From an uncultured Bacilli bacterium (GTDB lineage: Bacteria > Bacillota_I > Bacilli_A > RF39 > UBA660), in contig CAJUQG010000003.1 in NCBI GenBank assembly GCA_910588025.1, positions 8,114-72,113 of the forward strand: a stretch of DNA of 64,000 nt, written 5' to 3'. Shown piece after piece: positions 1-64,000 of this stretch. How positions within the stretch are numbered: position 1 is the first letter of the stretch; every line of letters starts with the position of its first letter. The notes below the pieces were generated by a model. It did no database searches. It saw only the letters and a list, made by a program, of their open reading frames with translations, and had not been told where the DNA came from. The position numbers and the translations under genes were made by a program.

Positions 1-127
1 CTGTAAACTTAAGAAGTAAAGCTTGCAATGCTACAAAAAGTCGTCAAAAACCAAATTTACAAAAGAAAACGATTAATGGTGAAAAAGTTATTATCAGTGC
101 AAGAGAAGCAAAGAAAGCAAATTAAAA

Positions 128-152
128 CTCCAAATTTGGAGTTTTTTTTGTT
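128..152 (-). terminator. Rho-independent terminator downstream of rpe: palindrome ctccaaatttggag plus T-run
   Basis: Perfect 14-bp palindrome flanked by A8/T8 runs immediately 3' of the rpe stop; reads as hairpin plus U-tract on the minus strand. Confidence 0.5.
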
Positions 153-155
153 GAC

Positions 156-782
156 CTATTTTAATTTTTTTATAGCTTTTTCCATATCATCAGCTTCACA
201 AATATATGAGCCACTTACTATAATATCTGCATATTCACGGACCAAATCAATGGTTTTCTCATTCATACCACCATCCACTTCAATCATAAAATTATAATCT
301 TTTTTTAATTCTTTTAATCTTGCTAATTTCTCAATAGTTTCTGGGATAAATTTTTGTCCTCCTTGACCTGGATGAACACTTAATACTAAAACTAAATCTA
401 TTTTTTTTAAGTAAGGTTCTATTTCTTCAACTAGCGTTTCAGGCGAAATAGCAATACCACATTTTATTCCACTACTTTTGACAAGTTCTATACAATCTTT
501 AATATATTTGGCTGCTTCGAGTTGAAATGTAATAAATTCTGGATTCAGCACTCGTGCATTTTTTATGTGATGTTCAACATCCAAAGTCATCAAATGAATA
601 TCTAATGGCTTTGTTACTTTATTTAATAAAGGCCAAGTCTCTTCCCATGTAAAATTATTATCATCTACAAATAAACCATCCATTAAATCAACATGAAGAT
701 AATCGGCTGTTGTTTTTTCAATTTTTTGAATTGTTTCTTCCTTGGAATAAGGAGTTTTTAAATAAGAAACAGATATATTCAT
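156..782 (-). CDS. rpe: ribulose-phosphate 3-epimerase
   Basis: 208 aa; HVDLMDG...FVDD metal-binding motif, C-terminal GGM/VSGS motifs typical of Rpe; conserved position after rsgA. Confidence 0.9.
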   Translation of the reverse strand: MNISVSYLKTPYSKEETIQKIEKTTADYLHVDLMDGLFVDDNNFTWEETWPLLNKVTKPLDIHLMTLDVEHHIKNARVLNPEFITFQLEAAKYIKDCIELVKSSGIKCGIAISPETLVEEIEPYLKKIDLVLVLSVHPGQGGQKFIPETIEKLARLKELKKDYNFMIEVDGGMNEKTIDLVREYADIIVSGSYICEADDMEKAIKKLK

Positions 783-783
783 C

Positions 784-1617
784 TTACTCTCCCTCTTTCA
801 ATAATTGGCGGTATGATTCATAACGACTTTGTCTAATTTCTCCAATTGCGAGTGCCTCTTTCACACCACAGTCTGGTTCTTCTAAATGATTACAATCACT
901 GTATTTACAATGATATTTTTGAAACTCTTTAAATGCGTTACGAATTTCTTCTTTTTGATATCCTTTTAAATCTAAAGCTGAAAAACCGGGAGTATCCGCG
1001 ATAAAAAAGTCATCTACATGATAAATTTCTGTGTGTCTGGTTGTATGAACTCCACGATTTAAAGCTTCACTAATTGGAGATGTTTTTAATGTTAAATGAG
1101 GATTTAAAGAGTTTAAAAGGGTACTTTTTCCAGCTCCTGTTTGGCCAGTTACAACAACAACTTGATTTTTTAAGGCACTACGAAGCATGGATAAATCTTG
1201 ATTTGTATGAACCATGTATCCTGCTCTTTCATAATCTCGTTTTAGTTCTTGCCACTTTGCTTGTTCTTCTTCTTTTAATAAATCTATTTTGGTAAAGCAA
1301 ATCATTGGTTTTATGTGATTTAAGCTAACAAGAGTTAATAATTTATCAAGAAGATATGGAGAAAAATCTGGTTTTTTTAACGATGTAATAATTAGAGCAA
1401 TATCGACATTAGCAATACTAGGTCGCAATAAATAATTGGTTCGTGGTAAAATACGCATGATATATTTATTTTCTATATCTACTTCACAATAATCTCCTAC
1501 CAGAGGAGTAATTTTGTTTTGACGAAATTTTCCTCTGGCTTGGCAATTGATGTTTTGATTTTCAATATTCACGGTATATAAGTTACTAATAATTCGAATG
1601 ATTTTTCCTGTTTTCAT
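784..1617 (-). CDS. rsgA: ribosome small-subunit-dependent GTPase A (RsgA/YloQ)
   Basis: P-loop GQTGAGKSTLLN, C-terminal Cys cluster CKYSDCNHLEEPDCGV (zinc finger). ORF-track start at 1644 is TTG; ATG at 1617 gives MKTGKII matching the B. subtilis YloQ N-terminus and overlaps the prkC stop (TAATG). Confidence 0.88.
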   Translation of the reverse strand: MKTGKIIRIISNLYTVNIENQNINCQARGKFRQNKITPLVGDYCEVDIENKYIMRILPRTNYLLRPSIANVDIALIITSLKKPDFSPYLLDKLLTLVSLNHIKPMICFTKIDLLKEEEQAKWQELKRDYERAGYMVHTNQDLSMLRSALKNQVVVVTGQTGAGKSTLLNSLNPHLTLKTSPISEALNRGVHTTRHTEIYHVDDFFIADTPGFSALDLKGYQKEEIRNAFKEFQKYHCKYSDCNHLEEPDCGVKEALAIGEIRQSRYESYRQLLKEGE

Positions 1618-3389
1618 TAGCAATCTAATCCTGGAGTTGTACAAATTGGTTCATCGGTTTTATCATCAGGCTCATCAACTTTTGGTTCTACTGCAACATG
1701 AATCGTAATGCTAGCACCTCGAACGATAGGATCTCCAGCTTTTCTTGATTGATAAATAATTGTTCCTTTAGTGTGCGTTGTATCTTCTTTTTCAATGACA
1801 CTTACTGAAACATTATAATCTTTCAAGTAATCTTTGACACGGTCTATGTCGTAGCTTCCATCTGTGAAATCAGGATATTTATCAATATTTGGAATGTAGA
1901 GAGTAATAAAATCTCCTACTGCTAATTTAGAGCCAGCTTCTACTGATTGACCTATGATTTTACCAGATTCGGCATTTTCATCATCGGTAGCTCTTTTTTC
2001 TTCTAAAACGCGAATGCCCTTGCCCTCTAATAAGCCTTTGACATAGTTAAAATCTTGTCCAACATAATTTTCTAGAGTAATCTTAGCGTCACCTTCACTA
2101 ATATATAATGTTACTTCGGTTCCTTTAATTCGTTTACTTCCAATAATAGGATTGGTTTTGACAACTTTTCCTTCTTCAATTTCAGAGGAAGAAACCGTTT
2201 CGATTTCATCTTTTACTTGGAATCCTTCTTCTTGTAATTTTTTCACTGCTTCTTCTTCGGTTAAACCAGCGACATCTGGAATAATCAATTCTTTTTGTTT
2301 GGTTAGAGCTGGTATTAATAGAACTACAGAAGTAATAATTACTACCAATCCTGTGAAAATAGCTGCTAAAACTATTAAAAATTTATTTTGTTTTTTTAAA
2401 TCTGATTTGGTAATTTGCTTTGCGATAGGTTCTTCACCACTCTCTTTTTTGGTTTCTTTTTCTAATACTTTTTCTTCTTTTTTGGAAGAATTCGACTTTT
2501 TACTTTTTGAACTTTCGTCTATATTCTCTGGATATTCTAACGTAATTTTGGGTTCATTTTTTCTTGAGTCATCTAAACAGGTAAGTAAATCTTCGTGCAT
2601 TTCTCGAGCATCAGCATAACGATTTTTAGGATTTTTGGAACTAGCACGAATGATGATATTTTCGATACTTTGAGGTAAATCTGGTAAATCTTCTTTAATA
2701 CTTGGTAAGCTTTCTTTTAAATGTTTTAAAGCAATTTCAACAGCATTATCTCCTTTGTATGGCAATTTTCCTGTTAATAATTCATACATTAAAATTCCCA
2801 TAGAATAAATATCACTTTGCAAAGTGGAACCCCTGCCGTTTGCTTGCTCTGGTGGAAGATAATGAACACTTCCCATGACAGAATTTGTTTGGGTAAGTTG
2901 CGTAGCATTCATGGCCATGGCAATTCCGAAGTCGGTAATTTTTACTACACCATTTTCTTGAATCATAATATTTTGTGGTTTGATGTCACGATGAATAATA
3001 TAAGCATCATGCGCAACACTCATTCCGTCGGTAATTTGGAGCATGATATCAATGACTTCTGAAAGAGTTAATTTTCCACGTTTTTTTAATAATTCTTTTA
3101 AGTGTTTTCCTTCAATGTATTCCATTACAATATAATATTGATTGTTGTCTTCACCAACATCATAAACTTCGACAATATTAGGATGACTTAAACTACTTGC
3201 TGATAGAGCTTCTCTTTGAAAACGACGAACAAATTTTTCATCCGTTGCCAAGTCCCCTCTTAGGACTTTTACTGCGACATTACGGTCTAATATCGTATCA
3301 TAAGCAAGATATACATTAGCCATTCCACCTTCACCAATGGATTTAATGATTTGATAACGATCACTAATCTTTTGCCCCTTCATGATCAT
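1617..3389 (-). CDS. prkC: Ser/Thr protein kinase with PASTA repeats (PrkC-like)
   Basis: Hanks kinase motifs (GEGGMANVY, VAVK, HRDIKPQN, DFG, SVHYLPPE), TM segment, C-terminal PASTA-like repeats; 4-nt overlap with stp. Confidence 0.9.
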   Translation of the reverse strand: MIMKGQKISDRYQIIKSIGEGGMANVYLAYDTILDRNVAVKVLRGDLATDEKFVRRFQREALSASSLSHPNIVEVYDVGEDNNQYYIVMEYIEGKHLKELLKKRGKLTLSEVIDIMLQITDGMSVAHDAYIIHRDIKPQNIMIQENGVVKITDFGIAMAMNATQLTQTNSVMGSVHYLPPEQANGRGSTLQSDIYSMGILMYELLTGKLPYKGDNAVEIALKHLKESLPSIKEDLPDLPQSIENIIIRASSKNPKNRYADAREMHEDLLTCLDDSRKNEPKITLEYPENIDESSKSKKSNSSKKEEKVLEKETKKESGEEPIAKQITKSDLKKQNKFLIVLAAIFTGLVVIITSVVLLIPALTKQKELIIPDVAGLTEEEAVKKLQEEGFQVKDEIETVSSSEIEEGKVVKTNPIIGSKRIKGTEVTLYISEGDAKITLENYVGQDFNYVKGLLEGKGIRVLEEKRATDDENAESGKIIGQSVEAGSKLAVGDFITLYIPNIDKYPDFTDGSYDIDRVKDYLKDYNVSVSVIEKEDTTHTKGTIIYQSRKAGDPIVRGASITIHVAVEPKVDEPDDKTDEPICTTPGLDC

Positions 3390-4132
3390 TTCGTTTCACC
3401 ACTTTCTAAACTTAAATAAGCGACAGAAATATTATCCGTTCCCCCTCTAGCATTACTTTTACGGATTAATTTAATGATTTTTTCTTCAATTTCTAATTCG
3501 TTATCATCTAGCACTTTTTCAATTTGCTCATTGGTTAACATATTCGTTAAACCATCACTACATAAGAAAATCCCTTCGATATCTGTTTCAACATCAAAGA
3601 TATCTAATTCGGCTTTTTCTGAAGCCCCAAGAGCCTTCATTAAAACATTTTTTTTCGGATGAAATTTAGCTTCTTCTTCGGTTAAGTCTCCCGCTTGTAC
3701 TAATAAATTTACTAAGGTATGATCTTTGGTTATTTTGTGTAGTTTTTGGCTTTTTAATACAAAACCTGAGGAATCGCCAATATTACCAAAAATAAGGTAT
3801 TCTTTCGTTAATAGCGCAACTACTAATGTGGTACCTAACCCTTTTGAATCAGGATTGGTTTCGGCATAATTTAAAATATTTTTGTTGATTTCATTGACAT
3901 TATCAGTTAACCAATTGACAGCATCCAATTTAGAGCCAACACTACTTATACTTGTAAAACGTTTTCCTAAATGGGTTACTGCCATACTAGATGCTACTTC
4001 TCCAGCACGATGACCACCCATGCCATCCGCAACAATTAATAAATATTCGTTATTCCCATTTTTTAAAATGGTGACACTATCTTCATTATGACTTCTTACT
4101 TTTCCTGCATCTGTTAAATAAAATGATTTCAT
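3386..4132 (-). CDS. stp: PP2C-family Ser/Thr phosphatase (Stp/PrpC)
   Basis: 248 aa; ADGMGGH, DGLT motifs of PPM phosphatases; canonical partner upstream of prkC. Confidence 0.9.
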   Translation of the reverse strand: MKSFYLTDAGKVRSHNEDSVTILKNGNNEYLLIVADGMGGHRAGEVASSMAVTHLGKRFTSISSVGSKLDAVNWLTDNVNEINKNILNYAETNPDSKGLGTTLVVALLTKEYLIFGNIGDSSGFVLKSQKLHKITKDHTLVNLLVQAGDLTEEEAKFHPKKNVLMKALGASEKAELDIFDVETDIEGIFLCSDGLTNMLTNEQIEKVLDDNELEIEEKIIKLIRKSNARGGTDNISVAYLSLESGETK

Positions 4133-5152
4133 TTAATTCACCTCTTTGCTTCTTAGTTGCCCACAGGCAGCAGAGATTTTACTTCCAAATTCTTTTCTTA
4201 TGGTTACATTAATCTTATTCTTTTTGAGCGTATCATAAAACTTCATTATTTGGGAATGATTACTTTTTTTGAATTCTAAATGATTGGTTTCATTATAAGG
4301 AATTAAGTTTACATAAACATTTAAACCACGCAACAATCGCGCTAATTCTTCCGCATTTTTTATGCCATCATTTACATTATTTAGCATAACATATTCTATT
4401 GTTACTCGTCTATTGGTTTTGTCAATATACTCTTTGATTGTGTCAATTAGAATGTCTAAATTGTACGCTTTATTTACTTGCATTAATTGTGATCTTAAAT
4501 CATTATTAGAAGCATGTAAACTTATCGCTAAATTTATTTGTAAAGGTAATGTCATCAGCTGTTTTATTTGAGGGATTAAACCACAAGTTGAAAGGGTTAT
4601 ATGACGAGCTCCAATAGCAATAGCTTTGGCATCGTTAATGATCTTAATAAAACGAATTACATTTTCATAATTATCAAGAGGTTCTCCTATACCCATGATA
4701 ACAATACTAGATATTCTCTCTTCGATTAATTTTTCAATTAAAAGGATTTGGCAAACCATTTCATAGGTTTCTAAATTACGAATTTTTTTTAAGCGTCCCG
4801 ATTCACAAAAAGCACACCCCATATTGCATCCTACTTGACTGGATACACAAACCGAATTACCATAATCATGACGCATTAAAACGGCTTCAATATGTTCATT
4901 ATCTGCTAGTTCAATTAAATATTTTTCTGTTAATTCATCTTGTTCTCGTTTTATAATTTTGGGCATAGTAAAAGCAAAGTCATGCGCTATTTTTTCACGA
5001 AGTTCTTTTTTGATATTGGACCAATTTTCAAGATTTGGTTCTCTTTTTTGATATAACCATTCTAAAACTTGGACTGCTTTAAATTTCTTTTCACCCATTG
5101 ATAAAAAATAGGTTTCAAGATCTTCTCTTGTTTCACTGTATATATTTTTCAT
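4133..5152 (-). CDS. rlmN: 23S rRNA/tRNA (adenine-C2) methyltransferase, radical SAM
   Basis: CNMGCAFCESG radical-SAM cysteine motif, second conserved Cys (LSTCG); adjacent to stp/prkC as in other Firmicutes. Confidence 0.9.
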   Translation of the reverse strand: MKNIYSETREDLETYFLSMGEKKFKAVQVLEWLYQKREPNLENWSNIKKELREKIAHDFAFTMPKIIKREQDELTEKYLIELADNEHIEAVLMRHDYGNSVCVSSQVGCNMGCAFCESGRLKKIRNLETYEMVCQILLIEKLIEERISSIVIMGIGEPLDNYENVIRFIKIINDAKAIAIGARHITLSTCGLIPQIKQLMTLPLQINLAISLHASNNDLRSQLMQVNKAYNLDILIDTIKEYIDKTNRRVTIEYVMLNNVNDGIKNAEELARLLRGLNVYVNLIPYNETNHLEFKKSNHSQIMKFYDTLKKNKINVTIRKEFGSKISAACGQLRSKEVN

Positions 5153-5166
5153 AAGACATCTATTAT

Positions 5167-5172
5167 ATTATA
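5167..5172 (-). promoter_or_regulatory. candidate extended -10 (TGgTATAAT) for the rlmN-stp-prkC-rsgA-rpe operon
   Basis: Minus-strand TGGTATAAT about 15 nt upstream of the rlmN ATG in a 95-bp divergent intergenic region. Confidence 0.35.
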
Positions 5173-5221
5173 CCAAAAATTTACTTTTCTTACGAAAAAA
5201 TGCGCAAGAAAAACGTTTTTT

Positions 5222-5230
5222 TGTTATAAT
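5222..5230 (+). promoter_or_regulatory. candidate extended -10 (TGtTATAAT) for the plus-strand coiled-coil gene
   Basis: TGTTATAAT 18 nt upstream of the ATG at 5248, followed by a GAGG RBS. Confidence 0.35.
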
Positions 5231-5247
5231 ACTTTCGAGGTATTTTT

Positions 5248-6021
5248 ATGATTCGAATGCAAACTAGTCAACTATGGGACCTAATTTATCAAGATAAAAA
5301 ATTAAAACAAGAATTAGAAGAACAATTAAAAGAAGTTAGAACAAAACGAGACAATTGTTATGCAATTTTTTTAGAACAATTTAAAGTTGTCCAAAAAATA
5401 CAAGACGAAGAAAAAAAGATAATGAAAAATATTCAAGAACATGAAGACACAATTTTAAAATTTCATCATCGTATTAGTATGCTAGAGATACAAATTATAA
5501 TGGCTGAAAAAAGAAAAAATAAAATATTAAAAGCTTTGCAAACTTGTCAAGATGAAGAAAGGAAAGTTAAATTCTTGAAAGAATTACAAAGTGTTACAAA
5601 CGATATAGGAACATATCAATCTAAACAAGAAGAATTACGAAGTCATATTCATTTGGAAGAGAAAGAAATTGAAAAAGAAACGAAACAAAGAAAAGAGAAA
5701 CAACAGCAGTTAAGTGAGGAGAAGCAACAGCTTGTCACATGCGAAAAAAATGTGGCAGAATGGGATATTGAACTGGAAACGAAACAAAATGTTTTTTATC
5801 AAAATACCTTTGAAAAACTGAATGAAAATTATCATTTGTTACAAGAATTTGTTGTAAGAAACATTCAAGGAAAAAAGAAAATTACCAAAGAGGAAGCCAA
5901 AAAAAAGACCGATGCGGTCATTTTTGAGAATGAAGAAACTATTTCTATTGATCCTCCTGGGAAAGTTCGACGTCTTACCAAAGATGAAAAGGAAAAATGG
6001 AGCAATGTCGAAGAATTATAA
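5248..6021 (+). CDS. hypothetical K/E-rich coiled-coil protein
   Basis: 257 aa, strongly charged heptad-like composition, no catalytic motifs; only plus-strand gene in the first 26 kb; own promoter and RBS. Confidence 0.6.
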   Translation: MIRMQTSQLWDLIYQDKKLKQELEEQLKEVRTKRDNCYAIFLEQFKVVQKIQDEEKKIMKNIQEHEDTILKFHHRISMLEIQIIMAEKRKNKILKALQTCQDEERKVKFLKELQSVTNDIGTYQSKQEELRSHIHLEEKEIEKETKQRKEKQQQLSEEKQQLVTCEKNVAEWDIELETKQNVFYQNTFEKLNENYHLLQEFVVRNIQGKKKITKEEAKKKTDAVIFENEETISIDPPGKVRRLTKDEKEKWSNVEEL

Positions 6022-6252
6022 CTTCGACTTTTTTTCATCCCAACTTTCAAATGGGTCCAAGTTATGCTTCTTTTCCCAAACAATATGAGCATCACGTGCA
6101 TTTTTGACGGCTGGACATCCAAAATTATTAGTACAACTTGCACCATCAGTGACGATGAAGAATGGTAAATGATATTTTTCAGCAAGAATTTTTACTTCTT
6201 GGCAAAACTCCCTAGCTTTTTGAATTTTTTCGGTGAAATGTTCATGATTCAT
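6016..6252 (-). CDS. small conserved hypothetical protein (Cys-containing, ~78 aa)
   Basis: ORF 6016..6303 starts at TTG; internal ATG at 6252 is preceded by AAGGAGAG and lies 8 nt after the upstream gene stop. Contains FFIVTDGASCTNNFGCP. Confidence 0.5.
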   Translation of the reverse strand: MNHEHFTEKIQKAREFCQEVKILAEKYHLPFFIVTDGASCTNNFGCPAVKNARDAHIVWEKKHNLDPFESWDEKKSKL

Positions 6253-6769
6253 ATTTTCGATACTCTCCTTGATAGATTTCATGACCAATGGCAAAATTTT
6301 CAAAGTCTTTGGGCTTTACAAAGTAACTTTTTTTGGAAAAAGCATAAACACCACTTTCCTCTAAAAGATTGGCAATAAAATAACTACAAACATAATGATT
6401 TTTTAAACGAATTGGTATTTTGAAATAACGGAAAACTAAGCCAATAAAATCGTATTTATAACGAGTTTTATGTCTTGCCATTTCCCCAATTATTTTTTGA
6501 ATCCGTTGATATTTTTCTTCCTCAATATCTATTTCATAAATTTTACAAGTTGTTTGATGAAAGGCTTGAAAAAATGGGCCTTTTTTCTTTTCAATGGTAA
6601 AACCACTATTTAATATAGAATGAATATTTCTTCGTCCAAAACTATAAAGCGTATTGCATTCTTTTTCAAAAGATAATGCAACATGGCTATAATTTGCCCG
6701 CGTGGCCAATTTAATTAATTTAGCGGGTATGGTTCTGGTGTGCATTAAAATAATATATATTTTACTCAT
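6242..6769 (-). CDS. putative permuted papain-fold (YiiX/DUF830-like) hydrolase
   Basis: 175 aa; conserved His region (ANYSHVALSF) and C-terminal C-S-x-F-[IV] motif (HYVCSYFIANLL) reminiscent of YaeF/YiiX permuted NlpC/P60-like enzymes. Tentative. Confidence 0.4.
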   Translation of the reverse strand: MSKIYIILMHTRTIPAKLIKLATRANYSHVALSFEKECNTLYSFGRRNIHSILNSGFTIEKKKGPFFQAFHQTTCKIYEIDIEEEKYQRIQKIIGEMARHKTRYKYDFIGLVFRYFKIPIRLKNHYVCSYFIANLLEESGVYAFSKKSYFVKPKDFENFAIGHEIYQGEYRKYES

Positions 6770-6820
6770 AAAACTGCTCCTACAAGTAAGATTATATCAA
6801 GAATTAAAGTAGAAAAAAAG

Positions 6821-7639
6821 TCAAATTGATTTATCCTTTGACTCTAAATAGTTGATACGAATGGAACCTACTCCACCTTCTATTTTTAAAATATTTTCTC
6901 CATTACCTAAAGTAACATCTTTGTTATAGGTTACATCATTTACTTCGATACTACCAATTCCTTTTTGAATAATGAATTGATAATTAGAGACATTTCCTAG
7001 ATGAAGATTTACTTCTCCAATTCCACAATTGATTTCACTTTTTCCGTAAATTTCACTATCTATTTGTACTTTTCCTATGCCAGCATCTAAGTCAAGATTA
7101 CGTAACAAAGAAGAAGAAATATTAATTTCACCAGCTCCACCATTCAAATTTGTTTCTTGAAAGTTGGAATGATCTATTTTTAGAAGACCAGCTCCAGCGT
7201 CTAACTTTAATTCGTGAGCAGTAATATTTGAAATGTCAATTCTACCAGCACCGCAATCAATATCTAATTCTTCTAATAACATACTCTGAGGAATTGTAAG
7301 GATGATTTCCCCACTTTGATGATGCCAGAACCAAGAATGATGTTCTTCAATTTTTAAAGTGTTATTATTTAATACTTTGGAAGTAAAACGATTACTAACA
7401 TCAGTGGCTTCTACTTTCAGTTCATCCCCTAATAGCACTTTCACACTGGCAGCATTGATATCTAACTTTATTTTTTTGACCTGTTCATAGGTTTCTACAA
7501 AATGTTTCCCTTCTTGATGATTGGGATGAAAACCGCCGATAAAACTAAGTCCCATAAAAATGGCGTTTACTATATTAATAATGATAAAGACCGCTAAACA
7601 GATGGCAGCAATTTTAATGGCTTTTTGTCCACTATTCAT
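6821..7639 (-). CDS. DUF4097 (LiaG-like putative adhesin/beta-helix) membrane-anchored protein
   Basis: N-terminal TM, then repeated [DN]xG[AI]G-x-[IV]-x-[IV] units (DCGAGRIDIS, DAGAGLLKID, NGGAGEINIS, DAGIGKVQID, NCGIGEVNL) typical of DUF4097; 4-nt overlap with upstream gene. Confidence 0.7.
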   Translation of the reverse strand: MNSGQKAIKIAAICLAVFIIINIVNAIFMGLSFIGGFHPNHQEGKHFVETYEQVKKIKLDINAASVKVLLGDELKVEATDVSNRFTSKVLNNNTLKIEEHHSWFWHHQSGEIILTIPQSMLLEELDIDCGAGRIDISNITAHELKLDAGAGLLKIDHSNFQETNLNGGAGEINISSSLLRNLDLDAGIGKVQIDSEIYGKSEINCGIGEVNLHLGNVSNYQFIIQKGIGSIEVNDVTYNKDVTLGNGENILKIEGGVGSIRINYLESKDKSI

Positions 7640-8310
7640 TTAATCTCCACTCCTCCGAATAGGCAAAATGTTTCAATATAAATTGTTTTTTTGCTATCTT
7701 TTTGATGTTTGGTATGATTGGATACTCCTCCAAAAATGGATGTCGATTTTACTTTTACTTCGATATCTTTGGGCGTAATAATGGTAATTCCACCAAAAAT
7801 AGAACTTGCTTTTATCATAGTTTCTTCTTTTAATTTCGCATGACTTATATCTAAAGAAATACCACCAAAAACAGCATCTAAATTAGCTCCTTCAAAGGAT
7901 TCATCTTCTTTGGTTATTTTTTGTTCGGTAAAGGTTGCTACAATATTTTCTAGGCCATCTTTCACATGATTCATTTTTTCTGTAATGCTTTTTTGTAAGG
8001 TGTTTTTAAAAATCATTGATAAACCAATCATTATTAGGATAAATGGAACAATTAATTTGGCAATATATTCGAAAGGAATGAATCCTCTGGCACTACACAA
8101 AAGGGCAAGTCCAATGATTAGTCCAATCACATTTCCTACTTTACCTTCTTTTTCATTAAATAAGCCAATGAAACAAGGAATGATAATAAAAAGTGTCCAA
8201 AAGCCTTCAAAAAAAATATTAATTCTGGTAATCTCTAAACTATTTAAGCCAATTATTACCCCTATCGCAATCAGAACAATTCCCCACATCGTTTTACTTA
8301 ACGTATTCAT
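7636..8310 (-). CDS. LiaF-like membrane protein (C-terminal DUF2154 domain)
   Basis: N-terminal multi-TM, C-terminal repeated ...IFGG[IV]... beta-strand motifs as in LiaF/YvqF; ATG at 8310 (ORF-track start 8319 is TTG). Confidence 0.65.
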   Translation of the reverse strand: MNTLSKTMWGIVLIAIGVIIGLNSLEITRINIFFEGFWTLFIIIPCFIGLFNEKEGKVGNVIGLIIGLALLCSARGFIPFEYIAKLIVPFILIMIGLSMIFKNTLQKSITEKMNHVKDGLENIVATFTEQKITKEDESFEGANLDAVFGGISLDISHAKLKEETMIKASSIFGGITIITPKDIEVKVKSTSIFGGVSNHTKHQKDSKKTIYIETFCLFGGVEIK

Positions 8311-8348
8311 AAACTTCAACTCTTTTCTAAAAAGATTATATCATTAAT

Positions 8349-8380
8349 CTTAATAAAAAAAATAGACTATTTATAGCCTA
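8349..8380 (-). terminator. candidate terminator after the rhodanese gene
   Basis: Imperfect 10-bp inverted repeat aatagactat/atagcctatt followed on the minus strand by a T8 run, immediately 3' of the stop at 8388. Confidence 0.4.
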
Positions 8381-8387
8381 TTAACAC

Positions 8388-8723
8388 TTATTTTGTTGTT
8401 TTGGGTAAATCTATCTTAGCAATTCCACCCAAATCGTAAACTGTATATCCCATTGCAACTAACGAATCGTATGCTATTTTACTTCGTCCACCACTATAAC
8501 AATAAACAAAAATCATTTTATCTTTAGTAGTATTTATCTTTTCTGCGATTTCTTCATATGGAATATTGATAGCATCTTTGATATGTTCTTCATCATATTC
8601 TTCTTTGGTTCTTACATCAATAATTACATAGTCGTTTTCCGCCATTAGCTTTTTATATTCTGCCGTTTTATTACACCCACAAATGCAAAAACAACATAAT
8701 AAAATAATGAATACTTTCTTCAT
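8388..8723 (-). CDS. rhodanese-domain lipoprotein (sulfurtransferase)
   Basis: 111 aa; lipoprotein-type signal with Cys cluster (LLCCFCICGC), rhodanese active-site loop VYCYSGGRS. Confidence 0.8.
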   Translation of the reverse strand: MKKVFIILLCCFCICGCNKTAEYKKLMAENDYVIIDVRTKEEYDEEHIKDAINIPYEEIAEKINTTKDKMIFVYCYSGGRSKIAYDSLVAMGYTVYDLGGIAKIDLPKTTK

Positions 8724-8795
8724 TTTCTTCCTTCTTTTCTAAATTCATTTTGGTATTTTTTATTATATCACTAATACCAAAAAGAAAAAAGAGGG

Positions 8796-9806
8796 TTAAG
8801 GCTCTGACACCATTTGATATAGGTTATTTTTGGGAAAAACAATTTCCATTTTGGTATAGCAATCTTTTTCTGAGAAAATATGTAATTGTAAGCCCAAACG
8901 ATCTGCTAATTTCTTAGATAAGTACAACCCCATACCAGTCGCATTTTTTTGACCACGATTGGAACCAGTAAAGCCTTTTTCAAAAACTCTTTTTAAATCA
9001 CTTTGGCTAATGCCTATGCCATTATCTTTTATTGTTAAAATAATATTATGAGCATTATCGGTACTAAATATTTCAATTTCTTTTTTCTTTTTTTGGCAAT
9101 ATTTCATAGAATTTTGAATGATTTGAGAAAGAATAAATCCAAGCCATTTTTCATCGGTGAAAACAATATTTTCTAAATCATGAATGTTTAAGGATATTTT
9201 TTGATGAAGGAGATATTCTTTATATTCTAAAAGAACCTTATGAACCACATTACTTAGAGAAAGACGTCTGATGAAATAATCATGTTCTGTGGTATCACTT
9301 CTTGCATAATAAAGAATTTGTTCAATTAAATTATTGATTTTTTGAATTTCTGCTTTCAGTTCATAGTTTTTTTGATTATCATAAACTAAGGAAAGAGCGG
9401 AAATCGGTGTTTTAATCTCATGAACAAAAGATTCAATATACTCTTGATACTCTTGTTTTTCCGATTCTAAACTGCTTATTTTATCGTTCATTGATTTACA
9501 AGCAATTTTTAAAGCTTGGTAATAAGCTTGATTTTCGAAATTTTTAGATTTTGGTAAGACTTCAAATATCAAATATTTTTCTTCTAAATCATTACATAAA
9601 TTCTCAATTTTTTTATTTTTTTGACGAAGTCTTACATATTCAAAACTAAGAAATAGTATAAGAAAGAAGAAAAGAAACCCGTCTAGATAAAGAATTAAAG
9701 TCCAAGGAATTTCTAGTGATTTTAATAACATAGAAAGAAGAAGGAGAAGAAAAGTTTGATAAACGATGAAAGTTGTTTTCTCTTCTAAAAAGTCGATAAA
9801 TTTCAT
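8796..9806 (-). CDS. BceS-type intramembrane-sensing histidine kinase
   Basis: Two N-terminal TM helices with no extracellular domain, H-box HEIKTPISAL, HATPase N/G boxes (DNGIGI, GTGMGL); 4-nt overlap with the response regulator. Confidence 0.85.
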   Translation of the reverse strand: MKFIDFLEEKTTFIVYQTFLLLLLSMLLKSLEIPWTLILYLDGFLFFFLILFLSFEYVRLRQKNKKIENLCNDLEEKYLIFEVLPKSKNFENQAYYQALKIACKSMNDKISSLESEKQEYQEYIESFVHEIKTPISALSLVYDNQKNYELKAEIQKINNLIEQILYYARSDTTEHDYFIRRLSLSNVVHKVLLEYKEYLLHQKISLNIHDLENIVFTDEKWLGFILSQIIQNSMKYCQKKKKEIEIFSTDNAHNIILTIKDNGIGISQSDLKRVFEKGFTGSNRGQKNATGMGLYLSKKLADRLGLQLHIFSEKDCYTKMEIVFPKNNLYQMVSEP

Positions 9807-10462
9807 AAGATATATCCTTTCTTTCGTATCGTTTTTATTAAGTCATTTGCTCCTATTTCACTCGCCTTTTTACGAAGTCGATTCATATTTACCATTAAGA
9901 TAGTTTCATCTAAGTAATATTTATCGTTCCATAAATATTCTAATAATTCTTCTTTGGAAATAATACGATTAGCATTTAAGAAGAAATAATAAAGAATGCG
10001 AAATTCATTTCTTGTTAATTCTACTTGTTTGCCTTGATAACTTAATATAGATAAATGAAGATCTAGAGAATAACCATTTTTCGTTAAATATTTATAATTT
10101 TCAGGATTATTTTGTTTTAAAGCCCGTTTTATTTTTTCTAATAGAATCATTTTATTATAAGGTTTGGCAATAAAATCAATACCTCCCACCTCAATACTTT
10201 TTAATTCGTCGGCATCTGTTACTCGACTTGTTACAAAGATAATGGGAACTTGGCGTAATTTATGGATTTTTTTACAAATTTCATAACCATTTGTATGAGG
10301 TAAATTTACATCTAGCAAAATTAAATCTAAATCTTGCTTTGTTAGATGTTCTGATATATTGGTAAAGTCTTGAATTATTACTGTTTGATATCCTTGGGCT
10401 TCTAATAATTTTGCAAGTTCGGTACGAATTTTTAAATCATCTTCAATAATAGCAATTTTCAT
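9803..10462 (-). CDS. OmpR-family response regulator (BceR-like)
   Basis: Receiver domain (LILLDVNLP, D phosphorylation site, KPY) plus winged-helix C-terminal domain. Confidence 0.88.
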   Translation of the reverse strand: MKIAIIEDDLKIRTELAKLLEAQGYQTVIIQDFTNISEHLTKQDLDLILLDVNLPHTNGYEICKKIHKLRQVPIIFVTSRVTDADELKSIEVGGIDFIAKPYNKMILLEKIKRALKQNNPENYKYLTKNGYSLDLHLSILSYQGKQVELTRNEFRILYYFFLNANRIISKEELLEYLWNDKYYLDETILMVNMNRLRKKASEIGANDLIKTIRKKGYIL

Positions 10463-10496
10463 AATCTCACCTTTTTTAGTATAACAAAATTTTCAA

Positions 10497-12467
10497 TTAT
10501 TCTTCGATGTTTTTTTTGTAACCAAAATATGTGGTTATTAAATAAAGACTATAAATAGCTAAAAATAAGAGGAAAGAAGCTAAGAAGTAATGAAAGTATT
10601 CGTTATTGCTAGTAAGAACAATTTGAAAAAGTTTATTCATAGAATGAATGGTTGTAAAACTTACTAAACAAGGGATTATTAGTGGAAAAAGAAAGAATAA
10701 TAAAAGTTGTTTACGAATGGACTTATAACAGTCACTTTCTTTATATCCTAGGCGTTTTAAAACGGTATAACGATATTTGTATTCACAAGATTCACTCAAA
10801 GCAAGAATCGCTAAAATCGTCCCAACAACGGCAGTAAAAATAAAAGCGATGTAAAAACAAATAAATGATGTAATCGTCATGAAACTTTTATTATTCGCTT
10901 CTTCTTTTCCTTTGACAGCAATTTTAGAAGAGGTATAACAAATATAATAATTATCTTCTAAGCGACAATTCTCAGAATCTTCCATGCTCGCTAAAGTTTC
11001 AGCAAATTGTTCCTTTGTTTTTTCTAAAGTATTTACAGTCAAAAAAGTATCTATAATAATTTCTTCGACATATTCATCTTTTAAAACAGCAAAATAGGAA
11101 AAACCTGTTATGTTATAATCGAAGCCTTGATTGGTTATCTCTTTTAATGTTAGAAAAGTTCCCTTTTTCGTTTCAAAAGAAGTCATATTGCTTTCTTTTA
11201 TTTTCTCACAAGCTTCTTTAGAACAATTAATGAGATATTCATCATCTCTTAATTCAAGAGGTTTTTCATTTTTTAAAGCCATTAATTTATTATAATCACT
11301 TAGTTTTATGACGATATCTTGTTGATGCCATAAATAAACATCATTTTCTAATTTTTTACGAATATTATTTTGAGAATCTTGATAGCTGTGATGAATATAT
11401 TGATCTTTAATCGTATAATCTTCTTCTATTTTAGCAAGATATTTTGCTACATTTTCTGTATTTATTACATTAATACTTATATCATAAGGAGCATTTTGTT
11501 TGATTTGATACTCAAACATTCCTTTAAACAGACTAGATATATTTAATGCAACTAGTGTTAAGGTAATTAATACGGTTAGGGTTCCTAGGGTAAAACTCAT
11601 AGTTTTTATTTTGGAAGAAAACAAGCGTACAACAAAGAGATTATCTTGATGATATTTTATTTTTTTAGATTTTAAAACCAGATAAATTAAAATATTTGGA
11701 ATAGTTAAAGTAGTTCCATAAATACTTATTATTATCATTAGAATTGATTGAAAAATTTTGACCATAGATGGTTCTACATTAATACCGGCAAACTGTTTAT
11801 CAAACACAAAGAGTGCATAGAAGCCTATTGCGAGGAAGAAACATAAGAAAAGACAAGAAGTGACGATTGATTGTTTACGGCGTTTTTCATTTTTTCGTTC
11901 TAAGTATAATAAATCATGAATCTTTAATTTTTTAAATCTTTTTCGAAGGAGTAAGAGCACAATAAAATAAATTAGTAGAAAATAAAGAAACGTTAAACCA
12001 AGAGCTCTAATAGTTATATTTATTTTAATGAGTTTAGGTAATTCAAAAATTGTCATCATGATATAAGACATAATCATACTAAATAAGTATCCTAACGGAA
12101 TAGATAACACAAACGAACAACTTCCTAAAATAATGTTTTCTCTAGTAAATAAAGAAGTAATTTGTTTTTTCTTAATTCCTAAAATTAAATAGGTACCAAA
12201 TTCTTTACTACGTTTTTTAAAAATAAATTTGGTCGTGTAATTAATTAAAAAGCAGATGACAAAAATAATTAGTCCATTTACAAAATACATAGAATATTTA
12301 AAATTAACCATCATACTACTTAAATTTAAAACATCTTTTGAAAAACTAATTAAGTTAAAAGCAAAAATAAAGGAAAAGGAAAGCGTAACGGTGATTAAAT
12401 AGATCATATAATCTTTAATACTACGTTTGGCATTTCTTAAAGCTAGTTTATTTAACAAGGTCAACAT
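10497..12467 (-). CDS. BceB-type ABC transporter permease (FtsX family, 10 TM with large extracellular loop)
   Basis: ~656 aa, FtsX-like TM clusters at both ends separated by a ~200-aa hydrophilic domain; ATG at 12467 (ORF-track 12476 is TTG); overlaps the ATPase gene. Confidence 0.85.
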   Translation of the reverse strand: MLTLLNKLALRNAKRSIKDYMIYLITVTLSFSFIFAFNLISFSKDVLNLSSMMVNFKYSMYFVNGLIIFVICFLINYTTKFIFKKRSKEFGTYLILGIKKKQITSLFTRENIILGSCSFVLSIPLGYLFSMIMSYIMMTIFELPKLIKINITIRALGLTFLYFLLIYFIVLLLLRKRFKKLKIHDLLYLERKNEKRRKQSIVTSCLFLCFFLAIGFYALFVFDKQFAGINVEPSMVKIFQSILMIIISIYGTTLTIPNILIYLVLKSKKIKYHQDNLFVVRLFSSKIKTMSFTLGTLTVLITLTLVALNISSLFKGMFEYQIKQNAPYDISINVINTENVAKYLAKIEEDYTIKDQYIHHSYQDSQNNIRKKLENDVYLWHQQDIVIKLSDYNKLMALKNEKPLELRDDEYLINCSKEACEKIKESNMTSFETKKGTFLTLKEITNQGFDYNITGFSYFAVLKDEYVEEIIIDTFLTVNTLEKTKEQFAETLASMEDSENCRLEDNYYICYTSSKIAVKGKEEANNKSFMTITSFICFYIAFIFTAVVGTILAILALSESCEYKYRYTVLKRLGYKESDCYKSIRKQLLLFFLFPLIIPCLVSFTTIHSMNKLFQIVLTSNNEYFHYFLASFLLFLAIYSLYLITTYFGYKKNIEE

Positions 12468-13218
12468 CTCCTCCAAGAAGGGTTAATACATCTAATATTT
12501 CGTGAAAGAATTCTTTTCGCGATTTTTCTCCTTTATAAATTTCAGAAAAAATCTTGCCATCTTTTAGAAACATTACTCTTTTACAAAAACTAGCACTAAA
12601 GGCATCATGTGTAACCATTAAGATGGTAGAATTTAATTCTTGATTCATCAAAGCCATTGTTTCCAGAAGCATTCTTGCAGATTTAGAATCTAGGGCCCCA
12701 GTTGGTTCATCGGCTAAAATAATTTTAGGTTGATTGATTAAGGCTCTTGCACAAGCACAGCGTTGTTTTTGTCCTCCAGAAACTTCATAAGGAAATTTGT
12801 TTAAAATAGATTCAATTCCTAATTTGATTGCTAATTCTTTTACTAAATCTTCAATTTTTTCAGGATTTTCATGATTAATAATAAGTGATAAGGCAATGTT
12901 TTCTTCAATAGTCAAAGTATCTAAAAGATTAAAATCTTGAAAAATAAAGCCTAATTCTTTTCTTCTAAAATCAGCTATTTCACTTTCTTTTAGTGTCGTA
13001 ATATCTTTCTCACCTATTAGTATTTGGCCACTTGTAACCGTATCAATCGTTGCCATACAATTTAATAGTGTTGTTTTACCACTTCCACTTGAACCCATGA
13101 TTGCGACGAATTCTTGCGGTTCTATTTCAAAACTTATGCCATTTACGGCTTTAGTAATCAAGCCACTTTTATCTCCATAATATTTTTTCACATGATTTAA
13201 TTTTAAAATTTGTTCCAT
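12448..13218 (-). CDS. BceA-type ABC transporter ATP-binding protein
   Basis: Walker A GSSGSGKTT, signature LSGGQKQR, Walker B ILADEPTGALD, H-loop. Confidence 0.9.
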   Translation of the reverse strand: MEQILKLNHVKKYYGDKSGLITKAVNGISFEIEPQEFVAIMGSSGSGKTTLLNCMATIDTVTSGQILIGEKDITTLKESEIADFRRKELGFIFQDFNLLDTLTIEENIALSLIINHENPEKIEDLVKELAIKLGIESILNKFPYEVSGGQKQRCACARALINQPKIILADEPTGALDSKSARMLLETMALMNQELNSTILMVTHDAFSASFCKRVMFLKDGKIFSEIYKGEKSRKEFFHEILDVLTLLGGDVDLVK

Positions 13219-13327
13219 AAAAAAATTCCTTTCTGCTACATTATAACAAAGACCACTTTTTTTTATTATTACAATTTTGTTAGGAAAATAATTTAGTTTT
13301 TATGCAAAAAAAAGCAGTGATTTTGTT
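13219..13327 (-). promoter_or_regulatory. candidate bceA promoter/response-regulator binding region
   Basis: Minus strand contains TTGTTATAATG about 20 nt upstream of the bceA RBS/ATG, preceded by short direct repeats (AGTGAAAGTGTAAAAC) that could be an OmpR-type regulator site. Inferred only. Confidence 0.3.
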
Positions 13328-14575
13328 TTACACTTTCACTGTCTTACTTTTGTTTTTTCTTTTTTGTTTCCCAGTTTTTTTTAAGAAATGGAAATAGAGG
13401 AAAAAAGATAAGATTACTAAAATAACGATAATGACCCAATGAATATTTGCCGTAAGATATTTGAAAATATCAAAATGTAACGTTTCATTTAAAATGATAT
13501 CTAGTGTTTTTAACGTTTCCCCTTCTACAATAATTTTTAACGTTCCTAGTTTTGTATTGATAGGAGTATCATAATTCACTTCTTGAATGCCTAAATATTC
13601 TATTTTAATATTTTCCTTGGCATAATTCTTGGGAAGATATTTGGATAAATTAAATTGACTTTTAAAAGATAACTGTGCTTCTTTCGCATAGCGGGTATCC
13701 AAGGTTAATAGTTCTTGTCCGTTTTCTAAAACCGTTTGGGTTTCATAGTGTTCCATAAAATAATCATAAATGGTTTTGGTATCTAAAAAATTGTAAGGAT
13801 TGTTATTTTCTTGAGGAGCACCAGTGGTAATTAGCATATAATTTGAACCATTAGCACTCGCTAAAGATGCTAAACATAATCCAGCATTTTCCGTTGTTCC
13901 TGTCTTTCCGCCAATTAAATAATCCATCGTGAGATGATTTTTTTGTAAGTTTCTCTCTACGGTACTATGAAGAATTTTAGAACCATTACTTACTTGATAA
14001 GAACTTGATGAAATGATTTTTTTAAACTCTTCATTTTGAAGGGCATATTGAAACATTTTAGCGACATCTTTTAAAGAAGAATAATGATTTTCAGCATCTA
14101 AACCGGTCTCATTCACGAAATTTGTTTGTTGTAGCCCTAATGATTTGGCTTTTTCATTCATTTTTAAGACAAAGTTTTCTCTATTACCAGCGACCAATCT
14201 TGTTAAAGCTTGAGCGGCATCAGCACCAGAAGGTAGCATGAGACCATATAATAAATCACGATAAGTCACGACTTCACCAATATAAAAGCCAGTTACAGCA
14301 GCATTAGCTTCTATTAGGCCTTGAAAATCTGATGCTTTTAGTACTACTGTTTCATCTAAGGAAGCGATATTCTCTAATGCTATTATTGAAGTCATGATTT
14401 TGGTTAAAGAAGCAATCGAAGTTTTTTCTTCGGCATTCTTCTCATAAAGAATTTTTTGTTCATCTAAATTGATTAATAAAGCATGAGTTGATTTCAGTTC
14501 AAAGGCATCGGCTTGAACTGAAGATAAGATGAGAAAAAAGAAGCATAAAAATGTAATTAAATAGTTTTTGTTCAT
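13328..14575 (-). CDS. dacA: D-alanyl-D-alanine carboxypeptidase (PBP5/DacA-like, S11)
   Basis: Signal peptide, SxxK (SLTKIMT), SGN-like and KTG (GKTGTT) motifs, C-terminal membrane anchor; ATG at 14575 with GGGTGG RBS (14584 is GTG). Confidence 0.8.
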   Translation of the reverse strand: MNKNYLITFLCFFFLILSSVQADAFELKSTHALLINLDEQKILYEKNAEEKTSIASLTKIMTSIIALENIASLDETVVLKASDFQGLIEANAAVTGFYIGEVVTYRDLLYGLMLPSGADAAQALTRLVAGNRENFVLKMNEKAKSLGLQQTNFVNETGLDAENHYSSLKDVAKMFQYALQNEEFKKIISSSSYQVSNGSKILHSTVERNLQKNHLTMDYLIGGKTGTTENAGLCLASLASANGSNYMLITTGAPQENNNPYNFLDTKTIYDYFMEHYETQTVLENGQELLTLDTRYAKEAQLSFKSQFNLSKYLPKNYAKENIKIEYLGIQEVNYDTPINTKLGTLKIIVEGETLKTLDIILNETLHFDIFKYLTANIHWVIIVILVILSFFLYFHFLKKTGKQKRKNKSKTVKV

Positions 14576-14589
14576 AAGATCCACCCTTT

Positions 14590-15243
14590 TTATTCACTTA
14601 CTTGTTCCAAAGTATCAAATAATAAATTGTATTCTTTTTGAGCGGTATTGATACGAATCTTCTTTATCTCATTTAAAGTCGTGGTTATTTCAATCGTTTC
14701 GTCTCCATTTTGATAATTTAAGGTGCGCATTGTTCCACTAATTGTTTCGGCTGGAATAAAATAATTTAATTTAGTATGAAGATCTTGCAGATTTAAAAAA
14801 GGTTTATCTTCTTCTTCATATAAAAAAGTTATTTCTTCTTCGGAATCAACTAAGATTTGGTAAATATGATTCTCTTCTATCCGATATTTAATAATTCCTA
14901 TTTTTGATTCTCGATACCCCGTATCAATTCCATTGCCCTTTTTTCCTTGAAATAAAATTGTTTCTTTTGTAACTTTATCGGAAACTTGATATTGATATTG
15001 GTAATTAAAAGATAATAAATTTTCCCACATTTCATTGATATTTTTATACTTTTCTTGATCATTGTTTGGTTTTTCATTGATTTGTGGTAAAGTCGTGGTT
15101 TTATTAAACAGATTCATTATCGGAATCATAAGCATGATGAGAAGTAAAAAGGCAACCCATAAGCCAAGTTTTATTATCGCTTTTCCTTTTTTATCATGCC
15201 ACATTTTTTGAATCGTACTTGGATTTTGATTGTTTTTGGCCAT
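14590..15243 (-). CDS. hypothetical single-pass membrane protein
   Basis: ORF-track frame extends to 15369 and overlaps fmt; internal ATG at 15243 (MAKNNQ...) precedes a TM helix and sits just after the fmt stop. No recognisable domain. Confidence 0.55.
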   Translation of the reverse strand: MAKNNQNPSTIQKMWHDKKGKAIIKLGLWVAFLLLIMLMIPIMNLFNKTTTLPQINEKPNNDQEKYKNINEMWENLLSFNYQYQYQVSDKVTKETILFQGKKGNGIDTGYRESKIGIIKYRIEENHIYQILVDSEEEITFLYEEEDKPFLNLQDLHTKLNYFIPAETISGTMRTLNYQNGDETIEITTTLNEIKKIRINTAQKEYNLLFDTLEQVSE

Positions 15244-15248
15244 TTTTA

Positions 15249-16181
15249 TCACTTCACTTTTTGATTTAATATTTTTTCTTTTTTTAAACCGTTTAGAAAA
15301 TCTTTCGAAAACATGACTTTTTTCCCAAAAGGTTTTAATTTTGTGATATATAAAATCCCATCTGCACATGAAATACCTATGGCAGTTTTCGTAACATCAA
15401 CAATTTTGCCAGTTTCCTTTTGGTTCTTTGGAACAAATTCAGCTTCCAGAGCTTTGTATTCTAAATCTTCTAAGTAGAAATTAGCAGTTGGCCATGGATT
15501 TAATCCTCGTATTTGGTTCATTAATTCTAAGCCTTTTTTAGAAAAATCTAAGTGTTCTTCTTCTCTTTTTATATTATAGGCATAAGTTGCTTCTTCGTCT
15601 TTTTGCTTTTCTCTTTTATTAGTTCCCTTTAAAATACTAGGTAAAGTTTCCTTTAATAAATTAGCACCTATTTGGGATAATTTTTCATGTAAAAGACCAA
15701 CATTATCGCTTTCTTCAATTGGGATAGTTTGCTTAGCTACCATATCCCCTGTATCCATTCCAACGTCCATATACATAATCGTAATACCAGTTTCTTTTTC
15801 GCCGTTTATTAACGCTTTATGAATTGGAGCACCTCCACGGTATTTTGGGAGAAGAGAGGCATGAACATTGAAACAAGCAATCGTTGGACAATCTAAGACT
15901 GCACTCGGAATAATTTGACCATATGCACATGTAATAATTAAGTCTGGTTTCACTTTTAAAATTGGTTCGTAATCCACACGAATTTTTTCTGGTTGAAACA
16001 CTTCGATCTTATGCTTTTGTGCTAGTTCTTTGATGGGAGATGGCGTTAAAGTTTGTTTTCTGCCAACTTTTTTATCTGGTTGAGTTACTACCATAGAAAC
16101 TTGATAATTGTTAATTAACATTTCAAGGACAGGTACTGCAAAATCAGGAGTTCCCATAAAAATGATTTTTGGATTTTTCAT
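15249..16181 (-). CDS. fmt: methionyl-tRNA formyltransferase
   Basis: N-terminal IIFMGTPDFAVPVL, formyltransferase motifs (HASLLPKYRGGAPI). Confidence 0.92.
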   Translation of the reverse strand: MKNPKIIFMGTPDFAVPVLEMLINNYQVSMVVTQPDKKVGRKQTLTPSPIKELAQKHKIEVFQPEKIRVDYEPILKVKPDLIITCAYGQIIPSAVLDCPTIACFNVHASLLPKYRGGAPIHKALINGEKETGITIMYMDVGMDTGDMVAKQTIPIEESDNVGLLHEKLSQIGANLLKETLPSILKGTNKREKQKDEEATYAYNIKREEEHLDFSKKGLELMNQIRGLNPWPTANFYLEDLEYKALEAEFVPKNQKETGKIVDVTKTAIGISCADGILYITKLKPFGKKVMFSKDFLNGLKKEKILNQKVK

Positions 16182-16222
16182 TGTATCACCTTTTCTAGAA
16201 TATTTTTATTATATCATAAATA

Positions 16223-18400
16223 TTAATAAGACATGTCAATATCAAGACTTACTTTGTGATTTAATAAAAATAAATCATCTAATTCTTTTAAAGCTGGTTT
16301 TAAGTTTTCATCAAAGCGATATTTAATCATAATTTCAAAATGATAGACATTATTAATACGAAACATATTGGCCGTGGTTGGACCTAAAATAATACTCGTT
16401 TTATTTAATTTTCGTTTTAAAAAATGAGCTACTTTAGCTGATTCATTTTTGGCTTCTTCATAATTCTTGCTTTTCACTTCTAAATGAGCAAGATAATAGT
16501 AAGGCGGATATTTTAATGTTTTGCGAATGTTCATTTCATATTCATAAAATTTTTCAAAATCTTGATTTTTTACACAATTTAAAACATGATTGTCTGGATT
16601 ATAGGTTTCAATGATAACTTCTCCTTTGATGTTTCCTCTACCAGCGCGGCCACTTGCTTGATAAAGGAGTGCAAACGTTTTTTCCCCACTTCGAAAATCA
16701 GGAAGATTTAATGTGATATCGGCACTTACAATTCCAACTAAAGTAACATTTGGAAAATCAAGACCTTTACTAATCATTTGGGTTCCAATTAAAATATCGT
16801 AGTGATGCGCTCGAAATTCTTCTTCAATTTTTTCTAGAGCTCCTTTTTTATTTGTCGTATCAGTATCCATCCGAATGATACGAGCACTCGGGAATTTTTC
16901 TTTCATAGCACTTTCTAATTTTTCTGTACCTAATCCATAATAATTTAGCGCATCTTCATGACAATTTGGACATGCATTTTCTAAAAATTTCGTATATCCG
17001 CAGTAATGACAACGAAGATTTTTGGTCGATTTATGAAATGTTAGTGTAATGTCGCAATATGGACATTTGTAGGTAAATCCACAAGAAGAACAATGAATTG
17101 TAGTAGAATGTCCACGACGATTTAATAAAATCATAATTTGTTCTTTTTTCTTTAAACGATCTTCTATTTTTAATTCTAATAATTCACTCATTATAAAATG
17201 ATGGTTTTTGGCTTCCTTTGCCATATCAACAAGTGTTACTTCTGGCAAAGGATTTTTATGAACGCGATGGTTTAATAAAACGAGCTCATAAAGGCCTTTT
17301 TTTCCTCTTGCGTAAGTTTCTAAACTTGGAGTTGCACTCCCTAAAATAACAGGACAATGATGATATTTCGACCGAAACAAAGCGATATCATGTGCATGGT
17401 ATTTGGGACGATTTTCTTGTTTGTATGAATCCGAATGACATTCGTCAATAATGATGATACCAAGATTTTTTAAAGGAGCAAAAATAGCACTGCGAGCACC
17501 GATTACAATTGATACTTCTTCTCTTTCTATCTTGCGCCATTCATCATATTTTTCACCATCATTTAAACCTGAATGCAATACAGCTATGTTACTTTTAAAA
17601 CGTCTGGCAAAGTTACGGATGAATTGTGGTGTTAAACTAATTTCAGGAACTAAGACAAGTGCTTGCTTTTTTAATTTTTGAATTTCTTCAATGCTTTGCA
17701 TATAAATTTCGGTTTTTCCAGATCCTGTCACACCTTTTAAAAGAATGGTTTTAGATTGGCCAAATGATTGTTTTATTTTTTTTAAAGCCATGGTTTGTTC
17801 TTCGTTTAACGCTTTTTTTAAATCTTGTTCCAATTCTTTTATTTGATAGCGATAGCTTTCTTCTTTGTCTTCTTTTAAAATACCTTTTTTTATTAGTGTA
17901 TTGGTTGAAGAAAGAGAAATCGATTGGGCATCTTTTTTGGATATCACTACTCCACTTTCAAATAATTCTAAAATTTCTTTTTGCGGTTCTTTCTTACATA
18001 ATAAATAAGCTTGATTTAAAGGGATTTGTAAGGAAAGATAGGTTTCATATTTTTTCCCGATTTGTGTTTTTTTTCTGGCTTTTAGTGCAGTGGGAAGCAT
18101 CGTACTGTAGGCACTGCTTAAACTGGAAAGCGTACTCTCTTTGATATAGGCGCCAATTTCTAAAAGTTCGGGATTTAGTATTACTTCTTCATCTATATTT
18201 TTTAGGATTTCTTTTAATTCTAACGAAGTATTTGAATGGTTTTTGATTTCTATGACATAGCCTTCTAATTGTTGTGAAGCAAAGGGAACTAAAACGCGCA
18301 TGCCAATTTTTATTACGTTATTTAAAGATTCAGGAATCAAATAATCAAAAGTTTTATCAACACTTTTCGCTTTTATTTCAAGTAAAACACTCGCTATCAT
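16223..18400 (-). CDS. priA: primosomal protein N' (replication restart helicase)
   Basis: 725 aa; Walker A GVTGSGKTE, DEAH-like DECHSDSYKQ, Cys-rich zinc-binding insert (CSSCG...CPYC...CHYCG...CPNC). Confidence 0.92.
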   Translation of the reverse strand: MIASVLLEIKAKSVDKTFDYLIPESLNNVIKIGMRVLVPFASQQLEGYVIEIKNHSNTSLELKEILKNIDEEVILNPELLEIGAYIKESTLSSLSSAYSTMLPTALKARKKTQIGKKYETYLSLQIPLNQAYLLCKKEPQKEILELFESGVVISKKDAQSISLSSTNTLIKKGILKEDKEESYRYQIKELEQDLKKALNEEQTMALKKIKQSFGQSKTILLKGVTGSGKTEIYMQSIEEIQKLKKQALVLVPEISLTPQFIRNFARRFKSNIAVLHSGLNDGEKYDEWRKIEREEVSIVIGARSAIFAPLKNLGIIIIDECHSDSYKQENRPKYHAHDIALFRSKYHHCPVILGSATPSLETYARGKKGLYELVLLNHRVHKNPLPEVTLVDMAKEAKNHHFIMSELLELKIEDRLKKKEQIMILLNRRGHSTTIHCSSCGFTYKCPYCDITLTFHKSTKNLRCHYCGYTKFLENACPNCHEDALNYYGLGTEKLESAMKEKFPSARIIRMDTDTTNKKGALEKIEEEFRAHHYDILIGTQMISKGLDFPNVTLVGIVSADITLNLPDFRSGEKTFALLYQASGRAGRGNIKGEVIIETYNPDNHVLNCVKNQDFEKFYEYEMNIRKTLKYPPYYYLAHLEVKSKNYEEAKNESAKVAHFLKRKLNKTSIILGPTTANMFRINNVYHFEIMIKYRFDENLKPALKELDDLFLLNHKVSLDIDMSY

Positions 18401-18442
18401 AGATTCACCTTCTTCATAATAACTATATCATATTTTGAAATA

Positions 18443-18925
18443 TTATTTTAAATACTTTAAAATAGTAGACCATTCCTCTATTAATTGTTCTTCTTTTATC
18501 CTACAATTAGCTGGAGAAGTACTGGGTAGGCATATGCTAGATATTTTTGTTAGAGGATAAATGTATTTTTGATAATATTTTTCGGCTGTTTTGCCGTTCG
18601 TAAAAATAGCTTTAATAGGTGATGTATTTAAAATTTTGGTTAAATCATTTGGAATTACATTTTTAATAGAGGCATCACTTGAAGCTTCTATGTCACACGC
18701 AGAAATTACATCCCACAAAGCTATATTGTGCTTTAAAACAAAATTTCTTTTGTCCACTATTGATTCTTGAAATAATTTTGCTAAAATCCCCCAAAAACGA
18801 TTTTGGGGGTGAGCATAATAAAACTTTGCTTCTCTGGATTTTTTACTAGGCATGGATCCTAAAATTAGTATTTGGGAATGTTCGTTGTAAACTGGTTTTA
18901 CATCATCATGGGTAACATGTTCCAT
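18443..18925 (-). CDS. UDG-superfamily DNA glycosylase (Mug/TDG-like; possibly DNA-deoxyinosine glycosylase)
   Basis: 160 aa; ILILGSMPS...YAHPQNRFW resembles the Mug GINPG...HPANRFW core. Confidence 0.55.
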   Translation of the reverse strand: MEHVTHDDVKPVYNEHSQILILGSMPSKKSREAKFYYAHPQNRFWGILAKLFQESIVDKRNFVLKHNIALWDVISACDIEASSDASIKNVIPNDLTKILNTSPIKAIFTNGKTAEKYYQKYIYPLTKISSICLPSTSPANCRIKEEQLIEEWSTILKYLK

Positions 18926-19049
18926 ACTTTTCTCCTTTCATTTTTATTTTCTTACTTTTTAAAAATTTCATTTATTATAAATTAGTTAACATTGAATGTC
19001 AAGAAATTTTAGATACATTTGTTCGTTTTATTAAGAAAAGTTTTTTCAT

Positions 19050-19075
19050 AAAAAAATACTAGAAAATATTTTCTA
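19050..19075 (-). terminator. Rho-independent terminator after the NfeD/SPFH operon
   Basis: Perfect 18-bp palindrome ctagaaaatattttctag followed by a T-run on the minus strand, 20 nt after the SPFH stop. Confidence 0.55.
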
Positions 19076-19096
19076 GCATTCTTTCTTCTTTATTCA

Positions 19097-19990
19097 TTAT
19101 TTCTCTTTTTTAGAATTTAGTGTTTCTTTTAAGACAGTACCAAAAGAAGCAATTCCTGATAATTCTGATGGAAGAATAATTTTCGTTGATTGCCCATCAG
19201 CAATTTTAGAAAGTGTTTCGTAACTTTTTAAACGTAGAACAGATTCATCAGCTTGCGCTTCTTTTAATAGTTTCATACCATCAGCTTCTGCTTGTTTTAA
19301 TTTAAGTAAGGCTTCCGCTTCACCTTCGGCACGTTTAATTTTGGCTTCTTTATCAGCTTCAGCTCTTAAAATGGCACTTTCTTTTTCTCCTTCCGCAATT
19401 AGTATACTTGATTTCTTTTCTCCTTCGGCTTGAAGAATTTTTTCACGTCTTTCACGTTCAGCACGCATTTGTTTTTCCATTGCTTCTTGAATATCTTTGG
19501 GAGGTAAAATATTTTTTACTTCGACGCGGTTTACTTTAATTCCCCAAGGATCGGTTGCTTCATCTAAAATAGCACGCATTTTAGAATTAATAATATCTCT
19601 TGAAGTTAATGTTTGGTCAAGTTCTAATTCACCAATTAAGTTACGTAGTGTAGTCGCTGTTAAATTTTCAATAGCACTAATTGGATAATCTACTCCATAA
19701 GTGTATAATTTGGCATCCGTAATTTGAAAATAAACAACGGTATCAATTTGCATAGTAACATTATCTTTGGTAATAACTGGTTGTGGTGCAAAATCTTTTA
19801 CTGTTTCTTTTAGAGAAACAACACTTGCAACACGATCAATAAATGGCATTTTAAAATGAAGACCATTTGACCATGTTACATAATAAGAACCTAAACGTTC
19901 AATTACATAAGTTTTTGATTGGGGAACTACTTTTATACAAGGAATTAAAATAATCCCTACAATAATTAAAAGGGCTATAAAAATAGGCAT
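19097..19990 (-). CDS. SPFH/band-7 (stomatin-like) membrane protein
   Basis: N-terminal TM, PHB/SPFH core, C-terminal EA-rich coiled coil; paired with NfeD upstream. Confidence 0.85.
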   Translation of the reverse strand: MPIFIALLIIVGIILIPCIKVVPQSKTYVIERLGSYYVTWSNGLHFKMPFIDRVASVVSLKETVKDFAPQPVITKDNVTMQIDTVVYFQITDAKLYTYGVDYPISAIENLTATTLRNLIGELELDQTLTSRDIINSKMRAILDEATDPWGIKVNRVEVKNILPPKDIQEAMEKQMRAERERREKILQAEGEKKSSILIAEGEKESAILRAEADKEAKIKRAEGEAEALLKLKQAEADGMKLLKEAQADESVLRLKSYETLSKIADGQSTKIILPSELSGIASFGTVLKETLNSKKEK

Positions 19991-19993
19991 AAA

Positions 19994-20431
19994 TTACTCA
20001 CTCTCTCTTTTTTCTATTTTTTTCACTTTACATTTTACTCCGTCGATGCTCTCAACGATTACATTCTCACCGGCTGAGATTTTATCGGTGCTAATTGCAC
20101 TCCATCTTTTGCCATCGACTTTAATTTCTCCAATGGCATTTTTGGTAATTTCTTCAGTTACTAGTCCTGTCATCCCAATGATTCGATCGAAATTGGTTTT
20201 GATATCTTTTGGCTTTAACCATTTTTGTAGTATTGGTTTGGTGGTAATCATTAAGAAGACACCTAGTAAGACAAATACTGCAAATTGAATCAAAAAAGAT
20301 AGTTCAAAAAAGGACAATATTAATGAAACTAAAGCACTTGCAATGAACCAGATGGACACTAAATTTACGGTAGCAACTTCTAGAAAAGACAGAGCTATAA
20401 TGACAATTAGCCATATAATCCACAAATCCAT
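19994..20431 (-). CDS. NfeD-family membrane protein
   Basis: 145 aa, N-terminal TM helices plus C-terminal OB-fold-like soluble domain; canonical NfeD-stomatin operon arrangement. Confidence 0.75.
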   Translation of the reverse strand: MDLWIIWLIVIIALSFLEVATVNLVSIWFIASALVSLILSFFELSFLIQFAVFVLLGVFLMITTKPILQKWLKPKDIKTNFDRIIGMTGLVTEEITKNAIGEIKVDGKRWSAISTDKISAGENVIVESIDGVKCKVKKIEKRESE

Positions 20432-20474
20432 AGACTCCTCCTTCTACTTTAATTCTATTATAGGTAGAAGCATT

Positions 20475-20989
20475 TTACAATTCATTTTTTACTTTTTCTC
20501 TTCTTTTTTGATTAGACAAATTCTTTAAATTCTCAGAAAAATCAGATAAGGAAGAGCTTTCGACATAAAGCGAATCTCCTACCTCTTTTCCTTTACTTTG
20601 TATAGAGACTTTATTCTCACCCATTAAATAGATTGTTTTGTTAATATCAAATTCGGGATATATTGATTCTAAATGAATTCCGTCTATTTTATGGTAAGGA
20701 TCGTATAAACTTGATCCTAAAATTAGGGCACGACATATATGTTTTTGAGGTGGTAATCCTAAGGCAATTTGATTAAAAATTCGTAATCCTTTTTGCCAAG
20801 TCTCGCGGGTTTCTAACTCACTATATAAACAATATAAAAGTGGTAAATCAGTTTGTTCTTGTAACGCTTGTAATAATGCTAAAAAACTACTTTTTTCTTC
20901 TTTAATTACGAGGATATTCAGTGAGTGATGAAGATGGAAGTAAATCCATATTTAAGACAATTAAATTTGCTTTCTTTTTATAATCCATG
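20475..20989 (-). pseudogene. hypothetical gene apparently disrupted by a frameshift
   Basis: Good RBS and ATG at 20989 open a 28-codon frame (MDYKKKANLIVLNMDLLPSSSLTEYPRN*). A 150-codon frame with no start codon continues in the +1 frame to a stop at 20475, with an A-run at the junction. Confidence 0.35.
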
Positions 20990-21115
20990 TTTTTTCTCCT
21001 TTTTTAATGCCCGTTTATTATAATCTATTTTCCATTTTTTGTCTAATATTTTTTTGGTAAATTTTAGCAATGCTTTTAAAATAAAAAAGAAGGATTTTGT
21101 AAAATCTTTCCTTTT

Positions 21116-24100
21116 CTAATTTTTGGATACTTTTAAGTAAGTAGGTTCTCCATTTAAATCAAATTCCTCTTTTAGTGATGGTTCTTTTTGTAATTCTGTC
21201 GCTAAGGTTTCTTCTTTAATGTAATCACTAAAATGCTCAATGGCATTTTCAACCGCTTTGGTTCCATGATAATGAATTGTAATACGATCTGTTATTTCTA
21301 AGCCTTCAGTTTTTCTTAAATTTTGAACTTTCGAAACAAGTTCTCTTGCTAATCCTTCTAAAATTAATTCTTCGGTACGTTCTGTATTTAGAATCACAAA
21401 GTCATTGTTTTCCATCGCAACATCAAAGCCTTCTTTGGCAGTAATACGGATATCGACCATATCTGGCGTAATAAGATGTTTTTCTTGATTTATTAATAAC
21501 TCAATTTCTTGTTTATTTTGTAAAGCATTTTTTTCTTCTTCGCTCAAATTTGCTAGTGCTTTTTGAAATTCACCCATTTTAGAACCAAAGATTTTACCAA
21601 CATTTTTGAAGTTTGGTTTCACGGTAAATTCCATATACTTTGCAAGATTTTCAATAAAATTTACTTGTTTTACATTTAATTCTTCTTCAATTAAAGGAAT
21701 TAAGTTTTTAATTTTTGATTCAATACGTTTATCAAGTAATGCTTCACTAAGTGGCTCCCGAACCTTTATTTTAACTTCTTCACGTATATTTCTGCCAATG
21801 CTAATTATATTTCTTACTAAATCCATTTTTTCTTCTATTTCATCAACAATTAAGTCTTTTTCTACTTGCGGATAATTTGCTAAGTGAACACTTTCTTCGT
21901 TGGTTAAATTACGATAAATTTCTTCACTAATAAAAGGGGTAATTGGCGCAATTAATTTAGATAATCCTACTAATACTTCATAAGTAGTTATATAAACTGC
22001 TTTTTTGGAATCATTTAATTCAGAAGCCCAAAAACGTGCTCGGTTTCTTCTAATATACCAGTTAGACAAATCTTCGGATACAAAATTGGTAATTGCACGA
22101 ACGACTTTGTTTAAATCAAATTCTTCAAAAGATGTTGTAACATATTCTACCAAACGATTATATTTGGATAATAACCATAAATCAATTTCTTCCCGATTCT
22201 CATAAGGTATTTGACACTCTTCTATTTGCATTTCATCCGTATTAGCATACATAGCAAAGAAATTATAAGTATTTTTTAGTGGGTTCATAAATTTTGAATA
22301 AACTTCTTTTAAGCCTTTGATATCAAAACGAAGTGGCGTCCAAACAGGCGAAACATAAGGAAGATAAAAACGAGTGACATCTGCGCCAAATTCTTTCATC
22401 GTTGAAAATGGTTCGACGATATTTCCTTTGCTTTTACTCATTTTCTTACCTTCAGCATCTTGGACAAGTTCATTTACTAATACATTTTTATAAGGAGCGC
22501 AGCCACGAACAAAGGTAGAAATTACTAAAAGTGTATAGAACCACCCTCTTGTCTGATCGATACCTTCACAAATGAAGTCAGCAGGAAATTGGGTTTCAAA
22601 TAATTCTTGATTTTCAAATGGATAATGGTATTGGGCAAATGGCATAGATCCAGAATCAAACCAACAATCAATTACGTCTTTTACACGAGTCATTTCTCCA
22701 CTACACTCTGGACATTTTAGTTTTATATCATCTACATATGGACGATGAAGTTCGACCGTTTTTTCATCAATTTCTGTCACAGCTAAATCTTTTAATTCTC
22801 TTCGACTTCCAATCATGATTTCATGACCATTTTTACATTTCCATAATGGAAGTGGTGTTCCCCAATAACGATTTCTAGAAATCGCCCAGTCTTTTAATTC
22901 TTCTAACCAGTTACCAAAACGTTTTTCTCCAACATACTTTGGAAACCAATTGACGGTTTTATTTGCTTCTATTATTTTATCTTTGAATTTGGTTGTTTCA
23001 ATGTAATAACTTGGTTTAGAATAATAAATTAAAGGAGTAGAACATCTCCAACAATGCGGATAATTATGGACTACTTTTTGTTTTTTAAATAGTTTATCAT
23101 TGGCTTTTAAGTATTTAATGATTTCCAAATCTGCATCAAAGACAAATTGTCCTTTAAAGGTTCCTTCTAAATATTTTCCATCTTCTCCAACGGGATTTAA
23201 ATAAGGAAGATTGTACTTTTTGCCGACTTTGGCATCATCTTCACCAAAGGCTGGAGCAATGTGAACAATCCCTGTTCCAGAATCCATGGTTACATATTCA
23301 TCACAAGTAACAAAGAAAGCTTTTTTGTCGACTTTTAAGTCCGGAATTAATTGTTCATATTCTGTATATTCCAGATCAATTCCTTGCATTTTCTTTAAGA
23401 CTTTATATTCATCACCTAAAATTACATTTGCTAATTTTTCTGCTAAGATAAATTTATGTCCCATCGATTCTACTTCTATGTAAGCTTCTTTTGGGTTTAC
23501 ACATAATGCAACATTGGAAATTAAAGTCCATGGAGTGGTTGTCCAAACAAGAAAATAGGTATCACTATCTTTTTTCTTCATAGGAACAATCACGGTATCG
23601 ACACTTACTTCTTTATAGCCTTGAGCAACTTCATGAGATGCAAGACCAGTACCACAACGAGGACAGTAAGGAAGAATCTTACTTCCTAAATAAAAATAAC
23701 CTTCTTCATAGAATTTTTTTAAAATCCACCACTCGGTTTCAATATAATTATTGTCATAGGTAATGTATGGATTTTTTAGGTCAATGAATTGGCCCATTTT
23801 ACTAGTTAAATCAGTGAAAGTTTTTTCATTTTCCCAAACACTTTCGCGACATTTTTGATTAAATGCTTCAATCCCAAATTCTTCGATGTCATTCTTACTG
23901 TTGAATCCTAATTTTTTTTCCACTTGCAATTCTACAGGTAATCCATGAGTATCCCAGCCGATTTTACGGATTACTTTATTTCCTTGCATGGTTTGGTATT
24001 TACAGAAAGTATCTTTTAGAAATTTGGCTAGCATGTGATGGAGACCAGGATGACCATTTGCGGTAGCTGGGCCATCATAAAATACCCAATATGGAGCATT

Positions 24101-24214
24101 ATTTCGCTTTTCGATTGTTTTATCTAAAATTTCATTGACACTTCCCCATGATAATAAAACGGCATTCTCCATTTCTGCCACTGGTTTATTTTCTAATAAT
24201 TTGTATTGTTTCAT
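21116..24214 (-). CDS. ileS: isoleucyl-tRNA synthetase
   Basis: Class I HIGH-type region (PYWVFYDGPATANGHPGLHH), KMSKS, editing domain, C-terminal zinc-binding Cys motifs. Real start is the ATG at 24214 with AAGGTGAG RBS; the ORF-track extension to 24274 runs into the T-box leader. Confidence 0.92.
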   Translation of the reverse strand: MKQYKLLENKPVAEMENAVLLSWGSVNEILDKTIEKRNNAPYWVFYDGPATANGHPGLHHMLAKFLKDTFCKYQTMQGNKVIRKIGWDTHGLPVELQVEKKLGFNSKNDIEEFGIEAFNQKCRESVWENEKTFTDLTSKMGQFIDLKNPYITYDNNYIETEWWILKKFYEEGYFYLGSKILPYCPRCGTGLASHEVAQGYKEVSVDTVIVPMKKKDSDTYFLVWTTTPWTLISNVALCVNPKEAYIEVESMGHKFILAEKLANVILGDEYKVLKKMQGIDLEYTEYEQLIPDLKVDKKAFFVTCDEYVTMDSGTGIVHIAPAFGEDDAKVGKKYNLPYLNPVGEDGKYLEGTFKGQFVFDADLEIIKYLKANDKLFKKQKVVHNYPHCWRCSTPLIYYSKPSYYIETTKFKDKIIEANKTVNWFPKYVGEKRFGNWLEELKDWAISRNRYWGTPLPLWKCKNGHEIMIGSRRELKDLAVTEIDEKTVELHRPYVDDIKLKCPECSGEMTRVKDVIDCWFDSGSMPFAQYHYPFENQELFETQFPADFICEGIDQTRGWFYTLLVISTFVRGCAPYKNVLVNELVQDAEGKKMSKSKGNIVEPFSTMKEFGADVTRFYLPYVSPVWTPLRFDIKGLKEVYSKFMNPLKNTYNFFAMYANTDEMQIEECQIPYENREEIDLWLLSKYNRLVEYVTTSFEEFDLNKVVRAITNFVSEDLSNWYIRRNRARFWASELNDSKKAVYITTYEVLVGLSKLIAPITPFISEEIYRNLTNEESVHLANYPQVEKDLIVDEIEEKMDLVRNIISIGRNIREEVKIKVREPLSEALLDKRIESKIKNLIPLIEEELNVKQVNFIENLAKYMEFTVKPNFKNVGKIFGSKMGEFQKALANLSEEEKNALQNKQEIELLINQEKHLITPDMVDIRITAKEGFDVAMENNDFVILNTERTEELILEGLARELVSKVQNLRKTEGLEITDRITIHYHGTKAVENAIEHFSDYIKEETLATELQKEPSLKEEFDLNGEPTYLKVSKN

Positions 24215-24441
24215 AATCTCACCTTTCCACAAAAAAAGGTGATACGCGAAAGGACGAAATCTCCGTGGTACCACCTTACTTGTTACTCTTTTTGATAACG
24301 CAGTAGCCCTGCGATGAAAACCTACTATTTTTTAGTTTTCTAGCTCCCAAGTGATCTTTATAAATATAGCTTATCTATTTTCACCCATCATAGACTCTCT
24401 AAAAAGCATTTATTTATAACAGCTTGTTCTTCGCTTTTTGA
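24215..24441 (-). ncRNA. T-box riboswitch leader (Ile specifier) controlling ileS
   Basis: Minus strand shows Stem-I AGAGAG element, an ATC-A candidate specifier, an AGTAG box and the T-box core AAGGTGGTACCACGG. That core overlaps a terminator hairpin (AAGGTGGTAC...GTATCACCTT) followed by TTTTTTT, just 5' of the ileS RBS. Confidence 0.7.
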
Positions 24442-24448
24442 TAGTTTA

Positions 24449-24477
24449 ATTATATTCGTGCCAAAGGAAAAAGTCAA
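24449..24477 (-). promoter_or_regulatory. sigma-A-type promoter for the ileS T-box leader
   Basis: Minus strand TTGACT, 17 nt spacer, TATAAT, located 11-40 nt after the upstream gene stop. Confidence 0.55.
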
Positions 24478-24491
24478 CTTTTTTAAAACTT

Positions 24492-26687
24492 TTATACTAA
24501 TTTACGAGTTCTTGATTTAGCATTTTTTCTTTCTTCAGAATACATCGCTACTAACATTTTTTCTTGATTTAATAAGTTTTGTCTTAATAATTGATGAGCT
24601 TGTTCTACTGGATTTACTGTGTAACCTACTTCTTCTTTCGTTGGTTCTTGGTTTAAATCATTGATTAATTCAATTTCAAACATTTCATCTTCAGGAATTT
24701 CTTCCTCTATTTCCTCATTTCTAGTAGCGTTTGAAGCAGTCGCATTCGATGGAGTAGCAAGTTTCTTTTTCTTTGGTTTTGGAGCTATTATCGCATTTTC
24801 TTTGGATATGCTACTAGCATTACTTGGAGTAGCGTTACTTGGTGTTGCTACTTCTATTTCTTCTAAACTTGCAATTGGTTCAACATAGCTAGGATCTTTT
24901 AATCCTCCACAATAGCCTTTTCTTGTGCAATAGCCATCAATAAAGTTATGGTCATAATAAATTTTATATGTAGTACAATCTGACTCAGGGCAATTTACGG
25001 TATAAAAAGAACAATATTCGGTTGACTCTTTATCTGGATTTGCTTCTTGAGATTTTGATTCTAAATTATCATAGATATCTTTGTTCATTAATACTTCCAT
25101 AAGTGGCATATTTCTATAACCATGCTTATGAGGATTAGTATTTCTTGAAAAACCACAATCTTCACAAATAAAGCCGTTGACAATATGATTATCTGAATCA
25201 ATTTCATTGTGAACATTATTATGTTTTTCGATTTCTCTAGCTTCTATACATTTACAGTAACGGATATGATTTTCTTCGTCTCTTTCTTCCCAAGGTCCAT
25301 AGATATGGTTTATATGATAACGACGATTTGTCCAATCTCCACACACAGTACAATTTTCATATTCATAAACTTGAGCATTTACTTTAATAATTTTTTCAAT
25401 ACCATCAGAAGTACATGTTTCATTCTTTTGTTTATGATGACCACAAACTGGGCAATCTTCATTTTTAATATGTATATCATTTATGCCAATTTGCTCAATT
25501 GAAACTTCATATGGGCATTCTTCGGTCTTGGTTAAGACTACTTCTTTTTGACATTTATCACAAGGATATGAAGCGCTTAAATTATGAGTGCCATTTTTAT
25601 TTTGAATTGGATTTTTATATTCTAAATCTTCTGGGGCTTCAGAATGTAGATGATTTACTTGTTTTATGTCCCCACATTCACATGATCCTGTATCGAATAT
25701 ACCATCCGTTGTCCAACTATATTTATGGTCATGTTCAGTTGGAAGTTCTTCAATAGGTGGTTCTGGTTCAGATGGTTCGGTTGGAAGTTCTTCAATAGGT
25801 GGTTCTGTTTCAGATGGTTCAGTTGGAAGTTCTTCTACAGGTGGTTCTGTTTCAGATGGTTCGGTTGGAAGTTCTTCTACAGGTGGTTCTGTTTCAGATG
25901 GTTCGGTTGGAAGCTCTTCCACAGGTGGTTCTGTTTCAGATGGTTCAGTTGGAAGCTCTTCTACAGGTGGTTTTGGTTTATTATTGTTGTTATTACTTGA
26001 TCCACCATGATGACCTGGTTTAAATGTAGAAGATGTTTGTTGTTCTACTTTCTTTTCCTCTTGTTGTACAGTTTCTTCTAAATTCAATTCTGGAACAATT
26101 ATTTCTTGTGCTAATTCACTATTAGGTTCTTCAGAAACGATTGCTGTTATCTCTTTTGTAACTTCTGTTTGCACCCCATTAGAAACTGTTTGATTTTCTA
26201 TAACTACATTGCCATTTAAATATTGTAAAAGTAAAATATTTTGCCAAGCTAAACCTTTATAATGTGGAATTCCAAAACGTTCTGCTAACTCAGCACGAGA
26301 TCCAAAAGAAGAATCATAACCATTTTGTGATAACGCATCGACAATTGATACCCCATAATAATTGGAAAGATCTATGTCAACAGTTTCAACAGTATTATTT
26401 TCTTGTATTAATTTTTGGATTATTTCTAAGGTTTCTTTTTTTTGTAAACCGCCATCCATGATTAAAGGATGAATCTGTGATAATACTTCTTCCAAATTAT
26501 CATTTTCTATTAATTGTTCTAAGTTGGGAATTAATCTATCATCTTTGTTTGTACTCAATTTATTTGGAACAGTACAACTTGACATTGAAGTAGTTAAAAC
26601 TAACGTAGCAATTAACTTTTGTAAATTATTTTTTGTTTTTAATCTTTTAAAAAAATCATTTTGCATAAATTTTTTTATCAACACCAA
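24492..26687 (-). CDS. secreted/lipoprotein-like Cys/His-rich protein with proline-rich tandem repeat and putative peptidoglycan-binding (CW_7-like) module
   Basis: N-terminal signal with Cys (LVLTTSMSSC); segment SIVDALSQNGYDSSFGSRAELAERFGI...QNILLLQYLNG resembles Cpl-7-type cell-wall-binding repeats. Six 15-aa PPVEELPTEPSETEP repeats; ~330-aa region with many CxxC/His pairs; C-terminal ATPSNA repeats. Start ambiguous (TTG 26687 or ATG 26666). Confidence 0.7.
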   Translation of the reverse strand: MVLIKKFMQNDFFKRLKTKNNLQKLIATLVLTTSMSSCTVPNKLSTNKDDRLIPNLEQLIENDNLEEVLSQIHPLIMDGGLQKKETLEIIQKLIQENNTVETVDIDLSNYYGVSIVDALSQNGYDSSFGSRAELAERFGIPHYKGLAWQNILLLQYLNGNVVIENQTVSNGVQTEVTKEITAIVSEEPNSELAQEIIVPELNLEETVQQEEKKVEQQTSSTFKPGHHGGSSNNNNNKPKPPVEELPTEPSETEPPVEELPTEPSETEPPVEELPTEPSETEPPVEELPTEPSETEPPIEELPTEPSEPEPPIEELPTEHDHKYSWTTDGIFDTGSCECGDIKQVNHLHSEAPEDLEYKNPIQNKNGTHNLSASYPCDKCQKEVVLTKTEECPYEVSIEQIGINDIHIKNEDCPVCGHHKQKNETCTSDGIEKIIKVNAQVYEYENCTVCGDWTNRRYHINHIYGPWEERDEENHIRYCKCIEAREIEKHNNVHNEIDSDNHIVNGFICEDCGFSRNTNPHKHGYRNMPLMEVLMNKDIYDNLESKSQEANPDKESTEYCSFYTVNCPESDCTTYKIYYDHNFIDGYCTRKGYCGGLKDPSYVEPIASLEEIEVATPSNATPSNASSISKENAIIAPKPKKKKLATPSNATASNATRNEEIEEEIPEDEMFEIELINDLNQEPTKEEVGYTVNPVEQAHQLLRQNLLNQEKMLVAMYSEERKNAKSRTRKLV
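25735..25980. repeat. 45-bp tandem repeat (5-6 copies) encoding PPVEELPTEPSETEP
   Basis: Directly visible period-45 repetition with few substitutions inside the CDS. Confidence 0.85.
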
Positions 26688-26830
26688 TGTTGATTACAAC
26701 CTTTCTAAATTTTTTGTCCTTAAAAATAGTACTATAAACTTAAAAGTAAATCAATATCTTTTTTTACCTATTAATTGGCATTGAATTTTTGCTTTTTTTA
26801 ATGTTATGATACATAGAAAAGGAGATTCTT

Positions 26831-27697
26831 ATGGAAAAAAAGGAAATCAATTTATCTATCGACGAAATATTACATTGTCCTATTATAGGTGAAGGATCAG
26901 AAGGAATTGTTTATCGATATGTTGATAATATTTTAATAAAAATTTATCGCAAACAAATATATTGGATGAAAGACTCTTTACAACTTTTAGACTTACCCGA
27001 TAAAATTTATGATAAATCTTCTTTACAAGTCAAAAATTATCAGGATCAATTTACTTTTCATAAACGTGATGAATTAGATTATATTAAATTATATGAAAGA
27101 GATACACTTGCAGAAATTGGAAAAAAAAGAAATGATGTAAAAAGAACACAGTTGCCAATTGGTCCTGTTTTTATTAGTCACCGTTTTAGTGGATGTTTTT
27201 TTCAAGCTGTCTCTGGCATTCCTATTCATCATCTTATGTTTTTACCATTATTTTATAAACGGAAGATCGGAAGATCGCTGATTGAAGATATACAAGAATT
27301 GGTAAAGAATTTTGTATATCCTATTGATTTAAACAATAGCCCTTTTTCAGAAACTACTATTTTAAATGAATTCGGACATTATAATATAGTTCGAGGCCAC
27401 TCTCATGTTTACATTAAACTTGGAAAACAAAAAACAAATTTAATTGATTTAGATGGAAAATCTACCATTTATACAGATTATTTTGATGAAACGTTATATC
27501 AATATACTTTGCATAGCTTGTGTATTTTACTGTTAGAATTTTTATATGGATTAGTTTATATGAATGAGTATTATGAAGATATCGATGTTTTTGCTTATGA
27601 AATTCAAAAATTAGGTCTTTCTGAAGTTTTTGCATCTCATGTTGCCCATGGGCAAATTCAAGATTTCAATGAAATTACACGAAGTTTGAAACTTTAA
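26831..27697 (+). CDS. orphan protein-kinase-like fold protein (atypical, possibly inactive)
   Basis: Strong AAGGAG RBS; Gly-rich loop IGEGSEGIVY, Lys in ILIKIYRK (VAIK-like), DLDG (DFG-like). The HRD catalytic-loop position reads GHSHVY with no Asp. No signal peptide. Confidence 0.55.
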   Translation: MEKKEINLSIDEILHCPIIGEGSEGIVYRYVDNILIKIYRKQIYWMKDSLQLLDLPDKIYDKSSLQVKNYQDQFTFHKRDELDYIKLYERDTLAEIGKKRNDVKRTQLPIGPVFISHRFSGCFFQAVSGIPIHHLMFLPLFYKRKIGRSLIEDIQELVKNFVYPIDLNNSPFSETTILNEFGHYNIVRGHSHVYIKLGKQKTNLIDLDGKSTIYTDYFDETLYQYTLHSLCILLLEFLYGLVYMNEYYEDIDVFAYEIQKLGLSEVFASHVAHGQIQDFNEITRSLKL

Positions 27698-27736
27698 AAA
27701 AAGTCTCTATTTGATCATAGGGACTTTTTCAAGCAT

Positions 27737-30700
27737 TTAAATTTTCATTTTACTTTTTTTATAATATAGATATCCAATACCAACTAGTGAAAGGATGGAA
27801 ATGATTCCATAACTAGCTACAGAAGAAATACCCGTTTGAGGATTCTTTATTTTTCGAATTGTCATCTCATGAGTTAATTTCATACCATTTACTTCGATAG
27901 TAAACGTAACTTTTCCAGGATTTATTCCTGTAATGATTCCAGATTCATCAATCGTAGCAATGGATTCATCACTTGATGAATAAGTATAAATTAAATCATC
28001 TGTAACATCGGTTGGATTTAAAGTAACATTTAATTTTGTTGTATCTCCAACATTTAATTCATTCACTGGATTTTCTAACGAAATACTTTCTAAATGAACT
28101 TCTGTTACATTTACTTCTACACTTTTTTCAAGGTCTTTATAAGTTGCAGTAATGGTTACAGTTCCTTCTTTTTTACCTGTTACGATACCAAATTCATTTA
28201 CTATAGCTATTTCTTCATCGCTACTTGTCCATTTAATTTGGTCTTTTTCAGTTGTATTTTCCGGTGTTACTAATACTTCTAATTGTTTTTCTTCTTTTCT
28301 TTTTATTTCTAATTTATCAGTTGCAAATTCCATATCTGTAATAGGAATGATTTCTACTTCTACTGTTACAGTTACTTTCATACCGTTTGATAATGATCCT
28401 GTAATCACTGATAATCCAGCATTTTTAGCTGTTACAATACCAGAATCATTTACAGTTGCAACTGATTCATTATTACTTGTCCAAGTAATTGTTTGATCTG
28501 TCGCGTTTTCTGGATTAATTTTTGTTACTATAGTAGATGTTGTACCTTTTAATACTTTGATGTTATCTTTAGAAACTAAATGAAAGCTTGTTACTGGAAT
28601 GACAACTTTTACAGTTATTTTGTCTTCTTTGGCACCAGATTTTGCTGTAATGATTGCTGTACCAGCATTTTTAGCAGTAATCATACCTAGATTATTGACA
28701 CTGACAATATTATTATCACTACTTGACCAGTTTAATGTATCTGAGTTATCACTTGGTTCTACTTTAGCTGTTAAATTATTTGTTGTATTGATATTCATTG
28801 TAATTTCTTTTTGGCTATTAATTGTAACCCTAGTGGTAGGAATGGTTACCGTAACATTTAATGAAGCAGTTAACCCATTTGAAGTTGTTGCTGTAATGGT
28901 TGCAGTACCTTTTCCAACTGATTTTACAACGCCGTTATTGTTTATTGTTGCAACACTGTTATCACTACTTGTCCAAGTAATGGTTTTATCACTAGAGGTT
29001 ATATTAGGTGTTAATTTTACTTCTAATTTTTCTTCTTGTCCTTTTCCTTCTAATGTTAGTGAATCTTTATTTAATTCTATTTTAGTAATTGGATCAATGA
29101 CTGTAATTGTAGAAGTTACAGTTTCTTTGTGTTGAGGGTTCATGTTACTAGTCCAAGTTGCCGTAATAATTGCAGTACTTGCAGAACCATCATTTGGTGA
29201 AATTGCTGTTACTTTTCCAAATTGATCAACAGTAGCTACAGAAGGATTACTACTTGTCCAAGTAATCAATCCAGTTTCTTCTGCACCAGTAGTTGGTGTA
29301 GCAATTAAATCAATTGTTTCTCCCTTTTTTAAAGTTTGATTTGGAATATTGATATTTAAGCCTTCTACTTCTTTTAGTACTTTAATTTTTCTTGTTTTTG
29401 TAATACTTCCACTTTGAATTGTTAGTGTAGTTTCTCCAGCATTTTTAGCAGTAATTAGTCCACTATTATCAACGGTTGCAATTGTGTTATCTAAAACACT
29501 CCAAGTGATAGTTTTATCATTTGCATTTGCTGGGATGACACTAGCTATTACTTTTTGTGTTTGATTTGGAAGTAATGTAATCGTATCTGTAATATCAATA
29601 GAAATATCTGTAACAGGAACATTTACGTTTACTTTAACAGAATCAGAATGATTACCTACCGTTAACGTAATCGTTGCTTCTCCACCATCTATCGCTGTTA
29701 CTTTTCCAAATTGATCAACAGTAGCTACAGAGGTATTACTACTGGTCCATTTTAATGTATCTGTAGTATCTGATGGTGTTACAACTCCAGTTAGTGTTTT
29801 TGTAGTATTTTTATCTATTGTAAAATCGGTTTCATTAATGGTAACACTTGTTGCAGGTGAAGTAACATTAAGTACTACACTATCTGTAAATTTTTCTGAT
29901 GTCTCATTGGAAGTTGCAGTTACACTAATAGTTATAGTCCCATTTTTTAAGATGCTTACTACCCCATTATTATTTACAGTAGCTACAGAGGTATTACTAC
30001 TTGTCCAAGTATAATTAATCGTATCACTTGTTGTACTTGGAGTTGTCTTAGTTGTAAGAGTAATTGGACCACTTAATGTATTTTTGTTTATTTCTAGTGT
30101 ATTATTTGTAATTTCGTTATTACTAATATTTACACCACGCAAGTGTTCTTTTACGTTTACTACTACTTCAAATTCTTTTTGGAAAGCAGTTACTTTGATT
30201 TTAGCAGTACCAATTTTTAAACCAGTTACTACGCCATTTTCTACTTTTACTACATCGAGTCCGTCAGTTATTTGATAAGTGAAATTTTTATCATCGGTTG
30301 TATCTTTTGGTGAATAATCAACTACAATATTATCATTTTTATTAGAGCTTCCTAAATCAATTTCTAGTGTTGGTGTTGTTAAATTAATACTACTTTCAAT
30401 CACAGGAACTCTTATAAATACACTTTCATTCACACCATTTACGGTTACTGGTGTAAGCGTTTGTCCGCCATCTGTTATTTTATTTGCTTCAATGTTTGTT
30501 AAAGTAATATCTGTTTTACCAGAAGCAGTTTCTAGTACTTCAAAAGTAATATCTCCAATATCTAAACTAGTATTGGTTGGAGCACCCATATACATGATTG
30601 ACCAAACTAAAAGTCCGTTTCCTTCATCCATTACATTTTCACTTGGGCTTGGATTTTTTGTTGTTGGATTGTAACTTATTAATTTTAATTTTGTAGGGTC

Positions 30701-30967
30701 ATAATTGATGAAGAAAGAAAGTGAATTAAATTCTTTATCGTTTTCAAAATCTAAGTGGTACGTTACTGTTTTTTTACTACCACTTTCACTACGATCAATG
30801 ATGGCATCTTGACCATTTTGAGCAGCGATAACTGGATTTGTTACACTTACTTTCAGGGTTGGAGTTGCATCTGCTACTGCATAGGCAATGACAGATACAA
30901 AACAGATTACACTAATGATTAAACCAGTCCACTTTTGTTTTAATTTCCATTTTCTTTTTTTTGTCAT
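27737..30967 (-). CDS. cell-wall-anchored surface protein: N-terminal cohesin-like module, ~9 Big_2 (Ig-like) repeats, C-terminal NPQTG sortase-B-type sorting signal
   Basis: Signal peptide; residues ~40-190 contain LSFFINYDPTKLKLISY, similar to the cohesin V-YDP--L signature. Repeated TWTSSN-SVATV...G-ATITA Big_2 units. C-terminus NPQTG + hydrophobic stretch + KKSKMKI tail. ATG at 30967 with AGAGGTG RBS. Confidence 0.75.
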   Translation of the reverse strand: MTKKRKWKLKQKWTGLIISVICFVSVIAYAVADATPTLKVSVTNPVIAAQNGQDAIIDRSESGSKKTVTYHLDFENDKEFNSLSFFINYDPTKLKLISYNPTTKNPSPSENVMDEGNGLLVWSIMYMGAPTNTSLDIGDITFEVLETASGKTDITLTNIEANKITDGGQTLTPVTVNGVNESVFIRVPVIESSINLTTPTLEIDLGSSNKNDNIVVDYSPKDTTDDKNFTYQITDGLDVVKVENGVVTGLKIGTAKIKVTAFQKEFEVVVNVKEHLRGVNISNNEITNNTLEINKNTLSGPITLTTKTTPSTTSDTINYTWTSSNTSVATVNNNGVVSILKNGTITISVTATSNETSEKFTDSVVLNVTSPATSVTINETDFTIDKNTTKTLTGVVTPSDTTDTLKWTSSNTSVATVDQFGKVTAIDGGEATITLTVGNHSDSVKVNVNVPVTDISIDITDTITLLPNQTQKVIASVIPANANDKTITWSVLDNTIATVDNSGLITAKNAGETTLTIQSGSITKTRKIKVLKEVEGLNINIPNQTLKKGETIDLIATPTTGAEETGLITWTSSNPSVATVDQFGKVTAISPNDGSASTAIITATWTSNMNPQHKETVTSTITVIDPITKIELNKDSLTLEGKGQEEKLEVKLTPNITSSDKTITWTSSDNSVATINNNGVVKSVGKGTATITATTSNGLTASLNVTVTIPTTRVTINSQKEITMNINTTNNLTAKVEPSDNSDTLNWSSSDNNIVSVNNLGMITAKNAGTAIITAKSGAKEDKITVKVVIPVTSFHLVSKDNIKVLKGTTSTIVTKINPENATDQTITWTSNNESVATVNDSGIVTAKNAGLSVITGSLSNGMKVTVTVEVEIIPITDMEFATDKLEIKRKEEKQLEVLVTPENTTEKDQIKWTSSDEEIAIVNEFGIVTGKKEGTVTITATYKDLEKSVEVNVTEVHLESISLENPVNELNVGDTTKLNVTLNPTDVTDDLIYTYSSSDESIATIDESGIITGINPGKVTFTIEVNGMKLTHEMTIRKIKNPQTGISSVASYGIISILSLVGIGYLYYKKSKMKI

Positions 30968-31042
30968 AGTAAACACCTCTATTATTAAGTTTATTTTATC
31001 ATTTTCTTTGATTAATTACTATCTATTTTCTTCTATTTTACA

Positions 31043-31930
31043 CTATTCACTTTTTAAGCCAAGACTTCTTCTTAAGATATAGTACACATCTCCAGCATCA
31101 ATACGATTGTTGTTATTGATATCTCCTCGGATTAACTCTTCAGCAGTTGGTTTATTTAATCCAAGACTCATTCTAAGAGCAAGATAATGATCCAACGGAT
31201 TTATTTTACCATCACCATTAATATCTCCTTTTAAATAATCAAGAACTGTTACTTTGGTTTGTAATGTTTTCATACCATAACTTGCAGTAACGTTTGTTTC
31301 ACCACTTTGATTGGCTTTTATTTTTCCATTACTATCTATACTTACTAATGTATTATTTTTAGAAGTAAAGGTGACTTTATTTGGAGAAATGATTAGTCCA
31401 TTTGGAACATACATTTCTAATTGATAAGTTTCTCCTACACTTAGTTTTAAATCACTTGCATTTAATTTTAATTCATCATAATTTACAATATTTATTTCCT
31501 TTTCTAAATTATTAGGAGATAAAGGTGTCGAATCTGCAAATGATAATTTGGGATTTTCTAATTTTAAATTAGCACTACAAGTATTTTCTTTTGCTTTTAA
31601 AGTAACTTTTAACATAGTAAAATCTTCTTTTGTTCCCATTAAATTACTGTAAGCAAATTTTTTACTTTTTTCATAATATGTAGCGAATGGATTTTGTATC
31701 TCCACTTTAACTACATCAAAACAAGTTTCATCACTTACGGAAATGATTCCACCTGCAGATATTAATTCAGATCCCTGAATACTACTAAATATAAGATTTT
31801 GAGTGAATTCTTCTGTTATTTCAAATAATTCATTTCCTTCCCATGCTATATTGGCGGAAGAACTTGCGTATACACACATGGGTATTGCTAAGAGCAATAA
31901 AAAGGAGATGAAAATATGATTTTTCTTCAT
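31043..31930 (-). CDS. secreted dockerin-bearing protein (beta-sandwich module + Big_2-like + type-I-like dockerin)
   Basis: Signal peptide; C-terminus GDINGDGKINPLDHYLALRMSLGL...RGDINNNNRIDAGDVYYILRRSLGL fits the duplicated calcium-binding dockerin repeat. N-terminal domain is homologous to the N-terminus of the next gene. Confidence 0.75.
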   Translation of the reverse strand: MKKNHIFISFLLLLAIPMCVYASSSANIAWEGNELFEITEEFTQNLIFSSIQGSELISAGGIISVSDETCFDVVKVEIQNPFATYYEKSKKFAYSNLMGTKEDFTMLKVTLKAKENTCSANLKLENPKLSFADSTPLSPNNLEKEINIVNYDELKLNASDLKLSVGETYQLEMYVPNGLIISPNKVTFTSKNNTLVSIDSNGKIKANQSGETNVTASYGMKTLQTKVTVLDYLKGDINGDGKINPLDHYLALRMSLGLNKPTAEELIRGDINNNNRIDAGDVYYILRRSLGLKSE

Positions 31931-31948
31931 ACAAACTCTCCTTTCTAA

Positions 31949-34312
31949 TTATTCATGATAGCGATTTGATCTTGATTTTCTTGCTTCTTCTTTTCTTAAA
32001 GCTTCTTTTTCGCGATTTAATCGTTCTTGTTCATATAATAGTTTTAATTTTTTAGAATCTTTGGTTTCAATTGCTTCATTAATAGCATCAAAGATTTCAT
32101 CTTTTGTGACAATTTCATCATATGGATCATATGGAATTTCTTCATATTTTGCTTCTTTTGTATTTTCTTTGTCTTCTTTAAATTTCGTTTCTAATTCTTT
32201 TTCTGGATAACCAGTGTATTGATTTAATACTCCTCCAGCTTCTACAACATCATCATCTGTTCCATTTTTAGATCCAAAATTAAATTCAGGTTTAAATTCA
32301 ATTACTGGCGATGAAGGTGACGCTCCATGAGCATCTACTACTGGAATTTTTGGAGTTTCTTCTTCTTTTCTTTTCTTTAGTAATAAAATTAGAATAAAGG
32401 TTAATATTCCAATTAATAATAATGATCCAAAAAGTAATAACCATTGTCCAAGAGTAAGTCCTAAAAAGGTACTCTTTCCTTCTTTTGTAACATTTAAACG
32501 GTAGTATTGAACGAATCCATTTTCATCTGTTACTTTAATTAAAATAGCATTGTTTCCTTCTCTTAAATTTTCATTTCCTATAATTTCTACTTGGGAATTT
32601 TCAAATTCAGGAATAGCAGTAATATCAAGTTTATTTACTTTTCCTGTTACAGAAACTTCATATTCATATTTATTTGATTCAAATCTTGGAGATATTTCTC
32701 CGTTTGTAATAATTAAATCTTTTAATTTATTTTGATTTACTTTTTCACTACGATTTACATTAATTGTATAAACTCTTAAAGAGCCATCTTCTGCTCTTAC
32801 CTCAATAGTAACTACATTCATTCCAATTTTAAAATTGTCATTTCCTATAATACTAACAGAGGCATTTTTATCTTCAGCAAATAATTTTAAATCTAGTGAT
32901 TCAACATCATTTGGTACTGTGATATTATAACTATTATTATTTTTATCAAATCCTGGTTTTAATTCTCCATCATTTACCATAATACTTTCTAAGTAATTAT
33001 TAGCAGATTTTGAAGGAGCGTTTGTATTAGATGCTGATTTACGATTTACATTAACAATATAAACTTTTTCAGAACCATCTTCTGCTGTAACTGTAATACG
33101 TACAGTATTTACTCCTTCTTTCCAACCATTGTTACCACTTATTTTTACAGTAGCTTTTTCATCGTTTGGAAGAGCTGTTACATTTAAACCAGTAATGTTA
33201 TTATTTACACTAATATTATAAGATGTTACATCTTTGTTAAAAGTTGGAATTAAAGTAAATCCTGAAACATCTAAGCTTTTTAGAGTTGCATCACTATTTT
33301 TAGCTGGAACATCTGGTTGTTCATCTCTTTTTGTTACTGCTACTTCATATGTTTTTGTTGTTCCATCTTCTGCTTTTACAATGATACTACAAGTTGTTGT
33401 TTTATCAGTAAGATTACATGTTTCGCCACTTACAATCGATGCTTTATCATGATTTGGAATGGCATCAAATTTTACACTAGTCGCATTAGAAGCTGTTTCC
33501 ATTGTGTAACTTGTTGTATTTGGAGTAAAGGATGGTGATAAAGTATTACCAGTAGATGTTAAAGATTTTAGGGTTGCATCATTGCTTTTTCCTGGAACAA
33601 CTGGATCTGGATCTTTTTTTGTAACTACTACTTTGTAAGTTTTTGTTGTTCCGTCTTCTGCTTTTACGGTAATATTACAAGTTGTTACTTTAGAAGATAA
33701 ATTACATGTTCTACCACTTGTTACACTTGCTTTTGGATCTGTTACTGAAGTATTAAAGGTGATACTTCCTGTATTAGCTGGAATACTATCAATAGTATAA
33801 TTAGTAGTTCCAGCGTTAAAGGCTGGTGAAAGTGTACCTACACTTGGTGATAATGATTTTAAAGTTGCATCACTACCAGCTGCTCTTACTGTGATTGTTT
33901 TTGAGAATGTTGCTGGAGATAATCCTGTATCATCTGCGAATGCTAATTTTGGTTTTGTAATATTGATTGTAGCTGTACAAGGAGAGGATCCAGCTGTAAA
34001 TTTAACAGTTGTAAGTTGCGTGTCATTTCTTGTACCATTTAAATCAGTCCATGCAAATTTTCTAGAACCAGTATAACTTAGACAAGTATTATCTGAAGAT
34101 GATATTTCCCCACCTACAGAAATGATTTCTGATCCTTGAATACCAGTTGCCCAAATAGTCATTGTTAATTCTTGTCCAACGAGAACTGTATCATTACCAC
34201 GCCATTCAAATCTTGCAGTAGTACCATCTGCAGCAAAAGATTGTGGTAATCCTGCTGCTATTAATAAGCTTATAGCAATGGATAAGATTCCTATTCTTAA
34301 TTTTCGTTTCAT
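31949..34312 (-). CDS. type-I membrane surface protein with cadherin-like beta-sandwich repeats and a ~170-aa charged cytoplasmic tail
   Basis: Signal peptide, N-terminal domain paralogous to 31043..31930, at least 5 repeats of (N/S)DATLKSL...LSP-F-P-TT-Y...V-AEDG-T-KTY (cadherin-like PF12733 type). Single TM (LLLFGSLLLIGILTFILILLL) then K/E-rich tail. ATG 34312 with GGAGGA RBS. Confidence 0.75.
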   Translation of the reverse strand: MKRKLRIGILSIAISLLIAAGLPQSFAADGTTARFEWRGNDTVLVGQELTMTIWATGIQGSEIISVGGEISSSDNTCLSYTGSRKFAWTDLNGTRNDTQLTTVKFTAGSSPCTATINITKPKLAFADDTGLSPATFSKTITVRAAGSDATLKSLSPSVGTLSPAFNAGTTNYTIDSIPANTGSITFNTSVTDPKASVTSGRTCNLSSKVTTCNITVKAEDGTTKTYKVVVTKKDPDPVVPGKSNDATLKSLTSTGNTLSPSFTPNTTSYTMETASNATSVKFDAIPNHDKASIVSGETCNLTDKTTTCSIIVKAEDGTTKTYEVAVTKRDEQPDVPAKNSDATLKSLDVSGFTLIPTFNKDVTSYNISVNNNITGLNVTALPNDEKATVKISGNNGWKEGVNTVRITVTAEDGSEKVYIVNVNRKSASNTNAPSKSANNYLESIMVNDGELKPGFDKNNNSYNITVPNDVESLDLKLFAEDKNASVSIIGNDNFKIGMNVVTIEVRAEDGSLRVYTINVNRSEKVNQNKLKDLIITNGEISPRFESNKYEYEVSVTGKVNKLDITAIPEFENSQVEIIGNENLREGNNAILIKVTDENGFVQYYRLNVTKEGKSTFLGLTLGQWLLLFGSLLLIGILTFILILLLKKRKEEETPKIPVVDAHGASPSSPVIEFKPEFNFGSKNGTDDDVVEAGGVLNQYTGYPEKELETKFKEDKENTKEAKYEEIPYDPYDEIVTKDEIFDAINEAIETKDSKKLKLLYEQERLNREKEALRKEEARKSRSNRYHE

Positions 34313-34335
34313 TTTAAATCCTCCAAACAATATTT

Positions 34336-34350
34336 ATAGAGCATATGCTC
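34336..34350. promoter_or_regulatory. palindrome GGAGCATATGCTCT between the -10 (TTGTATAAT) and the RBS of gene 31949..34312
   Basis: Perfect 12-14 bp inverted repeat in the 5' leader, 25 nt upstream of the start codon. Operator or leader hairpin candidate. Confidence 0.3.
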
Positions 34351-34469
34351 CTTATTATTAAATTTATTATACAACTTTTATAACATTACTGTCTACAAAA
34401 TTCGACATTATTCTGCAAAATAAAAATGGGATGTTATTTCTTTTTAGTCCTTCAAATTTGGGAATAAAC

Positions 34470-34500
34470 TAATAGAAAAAAATGCAGACTTATTTTAGTC
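34470..34500 (-). terminator. Rho-independent terminator after the 34511..41806 gene
   Basis: Minus strand tgtagactaaaataagtctgca hairpin (8-bp stem, 1 mismatch) followed by TTTTTTT, 11-40 nt after the stop. Confidence 0.5.
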
Positions 34501-34510
34501 TACATTTAAT

Positions 34511-37500
34511 TTATTCAATTGGTCTTGGATGAATAAAACTTCTCTCTAGATAATGGTTAATTACTTTTCCTGAATCTAGTGGGTCAATCTCTCCATCAAT
34601 ATTTATATCACCAGCGATTGCATATGCATTTAAAAGTTCTGTTCTTTCTAGATAATGGTTAATAATTTTTCCAGAATCTAATGGGTCAATTATTCCATCA
34701 CCATTAACATCTCCAAGAACTACAATTGTTTTTGAATCTTTTTCTACTCCATCAATTATTAATTTGATAACCATTCCAGTTCCAACATATTCATCTTCTG
34801 CTATTTCTGTGATTCCATCTTCTTGATAAATGAATAGTTTGCTGTTTTCATTATCTAATTGATCTTTTAGTTCTGAAGGAGCGATTTCATCTGTAACAGA
34901 TAAAATATAATCATCGTTAATTGTATGACCAAATGTTATAGAAGTAATTTTTTCTTCTACTACGTCGACACGATTTATTTTCACCACATAAGTTTCACTA
35001 TTGCCATCTTCCGCTGTGACAACGATAGTAACTGAAGTTTCTCCAACTGGTAAATTATCTAGTGTTTTGGTACTTCCTGAAACATAATCTTCCCCATTTA
35101 TTTTGATAAGAGCACCACTATGTTCTGAAGTAGCAATGAAATCTATGGTATTTAAATCATTTGATAAATCTACTGTATATTCATACACTTCTTTACCAAA
35201 GCTTGGAGTAAGTGTTCCTGCTCCCACCGTTATATTACTTAAGAAGGCATTATTACTTGGTGTTTTGGTATAAGCAATTTCATACGTTGTTTTAGTTGTG
35301 TTATCCTCAGCAGTTACTTCGACTTTAATCGTTCCACTGGTATTTGGAAGATTTACGGTACTACTTGATTGTTCGACATCATTTACATAGTATTTTATAC
35401 TTGCTAAGGTATCACTTAATGAGGCTTCTATTTTTAAAGAGGCAAGATTGTATGGAATATCTCCAATACTATAATGATTATCTGCTGCACTACCAAAGTT
35501 TGGAGTTAAAGCATATTCTTTGGTTGTATCTGTTACATCCATCACTTTTAAATCTGTTAAAGAGGCATCATTACTTGCTGTATAATCTGCTCTTTCAATA
35601 TCAACGGTATAAGTTTCTTCATCCCCATTTTGAGCAGTTACGACAATGGTTACGGTTGTTTTACCAACTGCTAAACTGCTAAATGTTTTGGTTAGTACTT
35701 CTTCTCCATTCATTGTTACAGTAGAAGTATTATCTTCTTTTGTCACATTTAATCTTACTGTATCTAAATCATTTGGAATGCTAATTTTATACGTTTTTAC
35801 TTCTGGTTTAAATGGTTCACTTAAACTTAAAGCGTTATTTTCTTTATCAAATGCTTCGATATTCGATAAGTTGTTATTAAAAGAATTTACTTTGGTATAA
35901 GAAATCGTATAAGTTTTGGTAGCGATTTTATCTGCTGCTAGGACTCTTACTTCGACATTTTTTGCACCTAAGGCCGAATCAAGGGTTATTTCACAACTTG
36001 AGGCATCATGACAACTTGTAATTTCGTTGTTATCGTAATAATAAGATACCGTGGCATTGGTATTTGTCTTTCCAGCATTGATATGTAATTTATCTACTGC
36101 TTGGAAGATGTTTCCAATACTATAGTTTTCTTTTTCACTTTCAAATGTTACTTCATTTGTTCCATCGGTAAATGGATATTCATCTACTGATAAGGTATTT
36201 AGGGTTGCTTCATCACTTGCTGATATTTCAATGTTAAAGGTATAAGTTTTATCTGGGGCATTAGTATCTTCTGGATGAACCGTTAAGATAATTGGAGTAT
36301 CTGCTACATTAAATGTCCCATTTCCATCTACGGTTGCTGCGGCAATAGATGGTATTCCTTCAATATCAATACTCGTGGTACCAAATGGTACTACGATAGT
36401 ATACGTATCATTGGTTGGTGATAATGTTTCTTTTAGTGAACCAACATTTAATTTGACTTCTTTTAATGTCGCATTGGTTGAAGCTGGTTTTTTCACAGTA
36501 ATGGTATAATGTTCTTCTGTATCATTTTCCGCTTTTACGGTAATGTGATAAATATTATCACCAGTTACTAATTCTAAGTCATTATCTTCTAATGTTACCG
36601 TTGAAGTTGGTTCTACGGCTTCGGCAAGTATTTCAGAAGCAAGTAATTTTTCTTTGGTTTCTTCTACATTGATTGTGTAGTTTTTCGTATTTTCAAAGTC
36701 AATCGCTTCTTCAAAGGTATAGGTACCTACGGTTAATGTTTTTAAGTAGGCATTGCCATTTTTGGCACGATTTACTTTAATTTTATAAGTTAAAGTTTTG
36801 GTTGTATCTTCTGCTACAGTATGAATTTCAATGGTGTTTTCTCCAGTATTTAAACTATGAGTAGTATTTCCACTTGTTATCGAAGCATCCGTATCCGTAG
36901 TTTCTCCAGAAATAATAATGTTTTTGATTTCATTTCCAACATCTGGAATGGTATATTCATATACACCATCTTGTAAGGTTATTTCTGTTTCTGTATCTGA
37001 CATATTAAACTTATAAGCTAATTTTTTTAAAGTAGCATCGGTTTTTGGTAATTTTATTATTTCAACATAGTATTTGGCTTCAATTCCTGATTCACTTGTA
37101 ATGGTAAATTCTTTGGTTACAGTACCAGTGGAAATGCTATAGGTATCAGAAGTTCCTGCATCAACACCTAAGTATTCGATTTGGGCTAAGGCACTATCCG
37201 ATACAGCATCAAAGATGACTTTATCTACTGTACCAGGAATTGTTACAGTAAAACGATTTAATTGACTTGCGTGAGCATTGACAACAAATTCATTTCCCTC
37301 TGTATCTTTGATTTTTAATGATTTTAAAGAATTTACTCTACTTTGTTCTCTTAGAATTTTCAAAGTATAAGTTTCTTTCTTACCATTTTCCGCGGTTACT
37401 TCAATGGTGAAGGTTTCATCGGAAGATGCTAGAGTAACTGTTTTTAAATCGCCATCTTTAATTTTTTGATGAGCTTCTCCCAGTTCCGCATCTATTTGAA

Positions 37501-40500
37501 TGGAAGTTGTTGAGACTGGAACACTTACGGTGTAAGACGTAATGCCATCACCAAAAGACGGTGACCAAGAACCAATATCTGATTTAGTATCAGGGTCTAA
37601 AATGGAAATGGATTCTAAGTAAGCATTGCTACTTAATTCTCGTGTAATTTGCATGGTGTATTCTTTTTCTGTTCCATCTTCTGCAGTTACAGTAAATTTG
37701 TGAGTATTTACATTTGAAGTAATTTCATCATCTGTTTTTAATGCTGTTTCATTCATTGTAACTTTAGCTTGGGTATCATTGTCACCTGGAAGAGTTGGAA
37801 CGGTTACTAAGACATTGGTGCTATTTGCAACATTCACCTTATTTGGAACGGTAATTTCATAGCGATTATTAGCAGCATTCCATGTTGCGATATGGTCAAC
37901 CCCATCATACTTCATGGCTACGCCATTTTCTCCTACTGTAACATCACTGCTTGCATTTCTTGTAATGTTAATGGTGTAGTCTTTATAAATACTTTTGTTA
38001 TGAGCAAATGCTCTAATTACAAAGGTATTGGTATAAATATTTCCACTATCATAGGTTGTACCATGGTAAATGGTTTCAATATTTTTAGAACCAGTTCCAG
38101 AAGTCGTACCATTTTCTGTATCCATGCTAGTTGCATCAAGAAGAATCGTTGCTACACTATTTTCAAACATATTTAAATTATAAGTATAATTGGTGTCTTC
38201 GATTGCTTTGCTTGGGTCATTATCAAATGTTTCACCTGTTAAGTAATCATTAATTGGATTTCCGTCAATGGTAATCATAGATAATCTAGGTTCGGTATTA
38301 TCTTCTCTAGTAATGGTTAGGTTATAAATTTTTGGTACATTCATTTCAGAAGTTACTGTAATCGTTACTAAATTATTTCCATATGCAAGATTCGTTACAT
38401 CAAAACTAATGTCACTTGCTGCAGCTCCTGTATATTTGTTACTTGTTATTTTCGCTGTACCATCTTGAGCTTTGATGTGTAATGATACGGTTGTTTGAGA
38501 GCTTGGAACTGTAATAGAACGATTTGGAGTTACTTTATCATTCCCTAAAATATCTACTAGAGTTTCACTATTGGCATTTGTTTCTAGTAAGTCTAATAAG
38601 TTGTTTGATGATTTTTGACGTTTTACTACGACAGTATAGTCTTTACTTGGTGCAGTTTCATCTTCTGGTTGAACGGTTAGAATTCTATTTTGAGTCGAAT
38701 CACTAGCATCAGAAGTCATGGTATATTCTGTTGTATTATCTGGTGATACTGTAGCACCATCTGGTAATACCGCTTCTAAACGATATTTTGAAGTACCAGT
38801 TGGAACCTCAATCGTACAACTTGTATTAGCTCCTGTATATTCACAGAATCTTGAAGATGTTTGTTCATCTCCGAGATAAAGATTTACACGAGTTATCGTA
38901 TTGTTCGTCGACTTTTTTCGCGTAATGATGATGTGATACGTTTTGGTTTCACCATTTTCAGCTGTTACTAAATAATCAAAGGTGTTATCTGTAGAAGTTT
39001 GAAGATTTAAAGTACCTGTAGTAATAGCAGTTGCTTTGGAAGTTGTTTCGCTTGTAGTAATTTTAATATCACTCCATGTTACTGTTGTAATACTATTTTC
39101 TACTTCAACTTTGTAGGTAGAATTGGTAGCATCACTAGGGTCTAGGGTGGCAGTAACACCATGAACTTTTACGTCATCCGTATCAACACTGTTATTTGCT
39201 TCTTTATACATTTTTAAGGTATAGGTTTTTTGGTTACTTTTATCTTGGCTGTCAACGTTAATGGTAAAGGTATATTCATAGACAAATTGGTTTGTACCAG
39301 TAGGAACTAATTCCTTGTCATTATAAGATGTTAAATCAATGGAACCAATATTTCCTGTTACCGTTGATTCGCTATGTGATTTGTCATATTCAATATTTAT
39401 ACTTGTTGTGTTATAAGGAAGTGGATTGGTTTTGGTAGATAATTCATAGCTATCTTTTGTTTTATTAAATTCAGGAATTAAGGTTGGAGTTGAGCCATTA
39501 TACCCGACACGAATTTGATTTAATAAGGCATCATTGGACATTTTTCTGGTAATCACAATTTCATAGTCGATTGGTTGACCATTTTCTGCTTCGATGTGAA
39601 CTTTTACGGTATTTGGTCCATATTTTAAATCAGATACGGTATTATTTGTAAAGGTAAGTCCAGTGTCTCCAAGTAGAGATGTACTTCTTACATTATCATC
39701 TTGCGTTTCATAATTTATGGTAACACTTGTAATTTCTGGGTCTACTTCGGCGGTATAACCAGTGGTTTTGGTTGGAGAAAATGTTTCTTTAATTCCGGTA
39801 CCTGGTGTTACACTTAAGCTTTTTAATAAGTTATTGGAAGAAGTTAGTCTAGTAAAATCGATTTTATAGACACGATTAGAACCATCTTCGGCGGTAACAA
39901 TTACTCCTACTTTAGTTGTTGTTTTTGGAAAAGTTTTAGAATCTGTATTTAATACTTTATTTGAAGTATCTACGGTTTCACTTGTACTCATATCAATGAT
40001 ACTTACTGATGCTTTATTGGTATCTTTAACGGTTGCACTTATAGTAATATCTCCGACATTTGCAGGGAAGGTATAGGTATAATTTCCCATACTCGCATCA
40101 AAGGTATTTACGAAATTTGGTGCAAGTGTTCCTGTTGGAGTTGATGTGATTGTTAAACCATTTGTAGCAGCTAATAAGTTATCATTGGATAAACGATGAA
40201 TGTGAATAATATATTCTTTTTTGGTTACTCCATCTTCAGCGGTAACGGTTACTTTAATGCTATTATCTCCTACAACAAGGTTTTGAGTAGCATTGCCATC
40301 ATCACCGATTTTTACAGTGCTTAAAGAGTCTGCTACCGTTGCCGTGATGTTTACATTTGTTTTATTGGCCGCAACATCTGCGATTGTAAATTCTTTTTTT
40401 TCTGGGTCATTTACAGGATCAAAACCAGGTACAGTTACGCCATCTACTTCTAATACGTTTAAATTAACATTTTTAGATGGAGCAGTACGAATGATTTCAA

Positions 40501-41806
40501 ACGGATAAGACTTGGTTGTACAATTGGTATTTCCAGGAATCGTTGCATATTCTGCTTTACATTCTTCTGATTTCACTAAAATTGTATAATTGTTTGTTGT
40601 ATCTGTATTACCATTGGAATTAATTGTCCAAGACCCAATTGGAGCATCTAAAAAAGCATTGGCATCTGTTAAAGTTACGGTGATATCAGAAGATGCTGTT
40701 TTATAAGGAACAGTAATCGAATTGGCAGTATCATTGATATTATTAAATGCTATTCCATTGGTTCCTGTTACACTTGTAATAGAGGTATCATTAGACAAAC
40801 GTTTTACATCTATTTTGTAAATGGTTGTATCTCCAGATTCAGCAGTTACGACAATGTTAATGGTGTTATCCCCTACATTTAACGTATGATTACCTGGGTT
40901 ATCTCCACTTGGAGTTTCAAGTGGTCCGCTTAAGACATTCATATTGGTAATATTTTTGACACTAGCATCCGTTGGTGTACCACTTAAGACGATAGAATCG
41001 ACGGCATTTGGTACAGCAAAGGAATATTCTAAATCTGTATCTGAATCTGGAACAAAGCTAAATGGATAATCTAAATTATTACTTCCTGTTGCAGTTAATG
41101 TATTTAGTGTTCCAATTTTAGAAACGTTAGATGCTACAGTTAAAACTAAGTCATTAAATGTAGCATCACCTTTGATTTCTATATTTTCTGGATTTGATAA
41201 AGTTGCCATCGTTTTATCAAAAGAAATAGTAATATTTTCTCCTGATGAAACGTTATCTGATACTGTATAGTATAAAGCTAGGATAGTTCCTTCTTTTACT
41301 AGTGGTGTTTCTACTTGATCGTCCATAATCTCTGAAACAGCACTTTCTAATCCATTTTTATTTAAGAATGTTGGATCTGATATGGTCCAAGCTGTTCTTG
41401 TTGAACTTCCACTCTTTAACGGAAAAATGGCGTTTGGATTTTTACTTGAAGCTGGTGAATCATTTAAATTATATAAATTTGTATTTAAGCTAATTTGGGA
41501 AGGGTCTGAATCTATTTTTAGTCTCATATACACTAGTTCTGAGTCACTAGATGGTCTAATGTGAAGAAGAACCATTATCTTCATTCCTTTTTCAACTTGG
41601 GAATTTGTAATTAGATATTGGTCTAAATCGCCATCTAATGCTCTTTCAAAGCATTCAAATGCAGCATCTTCTGAATCCATACAAGTTTCACTTGTTACAT
41701 TGTATGGAACAAAACTATAGTCATAACTTGCAGCATTTACATTTTTTATGCCTAGAGCCATTCCTAATATAATTCCTAATACAATTATTATTTTGTTTTT
41801 TTTCAT
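34511..41806 (-). CDS. giant (~2431 aa) secreted dockerin-bearing protein composed of ~20 cadherin-like beta-sandwich repeats
   Basis: Signal peptide, long array of ~95-aa repeats with the (A/S)-LK-L...P-F-----Y...TAEDG---K-Y consensus. C-terminal duplicated dockerin GDVNGDGIIDPLDSGKIINHYL...GDINIDGEIDPLDSGKVINHYL. ATG 41806 with AGGAG RBS (41815 is GTG). Confidence 0.8.
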   Translation of the reverse strand: MKKNKIIIVLGIILGMALGIKNVNAASYDYSFVPYNVTSETCMDSEDAAFECFERALDGDLDQYLITNSQVEKGMKIMVLLHIRPSSDSELVYMRLKIDSDPSQISLNTNLYNLNDSPASSKNPNAIFPLKSGSSTRTAWTISDPTFLNKNGLESAVSEIMDDQVETPLVKEGTILALYYTVSDNVSSGENITISFDKTMATLSNPENIEIKGDATFNDLVLTVASNVSKIGTLNTLTATGSNNLDYPFSFVPDSDTDLEYSFAVPNAVDSIVLSGTPTDASVKNITNMNVLSGPLETPSGDNPGNHTLNVGDNTINIVVTAESGDTTIYKIDVKRLSNDTSITSVTGTNGIAFNNINDTANSITVPYKTASSDITVTLTDANAFLDAPIGSWTINSNGNTDTTNNYTILVKSEECKAEYATIPGNTNCTTKSYPFEIIRTAPSKNVNLNVLEVDGVTVPGFDPVNDPEKKEFTIADVAANKTNVNITATVADSLSTVKIGDDGNATQNLVVGDNSIKVTVTAEDGVTKKEYIIHIHRLSNDNLLAATNGLTITSTPTGTLAPNFVNTFDASMGNYTYTFPANVGDITISATVKDTNKASVSIIDMSTSETVDTSNKVLNTDSKTFPKTTTKVGVIVTAEDGSNRVYKIDFTRLTSSNNLLKSLSVTPGTGIKETFSPTKTTGYTAEVDPEITSVTINYETQDDNVRSTSLLGDTGLTFTNNTVSDLKYGPNTVKVHIEAENGQPIDYEIVITRKMSNDALLNQIRVGYNGSTPTLIPEFNKTKDSYELSTKTNPLPYNTTSINIEYDKSHSESTVTGNIGSIDLTSYNDKELVPTGTNQFVYEYTFTINVDSQDKSNQKTYTLKMYKEANNSVDTDDVKVHGVTATLDPSDATNSTYKVEVENSITTVTWSDIKITTSETTSKATAITTGTLNLQTSTDNTFDYLVTAENGETKTYHIIITRKKSTNNTITRVNLYLGDEQTSSRFCEYTGANTSCTIEVPTGTSKYRLEAVLPDGATVSPDNTTEYTMTSDASDSTQNRILTVQPEDETAPSKDYTVVVKRQKSSNNLLDLLETNANSETLVDILGNDKVTPNRSITVPSSQTTVSLHIKAQDGTAKITSNKYTGAAASDISFDVTNLAYGNNLVTITVTSEMNVPKIYNLTITREDNTEPRLSMITIDGNPINDYLTGETFDNDPSKAIEDTNYTYNLNMFENSVATILLDATSMDTENGTTSGTGSKNIETIYHGTTYDSGNIYTNTFVIRAFAHNKSIYKDYTINITRNASSDVTVGENGVAMKYDGVDHIATWNAANNRYEITVPNKVNVANSTNVLVTVPTLPGDNDTQAKVTMNETALKTDDEITSNVNTHKFTVTAEDGTEKEYTMQITRELSSNAYLESISILDPDTKSDIGSWSPSFGDGITSYTVSVPVSTTSIQIDAELGEAHQKIKDGDLKTVTLASSDETFTIEVTAENGKKETYTLKILREQSRVNSLKSLKIKDTEGNEFVVNAHASQLNRFTVTIPGTVDKVIFDAVSDSALAQIEYLGVDAGTSDTYSISTGTVTKEFTITSESGIEAKYYVEIIKLPKTDATLKKLAYKFNMSDTETEITLQDGVYEYTIPDVGNEIKNIIISGETTDTDASITSGNTTHSLNTGENTIEIHTVAEDTTKTLTYKIKVNRAKNGNAYLKTLTVGTYTFEEAIDFENTKNYTINVEETKEKLLASEILAEAVEPTSTVTLEDNDLELVTGDNIYHITVKAENDTEEHYTITVKKPASTNATLKEVKLNVGSLKETLSPTNDTYTIVVPFGTTSIDIEGIPSIAAATVDGNGTFNVADTPIILTVHPEDTNAPDKTYTFNIEISASDEATLNTLSVDEYPFTDGTNEVTFESEKENYSIGNIFQAVDKLHINAGKTNTNATVSYYYDNNEITSCHDASSCEITLDSALGAKNVEVRVLAADKIATKTYTISYTKVNSFNNNLSNIEAFDKENNALSLSEPFKPEVKTYKISIPNDLDTVRLNVTKEDNTSTVTMNGEEVLTKTFSSLAVGKTTVTIVVTAQNGDEETYTVDIERADYTASNDASLTDLKVMDVTDTTKEYALTPNFGSAADNHYSIGDIPYNLASLKIEASLSDTLASIKYYVNDVEQSSSTVNLPNTSGTIKVEVTAEDNTTKTTYEIAYTKTPSNNAFLSNITVGAGTLTPSFGKEVYEYTVDLSNDLNTIDFIATSEHSGALIKINGEDYVSGSTKTLDNLPVGETSVTIVVTAEDGNSETYVVKINRVDVVEEKITSITFGHTINDDYILSVTDEIAPSELKDQLDNENSKLFIYQEDGITEIAEDEYVGTGMVIKLIIDGVEKDSKTIVVLGDVNGDGIIDPLDSGKIINHYLERTELLNAYAIAGDINIDGEIDPLDSGKVINHYLERSFIHPRPIE

Positions 41807-41881
41807 AATATACACTCCTATATCATATTCACCCTATTGTTGTCATTATAACATATTTATTTTTATTATTCTATTTATTTT

Positions 41882-44800
41882 TTAATTTACTGAGTCTATT
41901 TTCATTTGCATGTATCTTTGGAGTTTTACGCGGTCTGGTCCTGTCACTTCTTTATCATTTGTTACATCTGCTGCTATCATTTCTATTTCTTCTAATTCTA
42001 CTTTCATTTGCATGTATCTTTGAAGTCTTACTCGATCTGGTCCTGTTATGTATCCATCTCCTGTTAAGTCTCCTTTTACTACTATGATTAATTCATCATA
42101 ACAAACATCTTCTACAATTAGTTTTATTTTCATGAATGTTGATGCAATTATAGTTTCTTTATCTACTTCATTTCCTTCTTTATCATAGACATATAATGTA
42201 GTAGTTTCATTTTCAAAATTATTTAGATAGTCTTTTAGTAAAATACCTGGTTCTGATCCATATGTATATTCTAGTTTACTTCCATCTTCTTTTTCTTTTC
42301 TTTCTATTTGATAGACACTACTTGTTATTTTCTTTCTGATTACTTTAACTTCAATACTTGCTTTGATATTTTCATCATAATTACTTATTACATGAATGGT
42401 AGTTGTTCCATAACCAACACCTGTGATATTACCAAATTCATCAACACTTGCAATTGTTTCATCATCACTCATCCATTTTACTTCTGTAAATGAAGTATTG
42501 ATTGGATTTAGGGTATAAGTCATTTGTTTTAACTCACCAACATCTAGTAAGATTCTTGTTTCACTTGGAGTGATACTTTCTAAATCAAAGTTATTATCAA
42601 TTGTAATATTTAAAGTATATTCTTTTGAAGTAGTGCCATCTTCACTTGTCACTTTGATGATAAATTTATTTTCTCCACCACTTATTTCTACGGACGCATT
42701 GATATCTTGTGGTGTTGGCAAAATATCACTTGCAGTTACTGTCATGGTATTTGGAATCATCCAATTATAGGTGAAGTTTTCAGAGGCAAAACTATTTTCT
42801 AATTTACCTTGTTTTACTTCTAAGTTATCTAATAGAGCATTACTTCCCTTTTCTCTTGTTACCAGTATTTTATAAGTTTGTTTGGTGAATCCATCTTTCG
42901 CTGTTACAGTGATGACAAATTCATTGGTATTAGTCGTTGATAATTTTAAACTTTCGCTTAATTTAATCGTTGCAGATTCATCTTGTGGTGTTGCAATGAT
43001 TTCACTTGGTAAGAGAAATTTTTTACTATTTGGTACCGTTAGGTGATATTCGAAAATATCAGCATCAAAGTCTTCTATAAATGGATACCCTGTTACTTCT
43101 AGGAAAGATAATTTTGCATTGTCTTCTCTATTTTTATTTACAGTAATTGTAATCGTTCTAGTATCGCCATTTTCTGCTTCAATTACAATTTCTCTTGTAC
43201 TGGTACCGTCTGGTACTATTTCAGCTTCTACTCCTGTTACTTTCGCAAATTCTTGTTCTGTAATAACATCAAAAGATAACACAGAAGCAGAACTATCTAA
43301 ATTGATAGTATAAGAAGTTTCTTCATAAGAGAAAGATGGTTCTAACTCTCCAATGCTTGGAATTAAGCTAATTAAATGATTGTTATCACTAGATTCTCTG
43401 GTAATATGAATCGTAATATTTTTTGTTTCTCCAGCTTCACTGGTTACAGTTAGAACAAAGTCATTTAATCCAGCATGAAGATCTTTTTCTCCATCCCCAG
43501 TAACGGTGGTTGGGTCAGTGACCTCTGCATCAATCGTGACATTCGTTGTTCCAATTGGAACATTTACATTGTATTCTAAGGTATCAGGATTGAAGGTTGG
43601 ATTTAATTCATAAGTGGTCATACCACTTCGAACTACTAAATTATCTAAAGATAATATATCACTAGGTGCACGATTTACGGTGACATAATATTTTCTTATG
43701 ACTCCAGTAGTAGAAGTGACTGTAATTACTATTTTGTTTTCTCCTACATTCAGTTCATATTCTCCAAGTCCTGTAACGATGGCACTGGCATCACTAGACT
43801 CTCCAAAGATTTCTATGTTACGAACATTATTTAAAACATCAATTGAATACTCTAGTGTTTTCTTGTCAAAGTCAGGAGTTACATCTCCTTCTGAGGTATA
43901 TAAGTAATCTAAGAAGGTTGTAGCATATTTTTGTTTTGTAACATTTAAGGTATAGATTTCTTTTGTTTGATTATCGGAAGCAGTAACCTCAATAGTGACA
44001 ATATTATCACCTACTACTAAATTTTCATTTCCTGTCACTTTGTAAGTTGCATTTGCATCTTTTGGAATTACAGTTAAATCTAGAGTATCGGTTTCATAAT
44101 TCACTAATAAATCATAGTGATTAATATAAGAGTTAAATTCAAAAGGATAATTTTTTACTTTTAAGTCTTCTAGTAAAGCACTCGAAATACTTTTTCTAGT
44201 TACATTTAGGGTAATGGTATTTGTTGTACCATCTTGGGCTGTAACAATAATGAAAACAGTATTATTTCCTACTTCTAAATGATTGTTTTTGATTTCATAA
44301 GTAGAAGTATCACTTTCTAAAATCACAGTTATATCTAACTCTTCTTCTTCGTTTTCTACCACTACATCATAAGTACTTACATGAGTATTGAATTCTGGGG
44401 TCATGGTACCATTATGAACGATTAAATCTGATAAATTATTCATATTACTTTCTTCTTTGGTTAGTAAAATGGTATAAGCTTTTTTAGTTCCAATTTCACT
44501 AGTAACCTCAACAATTAACTGATTTAATCCAACATTTATTGTTTTCGTACCAGTTCCTGTTATTACTGCGGTATCGCTTTCTGCAGTAGCTTCAATCATC
44601 ACACTATTTACATCATTTGGAACTGTTAGGGTATATAACGTTACGCCTTTATTAAATTCTGGAGTAAGTGTGTATCCTAGTACTTCTAAAGATGCTAAGT
44701 TGTTATTTTTATTTGGATTTTTCGTAACATGAATGGTATAAATTTTTTTCGAAATTCCATCTGGTGCTGTTACTTCAATTATTACTTCATAATCTTTATT

Positions 44801-47800
44801 TTCTGTAAATTGATTACCGATTATCTGGTAGTTCGCATCTTTTTCCATTGGAAGAATGGATTCAAAATCTAATTCTTTTTTGGTCGTTGTCGTTGTGTAA
44901 GTATAAGTATCTGTATCAAAGTTTGGACTTAACATATCATCTTTTAGTGATAAACTTTTTAATCTAGCATCATCACTTGGAGCACGTGTTATCACAATTT
45001 GATAGTCTCTTATTTTTCCTTCGGTACTTAATACACGAATTAAAATAGTATTTTTGCCAACTTCTAAGTGATATTCTCCGTTTCCACTTACGATGGCTTC
45101 GGTATCTTCACTTGTTGCAGTAACATTCATTGTAGTTGTTTTATATGGAACGGATACTTCATAATATTGCAGTTCTTTTTTAAATTCAGGATCTAATGAG
45201 CCATTATCTAGTATTAAGCTAGCTAGGTAATCACTACCACTCACACTTTCTTGACGAGTTACTATTACAGTATAATCTTTGGTTTTTTGTGATTCACTCG
45301 TAACGCGAATGGTAACGGTGTTTTCTCCTACTTCAAAAGAATCGTTATTGATGATTTCAAAAGTAGCATTTTCATCTTCTGTTTCAATGTGGAAAGAGCC
45401 TTTTAATATTTCATAAGGAACTGAAACGGTATAATCTGTGATAGATGGTGAGAATTCTGGTGAAATTTCTCCTTCTTCTAATAATAAATATTTTAAATTT
45501 GCATTGTCCGATTTTTGCTTTTCAACTGTCAAAGTATAAGTAAGTGAGGTAGTATTATCTTCTGCTACTGTCGTAATAATAATATCAGTTGTAGAGTCCG
45601 TTAATTCGTATTCTCCATTTCCCATTACTTTTGTGGTTTTCATTTCTGGAGTAGCCATCACGGAAATCTTATTGGTTGTACTTGGTACTGTTAAAGTGTA
45701 AGTAAATTCTTGATGGTTGGTATTTGGTACCCAAACGCCTTCTGTGGTAGTTACTAAACTTAAGTAAGCATTATCCGATGGCTTTCGAATCACATTTAAT
45801 TCATATAATTTAATATCTCCTGTTTCTGAGATAACTGATAAAGAAATATTATTATTGCCAACTGCTAAAGCATATTTTCCATTCCCATTTAGTTTGGATA
45901 ATGGATTACTTTTTACACCTGTTACCGTAATGGATGAAATTTCATAAGGAAGTTCTACGGTATAAGATGTTTTTTCACGGTCGAATTCTGGATTTAAAGT
46001 ACCCTCTGATAATATAATATTTTCTAAGTAATTATCGTTATTAGCTGGGCGATTTATCACAACGTTATAGACTTTACTACTACCATCTTCGGCAATTGTC
46101 ATAATTCTTTTTAAATTTGGTCCCACTTTTAATTTATTATTGTCTAATAATTTATAAGTTGTAGTACTTACTTCGGTAGTTGCTAAGATGGTAATTTCAT
46201 TAATCCCTTCTTCTACATCTACTGAATACATTAGGGTATCTTTATCAAATTCTGGATCTAAAGAATAAGTTGTATCTCCATTTATTATAGAAATACTCTC
46301 TAAGTTGGTATTGTTATTTTTCTCTCTGGTAATTTCTAAGTAATAAGTTTCCGTTGTTCCTGTTTCGCTTGTTGTAATAATCTGAACATAGTTTACACCA
46401 ACAGATAATGTTTTTGTTCCTGTTCCCGTAATCTTAGTTGTATTTACCTCTGCAGCAGCTAAAATATCTACTGAATCAATATTATTTGGAACGGTTACTT
46501 GATAGGTTCCAGTATTAATATTTTGAAATTCTGGCATTAATTCATAAGTAATCGCATCTTTTTTTACTTGTAAGTTACTTAAATAAACGTTTTCATTTTT
46601 TTCACGATATACTTTTAGCGTATAAATTCCTGTTTCTCCATTTGATGATGTAACTGTAATGGTTACTTCATTTAATCCAACTTCAAAGTCTTTATTACCT
46701 GAAACGAAATAGGTTGCGTCTTCATCTTCTGTTTCAACATTCATTTGTTTAATTTTTGTATATTCATTTGGCACTGAGAAATAGTATTCGGTAATACTTG
46801 GATTAAAGTTTATTTCTCTTTCGGGATCAATAATCTCTAATTTTTTTAAATCAGTATTTCCAGCCATACTTCTCGTTACTTTATAATGATATTCTGTTGT
46901 TTTTGTTTTATCTTCGCTAGTTACGGTGATAACAATATCATTTTCTCCAGGATCTAGATTTACTTTTCCGTTTCCTGTCACCGTTTGATAAGGGTGCCCT
47001 TTGGTTACGGTAAACCATATTTGTTTAATATTTGAAGGAACTGTTACTTCATAAGTTAACGTGTCTTTGTCAAACGTTAAAGGATTTAAGACACAAAAAC
47101 TTGGATTTTTTGAACATAAGGAATCAACTAAACCATTTACTTCAATATTAATTGGAAAGGCATTATTACTTGCAGGTCTTGTGACATGAATGGTTATCGT
47201 TCTAATTGTGCCAGATTCTGCCATCACTTTAATTGGAAAGTCGGTAGTACCAGCTGGAACTTCAAAGGTTCCAAGACCATCGATTTTAGCAAAGTTATCT
47301 TCTGCTTTGGCAAGAAAGGTAATGCTTGTTTCTAGTTCATCTAACGTTACTGAGTATTCTAAACCTTCTAAATCAAAGGTTGGAGTGTAATTTTTAATAT
47401 TGGTTTCATTTGTGATTTCATTGGTTGCTGTAATATTTAGAGATGATAAAAAATTGTTTTCGCTTGGGAAACGAAGTGTTGAAATTCTGGCATGACCAGA
47501 CCCTTTTTTGGCATAGTTACGGGTAGGACTACTACTTACATTATTGGTTGAAATGGTTTTTGTTTTTATATCATTTGATGTAGCACATCCATAGCAATAA
47601 GTAGATTTTGTCACTGTGTCATATGATATTAGTTTGTCAGAACCGATGTAGGAAGAACCTCCTCCACCTGCTCCATGACCACGGTTTCCGCCACCTCCAC
47701 CAAAGTAGCCAGCACCTCCACCAGGTCCTCCATAAGTCATGTTACAGAAATTTCCTCCCTGACCAAAGTATCCACGTCCACAATTTTTATTGTTTCCAGT

Positions 47801-50002
47801 TGGACAATAACCACCTACGGTAAGATTTGCACCTGTTCCGTTGTAACCATTATATCCACGCGTATAGGTGTCATATCCATTGTTACCAAGGTATCCTCCA
47901 CCGTGTCCGTTTAAGTTTGTGGTAGTAGATCCGCCGCCACCACCTCCAGAGGCAACAATCACAATGGCATCTCTATCACTTGATAGATTAGAAAGTAAAC
48001 TTGGAATGGTAGAAATATGAGTAGCTCCTCCGCCACCATATCCCCACTGACTAGAATGTCCTGGAGTTCCTCCTCCATTATATCCACCATTTACAGTGTC
48101 TCCAGTACCTCCTACAGTGATATATAATTTTGTACCTTCTTTTAAATAAACAACACCAGTTGAATATGCACCATATCCACCGTTTCCGCCACCTTGTGAA
48201 CCCCAAGCTTCTAAACGGTAATATCCGTTTGCAGGGGCTGTGAATGTTTCAATATTTCCAGTATATGGATAATCATAGTTTAATACTAAATCAGAACTTT
48301 GTTTTTCTAAAATTATTTCATAAACCGTTGTTTTAGAATTTGGTTCTGTAACAGTAATTTTACCTGTTGAAGTTGCTTTGATATAACCAAATCCTTCTAA
48401 TTTAATGGTTGCTTCTTCATCAAAAGCAATGGCATTTACATTAACACTCATGGTGTTAGCCATTATTTTTGCTGTATAAGTTAAAGTCTCTGGATTAAAA
48501 ACGGGGTCTAATTCAAAGTTATTTATAGATAAGGATTTTAGTTTTGAACTATGTTCTCTATTTACAATCATTTCATAAACGGTTGTAGAACTTCCATCTT
48601 CTGCAACTACAGTAATATCAAATTTATTTTTGCCAGTATGTAAGTTGAAATTGCTTGGAAGGTAAACTTCTTGACTAAATCTTCCTTTTACTATTTCTAA
48701 ATCTAGAACTTCTTGGTCATAAGGAACATTGATTTCATATTTGGTTTTTTGTGGGGTGAAGTTTTCTAACCCTACTTGATCGATTAAGATGTCATCTAAA
48801 TATGGATAGCTTGATGGTGATCTTGTGGTATGAATTGTGTAGGTAAACACAGTCCCTGCTTCACTTGTTGAAGTAATATAAATATCATTGGTTCCTTTTA
48901 AGATGCCAATGGTTCCGGTTCCTTTGATGGTACTTTCTTGAAACATTGGAGTTGCGGTAACATCGACAAAAGAGCTTTCTGAATCAAAGGAAATACTATA
49001 GTTATAAATGTCTGGATCAAAGTTTGGAACTAAACCACTTTTGGAAAAATTCAAACTTTCTAATCGACCATCGTCATTCGCTACTAAAGAAATTCTAGCA
49101 TGACCATGACCCATTTTAGGGGTGTTTTCAAGTGGTGTTTCACTAGCACTTGAAACCGAGATTGTTTTTGTGTTTGCTACATTTGAAGTCGTACAGTCGA
49201 CACAGTACATAGCTTTTGTAAATTCTTTATAAGAAATCAAACTGGAAGAACCAATATAGGAAGAACCTCCTCCAGCACCACCGTGACTTCGGTTGGAACC
49301 TCCGCCACCAAACCAGCCGCCGCCACCGCCGTGACCGCCGATTTTGTCATTATAATAGCAGTAATCTCCACCACGACCGAATGATCCTACTCCACAACCA
49401 GATGCTCCTTTAATCGAATACCCTCCAGCTGTTTGAGTTGCTCCAGAACCAGAATATCCATTGTATCCTTGGGTTTGAGGGTATGTGTCATATCCATTTT
49501 TTCCTTGGATTCCTCCACCTTGACTACCATAAGGTTGAGCAGTATTTCCACCACCTGCCGCAACAATTAAAACAGAAGCTTTGTTAGATACTAGGCTTGA
49601 TAATACCCCTGACATTTTAGCAATATGGGTAGCTCCTCCACCACCATAACCAGCTTGTCCTCCGACATTTCCGCCAGCACCTCCACCGTTATAACCTCCT
49701 GCAAAACGATTTCTTGGATTTTCTCCTACATTGATATATATGGTTTGATCTTTATCTAAATAAATTACACCAGTTGCATAAGCTCCAAATCCTCCACTAC
49801 TTCCTCCTTGTGCTCCCCAGGTATCTATTTTGTAATATCCTGAAACTGGAGCGGTGAAAGTTTGTTCTCCACCAGTGTATGCAAAGTTTTTTACTTTTTC
49901 AATTTCAATACTCGCATTTGGAGTTATCATAAAAACGCAAAAAAGAATTAATGCTGTAATTAATTCAAAACAAAATAATAAACTGTTATTCTTTTTTTTC
50001 AT
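41882..50002 (-). CDS. giant (~2706 aa) secreted protein: 2 ALK/LTK-type glycine-rich domains, ~20 cadherin-like repeats, Big_2, C-terminal dockerin-like pair
   Basis: Signal peptide after MKKKNN. Two ~280-aa Gly-rich domains (YTGGEQTFTAPVSGYYKIDTWGAQGG...GGGGATHIAKMSGVLSSL...IVAAGGGN; second copy GGGGATHISTIPSLLSNL...IVASGGGGGG) resembling the human ALK glycine-rich region (GGGATYVF, WNDNTSLL). C-terminal Big_2 plus GDLTGDGYITGPDRVRLQRYMQMK...ADVTNDKEVTGPDRVKLQRYMQMK dockerin-like repeats. Confidence 0.8.
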   Translation of the reverse strand: MKKKNNSLLFCFELITALILFCVFMITPNASIEIEKVKNFAYTGGEQTFTAPVSGYYKIDTWGAQGGSSGGFGAYATGVIYLDKDQTIYINVGENPRNRFAGGYNGGGAGGNVGGQAGYGGGGATHIAKMSGVLSSLVSNKASVLIVAAGGGNTAQPYGSQGGGIQGKNGYDTYPQTQGYNGYSGSGATQTAGGYSIKGASGCGVGSFGRGGDYCYYNDKIGGHGGGGGWFGGGGSNRSHGGAGGGSSYIGSSSLISYKEFTKAMYCVDCTTSNVANTKTISVSSASETPLENTPKMGHGHARISLVANDDGRLESLNFSKSGLVPNFDPDIYNYSISFDSESSFVDVTATPMFQESTIKGTGTIGILKGTNDIYITSTSEAGTVFTYTIHTTRSPSSYPYLDDILIDQVGLENFTPQKTKYEINVPYDQEVLDLEIVKGRFSQEVYLPSNFNLHTGKNKFDITVVAEDGSSTTVYEMIVNREHSSKLKSLSINNFELDPVFNPETLTYTAKIMANTMSVNVNAIAFDEEATIKLEGFGYIKATSTGKITVTEPNSKTTVYEIILEKQSSDLVLNYDYPYTGNIETFTAPANGYYRLEAWGSQGGGNGGYGAYSTGVVYLKEGTKLYITVGGTGDTVNGGYNGGGTPGHSSQWGYGGGGATHISTIPSLLSNLSSDRDAIVIVASGGGGGGSTTTNLNGHGGGYLGNNGYDTYTRGYNGYNGTGANLTVGGYCPTGNNKNCGRGYFGQGGNFCNMTYGGPGGGAGYFGGGGGNRGHGAGGGGSSYIGSDKLISYDTVTKSTYCYGCATSNDIKTKTISTNNVSSSPTRNYAKKGSGHARISTLRFPSENNFLSSLNITATNEITNETNIKNYTPTFDLEGLEYSVTLDELETSITFLAKAEDNFAKIDGLGTFEVPAGTTDFPIKVMAESGTIRTITIHVTRPASNNAFPINIEVNGLVDSLCSKNPSFCVLNPLTFDKDTLTYEVTVPSNIKQIWFTVTKGHPYQTVTGNGKVNLDPGENDIVITVTSEDKTKTTEYHYKVTRSMAGNTDLKKLEIIDPEREINFNPSITEYYFSVPNEYTKIKQMNVETEDEDATYFVSGNKDFEVGLNEVTITVTSSNGETGIYTLKVYREKNENVYLSNLQVKKDAITYELMPEFQNINTGTYQVTVPNNIDSVDILAAAEVNTTKITGTGTKTLSVGVNYVQIITTSETGTTETYYLEITREKNNNTNLESISIINGDTTYSLDPEFDKDTLMYSVDVEEGINEITILATTEVSTTTYKLLDNNKLKVGPNLKRIMTIAEDGSSKVYNVVINRPANNDNYLENIILSEGTLNPEFDREKTSYTVELPYEISSITVTGVKSNPLSKLNGNGKYALAVGNNNISLSVISETGDIKLYELNVIRKPSDNAYLSLVTTTEGVWVPNTNHQEFTYTLTVPSTTNKISVMATPEMKTTKVMGNGEYELTDSTTDIIITTVAEDNTTSLTYTLTVEKQKSDNANLKYLLLEEGEISPEFSPSITDYTVSVPYEILKGSFHIETEDENATFEIINNDSFEVGENTVTIRVTSESQKTKDYTVIVTRQESVSGSDYLASLILDNGSLDPEFKKELQYYEVSVPYKTTTMNVTATSEDTEAIVSGNGEYHLEVGKNTILIRVLSTEGKIRDYQIVITRAPSDDARLKSLSLKDDMLSPNFDTDTYTYTTTTTKKELDFESILPMEKDANYQIIGNQFTENKDYEVIIEVTAPDGISKKIYTIHVTKNPNKNNNLASLEVLGYTLTPEFNKGVTLYTLTVPNDVNSVMIEATAESDTAVITGTGTKTINVGLNQLIVEVTSEIGTKKAYTILLTKEESNMNNLSDLIVHNGTMTPEFNTHVSTYDVVVENEEEELDITVILESDTSTYEIKNNHLEVGNNTVFIIVTAQDGTTNTITLNVTRKSISSALLEDLKVKNYPFEFNSYINHYDLLVNYETDTLDLTVIPKDANATYKVTGNENLVVGDNIVTIEVTASDNQTKEIYTLNVTKQKYATTFLDYLYTSEGDVTPDFDKKTLEYSIDVLNNVRNIEIFGESSDASAIVTGLGEYELNVGENKIVITVTSTTGVIRKYYVTVNRAPSDILSLDNLVVRSGMTTYELNPTFNPDTLEYNVNVPIGTTNVTIDAEVTDPTTVTGDGEKDLHAGLNDFVLTVTSEAGETKNITIHITRESSDNNHLISLIPSIGELEPSFSYEETSYTINLDSSASVLSFDVITEQEFAKVTGVEAEIVPDGTSTREIVIEAENGDTRTITITVNKNREDNAKLSFLEVTGYPFIEDFDADIFEYHLTVPNSKKFLLPSEIIATPQDESATIKLSESLKLSTTNTNEFVITVTAKDGFTKQTYKILVTREKGSNALLDNLEVKQGKLENSFASENFTYNWMIPNTMTVTASDILPTPQDINASVEISGGENKFIIKVTSEDGTTSKEYTLNITIDNNFDLESITPSETRILLDVGELKQMTYTLNPINTSFTEVKWMSDDETIASVDEFGNITGVGYGTTTIHVISNYDENIKASIEVKVIRKKITSSVYQIERKEKEDGSKLEYTYGSEPGILLKDYLNNFENETTTLYVYDKEGNEVDKETIIASTFMKIKLIVEDVCYDELIIVVKGDLTGDGYITGPDRVRLQRYMQMKVELEEIEMIAADVTNDKEVTGPDRVKLQRYMQMKIDSVN

Positions 50003-50023
50003 AACAATCACTACTATCTCTAC

Positions 50024-50061
50024 TATATAAAAGTATAACACCTTTTGTCGTATTTTGTCAT
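50024..50061 (-). promoter_or_regulatory. sigma-A-type promoter (ATGACA, 17 nt spacer, TGtTATACT) of the 41882..50002 gene; copy conserved upstream of the paralogue
   Basis: RC of 50056..50061 is ATGACA; RC of 50032..50038 is TTATACT with upstream TG; 17-nt spacer. The same ~50-bp element recurs at 59441..59475. Places the TSS upstream of ATG 50002 but inside the ORF-track GTG extension. Confidence 0.5.
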
Positions 50062-50077
50062 TTAAAATATCATTAAA

Positions 50078-50109
50078 ACGAAAAGAAAAAAAGCAAGTTA
50101 TTTCCTTGC
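50078..50109 (-). terminator. Rho-independent terminator after the 50110..59394 gene
   Basis: Minus strand agcaaggaaataacttgct hairpin followed by TTTTTTT immediately 3' of the stop. Confidence 0.5.
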
Positions 50110-53100
50110 TTAATTTACTGAGTCTATTTTCATTTGCATGTATCTTTGGAGTTTTACGCGGTCTGGTCCTGTCACTTCTTTATCATTTGTTACATCTGCT
50201 GCTATCATTTCTATTTCTTCTAATTCTACTTTCATTTGCATGTATCTTTGAAGTCTTACTCGATCTGGTCCTGTTATGTATCCATCTCCTGTTAAGTCTC
50301 CTTTTACTACTATGATTAATTCATCATAACAAACATCTTCTACAATTAGTTTTATTTTCATGAATGTTGATGCAATTATAGTTTCTTTATCTACTTCATT
50401 TCCTTCTTTATCATAGACATATAATGTAGTAGTTTCATTTTCAAAATTATTTAGATAGTCTTTTAGTAAAATACCTGGTTCTGATCCATATGTATATTCT
50501 AGTTTACTTCCATCTTCTTTTTCTTTTCTTTCTATTTGATAGACACTACTCGTTATTTTCTTTCTAATTACTTTTACTTCAATACTTGCTTTGATATTTT
50601 CATCGTAATTACTTATTACATGAATAGTTGTAGTTCCATAACCAACACCTGTGATATTACCAAATTCATCAACGCTAGCGATTGTTTCATCATCACTTGT
50701 CCATTTTACTTCTGTAAAACTTGTTATTTCTGGAGTAAAAGTATATGTGATTTGTTTTAACTCACCAACATCTAGTAAAATGCTTGTTTCACTTGGTGTA
50801 ATACTTTCTAAATCAAATTTTGCTCGTTTTACAATAATTTTATATTCTTGGGTTGTATAGCCATCTCTTGCAATAACTTCAATAATATATTCAGTACTTG
50901 CACCTGCATAAAGATTTAAATCACCCATCAAATTTACTGTCGCATTTGGATCCATCGGAATGGCTGTTATTTCATTTTGATAAAGGATATCTTTGCTATG
51001 TGGTACTTCAATAGTATAAGTAAACGTATTTGAATCAAAGGTAATTGGATAATCAATAATTGCTAATTCTTTTAGTCTTACTTCACTTGCAGTTTCTTTA
51101 TTAATATTGATTTTATAAACTCTTACACTTCCATCTTCTGCAGTTACAGTTATTTCTCTAACACTTAAGCCTTCTGGAACAATTTTATTTTCTAATCCTT
51201 TTACAGAGGCTAAATTACTTTCTAACGTAGCATTAAAACTTAAATCAGATATTTCATAAGATAGATCTAAGTTGTATTCTAATAATTCTTTATTAAATTC
51301 TGGAGATAATACCCCAGTACTTGGAATTAAACTAGAAAGATAATTGTTACTTGATACTTCTTTTGTGATATTTAAAATGTATGTATTTATAGTACCATCT
51401 TCCGCTTTTACTTCGATTTCAAAGCGATTTAATCCTGTAACTAGTTCTTTCGTTCCAGTGTTAGTTACTGTAGCAAATTCACTTTCTGCTTCTGCTTTAA
51501 TTTGAATAAAGTTTAAATCACTAGGAACTGTTAGTGAGTATTCATTTGTTTCTTTTTGAAATTCTGGATTTAGTGGTATATTTTCTAGAATGTGCATTAC
51601 TTTTAAGTTTTTTAAATAGTTATTATTTGCTGGAGTTCTTATCACGTTTACTTTATAAGTTCTAGTAATACCTATTGCTGATTTTACTTTAATAGATATT
51701 ATATTTGAACCAATATTTAATTCATGTACTCCAACACCACTTATAATTTTAGAGCTTGCATCTTGAGTGGTAGCATTTATTGTGATGTTTTGTGTTTCTC
51801 TTGGTACTTCAATCGTGTAATCCATTACAGTTGGATTAAAGATAGGATCAAGATTTCCAATAGATGGAATTAAACTACTTAAATAATTATTCGTTGACAT
51901 TTCCTTGTTTACATAAATTATGTATTCTAAAGTAGTTGTGGAATCACTTGCTGTTACTTTAATATGAATTTCATTCATTCCAATTTCTAATGAATCTTGG
52001 CCAGTTATTTCAACACTAGCATTTTTATCTTCTGCAATAGCAGTTATGTTTAATTGTTCTGTATCATTTGGAACTGTAATAAAATATTCTAATATTTCTT
52101 TATTAAATTCAGTATCTAGTGCAAAGTTTGTAACACTTAATTCTTTTAAGAATGCACTTATTATACTTTCACGAATTATTTTTATATTGTAGCTTCTTAC
52201 TAAACCTGATTCACTTGTTACAAGGATGGTAATATTATTTTCTCCTTCGTTTAAATTATAATTTCCAAACCCTGTAATGGTTGCATTTACATCTTCTGCT
52301 TTTCCATTTAAAGAAATCGATTCAATTTCATGTGTAACATTTATGGTATAATCTGTAGTTTCTTTTTGAAATATTGGATTTAGTGTACCTTCATTTGTAT
52401 TTAAGCTTGCTAAATAATTGTTATCACTTGCTTCTTTGGTAATTAAAACGGTATACACTTTTTTATCTCCGGTTTCACTTGTTACTACTATTTCAAAATA
52501 ATTTTCTCCTGTTTCTATCTTTTTTAAACCAGTACCCGTAATAGTTGCATTAGCATCTTCTGACGTTGCACTAATTACGACACTATTTACATCATTATTT
52601 ACTTCGGTAGCATAGAAAGTTACTCCTTTATGGAATGTAGGAGTTAGATTATATTCAACTACTTCTAAAGATGCTAGATTATTATTTTTACTGCCTGTTT
52701 TTTCTACAATAATCTTATATTCTTTTGTCGTTTCTCCATCTGGTGCTGTTACTTTTATGGTAACTGTATTTTCTCCTGTTTGAAAATTTTGATTACCAAT
52801 GATTTCATAAGTAGCATCTGTCTCAGTTGGGTTTATCATGGTAAATTCTAAATTCGTTTTACTTGTTGTTAAATGATACTCTGTTACGTCTTTAGAAAAA
52901 CTTGGGGATAACACATGATTTTTAACAACTAAATTTGTTAAAGATGCATCACTACTTTTCTTTCTTGTAATTACGATTTGATAATCCTTTTGAATTTGAG
53001 AGTTTCCAACTACAAAGATTGGAATCGAGTTTTTTCCTACTTTTAATGGGTAGGTTCCTAGTCCTTTTATGGTAGCAGACTCATCAAAAGCACTAGCTGT

Positions 53101-56100
53101 AATGGTAATATCTTCTATATCATGTTCTACTGTCAGTTCATAATTTAGAATAGTTGGATTAAAGGTAGGTGTTAGTTCTCCTCTATTGGTATCAAGAGAA
53201 CTAAGAGTTAAATCTTCATTCGTATTCTCTTGTTTTATGATATGAGTCGTATAAATTTTAACATTACCATTTTGAGCAGTAACCACGATATCAATATCTT
53301 TTGTATCATTTGGATTTAAACTACTTACATCAATGGTAAATTTGTAAGTGTCAATATTATTACTATCAGTAACATCTACAAAAGCATAAGGACTTTCTGG
53401 AATTGCTGTCATGTGTAATATATTGGTATTAAACGGAACTTTTACTTCATAATAGATGGTTGTTTCATTGAAAATCGGAGATAATCCCCCTTCTTCAATA
53501 TATAAGAAATCTAAGTCATCGTTATCTGATTTATCTCTTACTACTTTAATTACATAGTCTTTTGCTGAACCATCTTCAGCTGTAACTCGTAGTGTTATTT
53601 TATTTTCTTCCCCAGGAATTAAGTTATAGGTTCCATTTCCAATGACGTTTGAGGTGTTCGATTTTGGTGTCCCTGTAATATCAATACTACTAATTTCATA
53701 TTGAACGTTTATTAAGTAATCATAATCTTTGGTAGGGTCTATATTTTCTATTACAACACTACCTCGATTGTTGGTAATAGATTCTAATTCAGTATTATCA
53801 TCAAGTCTTTTATTTACTTTGATGGTATAAACTCTATCTACTCCATCTTCACTAGTAACAGTTAGGGTAATTATATTTTCACCTTTTACTAAGGCATACG
53901 TTCCATTTCCCTTAATGTTTGAAGCATTATCTTCTTTGATTCCTTTTAAAGTAATTTCATTTACAGATCCATCTACATCAATGGTATATGATAGATTTTC
54001 TTTATTAAATTCTTCATTTAGTGTGCCACCTGTTACTTCAATATTTTGAAGATAATTATTCGTACTTGATTCTTTTAAGACAACAATTTGATAAACCTGG
54101 TAAGTTTTATCTTCTGCAATACTAGTTATAACAATAATATTTGATTTTTCTGTTAGATTATTATTTCCTCTTATTGTATAAGTAGTGGTATTTTCTTCTG
54201 GTGTTACCTTAACATTTAATTTATCTACATTTTTAGGAATTGTCACAGTATAATTTTTGATGTCTTTGGAAAATTCAGGACTTATTTCATAGCCTTCAAT
54301 TTCAATATTTAATAAAGAACTATTATTATTACGAGATTTCATAATCACTATTTCATAAATGTTAGTATCTCCAGATTCACTTGTAACTGTAATTGGGAAG
54401 CTATTTTTACCACTCACTAGTTCAAAAACACCTGTTCCTGTTACTGATCCTGCTTCTGAAGCGGCATTAATCGTTATTTTTTTGGTAGTTGCATCTACAA
54501 CAGCAGTATAGTCATTTAAAAGTTTATTAAATGTTGGCGTAAGTTCTACTTTTTCTTGATTTTCTTTTATAACTTCTAAATTACTTAAGAAGGTATTAGT
54601 ACTTTGCTCTTTGTAAGTATATAAAATATAAGTTTTTTGATTTTTATTTGGAGCTGTGACTAAAATACGAATTTCATTTAATCCAGTCATTAAATTTTCA
54701 TTTCCAGAAATAGTAACTGTTGCATCTGGATTTTCGGGAATTGCTTCTAATTCTATTTGGGCAAATTCTGCAGGAATCGTAATATAGTACTCATAAGTAG
54801 ATGGGTTAAATGTTATTTCTGTTTTTTCATTTTGAGGATTGGTAACATTTAAAATGGCAAGATTATTGTTACCTGAATCGTCTTTTCTTATTTTATAAGT
54901 ATATGTAGTAGTATGAAGTCCATCTTCACTTGTTATATCAATTTCAATGATATTGATACCACTATGAATTTCAAAAGTATCACTTGTTTGTTCTATACGA
55001 TTTTCTTCTTCATTTTCTGGTTCATTACGGTAATATTTTATTGTTTGATAATCACTTTTTAAGGTAGGTGTTAAAGATATTTTTTCTGTCAGAAATGGAA
55101 GTAAGATTTCATAACTAGTAATGTCACTATCAAATGTATAGTTACAGTAAGAAGGACTTAAACCACATAAATAAGCTACAGGATTTTTTAAGACGATATC
55201 TTTCGCTTTACTATCATCAGATGGTTCGCGATTTATTTTTAAGGTGTAGGTTTTATTTGCTCCATCTTTTGTAGAAACAACAATTTTATGTTCATTTAAT
55301 CCTGGGTGTAATGTAATATCACCATTTCCTAAAATGCTTGCTTCTTGGGATTTTGGAATTGCTAATATGTCGATTGAATTGTATTCTTTTGGTAAATCGA
55401 TTTCATAAGTATAAGTCCATGGTTCAAAAGGAATGGTTACATTTCCATGATCTATTATAATGTTATCTAAGAAGGTATCTCCGACAATACCTGGAGTGGC
55501 TGTAATTTTAGCATATCCATTTCCACGGTTTCCATCCATTAAATTGGTTCCATCGTAGTTTGGCATTTTTTGATTACCAGAAATCATTTCTGTATCATTT
55601 AAATAATATTTTTGATCTACTGAATAACCGTTTGGAACGTTGTTTTTAGAATTAGATGTCCAGATAAAGCCTGAACCTCCTCCAGCACCATGCCATCCAG
55701 AGCCACGAGAATTATATCCGCCATACCAGCCCCCTCCTGCTCCTGGTCCGCCATATCTTGCACTGATGTAACTAATGGTAGAAGCACTTGCATTAAATCC
55801 TCCACCAAATGACCAACCTGCGGTTTGGGTTCCGGGTGCACCATAAGAAGTTGAATAAGAGTATCCAGATAATCCTCCTCCATCTCCTCCACGTTCACCG
55901 TCCATTCCGCCGCCACCACCACCGCCAGCGACAATAAGACGTGATAAAAGAGATGATTGGTCATTCCAAGGACCACTTACAAGACGAATATCGGTAGACC
56001 CTCCACCACTTGCAGCAGGATCATTACTAGTGTTGATGGCTTTGTAACCGGACCCGCCACCATTAAAGCTTGGGGCTGTTGTACATATTTTTCCACCACA

Positions 56101-59100
56101 CCAAGTACCTTCTTTTCCAACATAAATATAGAGAGTATCTCCCTTATTTAAATAAACAGAACCTTTGGCGTATCCTCCAAGTCCACCTATACCTAGTTCA
56201 CTATTTTGATGATGTCCTCCACCACTTGCACCCCATACTTCTAACGTATAAAGTGCTGGAGATGGTGCAATAAATGTTTGGTAATCACCTGTATATGTAA
56301 ATCCTTCGTTTACAGGGTCCAATATAGGCTCTATTCGTTTTAGATTTAAAGTATAAACCGTACTACTAACTCCATCTAGATCAACAGTTATAGTAATTTG
56401 TTTTTCTTTTTCTGAAACATATCGATTTTCTACAATTGTTACTTTGGCATCTTCAAAAAATGGTGTTGCAATCATTGGAACTTCTCTTGTAAAGTTTAAA
56501 ATTTCTAGAGTGTAATCTTTTTTAATAGGTGAAAAAGCACTTGTTAATACACCACCATCAATTTCTAAACTTTTTAATAGACTAGCTCTTTTTCTTTTAA
56601 AGGTAAAAGTATATGGTTGATTTTGTAAATCCCCTTCACTTGAAACTACAATATTAATTACTAATTCATTTTCTGTAAATTCATAAATTGTATTTTCTGG
56701 TATTTTTTGTCCTGGATATAATTTTAATAGTTCTAAATTAATTTTTGTTATTTCTGTTGGTAATTCCATTTCGTAATCAAACTTAGTTGGGTCAAAATTC
56801 ACATAAAGTAGACCATTTACTTTAAAGCCTTTTAACTGAGCACTAGCACTTGCTGGTCTTGTTACATGTATTGTATAAATGGAAATTTCGCCATTTAAAT
56901 TTGTAAATGTAATGGTAAAGTCTTGGTCTCCTGCTGGAACATTAAATGTACCTAGACCTGTTATTAATGCTTCTTGTTTTTTGGTTGTAGCATCAAAAGT
57001 AATCGTAGTATCTCCAACATTTAAAGAAAGATCATAATCAAATGTACCTTCATGAAATTCTGGAGTTAACACGCCTTTATCTACTGTTATTTCTAATAGT
57101 TCATCTAAATCATCTGTGGAATAATAAGAAATTTTAGCGTATCCTGCGGCATTATTTCCTAGCATGACACTACTGCCATCATAAGTTGGCATATATTGAT
57201 TTCCTGCTAAGGTTTCGGTCTCTTTTAAATAATATTTGTTTGTTGCTATGTATCCGTCTGGAACATTTTTAGAAGAAGATTCATTTAAAACAAATCCTGA
57301 TCCTCCTCCAGCACTATGGAATCCTCTTCCCAAAGAGTTTTTTCCACCATACCAGCCGCCACCGCCACCAGAGCCACCATATTGGGAACTGATGTATCCG
57401 ATGGTACTTGCATTAGCGTTAAAGCCTCCACCAAAAGACCAACCTGAGTTTTGCGTTCCGGGTGCACCATAAGAGGTAGAATAAGAGTATCCAGATAAGC
57501 CTCCGCCATCTCCTCCACGTTCGCCATCCATACCAGATCCACCACCACCGCCTGCAACGATGATACGTGATAGAAGTGAGGTTTCATTGTCCCAAGGACC
57601 AGGAACAAGCCGAATATCGGTAGCCCCTCCACCACTGGCAACAGGGTCTCTAGTTGAATTCATAGTTTTGTAACCGGTTCCTCCACCATTAAAGCTTGGA
57701 GATGATATACAAATAGAATTGCCACACCAAGAACCTTCTGCTCCGACATAAATATACAATTTATCTCCAGCATTTAAATATAGCTTTCCTTTGGAATATC
57801 CTCCTAGTCCAGCTATTCCTAATTCTGAATTTTGGTGAGATCCACCACTTCTTGCTCCCCATACTTCTAAGGTATAGTAAGTGGAGTATGGAGCAACAAA
57901 TTCTTGATAATCTCCAGTATAATTAAATGTTGTTTCTAGTGGTTTACTATTTACCGTTTGTTCAAATTCTCTATTAATATTAAACTTATAAGTTGTATTC
58001 TCACAATTTGGTTTACTTACATTAATTGTGACTATATTTTTTCCTACACTTAGATCATTTGAGGATATGGTGTAAGTTGTTTCTTCATCAGTTTCAATCA
58101 GTGGATTAAATTTAGTTGTAGTATGATTTACTGTAATATCGTATTCATAAACATTACTTTCAAACGAAGTAAAATTTTCAAATGTTAGATTATTTAATTT
58201 AGCTTTAGCAATTACTGGATAAATATTGTAGATAAAGATATTCCCTTCTAAATCCATTAATATTACTTGATGAATTTTATCTTTTTCTAAAGTTGTTTCT
58301 CCTACATTGTGCGCCCACATAAATTTTGTTTCATCATAGGTTATAGTAGTTTTATAAGGAGATGCTGGTAAAACTGTTTCATAATTTAGAGTGTTATTTT
58401 CAAAAAAAGGAGTTAGTTCTAAATCAGTTAAAGATATCGGTGGTTTTTCTCCATCTAAAGGAGAAGTTTTTTCTAATAAGGTTATTTTGGCATATCCATC
58501 GGCTTTATTTCCAATCATAGTACTTTTTCCATCATGAGTTGGCATGGATGCATTTCCGGCTATTGTCTTGGCATCCGTTAAAAAATACTGCTCACTAACA
58601 TGATAACCTTTTGGGACATTTAAAACAGACTCTGGAGTCCATATAAAACCAGAACCTCCACCAGATCCTTCCCATTTGCTAGGACCAGCTGAGTAATATC
58701 CGCCATACCAGCCACCGCCTCCACCATTTCCACCATAAGTAGAATTAATGTAAGAAAGGGTATTTACATTGGCGCTAAATCCTTCTCCAAATTTCCAGCC
58801 AGTGGTTTGGGTTCCACCATAACCAGATTCCGCGTTAACAAGAATTCCTTCTAAACCGCCACCGTGGCCACCAGGTTCGCCATTATCTACACCGCCGCCA
58901 CCGCCACCGCCTGCAACGATGATACGCGATAAGAGAGAAGATGAGTCATTCCACTCTCCTTTTGTAAAACGAATGTCTGTAGCTCCTCCACCACTCGCAA
59001 CAGGATTCCAAGTATCACTAGCAGCAGTTCGTTTCCAGCCAGAGCCGCCACCATTGAACCCTCCAGGAACGGTACAATATCCACCTTGGCAAAACGTACC

Positions 59101-59394
59101 TTTTCCACCGACATAGACATATAATTTCTCACTTGTTTTTAATTGGATTACTCCTGTCGAGTAACCACCTTTACCACTTGGTCCTAGATTGCTTTGTTGA
59201 TGGTCTCCTCCACCTTCTGCTCCCCAAACTTCTAATTTATATTTTCCTTGAACAGGAGCAATAAATTCTTGTGAGTCACCTGTATATGAAAAAACAAATT
59301 CTTCATTAATTTCTACCGCTTTAATTTCTAGTGGAAAAAAAAGAAAGAAAAAAAGAAAAATAAAAAAACTTTTTTGATATTTATTGATACTCAT
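50110..59394 (-). CDS. giant (~3094 aa) secreted protein: 3 ALK/LTK-type glycine-rich domains, >20 cadherin-like repeats, Big_2, C-terminal dockerin-like pair (paralogue of 41882..50002)
   Basis: Signal peptide (MSINKYQKSFFIFLFFFLFFPLEIKA). Three Gly-rich domains starting with YTGD(S/Y)QEF-AP...LEVWGA-GGG and containing SGGGATDIR(F/L)...W(N/D)(D/N)-SSLLSR(I/L)IVAGGGGG. C-terminal ~205 aa identical to the 41882 paralogue. ATG 59394 (59409 is non-ATG). Confidence 0.8.
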   Translation of the reverse strand: MSINKYQKSFFIFLFFFLFFPLEIKAVEINEEFVFSYTGDSQEFIAPVQGKYKLEVWGAEGGGDHQQSNLGPSGKGGYSTGVIQLKTSEKLYVYVGGKGTFCQGGYCTVPGGFNGGGSGWKRTAASDTWNPVASGGGATDIRFTKGEWNDSSSLLSRIIVAGGGGGGGVDNGEPGGHGGGLEGILVNAESGYGGTQTTGWKFGEGFSANVNTLSYINSTYGGNGGGGGWYGGYYSAGPSKWEGSGGGSGFIWTPESVLNVPKGYHVSEQYFLTDAKTIAGNASMPTHDGKSTMIGNKADGYAKITLLEKTSPLDGEKPPISLTDLELTPFFENNTLNYETVLPASPYKTTITYDETKFMWAHNVGETTLEKDKIHQVILMDLEGNIFIYNIYPVIAKAKLNNLTFENFTSFESNVYEYDITVNHTTTKFNPLIETDEETTYTISSNDLSVGKNIVTINVSKPNCENTTYKFNINREFEQTVNSKPLETTFNYTGDYQEFVAPYSTYYTLEVWGARSGGSHQNSELGIAGLGGYSKGKLYLNAGDKLYIYVGAEGSWCGNSICISSPSFNGGGTGYKTMNSTRDPVASGGGATDIRLVPGPWDNETSLLSRIIVAGGGGGSGMDGERGGDGGGLSGYSYSTSYGAPGTQNSGWSFGGGFNANASTIGYISSQYGGSGGGGGWYGGKNSLGRGFHSAGGGSGFVLNESSSKNVPDGYIATNKYYLKETETLAGNQYMPTYDGSSVMLGNNAAGYAKISYYSTDDLDELLEITVDKGVLTPEFHEGTFDYDLSLNVGDTTITFDATTKKQEALITGLGTFNVPAGDQDFTITFTNLNGEISIYTIHVTRPASASAQLKGFKVNGLLYVNFDPTKFDYEMELPTEITKINLELLKLYPGQKIPENTIYEFTENELVINIVVSSEGDLQNQPYTFTFKRKRASLLKSLEIDGGVLTSAFSPIKKDYTLEILNFTREVPMIATPFFEDAKVTIVENRYVSEKEKQITITVDLDGVSSTVYTLNLKRIEPILDPVNEGFTYTGDYQTFIAPSPALYTLEVWGASGGGHHQNSELGIGGLGGYAKGSVYLNKGDTLYIYVGKEGTWCGGKICTTAPSFNGGGSGYKAINTSNDPAASGGGSTDIRLVSGPWNDQSSLLSRLIVAGGGGGGGMDGERGGDGGGLSGYSYSTSYGAPGTQTAGWSFGGGFNASASTISYISARYGGPGAGGGWYGGYNSRGSGWHGAGGGSGFIWTSNSKNNVPNGYSVDQKYYLNDTEMISGNQKMPNYDGTNLMDGNRGNGYAKITATPGIVGDTFLDNIIIDHGNVTIPFEPWTYTYEIDLPKEYNSIDILAIPKSQEASILGNGDITLHPGLNEHKIVVSTKDGANKTYTLKINREPSDDSKAKDIVLKNPVAYLCGLSPSYCNYTFDSDITSYEILLPFLTEKISLTPTLKSDYQTIKYYRNEPENEEENRIEQTSDTFEIHSGINIIEIDITSEDGLHTTTYTYKIRKDDSGNNNLAILNVTNPQNEKTEITFNPSTYEYYITIPAEFAQIELEAIPENPDATVTISGNENLMTGLNEIRILVTAPNKNQKTYILYTYKEQSTNTFLSNLEVIKENQEKVELTPTFNKLLNDYTAVVDATTKKITINAASEAGSVTGTGVFELVSGKNSFPITVTSESGDTNIYEIVIMKSRNNNSSLLNIEIEGYEISPEFSKDIKNYTVTIPKNVDKLNVKVTPEENTTTYTIRGNNNLTEKSNIIVITSIAEDKTYQVYQIVVLKESSTNNYLQNIEVTGGTLNEEFNKENLSYTIDVDGSVNEITLKGIKEDNASNIKGNGTYALVKGENIITLTVTSEDGVDRVYTIKVNKRLDDNTELESITNNRGSVVIENIDPTKDYDYLINVQYEISSIDITGTPKSNTSNVIGNGTYNLIPGEENKITLRVTAEDGSAKDYVIKVVRDKSDNDDLDFLYIEEGGLSPIFNETTIYYEVKVPFNTNILHMTAIPESPYAFVDVTDSNNIDTYKFTIDVSSLNPNDTKDIDIVVTAQNGNVKIYTTHIIKQENTNEDLTLSSLDTNRGELTPTFNPTILNYELTVEHDIEDITITASAFDESATIKGLGTYPLKVGKNSIPIFVVGNSQIQKDYQIVITRKKSSDASLTNLVVKNHVLSPSFSKDVTEYHLTTSKTNLEFTMINPTETDATYEIIGNQNFQTGENTVTIKVTAPDGETTKEYKIIVEKTGSKNNNLASLEVVEYNLTPTFHKGVTFYATEVNNDVNSVVISATSEDANATITGTGLKKIETGENYFEIVVTSETGDKKVYTVLITKEASDNNYLASLNTNEGTLNPIFQKETTDYTINVTHEIESISLNGKAEDVNATITGFGNYNLNEGENNITILVTSESGLVRSYNIKIIRESIISAFLKELSVTNFALDTEFNKEILEYFITVPNDTEQLNITAIAEDKNASVEITGQDSLEIGMNEIHIKVTASDSTTTLEYIIYVNKEMSTNNYLSSLIPSIGNLDPIFNPTVMDYTIEVPRETQNITINATTQDASSKIISGVGVHELNIGSNIISIKVKSAIGITRTYKVNVIRTPANNNYLKNLKVMHILENIPLNPEFQKETNEYSLTVPSDLNFIQIKAEAESEFATVTNTGTKELVTGLNRFEIEVKAEDGTINTYILNITKEVSSNNYLSSLIPSTGVLSPEFNKELLEYNLDLSYEISDLSFNATLESNLASVKGLENKIVPEGLSVREITVTAEDGSVRVYKININKETASEVRLKELAIIDYPITFDSNTFTYTIEVPHSKDILYQNEITAIPMDPNATVNLMGDLNLYAGASTEYIIEVIARDGYTTQEYKIIVKRAKFDLESITPSETSILLDVGELKQITYTFTPEITSFTEVKWTSDDETIASVDEFGNITGVGYGTTTIHVISNYDENIKASIEVKVIRKKITSSVYQIERKEKEDGSKLEYTYGSEPGILLKDYLNNFENETTTLYVYDKEGNEVDKETIIASTFMKIKLIVEDVCYDELIIVVKGDLTGDGYITGPDRVRLQRYMQMKVELEEIEMIAADVTNDKEVTGPDRVKLQRYMQMKIDSVN

Positions 59395-59440
59395 AATAAC
59401 ACTTCCCAATATTTATTAACCAGACTATTCTACTATAAAT

Positions 59441-59475
59441 AGAGTATAACACTTTTTGTCGACTTTTGTCATTTT
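59441..59475 (-). promoter_or_regulatory. sigma-A-type promoter of the 50110..59394 gene (paralogous copy)
   Basis: RC of 59467..59472 is ATGACA; RC of 59443..59449 is TTATACT; 17-nt spacer; flanking sequence about 85% identical to 50020..50065. Confidence 0.5.
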
Positions 59476-59576
59476 AATTTGCTCAGTATGGGAAGATTTT
59501 TCAAAGAACGCAAAAAAAATACCCACTTTCGTAAGTATTTTTGATATTTACCCATTTTAAGATCAAGAACTAAAAA

Positions 59577-60035
59577 TTATTTTTCTTCAAAACCACATTC
59601 TAAAACGATTTCCATACGATAGTCTTTTTTACCAAAAGGCTCTTGTGGATAAATGATTACTTTACTATTTTGTTTATGGCATTCTTCCTTCGTTTTTGAG
59701 TTTACAAAGGCGTCAAGTTTTTCTTTATTTTCTTCTGTTTTATATCTTGATAAACCATCTAAATTAATTTTAATTCCTAAATCAGTATAGTTTTTTAAAA
59801 ATTTTGCTCTCTCTTCATCATTTTTACCAATTTGTTCATAGTACAAATCTTCATAGAAAGATACGCCCATTTCTTTCATATATTTTTTTAAGGTAGCTTC
59901 TTCATTGTTATTTTGTAATAATAAAACAATTAATAAAATGATGGCGATTATTATAATGAAACCTACACCAAATAAAAGACTCTTTTTCTTATCTTTCTTT
60001 AATATTTCTATCCATGATTTTACTTTTTCTTTCAT
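59577..60035 (-). CDS. hypothetical membrane-anchored protein
   Basis: 152 aa, N-terminal TM (LLFGVGFIIIIAIILLIVLLL) then a soluble domain with no recognisable motifs. Confidence 0.55.
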   Translation of the reverse strand: MKEKVKSWIEILKKDKKKSLLFGVGFIIIIAIILLIVLLLQNNNEEATLKKYMKEMGVSFYEDLYYEQIGKNDEERAKFLKNYTDLGIKINLDGLSRYKTEENKEKLDAFVNSKTKEECHKQNSKVIIYPQEPFGKKDYRMEIVLECGFEEK

Positions 60036-60086
60036 CCTAAATACTCCTTCTTTTCACAACTTATTATATCATAAAAATAATTTATG

Positions 60087-60794
60087 TCATCCCATTTTTC
60101 CAGCATGAATAATGACTCTTTTGGTTTCATCATAATAGCATGTGGAAAGGGTTAATGTTTGTTTTAAATTTTCTCTTTTTTGAAATAGCGAATGATTTGA
60201 TTCAAAATAGGCTTGGTGCTTGTCTAGTGGGGTTTCATCTGATTCGTCGGTAATATAAGCAGCATAGACAAGATATTCCATTGTAGATGCTTCGGTATGA
60301 ATTATGATTTTTATATCATTACCCAGTTTTCCTTCTTGAATTTTAATTAATTCTCCAAATATAGTATCTTTATAAGTATTGTGCCCAAATAAAATGGTAT
60401 TATTGTCACTAAAATCAGAGCTGTTTTGGTAATTCATGAATACAGAACCATAAATATTGTATTTTCTTAATAGATCATGATTTAAGTAAAACGAATTGTC
60501 TTGTCCTTTGACGATAGCATAATTAATATTGGTCTTGGGAATCTCAATCCAACCAACGACATCAGGATTCATGGCTTTTAATTTTGAAAAATCGATTTGT
60601 TGTTTTGTTTCTCCTTCAATTACATCCGTTTGAATTACTTGATTTATAATCATTTCTTGAACTTTGCTAGCTTCTTTTTCATAATATATTTTTTGACCAA
60701 TTGGAATCATTGAGAAACCAAATAAAAGAACTAGAACAAAGATACTACCATTTATGATCAATTTTTTATATTTTGTTTTTAATTTTCGTTTCAT
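60087..60794 (-). CDS. srtB: class B sortase
   Basis: Signal anchor, DVVGWIEIPKTNINYAIVKG, GSVFMNYQN, NNTILFGHN (His), TLTLSTCYYDETKRVIIHAGK (TLxTC Cys and Arg); closely parallels S. aureus SrtB motifs. ATG at 60794 (60803 is GTG). Confidence 0.85.
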   Translation of the reverse strand: MKRKLKTKYKKLIINGSIFVLVLLFGFSMIPIGQKIYYEKEASKVQEMIINQVIQTDVIEGETKQQIDFSKLKAMNPDVVGWIEIPKTNINYAIVKGQDNSFYLNHDLLRKYNIYGSVFMNYQNSSDFSDNNTILFGHNTYKDTIFGELIKIQEGKLGNDIKIIIHTEASTMEYLVYAAYITDESDETPLDKHQAYFESNHSLFQKRENLKQTLTLSTCYYDETKRVIIHAGKMG

Positions 60795-60893
60795 AGGACT
60801 CACTCATTTTTATTATTATAGCATTTTTTCTAATTATTTTAATATGAGTATTTTTGGGTCTTCTTTTTTTATTCAAGTTTTATCATTCTTTTG

Positions 60894-63203
60894 TTAATTT
60901 TTAAAAAGATTTTTATAAATTTCTTTGTAATTACTTACTTCAATAATGTTTAAACTTTGTTTTACAAAATCCGGAACTTCTTCTAAATCTGGATGATTTT
61001 TTTTGGGAATAAAAACCGTTTTTATTTTTTCGTTATAAGCTCCAATTAGTTTTTCTTTTAATCCTCCAATCGGTAAAACGTCTCCTCTTAAAGATATTTC
61101 TCCAGTCATAGCAACTTCATTGGATATTTTTTCGTTACGAATTAAACTAATTAAAGAAGTTGTAATCGTAACACCGGCACTTGGTCCATCTTTTGGAATC
61201 GCCCCTTCTAGAGCATGAAGATGAAAATCTTTTTTATGAAAATAAAAGTCATTTACTTTTAATTCGTTACAATGCGCTTTAATATAGCTAAGGGCAACTT
61301 CGATACTTTCTTTCATGACTTTACCAAGAGAGCCAGTACAAACAATTTTGCCACTTCCTTCATACATACATGATTCTAAAGGAAGGACTTTGCCACCAAA
61401 TGAAGTATAAGCAAGACCACAAACGAATCCAGGACTCATATGTTTCGAAATATTTTCCTCACTATATTTTTTTTCTCCTAAATAAGAAGTAATATCTTTT
61501 TTGGAAACATTTTTTTTGCATTCAGTTTCGCTATTTTCGGTGATTACTTTTCTTACAATACTTTCTAATACCCTTTTTAAATCACGTACTCCAGCTTCTT
61601 TGGTGTAATATTTTATTAGATATTCTAACGTAGAATCATTTATTTTTATTTCTTCTTTACTACTTTTATGCTCTTTTAAAATCGTTGGTAATAAATGATT
61701 TTTGGCAATATCCATTTTTTCAAATAAGGTATAACTTGATAATTCAATGATTTCTAAACGGTCTCGTAATTCACTTGGAATATTGTACTGATTATTAGCA
61801 GTTAAGATAAAGAAAATATGAGATAAATCAAAAGGTTCTTCGATGTAATTATCCATGAATGTTTCATTTTGTTCGGGATCTAAAATATCTAATAAGACAC
61901 TGGCTGGATCTCCTTTGTAATCATTGACCATTTTATCGATTTCATCAATTAGTAATAAAGGATTTTTTGTCGCACATTTTTTTAAGCCTTGCATAATTTT
62001 TCCGGGAGATGAACCAATATAAGTTCTTCTATGCCCATTTAATTCCGTAGAATCGTTTAAACCTCCCACACTGATTTTATAAAACTCTTTTTTGAGACTT
62101 TTGGCAATGGATGAGGCAATAGAAGTTTTTCCTACTCCTGGCGGACCAACTAAGCAAAGAATCGGACTACGCATGTCAGGATTTCTTTTTTTGATGGCAA
62201 CATATTCGATGATGCGTTGTTTTAAATCTTCTAATCCATAATGGGATTGATTTAAACTTTCTTTTATTTTGGTTAAATCGGTTTCATCGTTACTTTCTTC
62301 ATTCCAAGGAAGTGCAAAAATCCAATCTAAATAATTACGAATAATTGAGGAATCGGGACTCATCTCAGGGGTTAAATCATATTTTTTTATTTCATAAGCT
62401 ATTTTTTCTTTGGTTTTAGCATTTATTTTTAAGGTATCTAATTTATTTAAAAACGCTTCAACTTCTTGTTTTTTAGGATCTTCTACACCCAATTCTTTTT
62501 CGATTTCACGTAATTTTTCTCGTAAAATAAATTCTTTCTGATTTTCTTCTAATTCTGTTTGAAGATTTTTTTCAATTTTATTATCTATTTTAATCGCTTG
62601 TAATTCTAATTGTAAATCATGAATTAATTCCTCAGCACGTTTTAAAGGATTAATTTCTTCCATGTAACCAATCTTTTTTTCAAAGGAAAGAGGAATAAAT
62701 GAGGAGACCATATCGGTAAGAAGTCCAACGGAATTAATTTCGTCCATCGTTGTTAAAATACTGTTAGAAATATTAGGACTTACTTTTATATAACGTTTTA
62801 ATAAGGATCTTAATTTTCGTTTGAAAGCTAATTCTTCGGCTTCTGATATTTTTTGTTTGGGTAATTCTTTGTAATGACATTTTAGCATTTCATCGTTTTT
62901 AGTACTAAAATACTTTTCTATTTTTACACGACGAAGACCTAATAGTTTTACTCGTAAGTGCCCATTTGGTAATTCAATGGGGTTCATAATTTTACCAATG
63001 ACTCCAATAAGTGGTAAATCATCCACATCAGGAATTTCTTCTAATTCATTTTTGGGACAGACTATTAAAACTTCATGATCGAACTTTTTGCCTGATAATA
63101 AAATAACTTCTTTGGTTAAATCATTATTTAGTTCAAGCTTTACCTCTTGATTCGGGAGTAAGATTAATTTTTTTAGTAGCATTACGGGTAATGTATTCGG
63201 CAT
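60894..63203 (-). CDS. lon: ATP-dependent Lon protease (LonA)
   Basis: N-terminal LON domain, AAA+ Walker A GPPGVGKTS, Walker B LLIDEIDK, protease domain PKDGPSAGVT with Ser-Lys dyad. Confidence 0.92.
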   Translation of the reverse strand: MPNTLPVMLLKKLILLPNQEVKLELNNDLTKEVILLSGKKFDHEVLIVCPKNELEEIPDVDDLPLIGVIGKIMNPIELPNGHLRVKLLGLRRVKIEKYFSTKNDEMLKCHYKELPKQKISEAEELAFKRKLRSLLKRYIKVSPNISNSILTTMDEINSVGLLTDMVSSFIPLSFEKKIGYMEEINPLKRAEELIHDLQLELQAIKIDNKIEKNLQTELEENQKEFILREKLREIEKELGVEDPKKQEVEAFLNKLDTLKINAKTKEKIAYEIKKYDLTPEMSPDSSIIRNYLDWIFALPWNEESNDETDLTKIKESLNQSHYGLEDLKQRIIEYVAIKKRNPDMRSPILCLVGPPGVGKTSIASSIAKSLKKEFYKISVGGLNDSTELNGHRRTYIGSSPGKIMQGLKKCATKNPLLLIDEIDKMVNDYKGDPASVLLDILDPEQNETFMDNYIEEPFDLSHIFFILTANNQYNIPSELRDRLEIIELSSYTLFEKMDIAKNHLLPTILKEHKSSKEEIKINDSTLEYLIKYYTKEAGVRDLKRVLESIVRKVITENSETECKKNVSKKDITSYLGEKKYSEENISKHMSPGFVCGLAYTSFGGKVLPLESCMYEGSGKIVCTGSLGKVMKESIEVALSYIKAHCNELKVNDFYFHKKDFHLHALEGAIPKDGPSAGVTITTSLISLIRNEKISNEVAMTGEISLRGDVLPIGGLKEKLIGAYNEKIKTVFIPKKNHPDLEEVPDFVKQSLNIIEVSNYKEIYKNLFKN

Positions 63204-63326
63204 AAAATCCCCCTCTTTTCGAAACGTTTTTATTATATCGATAGATTACGAGAAAGTAAATGTTTTTTGCTAATATTTCTAAGAATTTTACTACTTCTTC
63301 AACTTAAGAAACAAAAAGAACAAGTC

Positions 63327-64000
63327 TTATTTACTTGCTCTAATTATTTCCATTGCTTCACGCATTTTCATATCATATTTTACAACTTCTATTGAACCAT
63401 AAGCTTGTAATAATTCTTCTTTCGTAATTCCATAGTTTTCAGCCATTTCAGTTGCTTTCTTTTCAACTTCTTCGTCTTTGAAGTCAATTTTTTCTACTTC
63501 AGCGACTTCTTCTAGAAGGTAACGATATTTAACTCGTTTGGTTGCTTCTGGTTCCATTTGTTCATGTAATTTTTCATGAGTGATTCCCGTAAATTGTGCA
63601 TATTGTTCTAAAGTAAGACCTTGCATTTTTAATTGATCTTCGAATTGATGAATCATACGATGAACTTCATCATCTAAAATTTCTTTATTCAATTCAATGG
63701 TCATATTTTCTGCCGCTTTTTCTAAACAACTTTCTAGGTATTGGTCATCGATTTCTTTTTCTTTGCGTTCTTTGATTACTTTTTCGACTTCTTTTTCTAA
63801 TTCTTCTTTGGTAGTAACTTTATCGTATCCTAAATCTTTAAAAAATTCTTCATTGATTTCTGGTAATACACGAGTTTTAATTTCCATGATTTCAACATCA
63901 AATGTTACATCTTTGCCACCTAAGTCTTGCGCATAATTTTCTGGAAATTTTAATTCTAATGTTTTTTTGTCACCTTTTTTTAAGCCAATTAAACCACTTT
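63327..64000 (-). CDS. tig: trigger factor (3' portion; gene continues beyond the window end)
   Basis: The frame stays open past the internal Met at 63887 to the window edge. Upstream residues ...KKGDKKTLELKFPENYAQDLGGKDVTFDVEIMEIKTRVLPE match the trigger-factor FKBP/PPIase region; C-terminal arm domain follows; lon downstream. Confidence 0.8.
   Translation of the reverse strand, partial: SGLIGLKKGDKKTLELKFPENYAQDLGGKDVTFDVEIMEIKTRVLPEINEEFFKDLGYDKVTTKEELEKEVEKVIKERKEKEIDDQYLESCLEKAAENMTIELNKEILDDEVHRMIHQFEDQLKMQGLTLEQYAQFTGITHEKLHEQMEPEATKRVKYRYLLEEVAEVEKIDFKDEEVEKKATEMAENYGITKEELLQAYGSIEVVKYDMKMREAMEIIRASK

Follow-up and report, generated by a model that had tools for sequence, protein, structure and literature searches.

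How a gut bacterium might hold on its surface giant proteins that end in dockerins, and which cohesins would hold them, is the question raised by a gene cluster of an uncultured mouse-gut bacterium. The window (the whole stretch of DNA that was analyzed, 64,000 nucleotides) contains eight genes of this locus, all on the minus strand, each of which encodes a secreted or membrane protein. A first-pass annotation, whose gene coordinates were all correct, had proposed a single cohesin scaffold that is anchored by a class B sortase and displays four dockerin-tagged proteins. We consider it probable that the locus encodes an enzyme-free, cellulosome-like surface assembly, in which three single-cohesin proteins hold four dockerin proteins by predicted Ca-dependent binding. 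The plug-and-socket modules of cellulose complexes have apparently been reused here for hanging giant, enzyme-free, adhesin-like surface fibers.

All four proteins annotated as ending in dockerins scored above the Dockerin_1 (PF00404) gathering score of 22.9 bits, with 31.8 bits for 31043-31930, 34.4 for 34511-41806, 28.2 for 41882-50002 and 28.0 for 50110-59394. Two Ca-binding loops of the form D-x-[NDT]-x-[DN]-x3-[DNT]-x2-D, with a helix after every loop, are present in each of the four proteins (DLTGDGYITGPD / DVTNDKEVTGPD in the 3094-aa protein). A six-frame regular-expression scan of the 64 kb found exactly four such paired motifs, all located at these four C-termini and with a spacing of 34 residues. 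Each dockerin consists of near-identical duplicated halves, as read from the sequences, and threonine occupies loop positions 3 and 9 in the dockerin of the giants; the AF2 confidence for the dockerin part was low (pLDDT about 50). None of the four dockerin proteins contains a transmembrane (TM) helix or a sorting signal. By sequence the four dockerins represent three types, those of the 2706-aa and 3094-aa proteins being identical, and the types differ strongly at the helix positions that normally contact the cohesin. The 3' 440 nt of 41882..50002 are 100% identical to 50110-50550, and both giants with glycine-rich domains would therefore require the same partner. This division into three sequence types was overlooked in the first-pass annotation.

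The cargo had been described as arrays of Ig-like/cadherin-like repeats and ALK-type glycine-rich domains, which Pfam searches and repeat mapping bore out, the glycine-rich domains forming heads. The 3094-aa secreted giant (50110..59394, minus strand) comprises three ALK/LTK-type glycine-rich domains (approximately 58435-59307, 57058-57969 and 55429-56334; ALK_LTK_GRD, 433.9 bits in three stretches), about 21 cadherin-like repeats (414.7 bits), Big_2 (35.6 bits), a module of ~100 aa without family and the dockerin (50137-50304; 28.0 bits). The 2706-aa secreted giant (41882..50002, minus strand) has two glycine-rich domains (approximately 49022-49885 and 47378-48301), 21 cadherin-like repeats, Big_2 and, likewise, a module without family before its dockerin (41909-42076). 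In the 2431-aa secreted giant (34511..41806, minus strand), a 254-aa N-module (41045-41731) is followed by 20 cadherin-like repeats (356.6 bits), a module of ~85 aa and a dockerin of the second type (34553-34717; 34.4 bits). Repeat mapping left over only this N-module and the pre-dockerin modules of ~85-100 aa, which are not assigned to a family.

One cohesin lies in the 1076-aa wall-anchored stalk (27737..30967, minus strand), which consists of a signal peptide, a cohesin (30398-30862), ten Big_2 domains (311.8 bits in ten stretches, Pfam) and an NPQTG signal. The cohesin is absent from the whole-protein Pfam listing and was matched only as an isolated module: residues about 36-190, scanned alone, gave 38.8 bits against PF00963 (E 1.3e-9, model positions 7-132 of 139), above the gathering score of 24.1 bits, and the cohesin-like N-terminal module first proposed for this protein is thereby upheld. 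A profile of the stalk cohesin and its relatives found solved cohesins only among PDB sequences (3l8q, E 1.8e-5; 5nrk; 4ums). Is this cohesin the sole receptor, for which the four dockerin proteins compete while the other heads serve a different role? Its module alone passes Pfam Cohesin, the stalk is the only wall-anchored protein, and the 34-residue loop spacing is common to all four dockerins. We nevertheless regard such a single receptor as quite unlikely, since the dockerin types differ so strongly at the positions normally touching the cohesin, and since two more modules share the cohesin fold and homology.

These two modules head the adaptor and a membrane anchor. The 295-aa secreted adaptor-like protein (31043..31930, minus strand) combines a divergent cohesin head (31487-31861) with Big_2 and a dockerin of the third type (31052-31231). 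After its signal peptide, the 787-aa type-I membrane protein (31949..34312, minus strand) has a divergent cohesin head (33878-34225), five to six cadherin-like repeats (129.9 bits, Pfam), a TM helix (32378-32467) and a 142-aa cytoplasmic tail (31952-32377) that is 84-85% conserved across species; both a dockerin and a sorting motif are missing. Pfam Cohesin gave no match in either head even at E<=10, and a profile of the head family (A4) matched no PDB sequence. The two heads are 37% identical to each other, and A4 aligned with A5, the Pfam-positive cohesin heads of orthologues, at 97.1% in hhalign (E 5.5e-11). Both heads thus combine the nine-stranded jelly-roll fold of cohesins with profile-level homology to accepted cohesins. 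The gene 31949-34312, as well as the cohesin heads of the 31043-31930 and 31949-34312 products, had been overlooked at first reading. The locus contains three cohesin proteins with one cohesin each, of which one is sortase-anchored, one membrane-anchored and one a soluble adaptor that also bears a dockerin. With three dockerin sequence types beside them, one receptor for all dockerin proteins is too simple a scheme; the cohesin/dockerin/sortase surface locus with giant cargo is supported, and the single cohesin displaying all four proteins is not.

Syntenic relatives of the locus provided indications of which dockerin meets which cohesin. In lineages A, B, D and E the adaptor dockerin (89-100%) and the stalk cohesin (87-99%) are conserved together; in lineage C the adaptor dockerin is down to 52% and the stalk cohesin to 47%, with the remainder of the stalk at 67%. 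The remaining two cohesins are 31-36% identical among the lineages of this comparison, and conservation of the stalk cohesin is tracked by the adaptor dockerin only, which again speaks against a sole receptor. So does the gene order of a giant with dockerin followed by a TM-anchored cohesin protein, which is kept in L017, L022, L024, L026, L027 and L030; the contigs of some relatives with this order show no stalk gene. L027 and L030 are 53% identical in the giant's dockerin and 51% in the anchor's cohesin, in comparison to 83% for the rest of the giant and 90% for the anchor tail; between lineages A and C the values are 83-85% for the giant dockerin and 82-86% for the membrane-anchor cohesin. 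These comparisons, which cover few lineages and effectively one to two independent divergence events per pair, suggest that the sortase-anchored stalk cohesin is the partner of the adaptor dockerin and not of the giants, and that the dockerin of the 2431-aa protein pairs with the membrane-anchored 787-aa cohesin. The adaptor cohesin is assigned to both giants with glycine-rich domains by elimination only.

Close relatives share 31-36% identity in the hypervariable heads of the 295-aa and 787-aa proteins, and about 50% in the DNA of these heads as opposed to 97-100% next door. The adaptor and membrane-anchor cohesin heads are swapped as cassettes among close relatives. Such hypervariability would also be expected of exposed tips contacted by ligands or phages, and the cohesin-fold heads could then be the ligand-binding tips of three adhesins, with the dockerins as Ca-stabilized C-terminal modules for another partner, either a wall polymer or, through self-association, themselves; cohesins and dockerins of the locus would then not be wired to each other. 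Many non-cellulosomal dockerins are indeed without obvious cohesin partners, according to a passage in PMC9012536 that cites Peer et al. 2009. We judge this explanation unlikely: cohesin modules and dockerin types are equal in number, dockerins and cohesins co-diverge in two independent comparisons, and the four dockerin proteins, having neither TM helix nor sorting signal, would be released if nothing anchored them.

For the wall-anchored member of the proposed assembly, attachment by a sortase is predicted from its C-terminus. The sorting signal of the stalk (27740-27844), the only one within the 64-kb window and annotated as such from the beginning, carries the pentapeptide NPQTG (27830-27844) 35 residues from the C-terminus, followed by 23 hydrophobic residues and then KKSKMKI; together with its N-terminal signal peptide, the 1076-aa protein has the tripartite signal of a sortase substrate. 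Class-B-type sorting signals are conserved in its relatives, those of the same architecture having NPQTG, SPQTG, APQTG or HPKTG. To our knowledge, no class B sortase has been demonstrated to use NPQTG as a substrate. Motifs known for class B sortases are NPQTN and (S/P)PXTG, and C. difficile SrtB cleaves neither NPQTN nor NVQTG (PMC4155245).

The 235-aa, class-B-like sortase of the locus (60087..60794, minus strand) has an N-terminal membrane anchor, and the catalytic His, Cys (TLxTC) and Arg could be read in its sequence as LFGHN, TLSTC and R-V-I-I-H. It scored 63.9 bits against Pfam Sortase. The product is named 'class B sortase' by the sources, and class B is by far its best class: 128.5 bits against TIGR03064 (srtB, NCBIfam), under the equivalog cutoff of 153.75, in comparison to 37.7 for class D and 19.6 for class E. 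All 15 PDB matches (E 2e-19 to 1e-15) are class B sortases or homologues, from C. difficile, C. perfringens, S. aureus, B. anthracis, S. pyogenes and L. monocytogenes. The class assignment made at first reading is hence supported by best class and structural matches, at a score short of the equivalog level. The gene of a 152-aa single-pass membrane protein (59577..60035, minus strand) separates the sortase gene from that of the first giant; this protein had no significant match in Pfam or NCBIfam, and its L027 counterpart, a 201-aa protein (4032-4634) in the equivalent place, resembles it at the C-terminus when read by eye.

Could these proteins be structural components of a genuine polysaccharide-degrading complex (cellulosome or amylosome type), with the dockerin enzymes encoded elsewhere and the cadherin-like repeats acting as carbohydrate-binding modules? 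The Pfam description of PF12733 presumably suggests carbohydrate binding, which would favor this explanation. Ruminococcal cellulosomes and the R. bromii amylosome also typically include sortase-anchored and adaptor scaffoldins (PMC4611034, PMC4081043). We nonetheless hold such a complex to be very unlikely. Neither the eight locus products nor the rest of the window contained GH, CE, PL, CBM or other CAZy-type families, in agreement with the missing glycoside hydrolases and carbohydrate-binding modules noted at the outset, and the window has neither the dockerin-bearing CAZymes nor the multi-cohesin, CBM-bearing scaffoldin that define cellulosomes and amylosomes. Each of the three anchors is single-cohesin, so that none would be able to collect several enzymes. 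Loci related to this one are present in other gut metagenomes, and their cargo is of adhesin type too (DUF285 leucine-rich-type and Listeria-Bacteroides repeats).

In the enzyme-free assembly that we favor, the sortase would attach the 1076-aa stalk of Big_2 domains to peptidoglycan, and the stalk cohesin would thereby stand away from the wall and bind the dockerin of the 295-aa adaptor, whose own cohesin would in turn bind the identical dockerins of the 2706-aa and 3094-aa giants. The 787-aa membrane-anchored cohesin would bind the dockerin of the 2431-aa giant, whose gene lies immediately upstream; the cadherin-like stalk of the 787-aa protein would be long enough for crossing the wall, and its conserved cytoplasmic tail may couple attachment to the cell interior. 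Held by dockerin-cohesin binding, the giants would use a dockerin in place of the LPXTG anchor of ordinary fibrillar adhesins. From the domain composition alone, the locus likely functions in adhesion or aggregation in the gut, involving the host, food particles or other microbes.

The closest precedent is found in R. flavefaciens, where ScaE, a sortase-anchored single cohesin, holds the non-enzymatic adhesion protein CttA via an X-dockerin (PMC4266597), as it also does ScaB, and where a single gene cluster encodes all components (PMC4266597, PMC5301203). Both systems have a covalently wall-anchored single-cohesin protein with a C-terminal sortase motif, cargo with a C-terminal dockerin and a common cluster, and here a module without family just before the giants' dockerin occupies the position of the X-module. 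The logic of the locus is consequently not unprecedented. Non-cellulosomal cohesin and dockerin modules are, moreover, described as widespread in the part of PMC9012536 referring to Peer et al. 2009, and the initial remark that such an architecture was not known to have been described went too far. The assembly principle was already known; what appears to be new is the enzyme-free, giant, adhesin-like cargo.

Other known systems are less similar. In C. perfringens glycosidases and toxins (2vo8, 2jh2, 2w1n, 2o4e), non-cellulosomal cohesin-dockerin modules connect secreted enzymes with one another, whereas here they reside on dedicated anchors and enzyme-free giants, with an identity of only 17-18%. 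A. cellulolyticus ScaB, whose cohesins are matched by the stalk cohesin profile (3l8q, E 1.8e-5), and R. bromii Sca are likewise built in tiers, the cargo being connected to an anchored cohesin through a protein that has both a cohesin and a dockerin. Unlike these cellulosome and amylosome scaffoldins, the locus has no SLH domains and no enzymes, and with one cohesin per protein it forms no multivalent scaffoldin. Gram-positive fibrillar adhesins (tip, repeat stalk, LPXTG anchor) resemble the giants in their tip-plus-stalk layout and the 1076-aa protein in its stalk and sorting signal. However, the giants end in a dockerin and not in a covalent anchor, which splits tip and anchor over separate, exchangeable polypeptides; in a literature text search, 'fibrillar adhesin' and 'dockerin' occurred together in a single general review. 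The non-cellulosomal modules of A. fulgidus (2xdh) and ANME archaea belong to another domain of life, with S-layer-based anchoring and cargo such as substrate-binding proteins.

The wiring would change if the 254-aa N-terminal module of the 2431-aa giant were also a cohesin. It had no Pfam match, its single-sequence AF2 model reached a pLDDT of 37, and the L026 orthologue scored 15.3 bits against Cohesin, below the cutoff. Its profile (A6) aligned in hhalign with the cohesin profile A2 at a probability of 67% (E 5e-5) and with A5 at 0.2%, and the module is possibly a fourth, insert-bearing cohesin. Directly after the gene of the 2431-aa protein lies a terminator-like hairpin (34480-34507, minus strand; 11-pair stem and T run), and behind it comes the region's best promoter-like site (34366-34395, minus strand; 11 of 12 consensus matches), both calls being consensus matches only, in a region whose count of promoter-like sites is not above that of shuffled sequences. 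Together (34366..34507), hairpin and promoter-like site suggest that the three cohesin genes may be transcribed as a unit of their own.

Across positions 27737–60794, every long open reading frame lies on the minus strand and the gaps between genes are short. In transcription order, the cluster begins with the sortase gene (60087–60794), followed by the genes of a 152-aa membrane protein (59577–60035) and of three giant proteins of 3094 aa (50110–59394), 2706 aa (41882–50002) and 2431 aa (34511–41806). The last three genes encode a 787-aa protein that was missing from the list of the first-pass annotation (31949–34312), a 295-aa protein (31043–31930) and a 1076-aa protein (27737–30967), hereafter called membrane anchor, adaptor and stalk, respectively. 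An in-frame read-through of 30340–31249 is interrupted by three stop codons. A terminator-like hairpin lies between the 2431-aa and 787-aa genes, accompanied by a strong promoter-like site, and the three cohesin genes might thus form a transcription unit of their own; we take the operon split as a hint because promoter-like sites are no more frequent in this region than in shuffled sequences.

The cluster is flanked by lon/tig and ileS, the chromosome has a G+C content of ~31%, and a plasmid search with the ileS gene as query gave no match. The exact locus proteins are recorded from mouse-gut MAGs, and a genome scan with alignment A1 matched a single species representative, MGBC162267. From reading the sequence, we take the window also to encode a PASTA-domain kinase and a DD-carboxypeptidase-like protein, which fits an organism having a cell wall.

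Duplicated calcium-binding repeats of dockerin type had been claimed for four C-termini. Dockerin_1 scored above the Pfam gathering threshold in all four named proteins, the adaptor and the three giants (28.0–34.4 bits versus 22.9), and a six-frame scan recovered exactly four paired calcium-binding loops from the 64 kb, located without exception at these C-termini and each with a spacing of 34 residues. The four dockerins belong to three clearly distinct sequence types with near-identical duplicated halves in each: one in the adaptor, one in the 2431-aa giant, and one common to the 2706-aa and 3094-aa giants, which also carry glycine-rich domains. For the latter pair, the last 440 nt of the genes (41882–42322 and 50110–50550) are 100% identical in DNA. 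Beyond this stretch identity falls to 96, 92 and 81% and down to background within ~300 nt, and the two genes have unrelated DNA 3' of their stop codons. The pattern suggests recent gene conversion, which would hold the dockerin and pre-dockerin module of both giants alike. A Pfam scan of the pre-dockerin modules (85–100 aa) was empty.

The N-terminal module of the stalk, read from a sequence signature as cohesin-like, proved in a scan of the module by itself to match Pfam Cohesin (38.8 bits, E 1.3e-9), and a profile built from this module and four relatives matched solved cohesins only. However, Cohesin was not listed when the whole protein was scanned, nor was it for the relatives P0117, P0118, P0120 and P0122. 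HMMER filters possibly drop the family in such long, Big_2-rich proteins. Automatic annotation thus misses the stalk cohesin, and sources therefore call stalk-type proteins just Ig-domain or YjdB-like. An exhaustive profile search of 1.84 billion representatives yielded 19 relatives of the stalk cohesin, four of which share the architecture of N-terminal cohesin, Big_2 domains and SrtB-type signal. In the stalk itself, ten Big_2 domains are followed by a terminal segment made up of NPQTG, a hydrophobic stretch and KKSK; the sorting signal proposed for this protein is thus present, and it is the sole one in the window. Related stalk proteins carry NPQTG, SPQTG, APQTG or HPKTG. The motifs NPQTN and (S/P)PXTG have been described as class B signals (PMC4155245). 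For the proposed class B sortase, class B is by far the best class and all solved relatives are SrtB enzymes, but its score lies under the NCBIfam class B equivalog cutoff.

The adaptor and the membrane anchor share an N-terminal module with 37% identity, which no Pfam model matches in either protein. In an AlphaFold2 model of the adaptor computed with four homologues, this module reached a pLDDT of ~90. In more distant metagenome loci, the proteins in the place of the membrane anchor have heads that pass Pfam Cohesin (28.6–34.1 bits), and a profile of the window-type heads aligned to these Pfam-positive heads over the full length (97.1% probability, E 5.5e-11). A direct comparison of alignment A1 with the cohesin alignment A2 left the two cohesin types unconnected; the link runs via alignment A5 of the Pfam-positive heads, Pfam and the fold. 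The heads of the 295-aa and 787-aa proteins are two further cohesins. Hence, the 295-aa protein is built like an adaptor scaffoldin from cohesin, Big_2 and dockerin, and the 787-aa protein is a membrane-anchored cohesin with 5–6 cadherin-like repeats, a TM helix and a 142-aa cytoplasmic tail. With the two extra cohesins, the locus holds three cohesin modules and three dockerin types. The 254-aa N-terminal module of the 2431-aa giant may be a fourth cohesin: comparisons with the A1, A2 and A5 profiles gave weak matches at best (hhalign probability of 67% against A2), and its AlphaFold2 single-sequence model was of low confidence (pLDDT 37).

The cytoplasmic tail of the membrane anchor (31952–32377) is 84–85% conserved across species and has no family match. 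Its motif ..EEIPYDPYD..VTKDEIFDAINEAIETKDSKKLKLLYEQERLNREKEAL.. is still recognisable in L022–L030, loci with 38–60% overall identity.

Regarding the cargo, domain scans and a repeat map agree with the Ig-like/cadherin-like arrays and ALK-type glycine-rich domains described in the first pass. Each giant contains 20–21 cadherin-like repeats. In the two largest, the N-terminal end is formed by ALK/LTK-type glycine-rich domains, two in the 2706-aa and three in the 3094-aa protein, and a Big_2 domain is placed ahead of the dockerin. We know of no function for ALK/LTK-type glycine-rich domains in bacteria. The only stretches of the giants that lack a family match are the 254-aa N-terminal module and the 85–100-aa modules before the dockerins. 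As had been stated, no glycoside hydrolase or CBM family was detected in the giants or the other products of the cluster. In the related locus L027 the cargo is again adhesin-like, with DUF285 and Listeria-Bacteroides repeats combined with a dockerin. Neighbouring genes in L030 (6101–11812) and L027 (1–3945 and 14418–19610) encode large surface proteins with Listeria-Bacteroides and DUF285 repeats, the one in L030 having a C-terminal tyrosine-phosphatase-family domain (Y_phosphatase3, 74.9 bits).

The partners of the three dockerin types were addressed by comparing the window, lineage A, with syntenic loci of four more lineages, designated B (L007), C (L017), D (L019) and E (L021). Among A, B, D and E, the adaptor dockerin is 89–100% identical while the remainder of the adaptor shows 31–70%, and the stalk cohesin is the best-conserved part of the stalk (87–99% versus ~75%). 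In lineage C both drop, the adaptor dockerin to 52% and the stalk cohesin to 47%, with the remainder of the stalk at 67%. The other two cohesins occur as two types, A and C versus B, D and E, with 31–36% identity across types. Between A and D, the DNA of the adaptor cohesin is ~50% identical, and identity rises back to 97–100% from the dockerin on. Since adaptor dockerin and stalk cohesin are conserved or drop together, a pattern that neither of the other two cohesins shows, the adaptor dockerin most likely plugs into the sortase-anchored stalk cohesin, as judged from few independent events.

A giant cadherin-repeat/dockerin gene lies directly upstream of a membrane-anchored cohesin in L017, L022, L024, L026, L027 and L030. 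Between L027 and L030, the giant dockerin (53%) and the anchor cohesin (51%) have diverged in step, the giant remainder staying at 83% and the anchor tail at 90%; between A and C, the corresponding values are 83–85% for the dockerin and 82–86% for the cohesin. This suggests, again from few independent events, that the dockerin of the 2431-aa giant pairs with the membrane-anchored cohesin. For the dockerin of the two glycine-rich-domain giants, elimination leaves the adaptor cohesin as the predicted partner. We hold this specific wiring of the three pairs, read from sequence comparison, to be tentative and somewhat short of probable. A mirror-tree over seven loci was discarded as additional support for the pairing: the Spearman coefficient was 0.53 for dockerin versus cohesin and 0.69 for dockerin versus anchor tail, and it says no more than the L027/L030 contrast.

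As further observations on the heads, that of the adaptor (31487–31861) is a mosaic cassette in comparison to L019, L021 and L007. Compared at the DNA level with the close relative L019, the head is ~50% identical, Big_2 65–82%, the dockerin 99% and the following gene 97–100%. For the membrane anchor, the head type changes between these same lineages (A and C versus B and E). In the more distant locus L022, a Big_2 protein with sortase-type anchoring (5172–7112; five Big_2 domains, HPKTG signal) carries a head that by eye is of adaptor/membrane-anchor rather than stalk type, with no separate adaptor gene between it and the membrane anchor, so that the tiers seem rearranged between lineages.

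In the proposed assembly, the sortase would cut the Big_2 stalk at NPQT/G and join it to peptidoglycan, the adaptor would dock on the stalk and hold the two glycine-rich-domain giants, and the third giant (2431 aa) would be held by the membrane anchor. Together with these proposed steps, the adhesin-like cargo of the related locus leads us to regard the locus as encoding an apparatus that lacks enzymes and displays adhesive fibres. The earlier idea of a SrtB-anchored cohesin scaffold was broadly right as surface assembly but too simple, given three cohesins and three dockerin types. The general mechanism, cohesin–dockerin surface assembly of adhesin-like fibres, we consider reasonably probable.

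The feature at 27737–60794 is real, but the claim that such an architecture had not been described was overstated. In R. flavefaciens, ScaE/CttA combines a sortase-anchored single cohesin with a non-enzymatic adhesion protein bearing an X-dockerin (PMC4266597, PMC5301203), so that the same logic is already established there. Adaptor scaffoldins, sortase-anchored scaffoldins and amylosomes are known as well (PMC4081043, PMC4611034), as are non-cellulosomal cohesin–dockerin pairs in archaea (PMC9012536) and, from PDB entries, in C. perfringens. A 2026 study showed that many ruminococcal cohesins are revealed by structure alone, and it noted Ig-like, LRR and mucin-binding domains in scaffoldins (PMC13463774). 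In comparison to these systems, the present cluster is entirely without enzymes and CBMs, its anchors are all monovalent, and it uses a class-B-type sorting signal and sortase. It also differs in a membrane-anchored cohesin whose cytoplasmic tail is conserved, in giant cadherin-like and glycine-rich-domain proteins as cargo, and in cohesin heads that switch as cassettes. The literature covered by our text searches contained no description of an enzyme-free cohesin–dockerin system of this kind. What is new is the use of cohesin–dockerin surface assembly for adhesin-like fibres, the principle itself being known.

A more far-reaching reading, which we regard as unlikely, is a modular, re-wirable adhesion apparatus. 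Three orthogonal pairs would define two attachment lines, one covalently wall-linked via SrtB and the adaptor and one membrane-anchored; cohesin heads and, by prediction, matching dockerins would be swapped as cassettes between strains, changing the displayed fibres, and the conserved anchor tail would report fibre load or occupancy inward. If true, the re-wirable apparatus would be an enzyme-free 'adhesosome' rather than a cellulosome, forming a family in several uncultured gut Bacilli. 

Under the main reading of the locus as a display apparatus, the cohesin–dockerin principle would widen from the organisation of enzymes to the anchoring of giant adhesin-like fibres. Classical Gram-positive adhesins use a covalent LPXTG anchor, for which a non-covalent, exchangeable plug would stand in here. 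Orthogonal cohesin–dockerin sets are wanted for synthetic protein assembly, and one organism would offer three apparently orthogonal, compact predicted pairs. Head switching in near-identical backgrounds provides a testable case of how partner specificity evolves. The position of the ALK/LTK-type domains at the tip of the displayed fibres suggests a binding role, and the locus gives a handle on the possible attachment of an uncultured low-G+C mouse-gut bacterium and its gut-metagenome relatives to host, food or other cells.

Several smaller genes accompany the cluster. The 152-aa protein beside the sortase (59577–60035) has no Pfam match; a 201-aa counterpart lies in L027 (4032–4634) between two dockerin-protein genes, and both share a C-terminal Cys-containing motif (..VIIYP.EP[FY]GK.DY..). 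This small membrane protein may be a conserved accessory component. Downstream of the stalk gene, a 731-aa ORF (24492–26687, minus strand) without any family match combines a lipoprotein-like N-terminus with 5–6 tandem copies of PPVEELPTEPSETE, a long region rich in Cys and His, and ATPSNA repeats. This ORF is kept at the same place within the species (L001–L006), and toxin–antitoxin genes take its place in L007 (RelB/YafQ) and L017 (ToxN). A 288-aa ORF on the plus strand (26831–27697), convergent with the stalk gene and matched by neither Pfam nor NCBIfam, corresponds in position to a 288-aa gene of L017; near the N-terminus of the window ORF is a glycine-rich loop, IGEGSEGIVY, which by eye recalls kinase-like folds.

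Follow-up and report, generated by a model that had tools for sequence, protein, structure and literature searches.

A class B sortase gene and an NPQTG-bearing cohesin protein in a dockerin gene array of an uncultured gut Bacilli lineage

Gene content of the locus

The window, by which we mean the whole 64-kb stretch of DNA analysed, carries a co-directional array of genes in the order srtB, a gene for a 152-aa protein, the giant genes, a membrane cohesin, an adaptor and an anchor. The anchor gene (27737..30967, minus strand) was delimited by translation, by its start codon and ribosome-binding site and by Pfam, and encodes 1076 aa from its ATG. The minus-strand open reading frame spans 27737..30976 and terminates in RKIKNPQTGISSVASYGIISILSLVGIGYLYYKKSKMKI ahead of the stop codon (27737..27739); the ATG at 30967, which lies 8 nt downstream of an AGAGG ribosome-binding site, is probably the true start. 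The protein begins with a signal peptide (MTKKRKWKLKQKWTGLIISVICFVSVIAYA, read straight from the sequence without a predictor), followed by one cohesin, about ten Big_2 domains, a C-terminal NPQTG, a hydrophobic span and the tail KKSKMKI. The cohesin/Big_2 architecture given in the preliminary description is thus borne out. When the N-terminus is searched in isolation, the cohesin (30407..30865, minus strand), which sits at the far end of the stalk, matches PF00963 at 39.0 bits (E 1.2e-9), above the Pfam gathering score of 24.1; a Pfam scan of the whole protein did not report it. The Ig-like stalk (27857..30379, minus strand) matches PF02368 in ten stretches at 311.8 bits. A homologue of 1075 aa is 98% identical to the anchor, and the cohesin of the orthologue in the related locus L009 scores 40.8 bits against Cohesin.

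The tripartite wall-sorting signal that had been placed at 27737..27860 is present there, on the minus strand. (Read on the plus strand, the same positions give a meaningless translation, and that reading was discarded.) The pentapeptide NPQTG (27830..27844, minus strand), which a sortase is predicted to cut between T and G, stands 30 residues before the C-terminus. The translation and the signal scan place after it the hydrophobic span ISSVASYGIISILSLVGIGYLYY (27761..27829, minus strand), whose 23 residues are uncharged, and the translation then gives the basic tail KKSKMKI (27740..27760, minus strand) at the extreme C-terminus. With the N-terminal secretion signal, these are the parts expected of a sorting-signal protein. 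The TIGR01167 LPXTG_anchor model, which is named for LPXTG, scores the anchor, with N at position 1, at 14.0 bits, below its curated cut-off of 15.9. A scan of all six-frame open reading frames of at least 80 aa found a single sorting signal in the 64 kb, that of the anchor.

Three giant proteins are encoded on the same strand. In the largest, which is secreted (50110..59409; 3099 aa), three ALK_LTK_GRD and 15 Cadherin-like stretches are accompanied by a single Big_2, and a dockerin (about 50137..50304) lies at the C-terminus. The second (41882..50041; 2719 aa) has two ALK_LTK_GRD and 19 Cadherin-like stretches and again a single Big_2; its dockerin (about 41909..42076) is identical to the one in the first. 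The third (34511..41815; 2434 aa) has 12 Cadherin-like stretches and a dockerin (about 34553..34717) of a second sequence type. As the preliminary description had it, the giants end in dockerins and carry no sorting signal. None of the dockerin cargo of the window has an enzyme domain, and a glycoside hydrolase domain was absent from all four window dockerin proteins and from the six scanned in the related loci L009 and L010.

Two further cohesin proteins lie between the giant genes and the anchor. A 295-aa protein (31043..31930, minus strand) consists of a signal peptide, a divergent cohesin (31463..31861), a Big_2 and a dockerin (about 31082..31231); the Big_2 and Dockerin_1 are matched by Pfam. 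Its dockerin is a third sequence type, such that the four dockerins of the window fall into three types; the cohesins number three. A 787-aa protein (31949..34312, minus strand) has a signal peptide, a divergent cohesin ("domain X", 33875..34237), five Cadherin-like stretches and a transmembrane helix; its cytoplasmic tail is conserved and might have a signalling role. Because Pfam gives no Cohesin match on the N-terminal domains of these two proteins, their sequences do not place them in the family, but their fold does. A word-indexed homologue search with the divergent domain found nothing, and the domain was identified as a cohesin through an exhaustive HMMER search, hhalign, and an AF2 model with Foldseek. 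Within the adaptor model (pLDDT 90), the N-terminal domain superimposes on the solved cohesins 2VO8, 2JH2, 5NRM, 5N5P and 2XDH with TM 0.66-0.73 and rmsd 3.1-3.7 A (Foldseek), and hhalign pairs it with the anchor cohesin at 77% probability (E 2e-5); the cohesin of the 787-aa protein is 40% identical to it. On its modelled fold, the 295-aa protein is a cohesin-plus-dockerin adaptor.

The 793-aa and 295-aa open reading frames share a frame and are one stop codon plus 18 nt apart. We rejected the reading that they are one gene split by a nonsense mutation because the shorter product carries a signal peptide of its own and because relatives encode the two separately, as proteins of 879 or 787 aa and of 294 or 295 aa. 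Overall, a scan for promoters and terminators did no better than on shuffled sequence (43 promoter-like sites vs 41.6 expected). A terminator-like hairpin (34507..34480, minus strand) lies directly 3' of the gene for the 2434-aa protein, and the best promoter-like site (34395..34366, minus strand) lies directly 5' of the membrane-cohesin gene. It is suggestive only, but the genes for the membrane cohesin, the adaptor and the anchor may form a transcription unit of their own.

A class B sortase

The sortase (60087..60794, or 60803, minus strand; 235-238 aa) has an N-terminal membrane helix and matches PF04203 at 63.9 bits. Its assignment to class B, already made in the preliminary description, agrees with profile, sequence and fold. 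TIGR03064 is the top NCBIfam model, covering positions 8-234 of 235 with a lead of more than 65 bits, at a score of 128.5 bits that misses the curated equivalog cut-off of 153.75. All 15 PDB sequence matches are class B, the best being 4Y4Q, the S. pneumoniae type II pilus sortase B. With the AF2 model (pLDDT 86), Foldseek ranks 1-19 are again all class B (E-values 1e-13 to 4e-10), and other classes begin only at rank 20 with 8e-8, at least 200-fold weaker. The pilus sortase Spy0129 is also among the top PDB and Foldseek matches, and in both kinds of comparison pilus and wall-anchoring class B enzymes score nearly alike. The predicted catalytic residues His141, Cys222 and Arg229 are present in the alignment, each at least 90% conserved. 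On sequence and modelled fold, then, this is a class B sortase with an intact His-Cys-Arg triad.

It is the one sortase gene in the 64-kb window, about 29 kb upstream of the anchor gene in the direction of transcription and on the same strand. The claim that it is the only sortase stands for the window alone; in the relative L009, 10 kb of sequence holds two class B-like sortases, one of which neighbours an NPSTN protein. Next to the sortase gene lies a gene (59577..60035, minus strand) for a 152-aa single-pass membrane protein, which has no family match among Pfam and NCBIfam profiles and invariably follows the sortase in close relatives.

Conservation of the sorting signal and the neighbourhood

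Among 45 size-matched anchor homologues (1020-1110 aa), 37 carry a sorting signal. Within these 37, position 2 is P in 36 and position 4 is T in every one; G occupies position 5 in 31 and S or N position 1 in 32, and a leucine at position 1 occurs once. The pattern [SN]PxT[GS] is kept in the 37 homologues down to about 35% identity, many of them bearing SPKTG or SPQTG. Judged from the sequences, the predicted sorting signal of the anchor exceeds what chance would give.

The window gene order is kept piecewise in closer relatives. In the GTDB relatives L009, L010, L011 and L013, the sortase orthologue lies 0-51 bp from the orthologue of the cohesin/Big_2 anchor; in L014 and L015 it lies within about 3 kb of that orthologue; and in L016, L054 and L057 it adjoins shorter cohesin anchors. 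The nearest relatives that lack the giant genes have the sortase beside the orthologous anchor or within about 3 kb of it. A class B sortase gene is thus clustered with the substrate gene in relatives, and in the window the two belong to the same co-directional array, 29 kb apart. Dockerin proteins flank the sortase/anchor pair in eight of nine related loci (the exception being L014), and the dockerin cargo of relatives includes BspA-LRR and CAP proteins. In L009-L011 and L013-L015 the pair is also flanked by a small cohesin protein with a membrane anchor. These small proteins have no sorting motif.

More widely, of 80 related loci with a class B sortase, 24 have a protein with an xPxT[GSNA] signal within 5 kb, and mostly adjacent. 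Such signals near related class B sortases have N or S at position 1 in 14 of 25 cases, and NPQTG itself occurs near a class B sortase in L020 and L056. The short cohesin anchors beside related sortases in Clostridia MAGs bear LPNTG, LPKTG or KPKTG, which indicates that this clade of sortases is not restricted to motifs beginning with N or S. In other gut Firmicutes, class B sortase genes adjoin proteins with NPQTG, NPKTG, NPNTG or SPQTG. Together with the [SN]PxTG motifs of the anchor homologues, these neighbours agree with the earlier placement of NPQTG in the motif space of class B.

The conserved neighbourhood of sortase and anchor and the kept [S/N]-P-x-T-G motif argue that enzyme and substrate are a pair, and the class B sortase and the NPQTG anchor of the window very probably are one. 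The literature searched yielded no enzyme demonstrated to cut NPQTG and contained the string in one paper, on S. pneumoniae class C sortases.

Comparison with known systems

The nearest architectural counterparts are ScaE of Ruminococcus flavefaciens and Sca2 of R. bromii, which are sortase-anchored, single-cohesin anchoring scaffoldins. Like them, the anchor combines one cohesin with a C-terminal sortase signal as its wall-attachment element, a design that holds dockerin partners at the cell surface; in them, and by prediction here, a covalent wall link is in this way combined with non-covalent cohesin-dockerin docking. The differences are considerable. The motif here is NPQTG, whereas that of ScaE is given in a review as LPXTG, and about ten Big_2 domains would stand between wall and cohesin. 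The cluster here includes a class B sortase gene, whereas the R. flavefaciens sca cluster is listed as scaC-scaA-scaB-cttA-scaE with no sortase named. The cargo consists of giant Cadherin-like and glycine-rich proteins without glycoside hydrolases, in place of the enzyme cargo of ScaE-type systems, and the host is an uncultured gut Bacilli lineage. The 295-aa protein resembles the ScaC-type adaptors of R. flavefaciens in having a single cohesin and a single dockerin, the arrangement by which monovalent adaptors are defined, but its cohesin is too divergent for Pfam and a Big_2 lies between the modules. The use of such modules outside cellulose degradation has a parallel in the cohesin-dockerin pairs of C. 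perfringens glycoside hydrolases, whose cohesins 2VO8, 2JH2 and 2W1N rank with the best matches of the adaptor cohesin by structure. In C. perfringens, however, the modules are on secreted enzymes, and here they are on wall and membrane scaffolds and on non-enzymatic giants.

For the sortase, NPKTG is a motif of the SrtB/IsdC systems of S. aureus and B. anthracis. As in those systems, a class B sortase is clustered with its candidate substrate and the motif has the form N-P-x-T-x, but the substrate here is a cohesin scaffold. The NPQTN motif and the operon habit of SrtB and IsdC have been described (PMC4155245). An Isd-like haem system was considered for the locus and rejected: no NEAT or haem-uptake domain was found in the scanned open reading frames of at least 150 aa (all but lon and the cut-off tig).

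Another parallel is the single class B sortase of C. difficile, which acts on adhesins and hydrolases through (S/P)PxTG and is a candidate housekeeping enzyme with seven or eight predicted substrates (PMC4155245). It is 30-31% identical to the window sortase in a structural alignment. Both are class B enzymes whose cargo, proposed in the case of the window, is adhesin-type rather than haem-uptake proteins, and both pentapeptide motifs have P in second place and end in TG. The window motif differs in having N at position 1, and the window enzyme in being clustered with one substrate family. Position 1 can matter, since C. difficile SrtB rejected NPQTN and NVQTG (PMC4155245). The suggestion in the preliminary description that a scaffold would be unusual cargo for SrtB was overstated, given that C. 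difficile SrtB anchors adhesins (PMC4155245) and that ScaE and Sca2 are cohesin scaffoldins anchored by sortase.

Proposed model and alternatives

We think it likely that the anchor is a wall scaffoldin fixed by the class B sortase of the window and docking the dockerin proteins, in an enzyme-free display of the cellulosome type. The organism makes peptidoglycan, encoding a PASTA kinase, a PBP5-type carboxypeptidase and LiaF. Hypothetically, the signal peptide would direct export of the anchor, whose hydrophobic span and basic tail would retain it in the membrane until the sortase of 60087..60794 cuts NPQTG between T and G and joins the protein to peptidoglycan. The wall-linked product would be a stalk of about ten Ig-like domains with a single cohesin at its tip. 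The three giant adhesin-like proteins, Cadherin-like and glycine-rich, would bind cohesins non-covalently through their dockerins, as would the adaptor, and the 787-aa membrane cohesin would provide an extra docking site closer to the cell. The whole would amount to a cellulosome-type surface display without enzymes. The sorting signal, the domain layouts, the class and triad of the sortase and the conservation of the neighbourhood are direct results; from these we infer the cleavage of NPQTG by the window sortase, the wall attachment and the choice of partners between dockerins and cohesins.

The NPQTG signal might instead be processed by another, housekeeping sortase elsewhere in the genome, with the window enzyme serving some other substrate. 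The 29 kb between the two genes, a view limited to 64 kb of the genome, and the two class B-like sortases of L009, one of them beside an NPSTN protein, are all compatible with this. We nevertheless regard it as unlikely, as members of the sortase clade stand beside or near an orthologous or analogous cohesin anchor in nine related loci, the window offers no other sorting-signal protein as a substrate, and the anchor motifs are without the position-1 leucine that class A prefers (one L in 37).

The other two alternatives concern what becomes of the C-terminus. An uncleaved membrane anchor with an incidental NPQTG, for which one could point to the LPXTG_anchor score slightly below its cut-off and to the plain C-terminal transmembrane anchors of the 787-aa protein and of the small cohesin proteins of L009-L015, strikes us as quite improbable: the pentapeptide keeps a fixed place before the hydrophobic span, with its proline in 36 and its threonine in 37 of 37 homologues, the membrane-anchored cohesin proteins have no such motif, and a sortase gene is co-located. 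There is also a very slight chance that the enzyme is a polymerase linking anchor subunits into a pilus-like fibre, as streptococcal class B pilus sortases do. Its best PDB match is 4Y4Q, with Spy0129 among the top matches, but pilus and wall-anchoring class B enzymes score almost equally, the anchor, with its Big_2 stalk and cohesin, is not a pilin, and no second pilin-like protein with a sorting signal was found.

Returning to the sortase-fixed wall scaffoldin, the preliminary description divided the labour between covalent anchoring of the scaffold and dockerin-mediated anchoring of the giants. That division is supported, and relatives keep the grouping of dockerin proteins with a class B sortase and a cohesin anchor, but the description missed two cohesin proteins, the 295-aa adaptor and the 787-aa membrane protein, and with these the labour is divided among three tiers rather than two. 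More tentatively, and with somewhat less than an even chance in our estimation, the locus may represent a three-tier, enzyme-free docking cassette in which a co-inherited class B sortase, a wall stalk, a membrane cohesin, a bridging adaptor and three dockerin types serve to mount and exchange giants of 2,400-3,100 residues; this cassette would extend across several uncultured gut Firmicutes lineages and be undescribed in the literature searched. No paper joining cohesin, dockerin and class B sortase was found in that literature.

Significance

Most likely, the locus is a version of the established cellulosome anchoring scheme that does not degrade cellulose. Cohesin-dockerin systems have been studied almost wholly as cellulosomes and amylosomes, and here the same logic appears without enzymes. 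In this locus a sortase and a protein with an N-P-Q-T-G signal form a clean candidate pair of enzyme and substrate, open to expression and testing, and such a pair would widen the specificity of class B sortases beyond haem uptake, the C. difficile substrates and pili. For protein engineering, the system might also be a source of orthogonal cohesin-dockerin pairs and of a new sortase motif. For the organisms themselves, a docking system of this kind could account for how uncultured gut Bacilli attach to hosts or particles.

The anchor and its sorting signal

The preliminary description placed a tripartite wall-sorting signal on a cohesin/Big_2 protein at 27737-27860; its coordinates are correct, and it is the minus strand that encodes the protein, translation of the plus strand giving only noise. 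The minus-strand ORF 27737..30976 ends in ...RKIKNPQTGISSVASYGIISILSLVGIGYLYYKKSKMKI*, which contains the NPQTG pentapeptide (27830..27844), an uncharged span of 23 residues (27761..27829) and the basic tail KKSKMKI (27740..27760). Translation from the probable start, an ATG at 30967 with an AGAGG site 8 nt before it, gives an anchor protein that opens with a typical signal peptide. Pfam reports ten Big_2 stretches in this protein. Its whole-protein scan reports no cohesin, and the isolated N-terminus matches PF00963 with 39 bits (cut-off 24.1); the orthologue in the related genome locus L009 scores 40.8 bits. These matches give the order signal peptide, cohesin, a stalk of about ten Ig-like domains and sorting signal, with the cohesin at the end of the stalk most distant from the wall. 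The signal falls under the curated NCBIfam cut-off of the LPXTG anchor model. The observation is confirmed, and the interpretation placed on it is partly supported.

Downstream of the anchor gene and convergent with it is a 288-aa ORF (26831..27697, plus strand) with no family match; L088, L089 and L090 each have a 288-aa gene placed and oriented in the same way. The adjacent 731-aa ORF (24492..26687, minus strand) has a lipoprotein-like N-terminus, 5.7 tandem copies of a 42-nt unit (25733..25972) encoding PVEELPTEPSETEP, and then a Cys/His-rich region; it has no match in Pfam or NCBIfam, and a ToxN-like gene takes its place in L088 and L089. Upstream of the isoleucyl-tRNA synthetase gene is a T-box leader (RF00230, 24247..24440, minus strand) that scores 103 bits, the gathering score being 93; as it overlaps the listed GTG start of ileS (24274), the true start lies further downstream.

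A class B sortase as the probable partner of the anchor

The only sortase gene within the window (60087..60794, minus strand) encodes a class B enzyme, as had been proposed. Among NCBIfam models, TIGR03064 (class B sortase) is its best fit, matched over the full length at 128.5 bits, under the equivalog cut-off of 153.75 and ahead of a runner-up model at 61.8 bits. All 15 PDB sequence matches are class B, and with the AF2 model (pLDDT 86) Foldseek ranks 1-19 are class B sortases (E 1e-13 to 4e-10), the other classes (D, A and C) starting only at E 8e-8. An alignment of 22 relatives shows conservation of His141, Cys222 (within TLSTC) and Arg229. That the organism makes peptidoglycan follows from genes, also in the window, for a PASTA kinase, a PBP5-type carboxypeptidase and a LiaF-like protein. 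Immediately after the sortase gene, and likewise in L001-L008, lies a gene for a 152-aa single-pass membrane protein (59577..60035, minus strand). The protein matches no family, is missing from more distantly related cassettes (from L009 on) and may be an accessory factor of the sortase.

Three lines of evidence, namely motif conservation, gene neighbourhood and the wider class B family, lead us to infer that this sortase is probably the partner of the NPQTG signal, which it would cleave to link the anchor to the wall. Sorting signals were present in 37 of 45 size-matched anchor homologues (1020-1110 aa). Position 2 is P in 36 of these signals, position 4 is T in all 37 and position 5 is G in 31; at position 1, 24 have S, 8 have N and just one has L. 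The consensus, [SN]P[QK]TG, covers what C. difficile SrtB recognises, (S/P)PxTG, as well as the NPxT(N/G) motifs of Isd-type enzymes.

With the sortase alignment as query, a search that took a single genome for each GTDB species yielded 80 loci. The closest, L008, from an uncultured mouse-gut Bacilli MAG (sortase 70% identical), shares the window's gene order of tig, lon, srtB, 152-aa gene and giant gene, as do L001-L007; the next-closest loci (38-46% identity) are without giant genes. An orthologous cohesin/Big_2 anchor of 1064-1147 aa lies 0-51 bp from the sortase in L009, L010, L011 and L013, and one lies within about 3 kb in L014 and L015; all six also encode a small cohesin protein ending in a plain transmembrane anchor. 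In three Clostridia MAGs (L016, L054 and L057) the cassette recurs with shorter cohesin anchors, which bear LPNTG, KPKTG and LPKTG. One to three dockerin proteins are encoded in eight of these nine cassette loci, L014 being the exception. More widely, an xPxT[GSNA]-bearing protein is encoded within 5 kb of the sortase in 24 of the 80 loci, mostly directly adjacent; of the 25 signals, 8 begin with N and 6 with S, and in L020 and L056 the signal next to the class B sortase is NPQTG itself. Neighbourhood and motif together indicate a co-inherited pair, which in the window's lineage is separated by about 29 kb of giant genes, and this conserved neighbourhood strengthens the sortase-substrate pairing considerably.

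The description of this enzyme as the only sortase holds for the window alone; the L009 MAG has a second class B-like sortase (L009 989..1843), about 8 kb upstream of its cohesin-anchor cassette. Its neighbour, cut short by the locus start, is 313 aa or longer and bears an NPSTN signal; the pair spans L009 2..1843.

Giant dockerin proteins and additional cohesins

All genes from 60794 down to 27737 are co-directional. Among them are three giants (3099, 2719 and 2434 aa) with Cadherin-like repeats, in which Pfam found no enzyme domains. As the preliminary description had it, they bear dockerins rather than sorting signals: all three end in a dockerin, and a pattern scan of all six-frame ORFs of at least 80 aa found only the anchor's signal in the 64 kb. 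The two largest (41882..59409, minus strand) carry two to three ALK/LTK glycine-rich domains (PF12810, ALK_LTK_GRD) among 15-19 Cadherin-like repeats, and their last 68 residues, dockerin included, are identical.

A 295-aa protein combines Big_2 and dockerin matches in Pfam with an N-terminal 130 residues that are 40% identical to the N-terminus of the neighbouring 793-aa ORF (a 787-aa protein). This shared domain has no Pfam match. Exhaustive HMMER searching recovered a small family of 41 representatives, in which the domain is always preceded by a signal peptide. Family members end in a dockerin or in a transmembrane helix, the latter with or without a conserved cytoplasmic tail, and one ends in an HPKTG sorting signal; such architectures are to be expected of scaffoldins. 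The domain aligns with the anchor-cohesin profile over 119 columns (hhalign, 77% probability, E 2e-5), and the AF2 model of the 295-aa protein (pLDDT 90) matches solved cohesins from C. perfringens, A. cellulolyticus, R. flavefaciens and A. fulgidus (TM 0.66-0.73, rmsd 3.1-3.7 A). From the family, the profile alignment and the modelled fold, we therefore identify the 295-aa protein as a monovalent cohesin-dockerin adaptor and the 787-aa protein as a membrane-anchored cohesin.

The window's two divergent cohesins have no BLAST similarity to the anchor cohesin; in relatives, wall and membrane cohesins are still 20-30% identical. The four window dockerins fall into three sequence types, one shared by the two largest giants and one each for the third giant and the adaptor. 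In L009 and L010, dockerins are nearly identical within each locus. Dockerin types and cohesin divergence suggest several binding specificities.

In the 787-aa protein the transmembrane helix is followed by about 140 aa of cytoplasmic tail (31949..32400, minus strand), whose motif IPYDPYDE-VTKDE...KLK-LYEQE-LNR is conserved in about a dozen family members and hints at an intracellular partner or signalling role. Between the 793-aa and 295-aa ORFs lie just one stop codon and 18 nt (31930..31951, minus strand), and the two are in frame; this is probably coincidence, as relatives have two separate genes.

Comparison with known systems

Among scaffoldins with a single cohesin, ScaE of R. flavefaciens is established to be anchored covalently by a sortase, and Sca2 of R. 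bromii is proposed to be; ScaC is a known cohesin-plus-dockerin adaptor. The single class B sortase of C. difficile, SrtB, is established to cleave (S/P)PxTG on adhesin-type substrates rather than haem-uptake proteins (PMC4155245), so the view that scaffold cargo is unusual for SrtB was overstated, reflecting the Isd paradigm. Our literature search found NPQTG in only one paper, on class C sortases of S. pneumoniae, and no paper combining cohesin, dockerin and class B sortase. Compared with these systems, the window locus differs in its N-P-Q-T-G motif, in having a class B sortase encoded within the cohesin-dockerin cluster, in the long Ig-like stalk of its anchor, in its predicted cargo, which is free of enzymes, and in its host, an uncultured gut Bacilli lineage. 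We propose that this gene cluster, which includes a class B sortase gene, reuses cellulosome-style anchoring for the display of giant adhesin-like proteins.

What the first reader, a model, noticed from the sequence alone, without database searches (positions are those of the whole stretch)
41882..59394. Five bacterial copies of the ALK/LTK-type glycine-rich (polyglycine) domain in two giant surface proteins
Gene 41882..50002 carries two and gene 50110..59394 three ~280-aa domains. Their conserved blocks are YTG--Q-F-AP, LEVWGA-GG, GGGATDIRF/GGGGATHI, W(N/D)D-SSLLSRIIVAGGGGGG and GG-GGGWYGG. These blocks align with the glycine-rich extracellular region of the human ALK/LTK receptor tyrosine kinases (GGGATYVF...WNDNTSLLWAG...GGGGGG), which forms the ligand (ALKAL) binding module. 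Bacterial homologues of this fold are rare and functionally uncharacterised. Here they sit at the distal N-terminal tips of dockerin-anchored giant proteins, so they are the likely functional heads.
Basis: partly seen in the sequence, partly recalled or inferred. Interest (0 to 1): 0.8.

Follow-up and report, generated by a model that had tools for sequence, protein, structure and literature searches.

The report
ALK-type glycine-rich domains on bacterial fibrils
Two giant secreted proteins of an uncultured gut bacterium really do carry five copies of the glycine-rich domain known from the human ALK/LTK receptors, but this domain is common in bacteria and phages, where it most likely serves as a binding head.

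Summary

The claim that bacterial homologues are rare is wrong. A profile of the five domains finds 11,899 protein clusters (50% identity), many of them giant multi-copy proteins. At least three representatives share the architecture seen here: glycine-rich domains, Cadherin-like repeats and a dockerin.

Only the first copy sits at the N-terminal tip. The other copies are interspersed among Cadherin-like repeats.

A cohesin protein with an NPQTG sorting signal and a class-B-like sortase lie in the same cluster. I infer dockerin-cohesin display on the cell wall.

The binding-head function is inferred from phage tail relatives and was not tested. Verdict: a real and well-supported new member of a known, functionally uncharacterised family, of moderate interest.

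The parts
50110..59394 (-). Gene B: 3094-aa secreted giant protein. Order: signal peptide, GRD1, one Cadherin-like repeat, GRD2, three Cadherin-like repeats, GRD3, 17 Cadherin-like repeats, Big_2, dockerin.
   Evidence: ORF, translation, Pfam, domain map, exact sequence in public MAGs
59317..59394 (-). B signal peptide (MSINKYQKSFFIFLFFFLFFPLEIKA), read by eye
   Evidence: translation; no predictor was run
58462..59304 (-). GRD B1 (aa 31-311), ALK/LTK-type glycine-rich domain
57109..57939 (-). GRD B2 (aa 486-762)
55483..56313 (-). GRD B3 (aa 1028-1304)
50836..55446 (-). B stalk: 17 consecutive Cadherin-like beta-sandwich repeats (aa 1317-2853). Four more lie between the GRDs.
   Evidence: Pfam PF12733 E 7e-127; iterative repeat map
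50605..50805 (-). B Big_2 domain (aa 2864-2930)
50137..50304 (-). B type-I dockerin (aa 3031-3086), with two loop repeats DLTGDGYITGPD and DVTNDKEVTGPD
   Evidence: Pfam PF00404, 28 bits against a cutoff of 22.9; sequence
41882..50002 (-). Gene A: 2706-aa secreted giant protein. Order: signal peptide, GRD1, three Cadherin-like repeats, GRD2, 18 Cadherin-like repeats, Big_2, dockerin.
49070..49897 (-). GRD A1 (aa 36-311), A subtype (4 Cys)
47462..48283 (-). GRD A2 (aa 574-847), A subtype
42611..47392 (-). A stalk: 18 Cadherin-like repeats (aa 871-2464)
41909..42076 (-). A type-I dockerin (aa 2643-2698). The last 195 aa are identical to those of B.
27737..30976 (-). Candidate anchor p1079: N-terminal cohesin (about 30434-30793), 9 Big_2 domains, and the C-terminal tail NPQTG + hydrophobic segment + KKSKMKI (27740-27844)
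   Evidence: Cohesin PF00963 E 1.1e-9, 39 bits against a cutoff of 24.1; Big_2; tail sequence
60087..60803 (-). Sortase. Best match is class B, below the equivalog cutoff.
   Evidence: Pfam Sortase E 1.5e-17; TIGR03064 E 2.5e-37, 128 bits against a cutoff of 154
59443..59472 (-). Promoter-like element upstream of B (ATGACA-18-TATACT with TG). The same element lies upstream of A at 50032-50061.
   Evidence: consensus match and conserved alignment; not shown to function
34511..41815 (-). Sibling gene C: 2434 aa, unassigned ~230-aa N-terminal module, 18 Cadherin-like repeats, dockerin, no GRD

Best explanation
Genes A and B encode secreted, fibril-like surface proteins of an uncultured low-GC gut Bacilli bacterium.

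Shown:
- Each protein has an N-terminal signal-peptide-like segment.
- Each has 2 (A) or 3 (B) modules that are true homologues of the ALK/LTK glycine-rich domain. The models show little DSSP-assigned helix or strand across the glycine-rich stretches and structurally match the ALK fold, which combines a TNF-like beta-sandwich with a lattice of polyglycine-II helices.
- Each has 21 Cadherin-like beta-sandwich repeats, one Big_2 domain and a C-terminal type-I dockerin.
- The same cluster encodes a cohesin protein that ends in NPQTG, a hydrophobic segment and a basic tail. It also encodes a class-B-like sortase.

Inferred:
- The sortase links the cohesin protein to the cell wall.
- The dockerins of A and B (and of C and p295) plug into cohesins.
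- The Cadherin-like repeats form a stalk roughly 100 nm long.
- The glycine-rich modules near the far end act as binding heads for a surface ligand on host, food particle or another microbe. This is by analogy with the same fold in phage tail fibres and tail tips.

These proteins are not receptor kinases and have nothing to do with ALKAL signalling. They only share the domain.
For: Domain identity:
- PF12810 matches at E 1e-56 and 3e-130.
- A profile of 73 bacterial domains hits human ALK at E 2.6e-6 and LTK at 1.8e-3, and nothing else in the PDB.
- The AF2 models have pLDDT 93.4 / pTM 0.92 and pLDDT 81.6 / pTM 0.84.
- All 21 Foldseek hits with E<=1e-3 are ALK/LTK.

Binding-head analogy:
- Pam3 gp24 is described as a TNF-like plus glycine-rich domain pointing outward for host recognition (PMC9942802).
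- The domain matches phrog_1589 and phrog_5811 at E 1e-45.
- In viral contig L082 the phrog_1589 gene directly follows baseplate and tail-fibre genes and precedes the endolysin.

Display:
- Dockerins, cohesin, NPQTG tail and sortase are all present.
- The GRD + Cadherin-like + dockerin architecture recurs in the diverged representatives P0183, P0184 and P0228.
- Within the species, the GRDs are no more variable than the stalk (3-6% against 4-11% variable positions). This indicates constraint.
Against: No ligand, binding site or localisation was tested. The adhesin role rests on analogy with phage proteins whose own ligands are also unproven. The cohesin-dockerin pairing is inferred from co-location only, and which cohesin binds which dockerin is unknown. 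Two dockerin sequence types are present. The sortase scores below NCBIfam's class-B cutoff. The structures are predictions, and residues 220-239 of the A2 model have low confidence. The low strain-level variability of the GRDs is unlike the hypervariable loops of some phage receptor-binding tips.
Confidence: 0.6

Rival explanations
1. The glycine-rich modules are substrate-binding modules of a cellulosome-like nutrient-harvesting complex. Their flat polyglycine-II faces would bind ordered insoluble polysaccharide (dietary fibre, chitin, mucin glycans), not cells.
For: The proteins use the cohesin-dockerin system typical of cellulosomes. Flat polyglycine-II lattices bind ordered surfaces in antifreeze proteins (general knowledge; sfAFP is cited in PMC13243192). 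The source is gut MAGs.
Against: No glycoside hydrolase, lyase or known CBM was found in any dockerin protein, or in any of the 29 window ORFs scanned against Pfam. The rest of the window is housekeeping genes. The closest solved non-metazoan relatives are phage tail proteins.
Confidence: 0.15
2. The glycine-rich modules are structural or self-associating units. Homophilic stacking of flat glycine faces would make the fibrils bundle, form a coat or drive cell aggregation, with no specific external ligand.
For: Several copies occur per protein, interspersed with stalk repeats and not only at the tip. Proteins with up to 10 copies exist. Strain-level variability is low. Glycine-rich segments have been proposed to associate with polyglycine-II bundles (PMC13243192).
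Against: In the two solved phage cases the domain is exposed on a tail fibre or at the tail tip, not in the tail shaft or baseplate core. In ALK it is a ligand-binding module. Sibling protein C builds a similar stalk without any GRD.
Confidence: 0.15
3. The matches are an artefact of glycine-rich low-complexity composition, and the regions are disordered linkers.
For: The domains are 22-25% glycine. A single-sequence phmmer search against PDB sequences found no ALK hit.
Confidence: 0.02

Closest known systems
ALK/LTK glycine-rich domain (Pfam PF12810; human ALK 7LRZ/7N00, LTK 7NX0, C. elegans SCD-2 7LIR)
   Different: The bacterial proteins have no transmembrane kinase, no EGF-like module and no MAM/LDLa/heparin-binding regions. 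The domain occurs in 2-3 copies on a bacterial fibril with a dockerin. Only about 60% of the domain superposes (Foldseek TM 0.4-0.46). The ALKAL-binding function is not expected. Residues nearly invariant in bacteria, such as the D and R of GGGATDIR, are not kept in ALK (GGGATYVF).
Phage tail proteins with a TNF-like plus glycine-rich domain: cyanophage Pam3 tail fibre gp24 (7YPX), mycobacteriophage Bxb1 tail-wing-brush gp33 (9D93). PHROG families 1589/5811/7388 match the domain by sequence.
   Different: Those are virion parts, and the Pam3 fibre is a trimer. Here the carrier is a cellular, dockerin-bearing giant protein with a Cadherin-like stalk. The oligomeric state is unknown. The phage ligands are also undefined.
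Non-cellulolytic cohesin-dockerin surface display with sortase-anchored scaffoldins (cellulosome-type assembly)
   Same: The cluster has a type-I dockerin with duplicated calcium-loop repeats, a cohesin-bearing protein with a sorting signal, and a sortase.
   Different: No enzymes are attached. The cargo is 2,400-3,100-aa adhesin-like fibrils. Binding was not tested.
Other bacterial PF12810 proteins (about 11,900 clusters at 50% identity), including type-IV-pilin-like N_methyl + GRD proteins and proteins with 7-10 GRD copies
   Same: Same domain, often in multiple copies on large secreted proteins. P0183, P0184 and P0228 have the same GRD + Cadherin-like + dockerin layout.
   Different: The anchors differ (pilin N-terminus, LysM, fn3, none). 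None that I could find has a tested function.

Membership tests
Pfam PF12810 ALK_LTK_GRD (domain family) | Score above the curated gathering threshold of the family HMM | tested here: met
   A scores 192.9 bits (2 stretches) and B 433.9 bits (3 stretches), against a cutoff of 24.5. The matches cover profile positions 7-243 of 243.
Pfam PF12810 ALK_LTK_GRD (domain family) | Fold: TNF-like beta-sandwich fused to a glycine-rich polyglycine-II lattice, as in solved ALK/LTK structures | tested here: met
Pfam PF12810 ALK_LTK_GRD (domain family) | Direct sequence-profile link to the metazoan receptors, independent of Pfam | tested here: met
   A profile of 73 bacterial domains hits human ALK at E 2.6e-6 and LTK at 1.8e-3, and nothing else in the PDB. 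Weaker queries failed: a single sequence found no ALK hit, and the 5-sequence profile reached only E 0.25.
ALK/LTK receptor tyrosine kinases | Single-pass receptor with an intracellular tyrosine kinase domain and a membrane-proximal EGF-like module after the GRD | tested here: not met
   Pfam finds only GRD, Cadherin-like, Big_2 and dockerin in A and B. There is no kinase and no EGF-like module. These proteins are not members of the receptor family.
ALK/LTK receptor tyrosine kinases | Binding of ALKAL/Augmentor cytokines by the GRD | not testable with these tools
   No ALKAL-like gene was looked for, and none is expected in bacteria.
Cohesin-dockerin surface assemblies | Type-I dockerin with two calcium-binding loop-helix repeats | tested here: met
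   PF00404 scores 28 bits against a cutoff of 22.9 in A and B. The duplicated segments D-x-T-x-D-x-x-x-T-G-P-D + RVxLQRYMQMK are visible in the sequence.
Cohesin-dockerin surface assemblies | A cohesin-bearing partner encoded in the genome, with a cell-surface anchor | tested here: met
   The p1079 N-terminus matches PF00963 at E 1.1e-9, 39 bits against a cutoff of 24.1. Its C-terminus is NPQTG + hydrophobic segment + KKSK. A sortase is nearby.
Cohesin-dockerin surface assemblies | Physical cohesin-dockerin binding | not testable with these tools
   Needs pull-down, ITC or native PAGE with recombinant modules.
Phage glycine-rich receptor-binding tips (Pam3 gp24 / Bxb1 gp33 type) | Structural similarity of the glycine-rich module and a location in a tail module | tested here: inconclusive

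The most novel reading that the evidence does not exclude
The TNF-like plus polyglycine-II module may be primarily a prokaryotic and phage binding head. The ligand-binding region of metazoan ALK/LTK would then be a late offshoot of that pool, possibly acquired from bacteria. In this gut Bacilli lineage the module would be shown in 2-3 copies on ~100-nm Cadherin-like stalks by an enzyme-free cohesin-dockerin/sortase-B system, to attach to host mucosa or to other microbes. This would give the first tractable bacterial model for what this fold recognises.
Probability: 0.3. Interest if true: 0.6.

Novelty: new member of a known kind. Interest (0 to 1): 0.35.

Why it matters
The ALK/LTK glycine-rich domain is usually discussed as a peculiarity of two cancer-relevant human receptors. 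This locus shows the same domain in a clear bacterial setting: several copies on giant wall-displayed fibrils. The searches also show thousands of bacterial and phage relatives, none with a tested function that I could find. That changes the question from "a rare bacterial copy of a human domain" to [quoted passage not shown]. It also offers compact, confidently modelled domains (pLDDT 93) for binding and structural work. Separately, the cluster is an example of cohesin-dockerin display used for adhesin-like cargo, not for enzymes, in an uncultured gut lineage.

Tried and rejected
1. A single-sequence phmmer search of B1 against PDB sequences gave no ALK hit. The 5-sequence profile gave only E 0.25 to SCD-2. 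A 73-sequence profile was needed.

2. NCBIfam has no model for the domain.

3. The literature library holds one paper that mentions PF12810, on a fungus, with no function given. The 2021 ALK structure paper I tried (De Munck et al.), Cambillau & Goulet 2023 and Freeman 2025 are not held. I therefore could not check what those authors say about bacterial relatives.

4. I tried to show that the shared N-terminal module of p793 and p295 is a diverged cohesin. There was no Pfam hit, no PDB sequence hit and only one homologue among 5.8 billion proteins. This is unresolved.

5. I tested whether the GRDs are hypervariable between strains, as some adhesin tips are. They are not.

6. Promoter and terminator counts in the region are at chance level. 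Only the element shared upstream of A and B is notable.

7. The compositional-artefact explanation is rejected (see rivals).

8. The organism could not be placed below 'Bacilli bacterium'.

Full report
**What is there.** Region 34.5-59.4 kb of the window holds three very long minus-strand ORFs in a row. Both exact protein sequences are on record in several public metagenome-assembled genomes. There they are named only 'hypothetical protein [Bacilli bacterium]'. The window has ~31% G+C. Its other genes are ordinary chromosomal ones: trigger factor, Lon, IleRS, PriA, Fmt, RsgA, a PASTA kinase and RlmN. The source is therefore the chromosome of an uncultured low-GC gut Bacilli bacterium.

**Checking the observation.** Pfam finds PF12810 (ALK_LTK_GRD) twice in A (E 1.2e-56) and three times in B (E 3e-130). 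It also finds 15-19 Cadherin-like repeats, one Big_2 and one C-terminal Dockerin_1 in each. A profile made from the five copies places them at B 31-311, 486-762 and 1028-1304, and at A 36-311 and 574-847. There are two subtypes. The three B copies are 55-57% identical to each other, the two A copies are 54% identical to each other, and the two groups share ~36%. Each domain is 22-25% glycine with 7-8 runs of GGG or longer.

**Is it really the ALK/LTK domain?** Yes, by three independent routes.
- The Pfam family HMM matches far above its threshold.
- A profile built only from B1-B3 and 70 metagenomic homologues hits human ALK (E 2.6e-6), LTK (1.8e-3) and C. elegans SCD-2, and nothing else among 177,635 PDB sequences. 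A single sequence or the 5-copy profile was too weak.
- AlphaFold2 models of B1 (pLDDT 93.4, pTM 0.92) and A2 (pLDDT 81.6, pTM 0.84) were compared with solved structures. All 21 Foldseek hits at E<=1e-3 are ALK/LTK ectodomains.

Low-complexity artefact and disorder are therefore excluded as far as prediction allows.

HMMER pairs bacterial GGGATDIR...SLLSRIIVAGGGG with ALK [26 protein letters not shown]. ALK's WNDNTSLLWAG lies after that strand, so its likeness to the bacterial WNDSSSLL is local coincidence.

**Is it rare?** No.
- A word-indexed search with B1 returned 2,905 significant proteins among a capped 8,000 candidates. Many combine the domain with a type-IV-pilin N-terminus, LysM, fn3, Big_2 or Cadherin-like domains.
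- An exhaustive HMMER search with the five-copy profile against 1.84 billion cluster representatives found 11,899 proteins at E<=1e-3, 7,333 at <=1e-10 and 1,719 at <=1e-30. Many are giants of 2,000-7,600 aa with up to 10 copies.
The 80 listed include Bacilli, Clostridia, Bacteroidota (Segatella, Pontibacter, Flavobacterium), Paenibacillus, Peribacillus, Patescibacteria, Proteobacteria, Myxococcota and Ignavibacteriales.
- IMG/VR viral contigs hold at least 264 more.
- Three diverged representatives (P0183, P0184, P0228) have the same layout of 3-4 GRDs, 11-16 Cadherin-like repeats and a dockerin.

The locus is thus a new member of a large family that Pfam already defines.

**Anatomy and likely mechanism.** Both proteins start with a signal-peptide-like segment (read by eye). 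The first GRD follows at once. The later GRDs are separated by one to three Cadherin-like repeats. A run of 17-18 Cadherin-like repeats, a Big_2 and a dockerin follow. So only one copy per protein sits truly at the tip.

The last 195 aa (Big_2 to dockerin) of A and B are identical, and 441 nt of the DNA are identical. Both genes carry the same promoter-like element, ATGACA-18-TATACT.

Downstream in the same strand run lie several related genes.
- Gene C has Cadherin-like repeats and a dockerin but no GRD.
- p793 has an orphan N-terminal module, 4 Cadherin-like repeats, a TM segment and a cytoplasmic tail.
- p295 has the same orphan module, a Big_2 and a dockerin.
- p1079 has an N-terminus that is a Pfam-significant cohesin (E 1.1e-9). 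Nine Big_2 domains follow, and its C-terminus reads NPQTG, a hydrophobic stretch, then KKSKMKI.

From general knowledge, NPQTN/NPKTG-type signals are handled by class B sortases. The sortase two genes upstream of B matches class B best, although below the curated cutoff.

I therefore infer a four-step mechanism: sortase-mediated wall attachment of the cohesin protein, docking of A and B through their dockerins, a ~100-nm stalk, and GRDs as binding heads. Only the presence of the parts is shown. Every interaction is inferred.

**Why binding heads?**
- After ALK, the closest solved structures are the cyanophage Pam3 tail fibre gp24 and the mycobacteriophage Bxb1 tail-wing-brush gp33.
- The Pam3 authors describe a TNF-like domain plus a glycine-rich domain pointing outward, proposed to recognise host receptors (PMC9942802).
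- Related 'brush' or polyglycine-rich domains are regarded as presumed antireceptors (PMC13243795; PMC13243192).
- The window domains match three PHROG families of unknown function at E down to 1e-45.
- In viral contig L082 the phrog_1589 gene lies directly after baseplate-wedge and tail-fibre genes and shortly before the endolysin gene. In L098, proteins with 2-3 copies sit next to tail-like proteins.
- In ALK itself the module binds a ligand.
- Across ten or eleven strain variants, the GRDs have 3-6% variable positions, against 4% (B) and 11% (A) in the stalks. They are constrained, not hypervariable.

Rival readings remain open. The domains could bind polysaccharide in a cellulosome-like complex, or they could self-associate to form a coat. 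The first is weakened by the absence of any carbohydrate-active enzyme among the 29 window ORFs scanned against Pfam.

**Comparison with the known, and verdict.** The domains are members of PF12810. The proteins are not members of the ALK/LTK receptor family, because they have no kinase, no EGF-like module and no receptor topology. They resemble phage glycine-rich tail tips in fold and probably in role, but they are cellular proteins. The display system resembles a cellulosome without enzymes.

Novelty: a new member of a known, functionally uncharacterised kind. NCBIfam has no model for the domain. Only one paper in the library cites PF12810. The first reader's homology call was correct, its rarity claim was wrong, and its functional idea is reasonable but untested. 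Interest is moderate (0.35).

Noticed in passing
41882-42322 and 50110-50550: The 3' ends of genes A and B are identical over 441 nt, and the last 195 aa (Big_2 to dockerin) are identical. Only scattered, mostly third-position differences follow up to ~590 nt. This points to recent gene conversion or duplication of the anchoring end.
   Followed up: partly
50032-50061 and 59443-59472 (minus strand); hairpin 50091-50111: A and B share a conserved upstream element, AAATGACAAAA..CGACAAAA.GTGTTATACT (ATGACA-18-TATACT with TG). A terminator-like hairpin sits right after the stop of B. The two genes look like separate, similarly controlled transcription units.
   Followed up: partly
27737-30976 (minus) and 60087-60803 (minus): The protein has an N-terminal cohesin, nine Big_2 domains and a C-terminal NPQTG + hydrophobic + KKSK tail. 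It lies in the same cluster as a class-B-like sortase and is a likely wall-anchored docking platform.
   Followed up: partly
31949-34330 and 31043-31930 (minus): p793 (membrane-anchored, 4 Cadherin-like repeats, ~150-aa cytoplasmic tail) and p295 (Big_2 + dockerin) share a ~120-aa N-terminal module (37% identity). It has no Pfam or PDB sequence match and only one other hit among 5.8 billion proteins. It may be a very diverged cohesin.
   Followed up: partly
34511-41815 (minus), first ~230 aa: Giant protein C has an N-terminal module with no Pfam match where A and B have a GRD. It may be a different head on the same kind of stalk.
   Followed up: no
24492-26687 (minus); tandem repeat 25733-25972: This 731-aa protein has no Pfam family. 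It contains 5.7 copies of a 42-nt repeat encoding a 14-aa unit (TEPPVEELPTEPSE), followed by a long Cys/His-rich region.
   Followed up: no
59577-60035 (minus); L008 3918-4352: This 152-aa protein has one N-terminal membrane segment and lies between the sortase and gene B. It has a 37%-identical homologue just upstream of the GRD gene in a related MAG (L008), so the pairing seems conserved.
   Followed up: partly
26831-27697 (plus): This is the only sizeable plus-strand gene in the surface-protein cluster (288 aa). It has no Pfam or NCBIfam match.
   Followed up: no
genes A and B, strain variants P0137-P0165: Among 10-11 strain variants, the stalk of A is the most variable part (10.9% variable positions). 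The GRDs and the whole of B vary by only 3-6%.
   Followed up: yes
L098 5932-8664 and 8971-11460; L082 5989-7716: Viral contigs encode proteins with 1-3 copies of the same glycine-rich domain (phrog_1589/5811/7388, all listed as 'unknown function'). These lie inside or next to tail modules, so the PHROG families could be annotated as ALK/LTK-type GRD tail proteins.
   Followed up: partly
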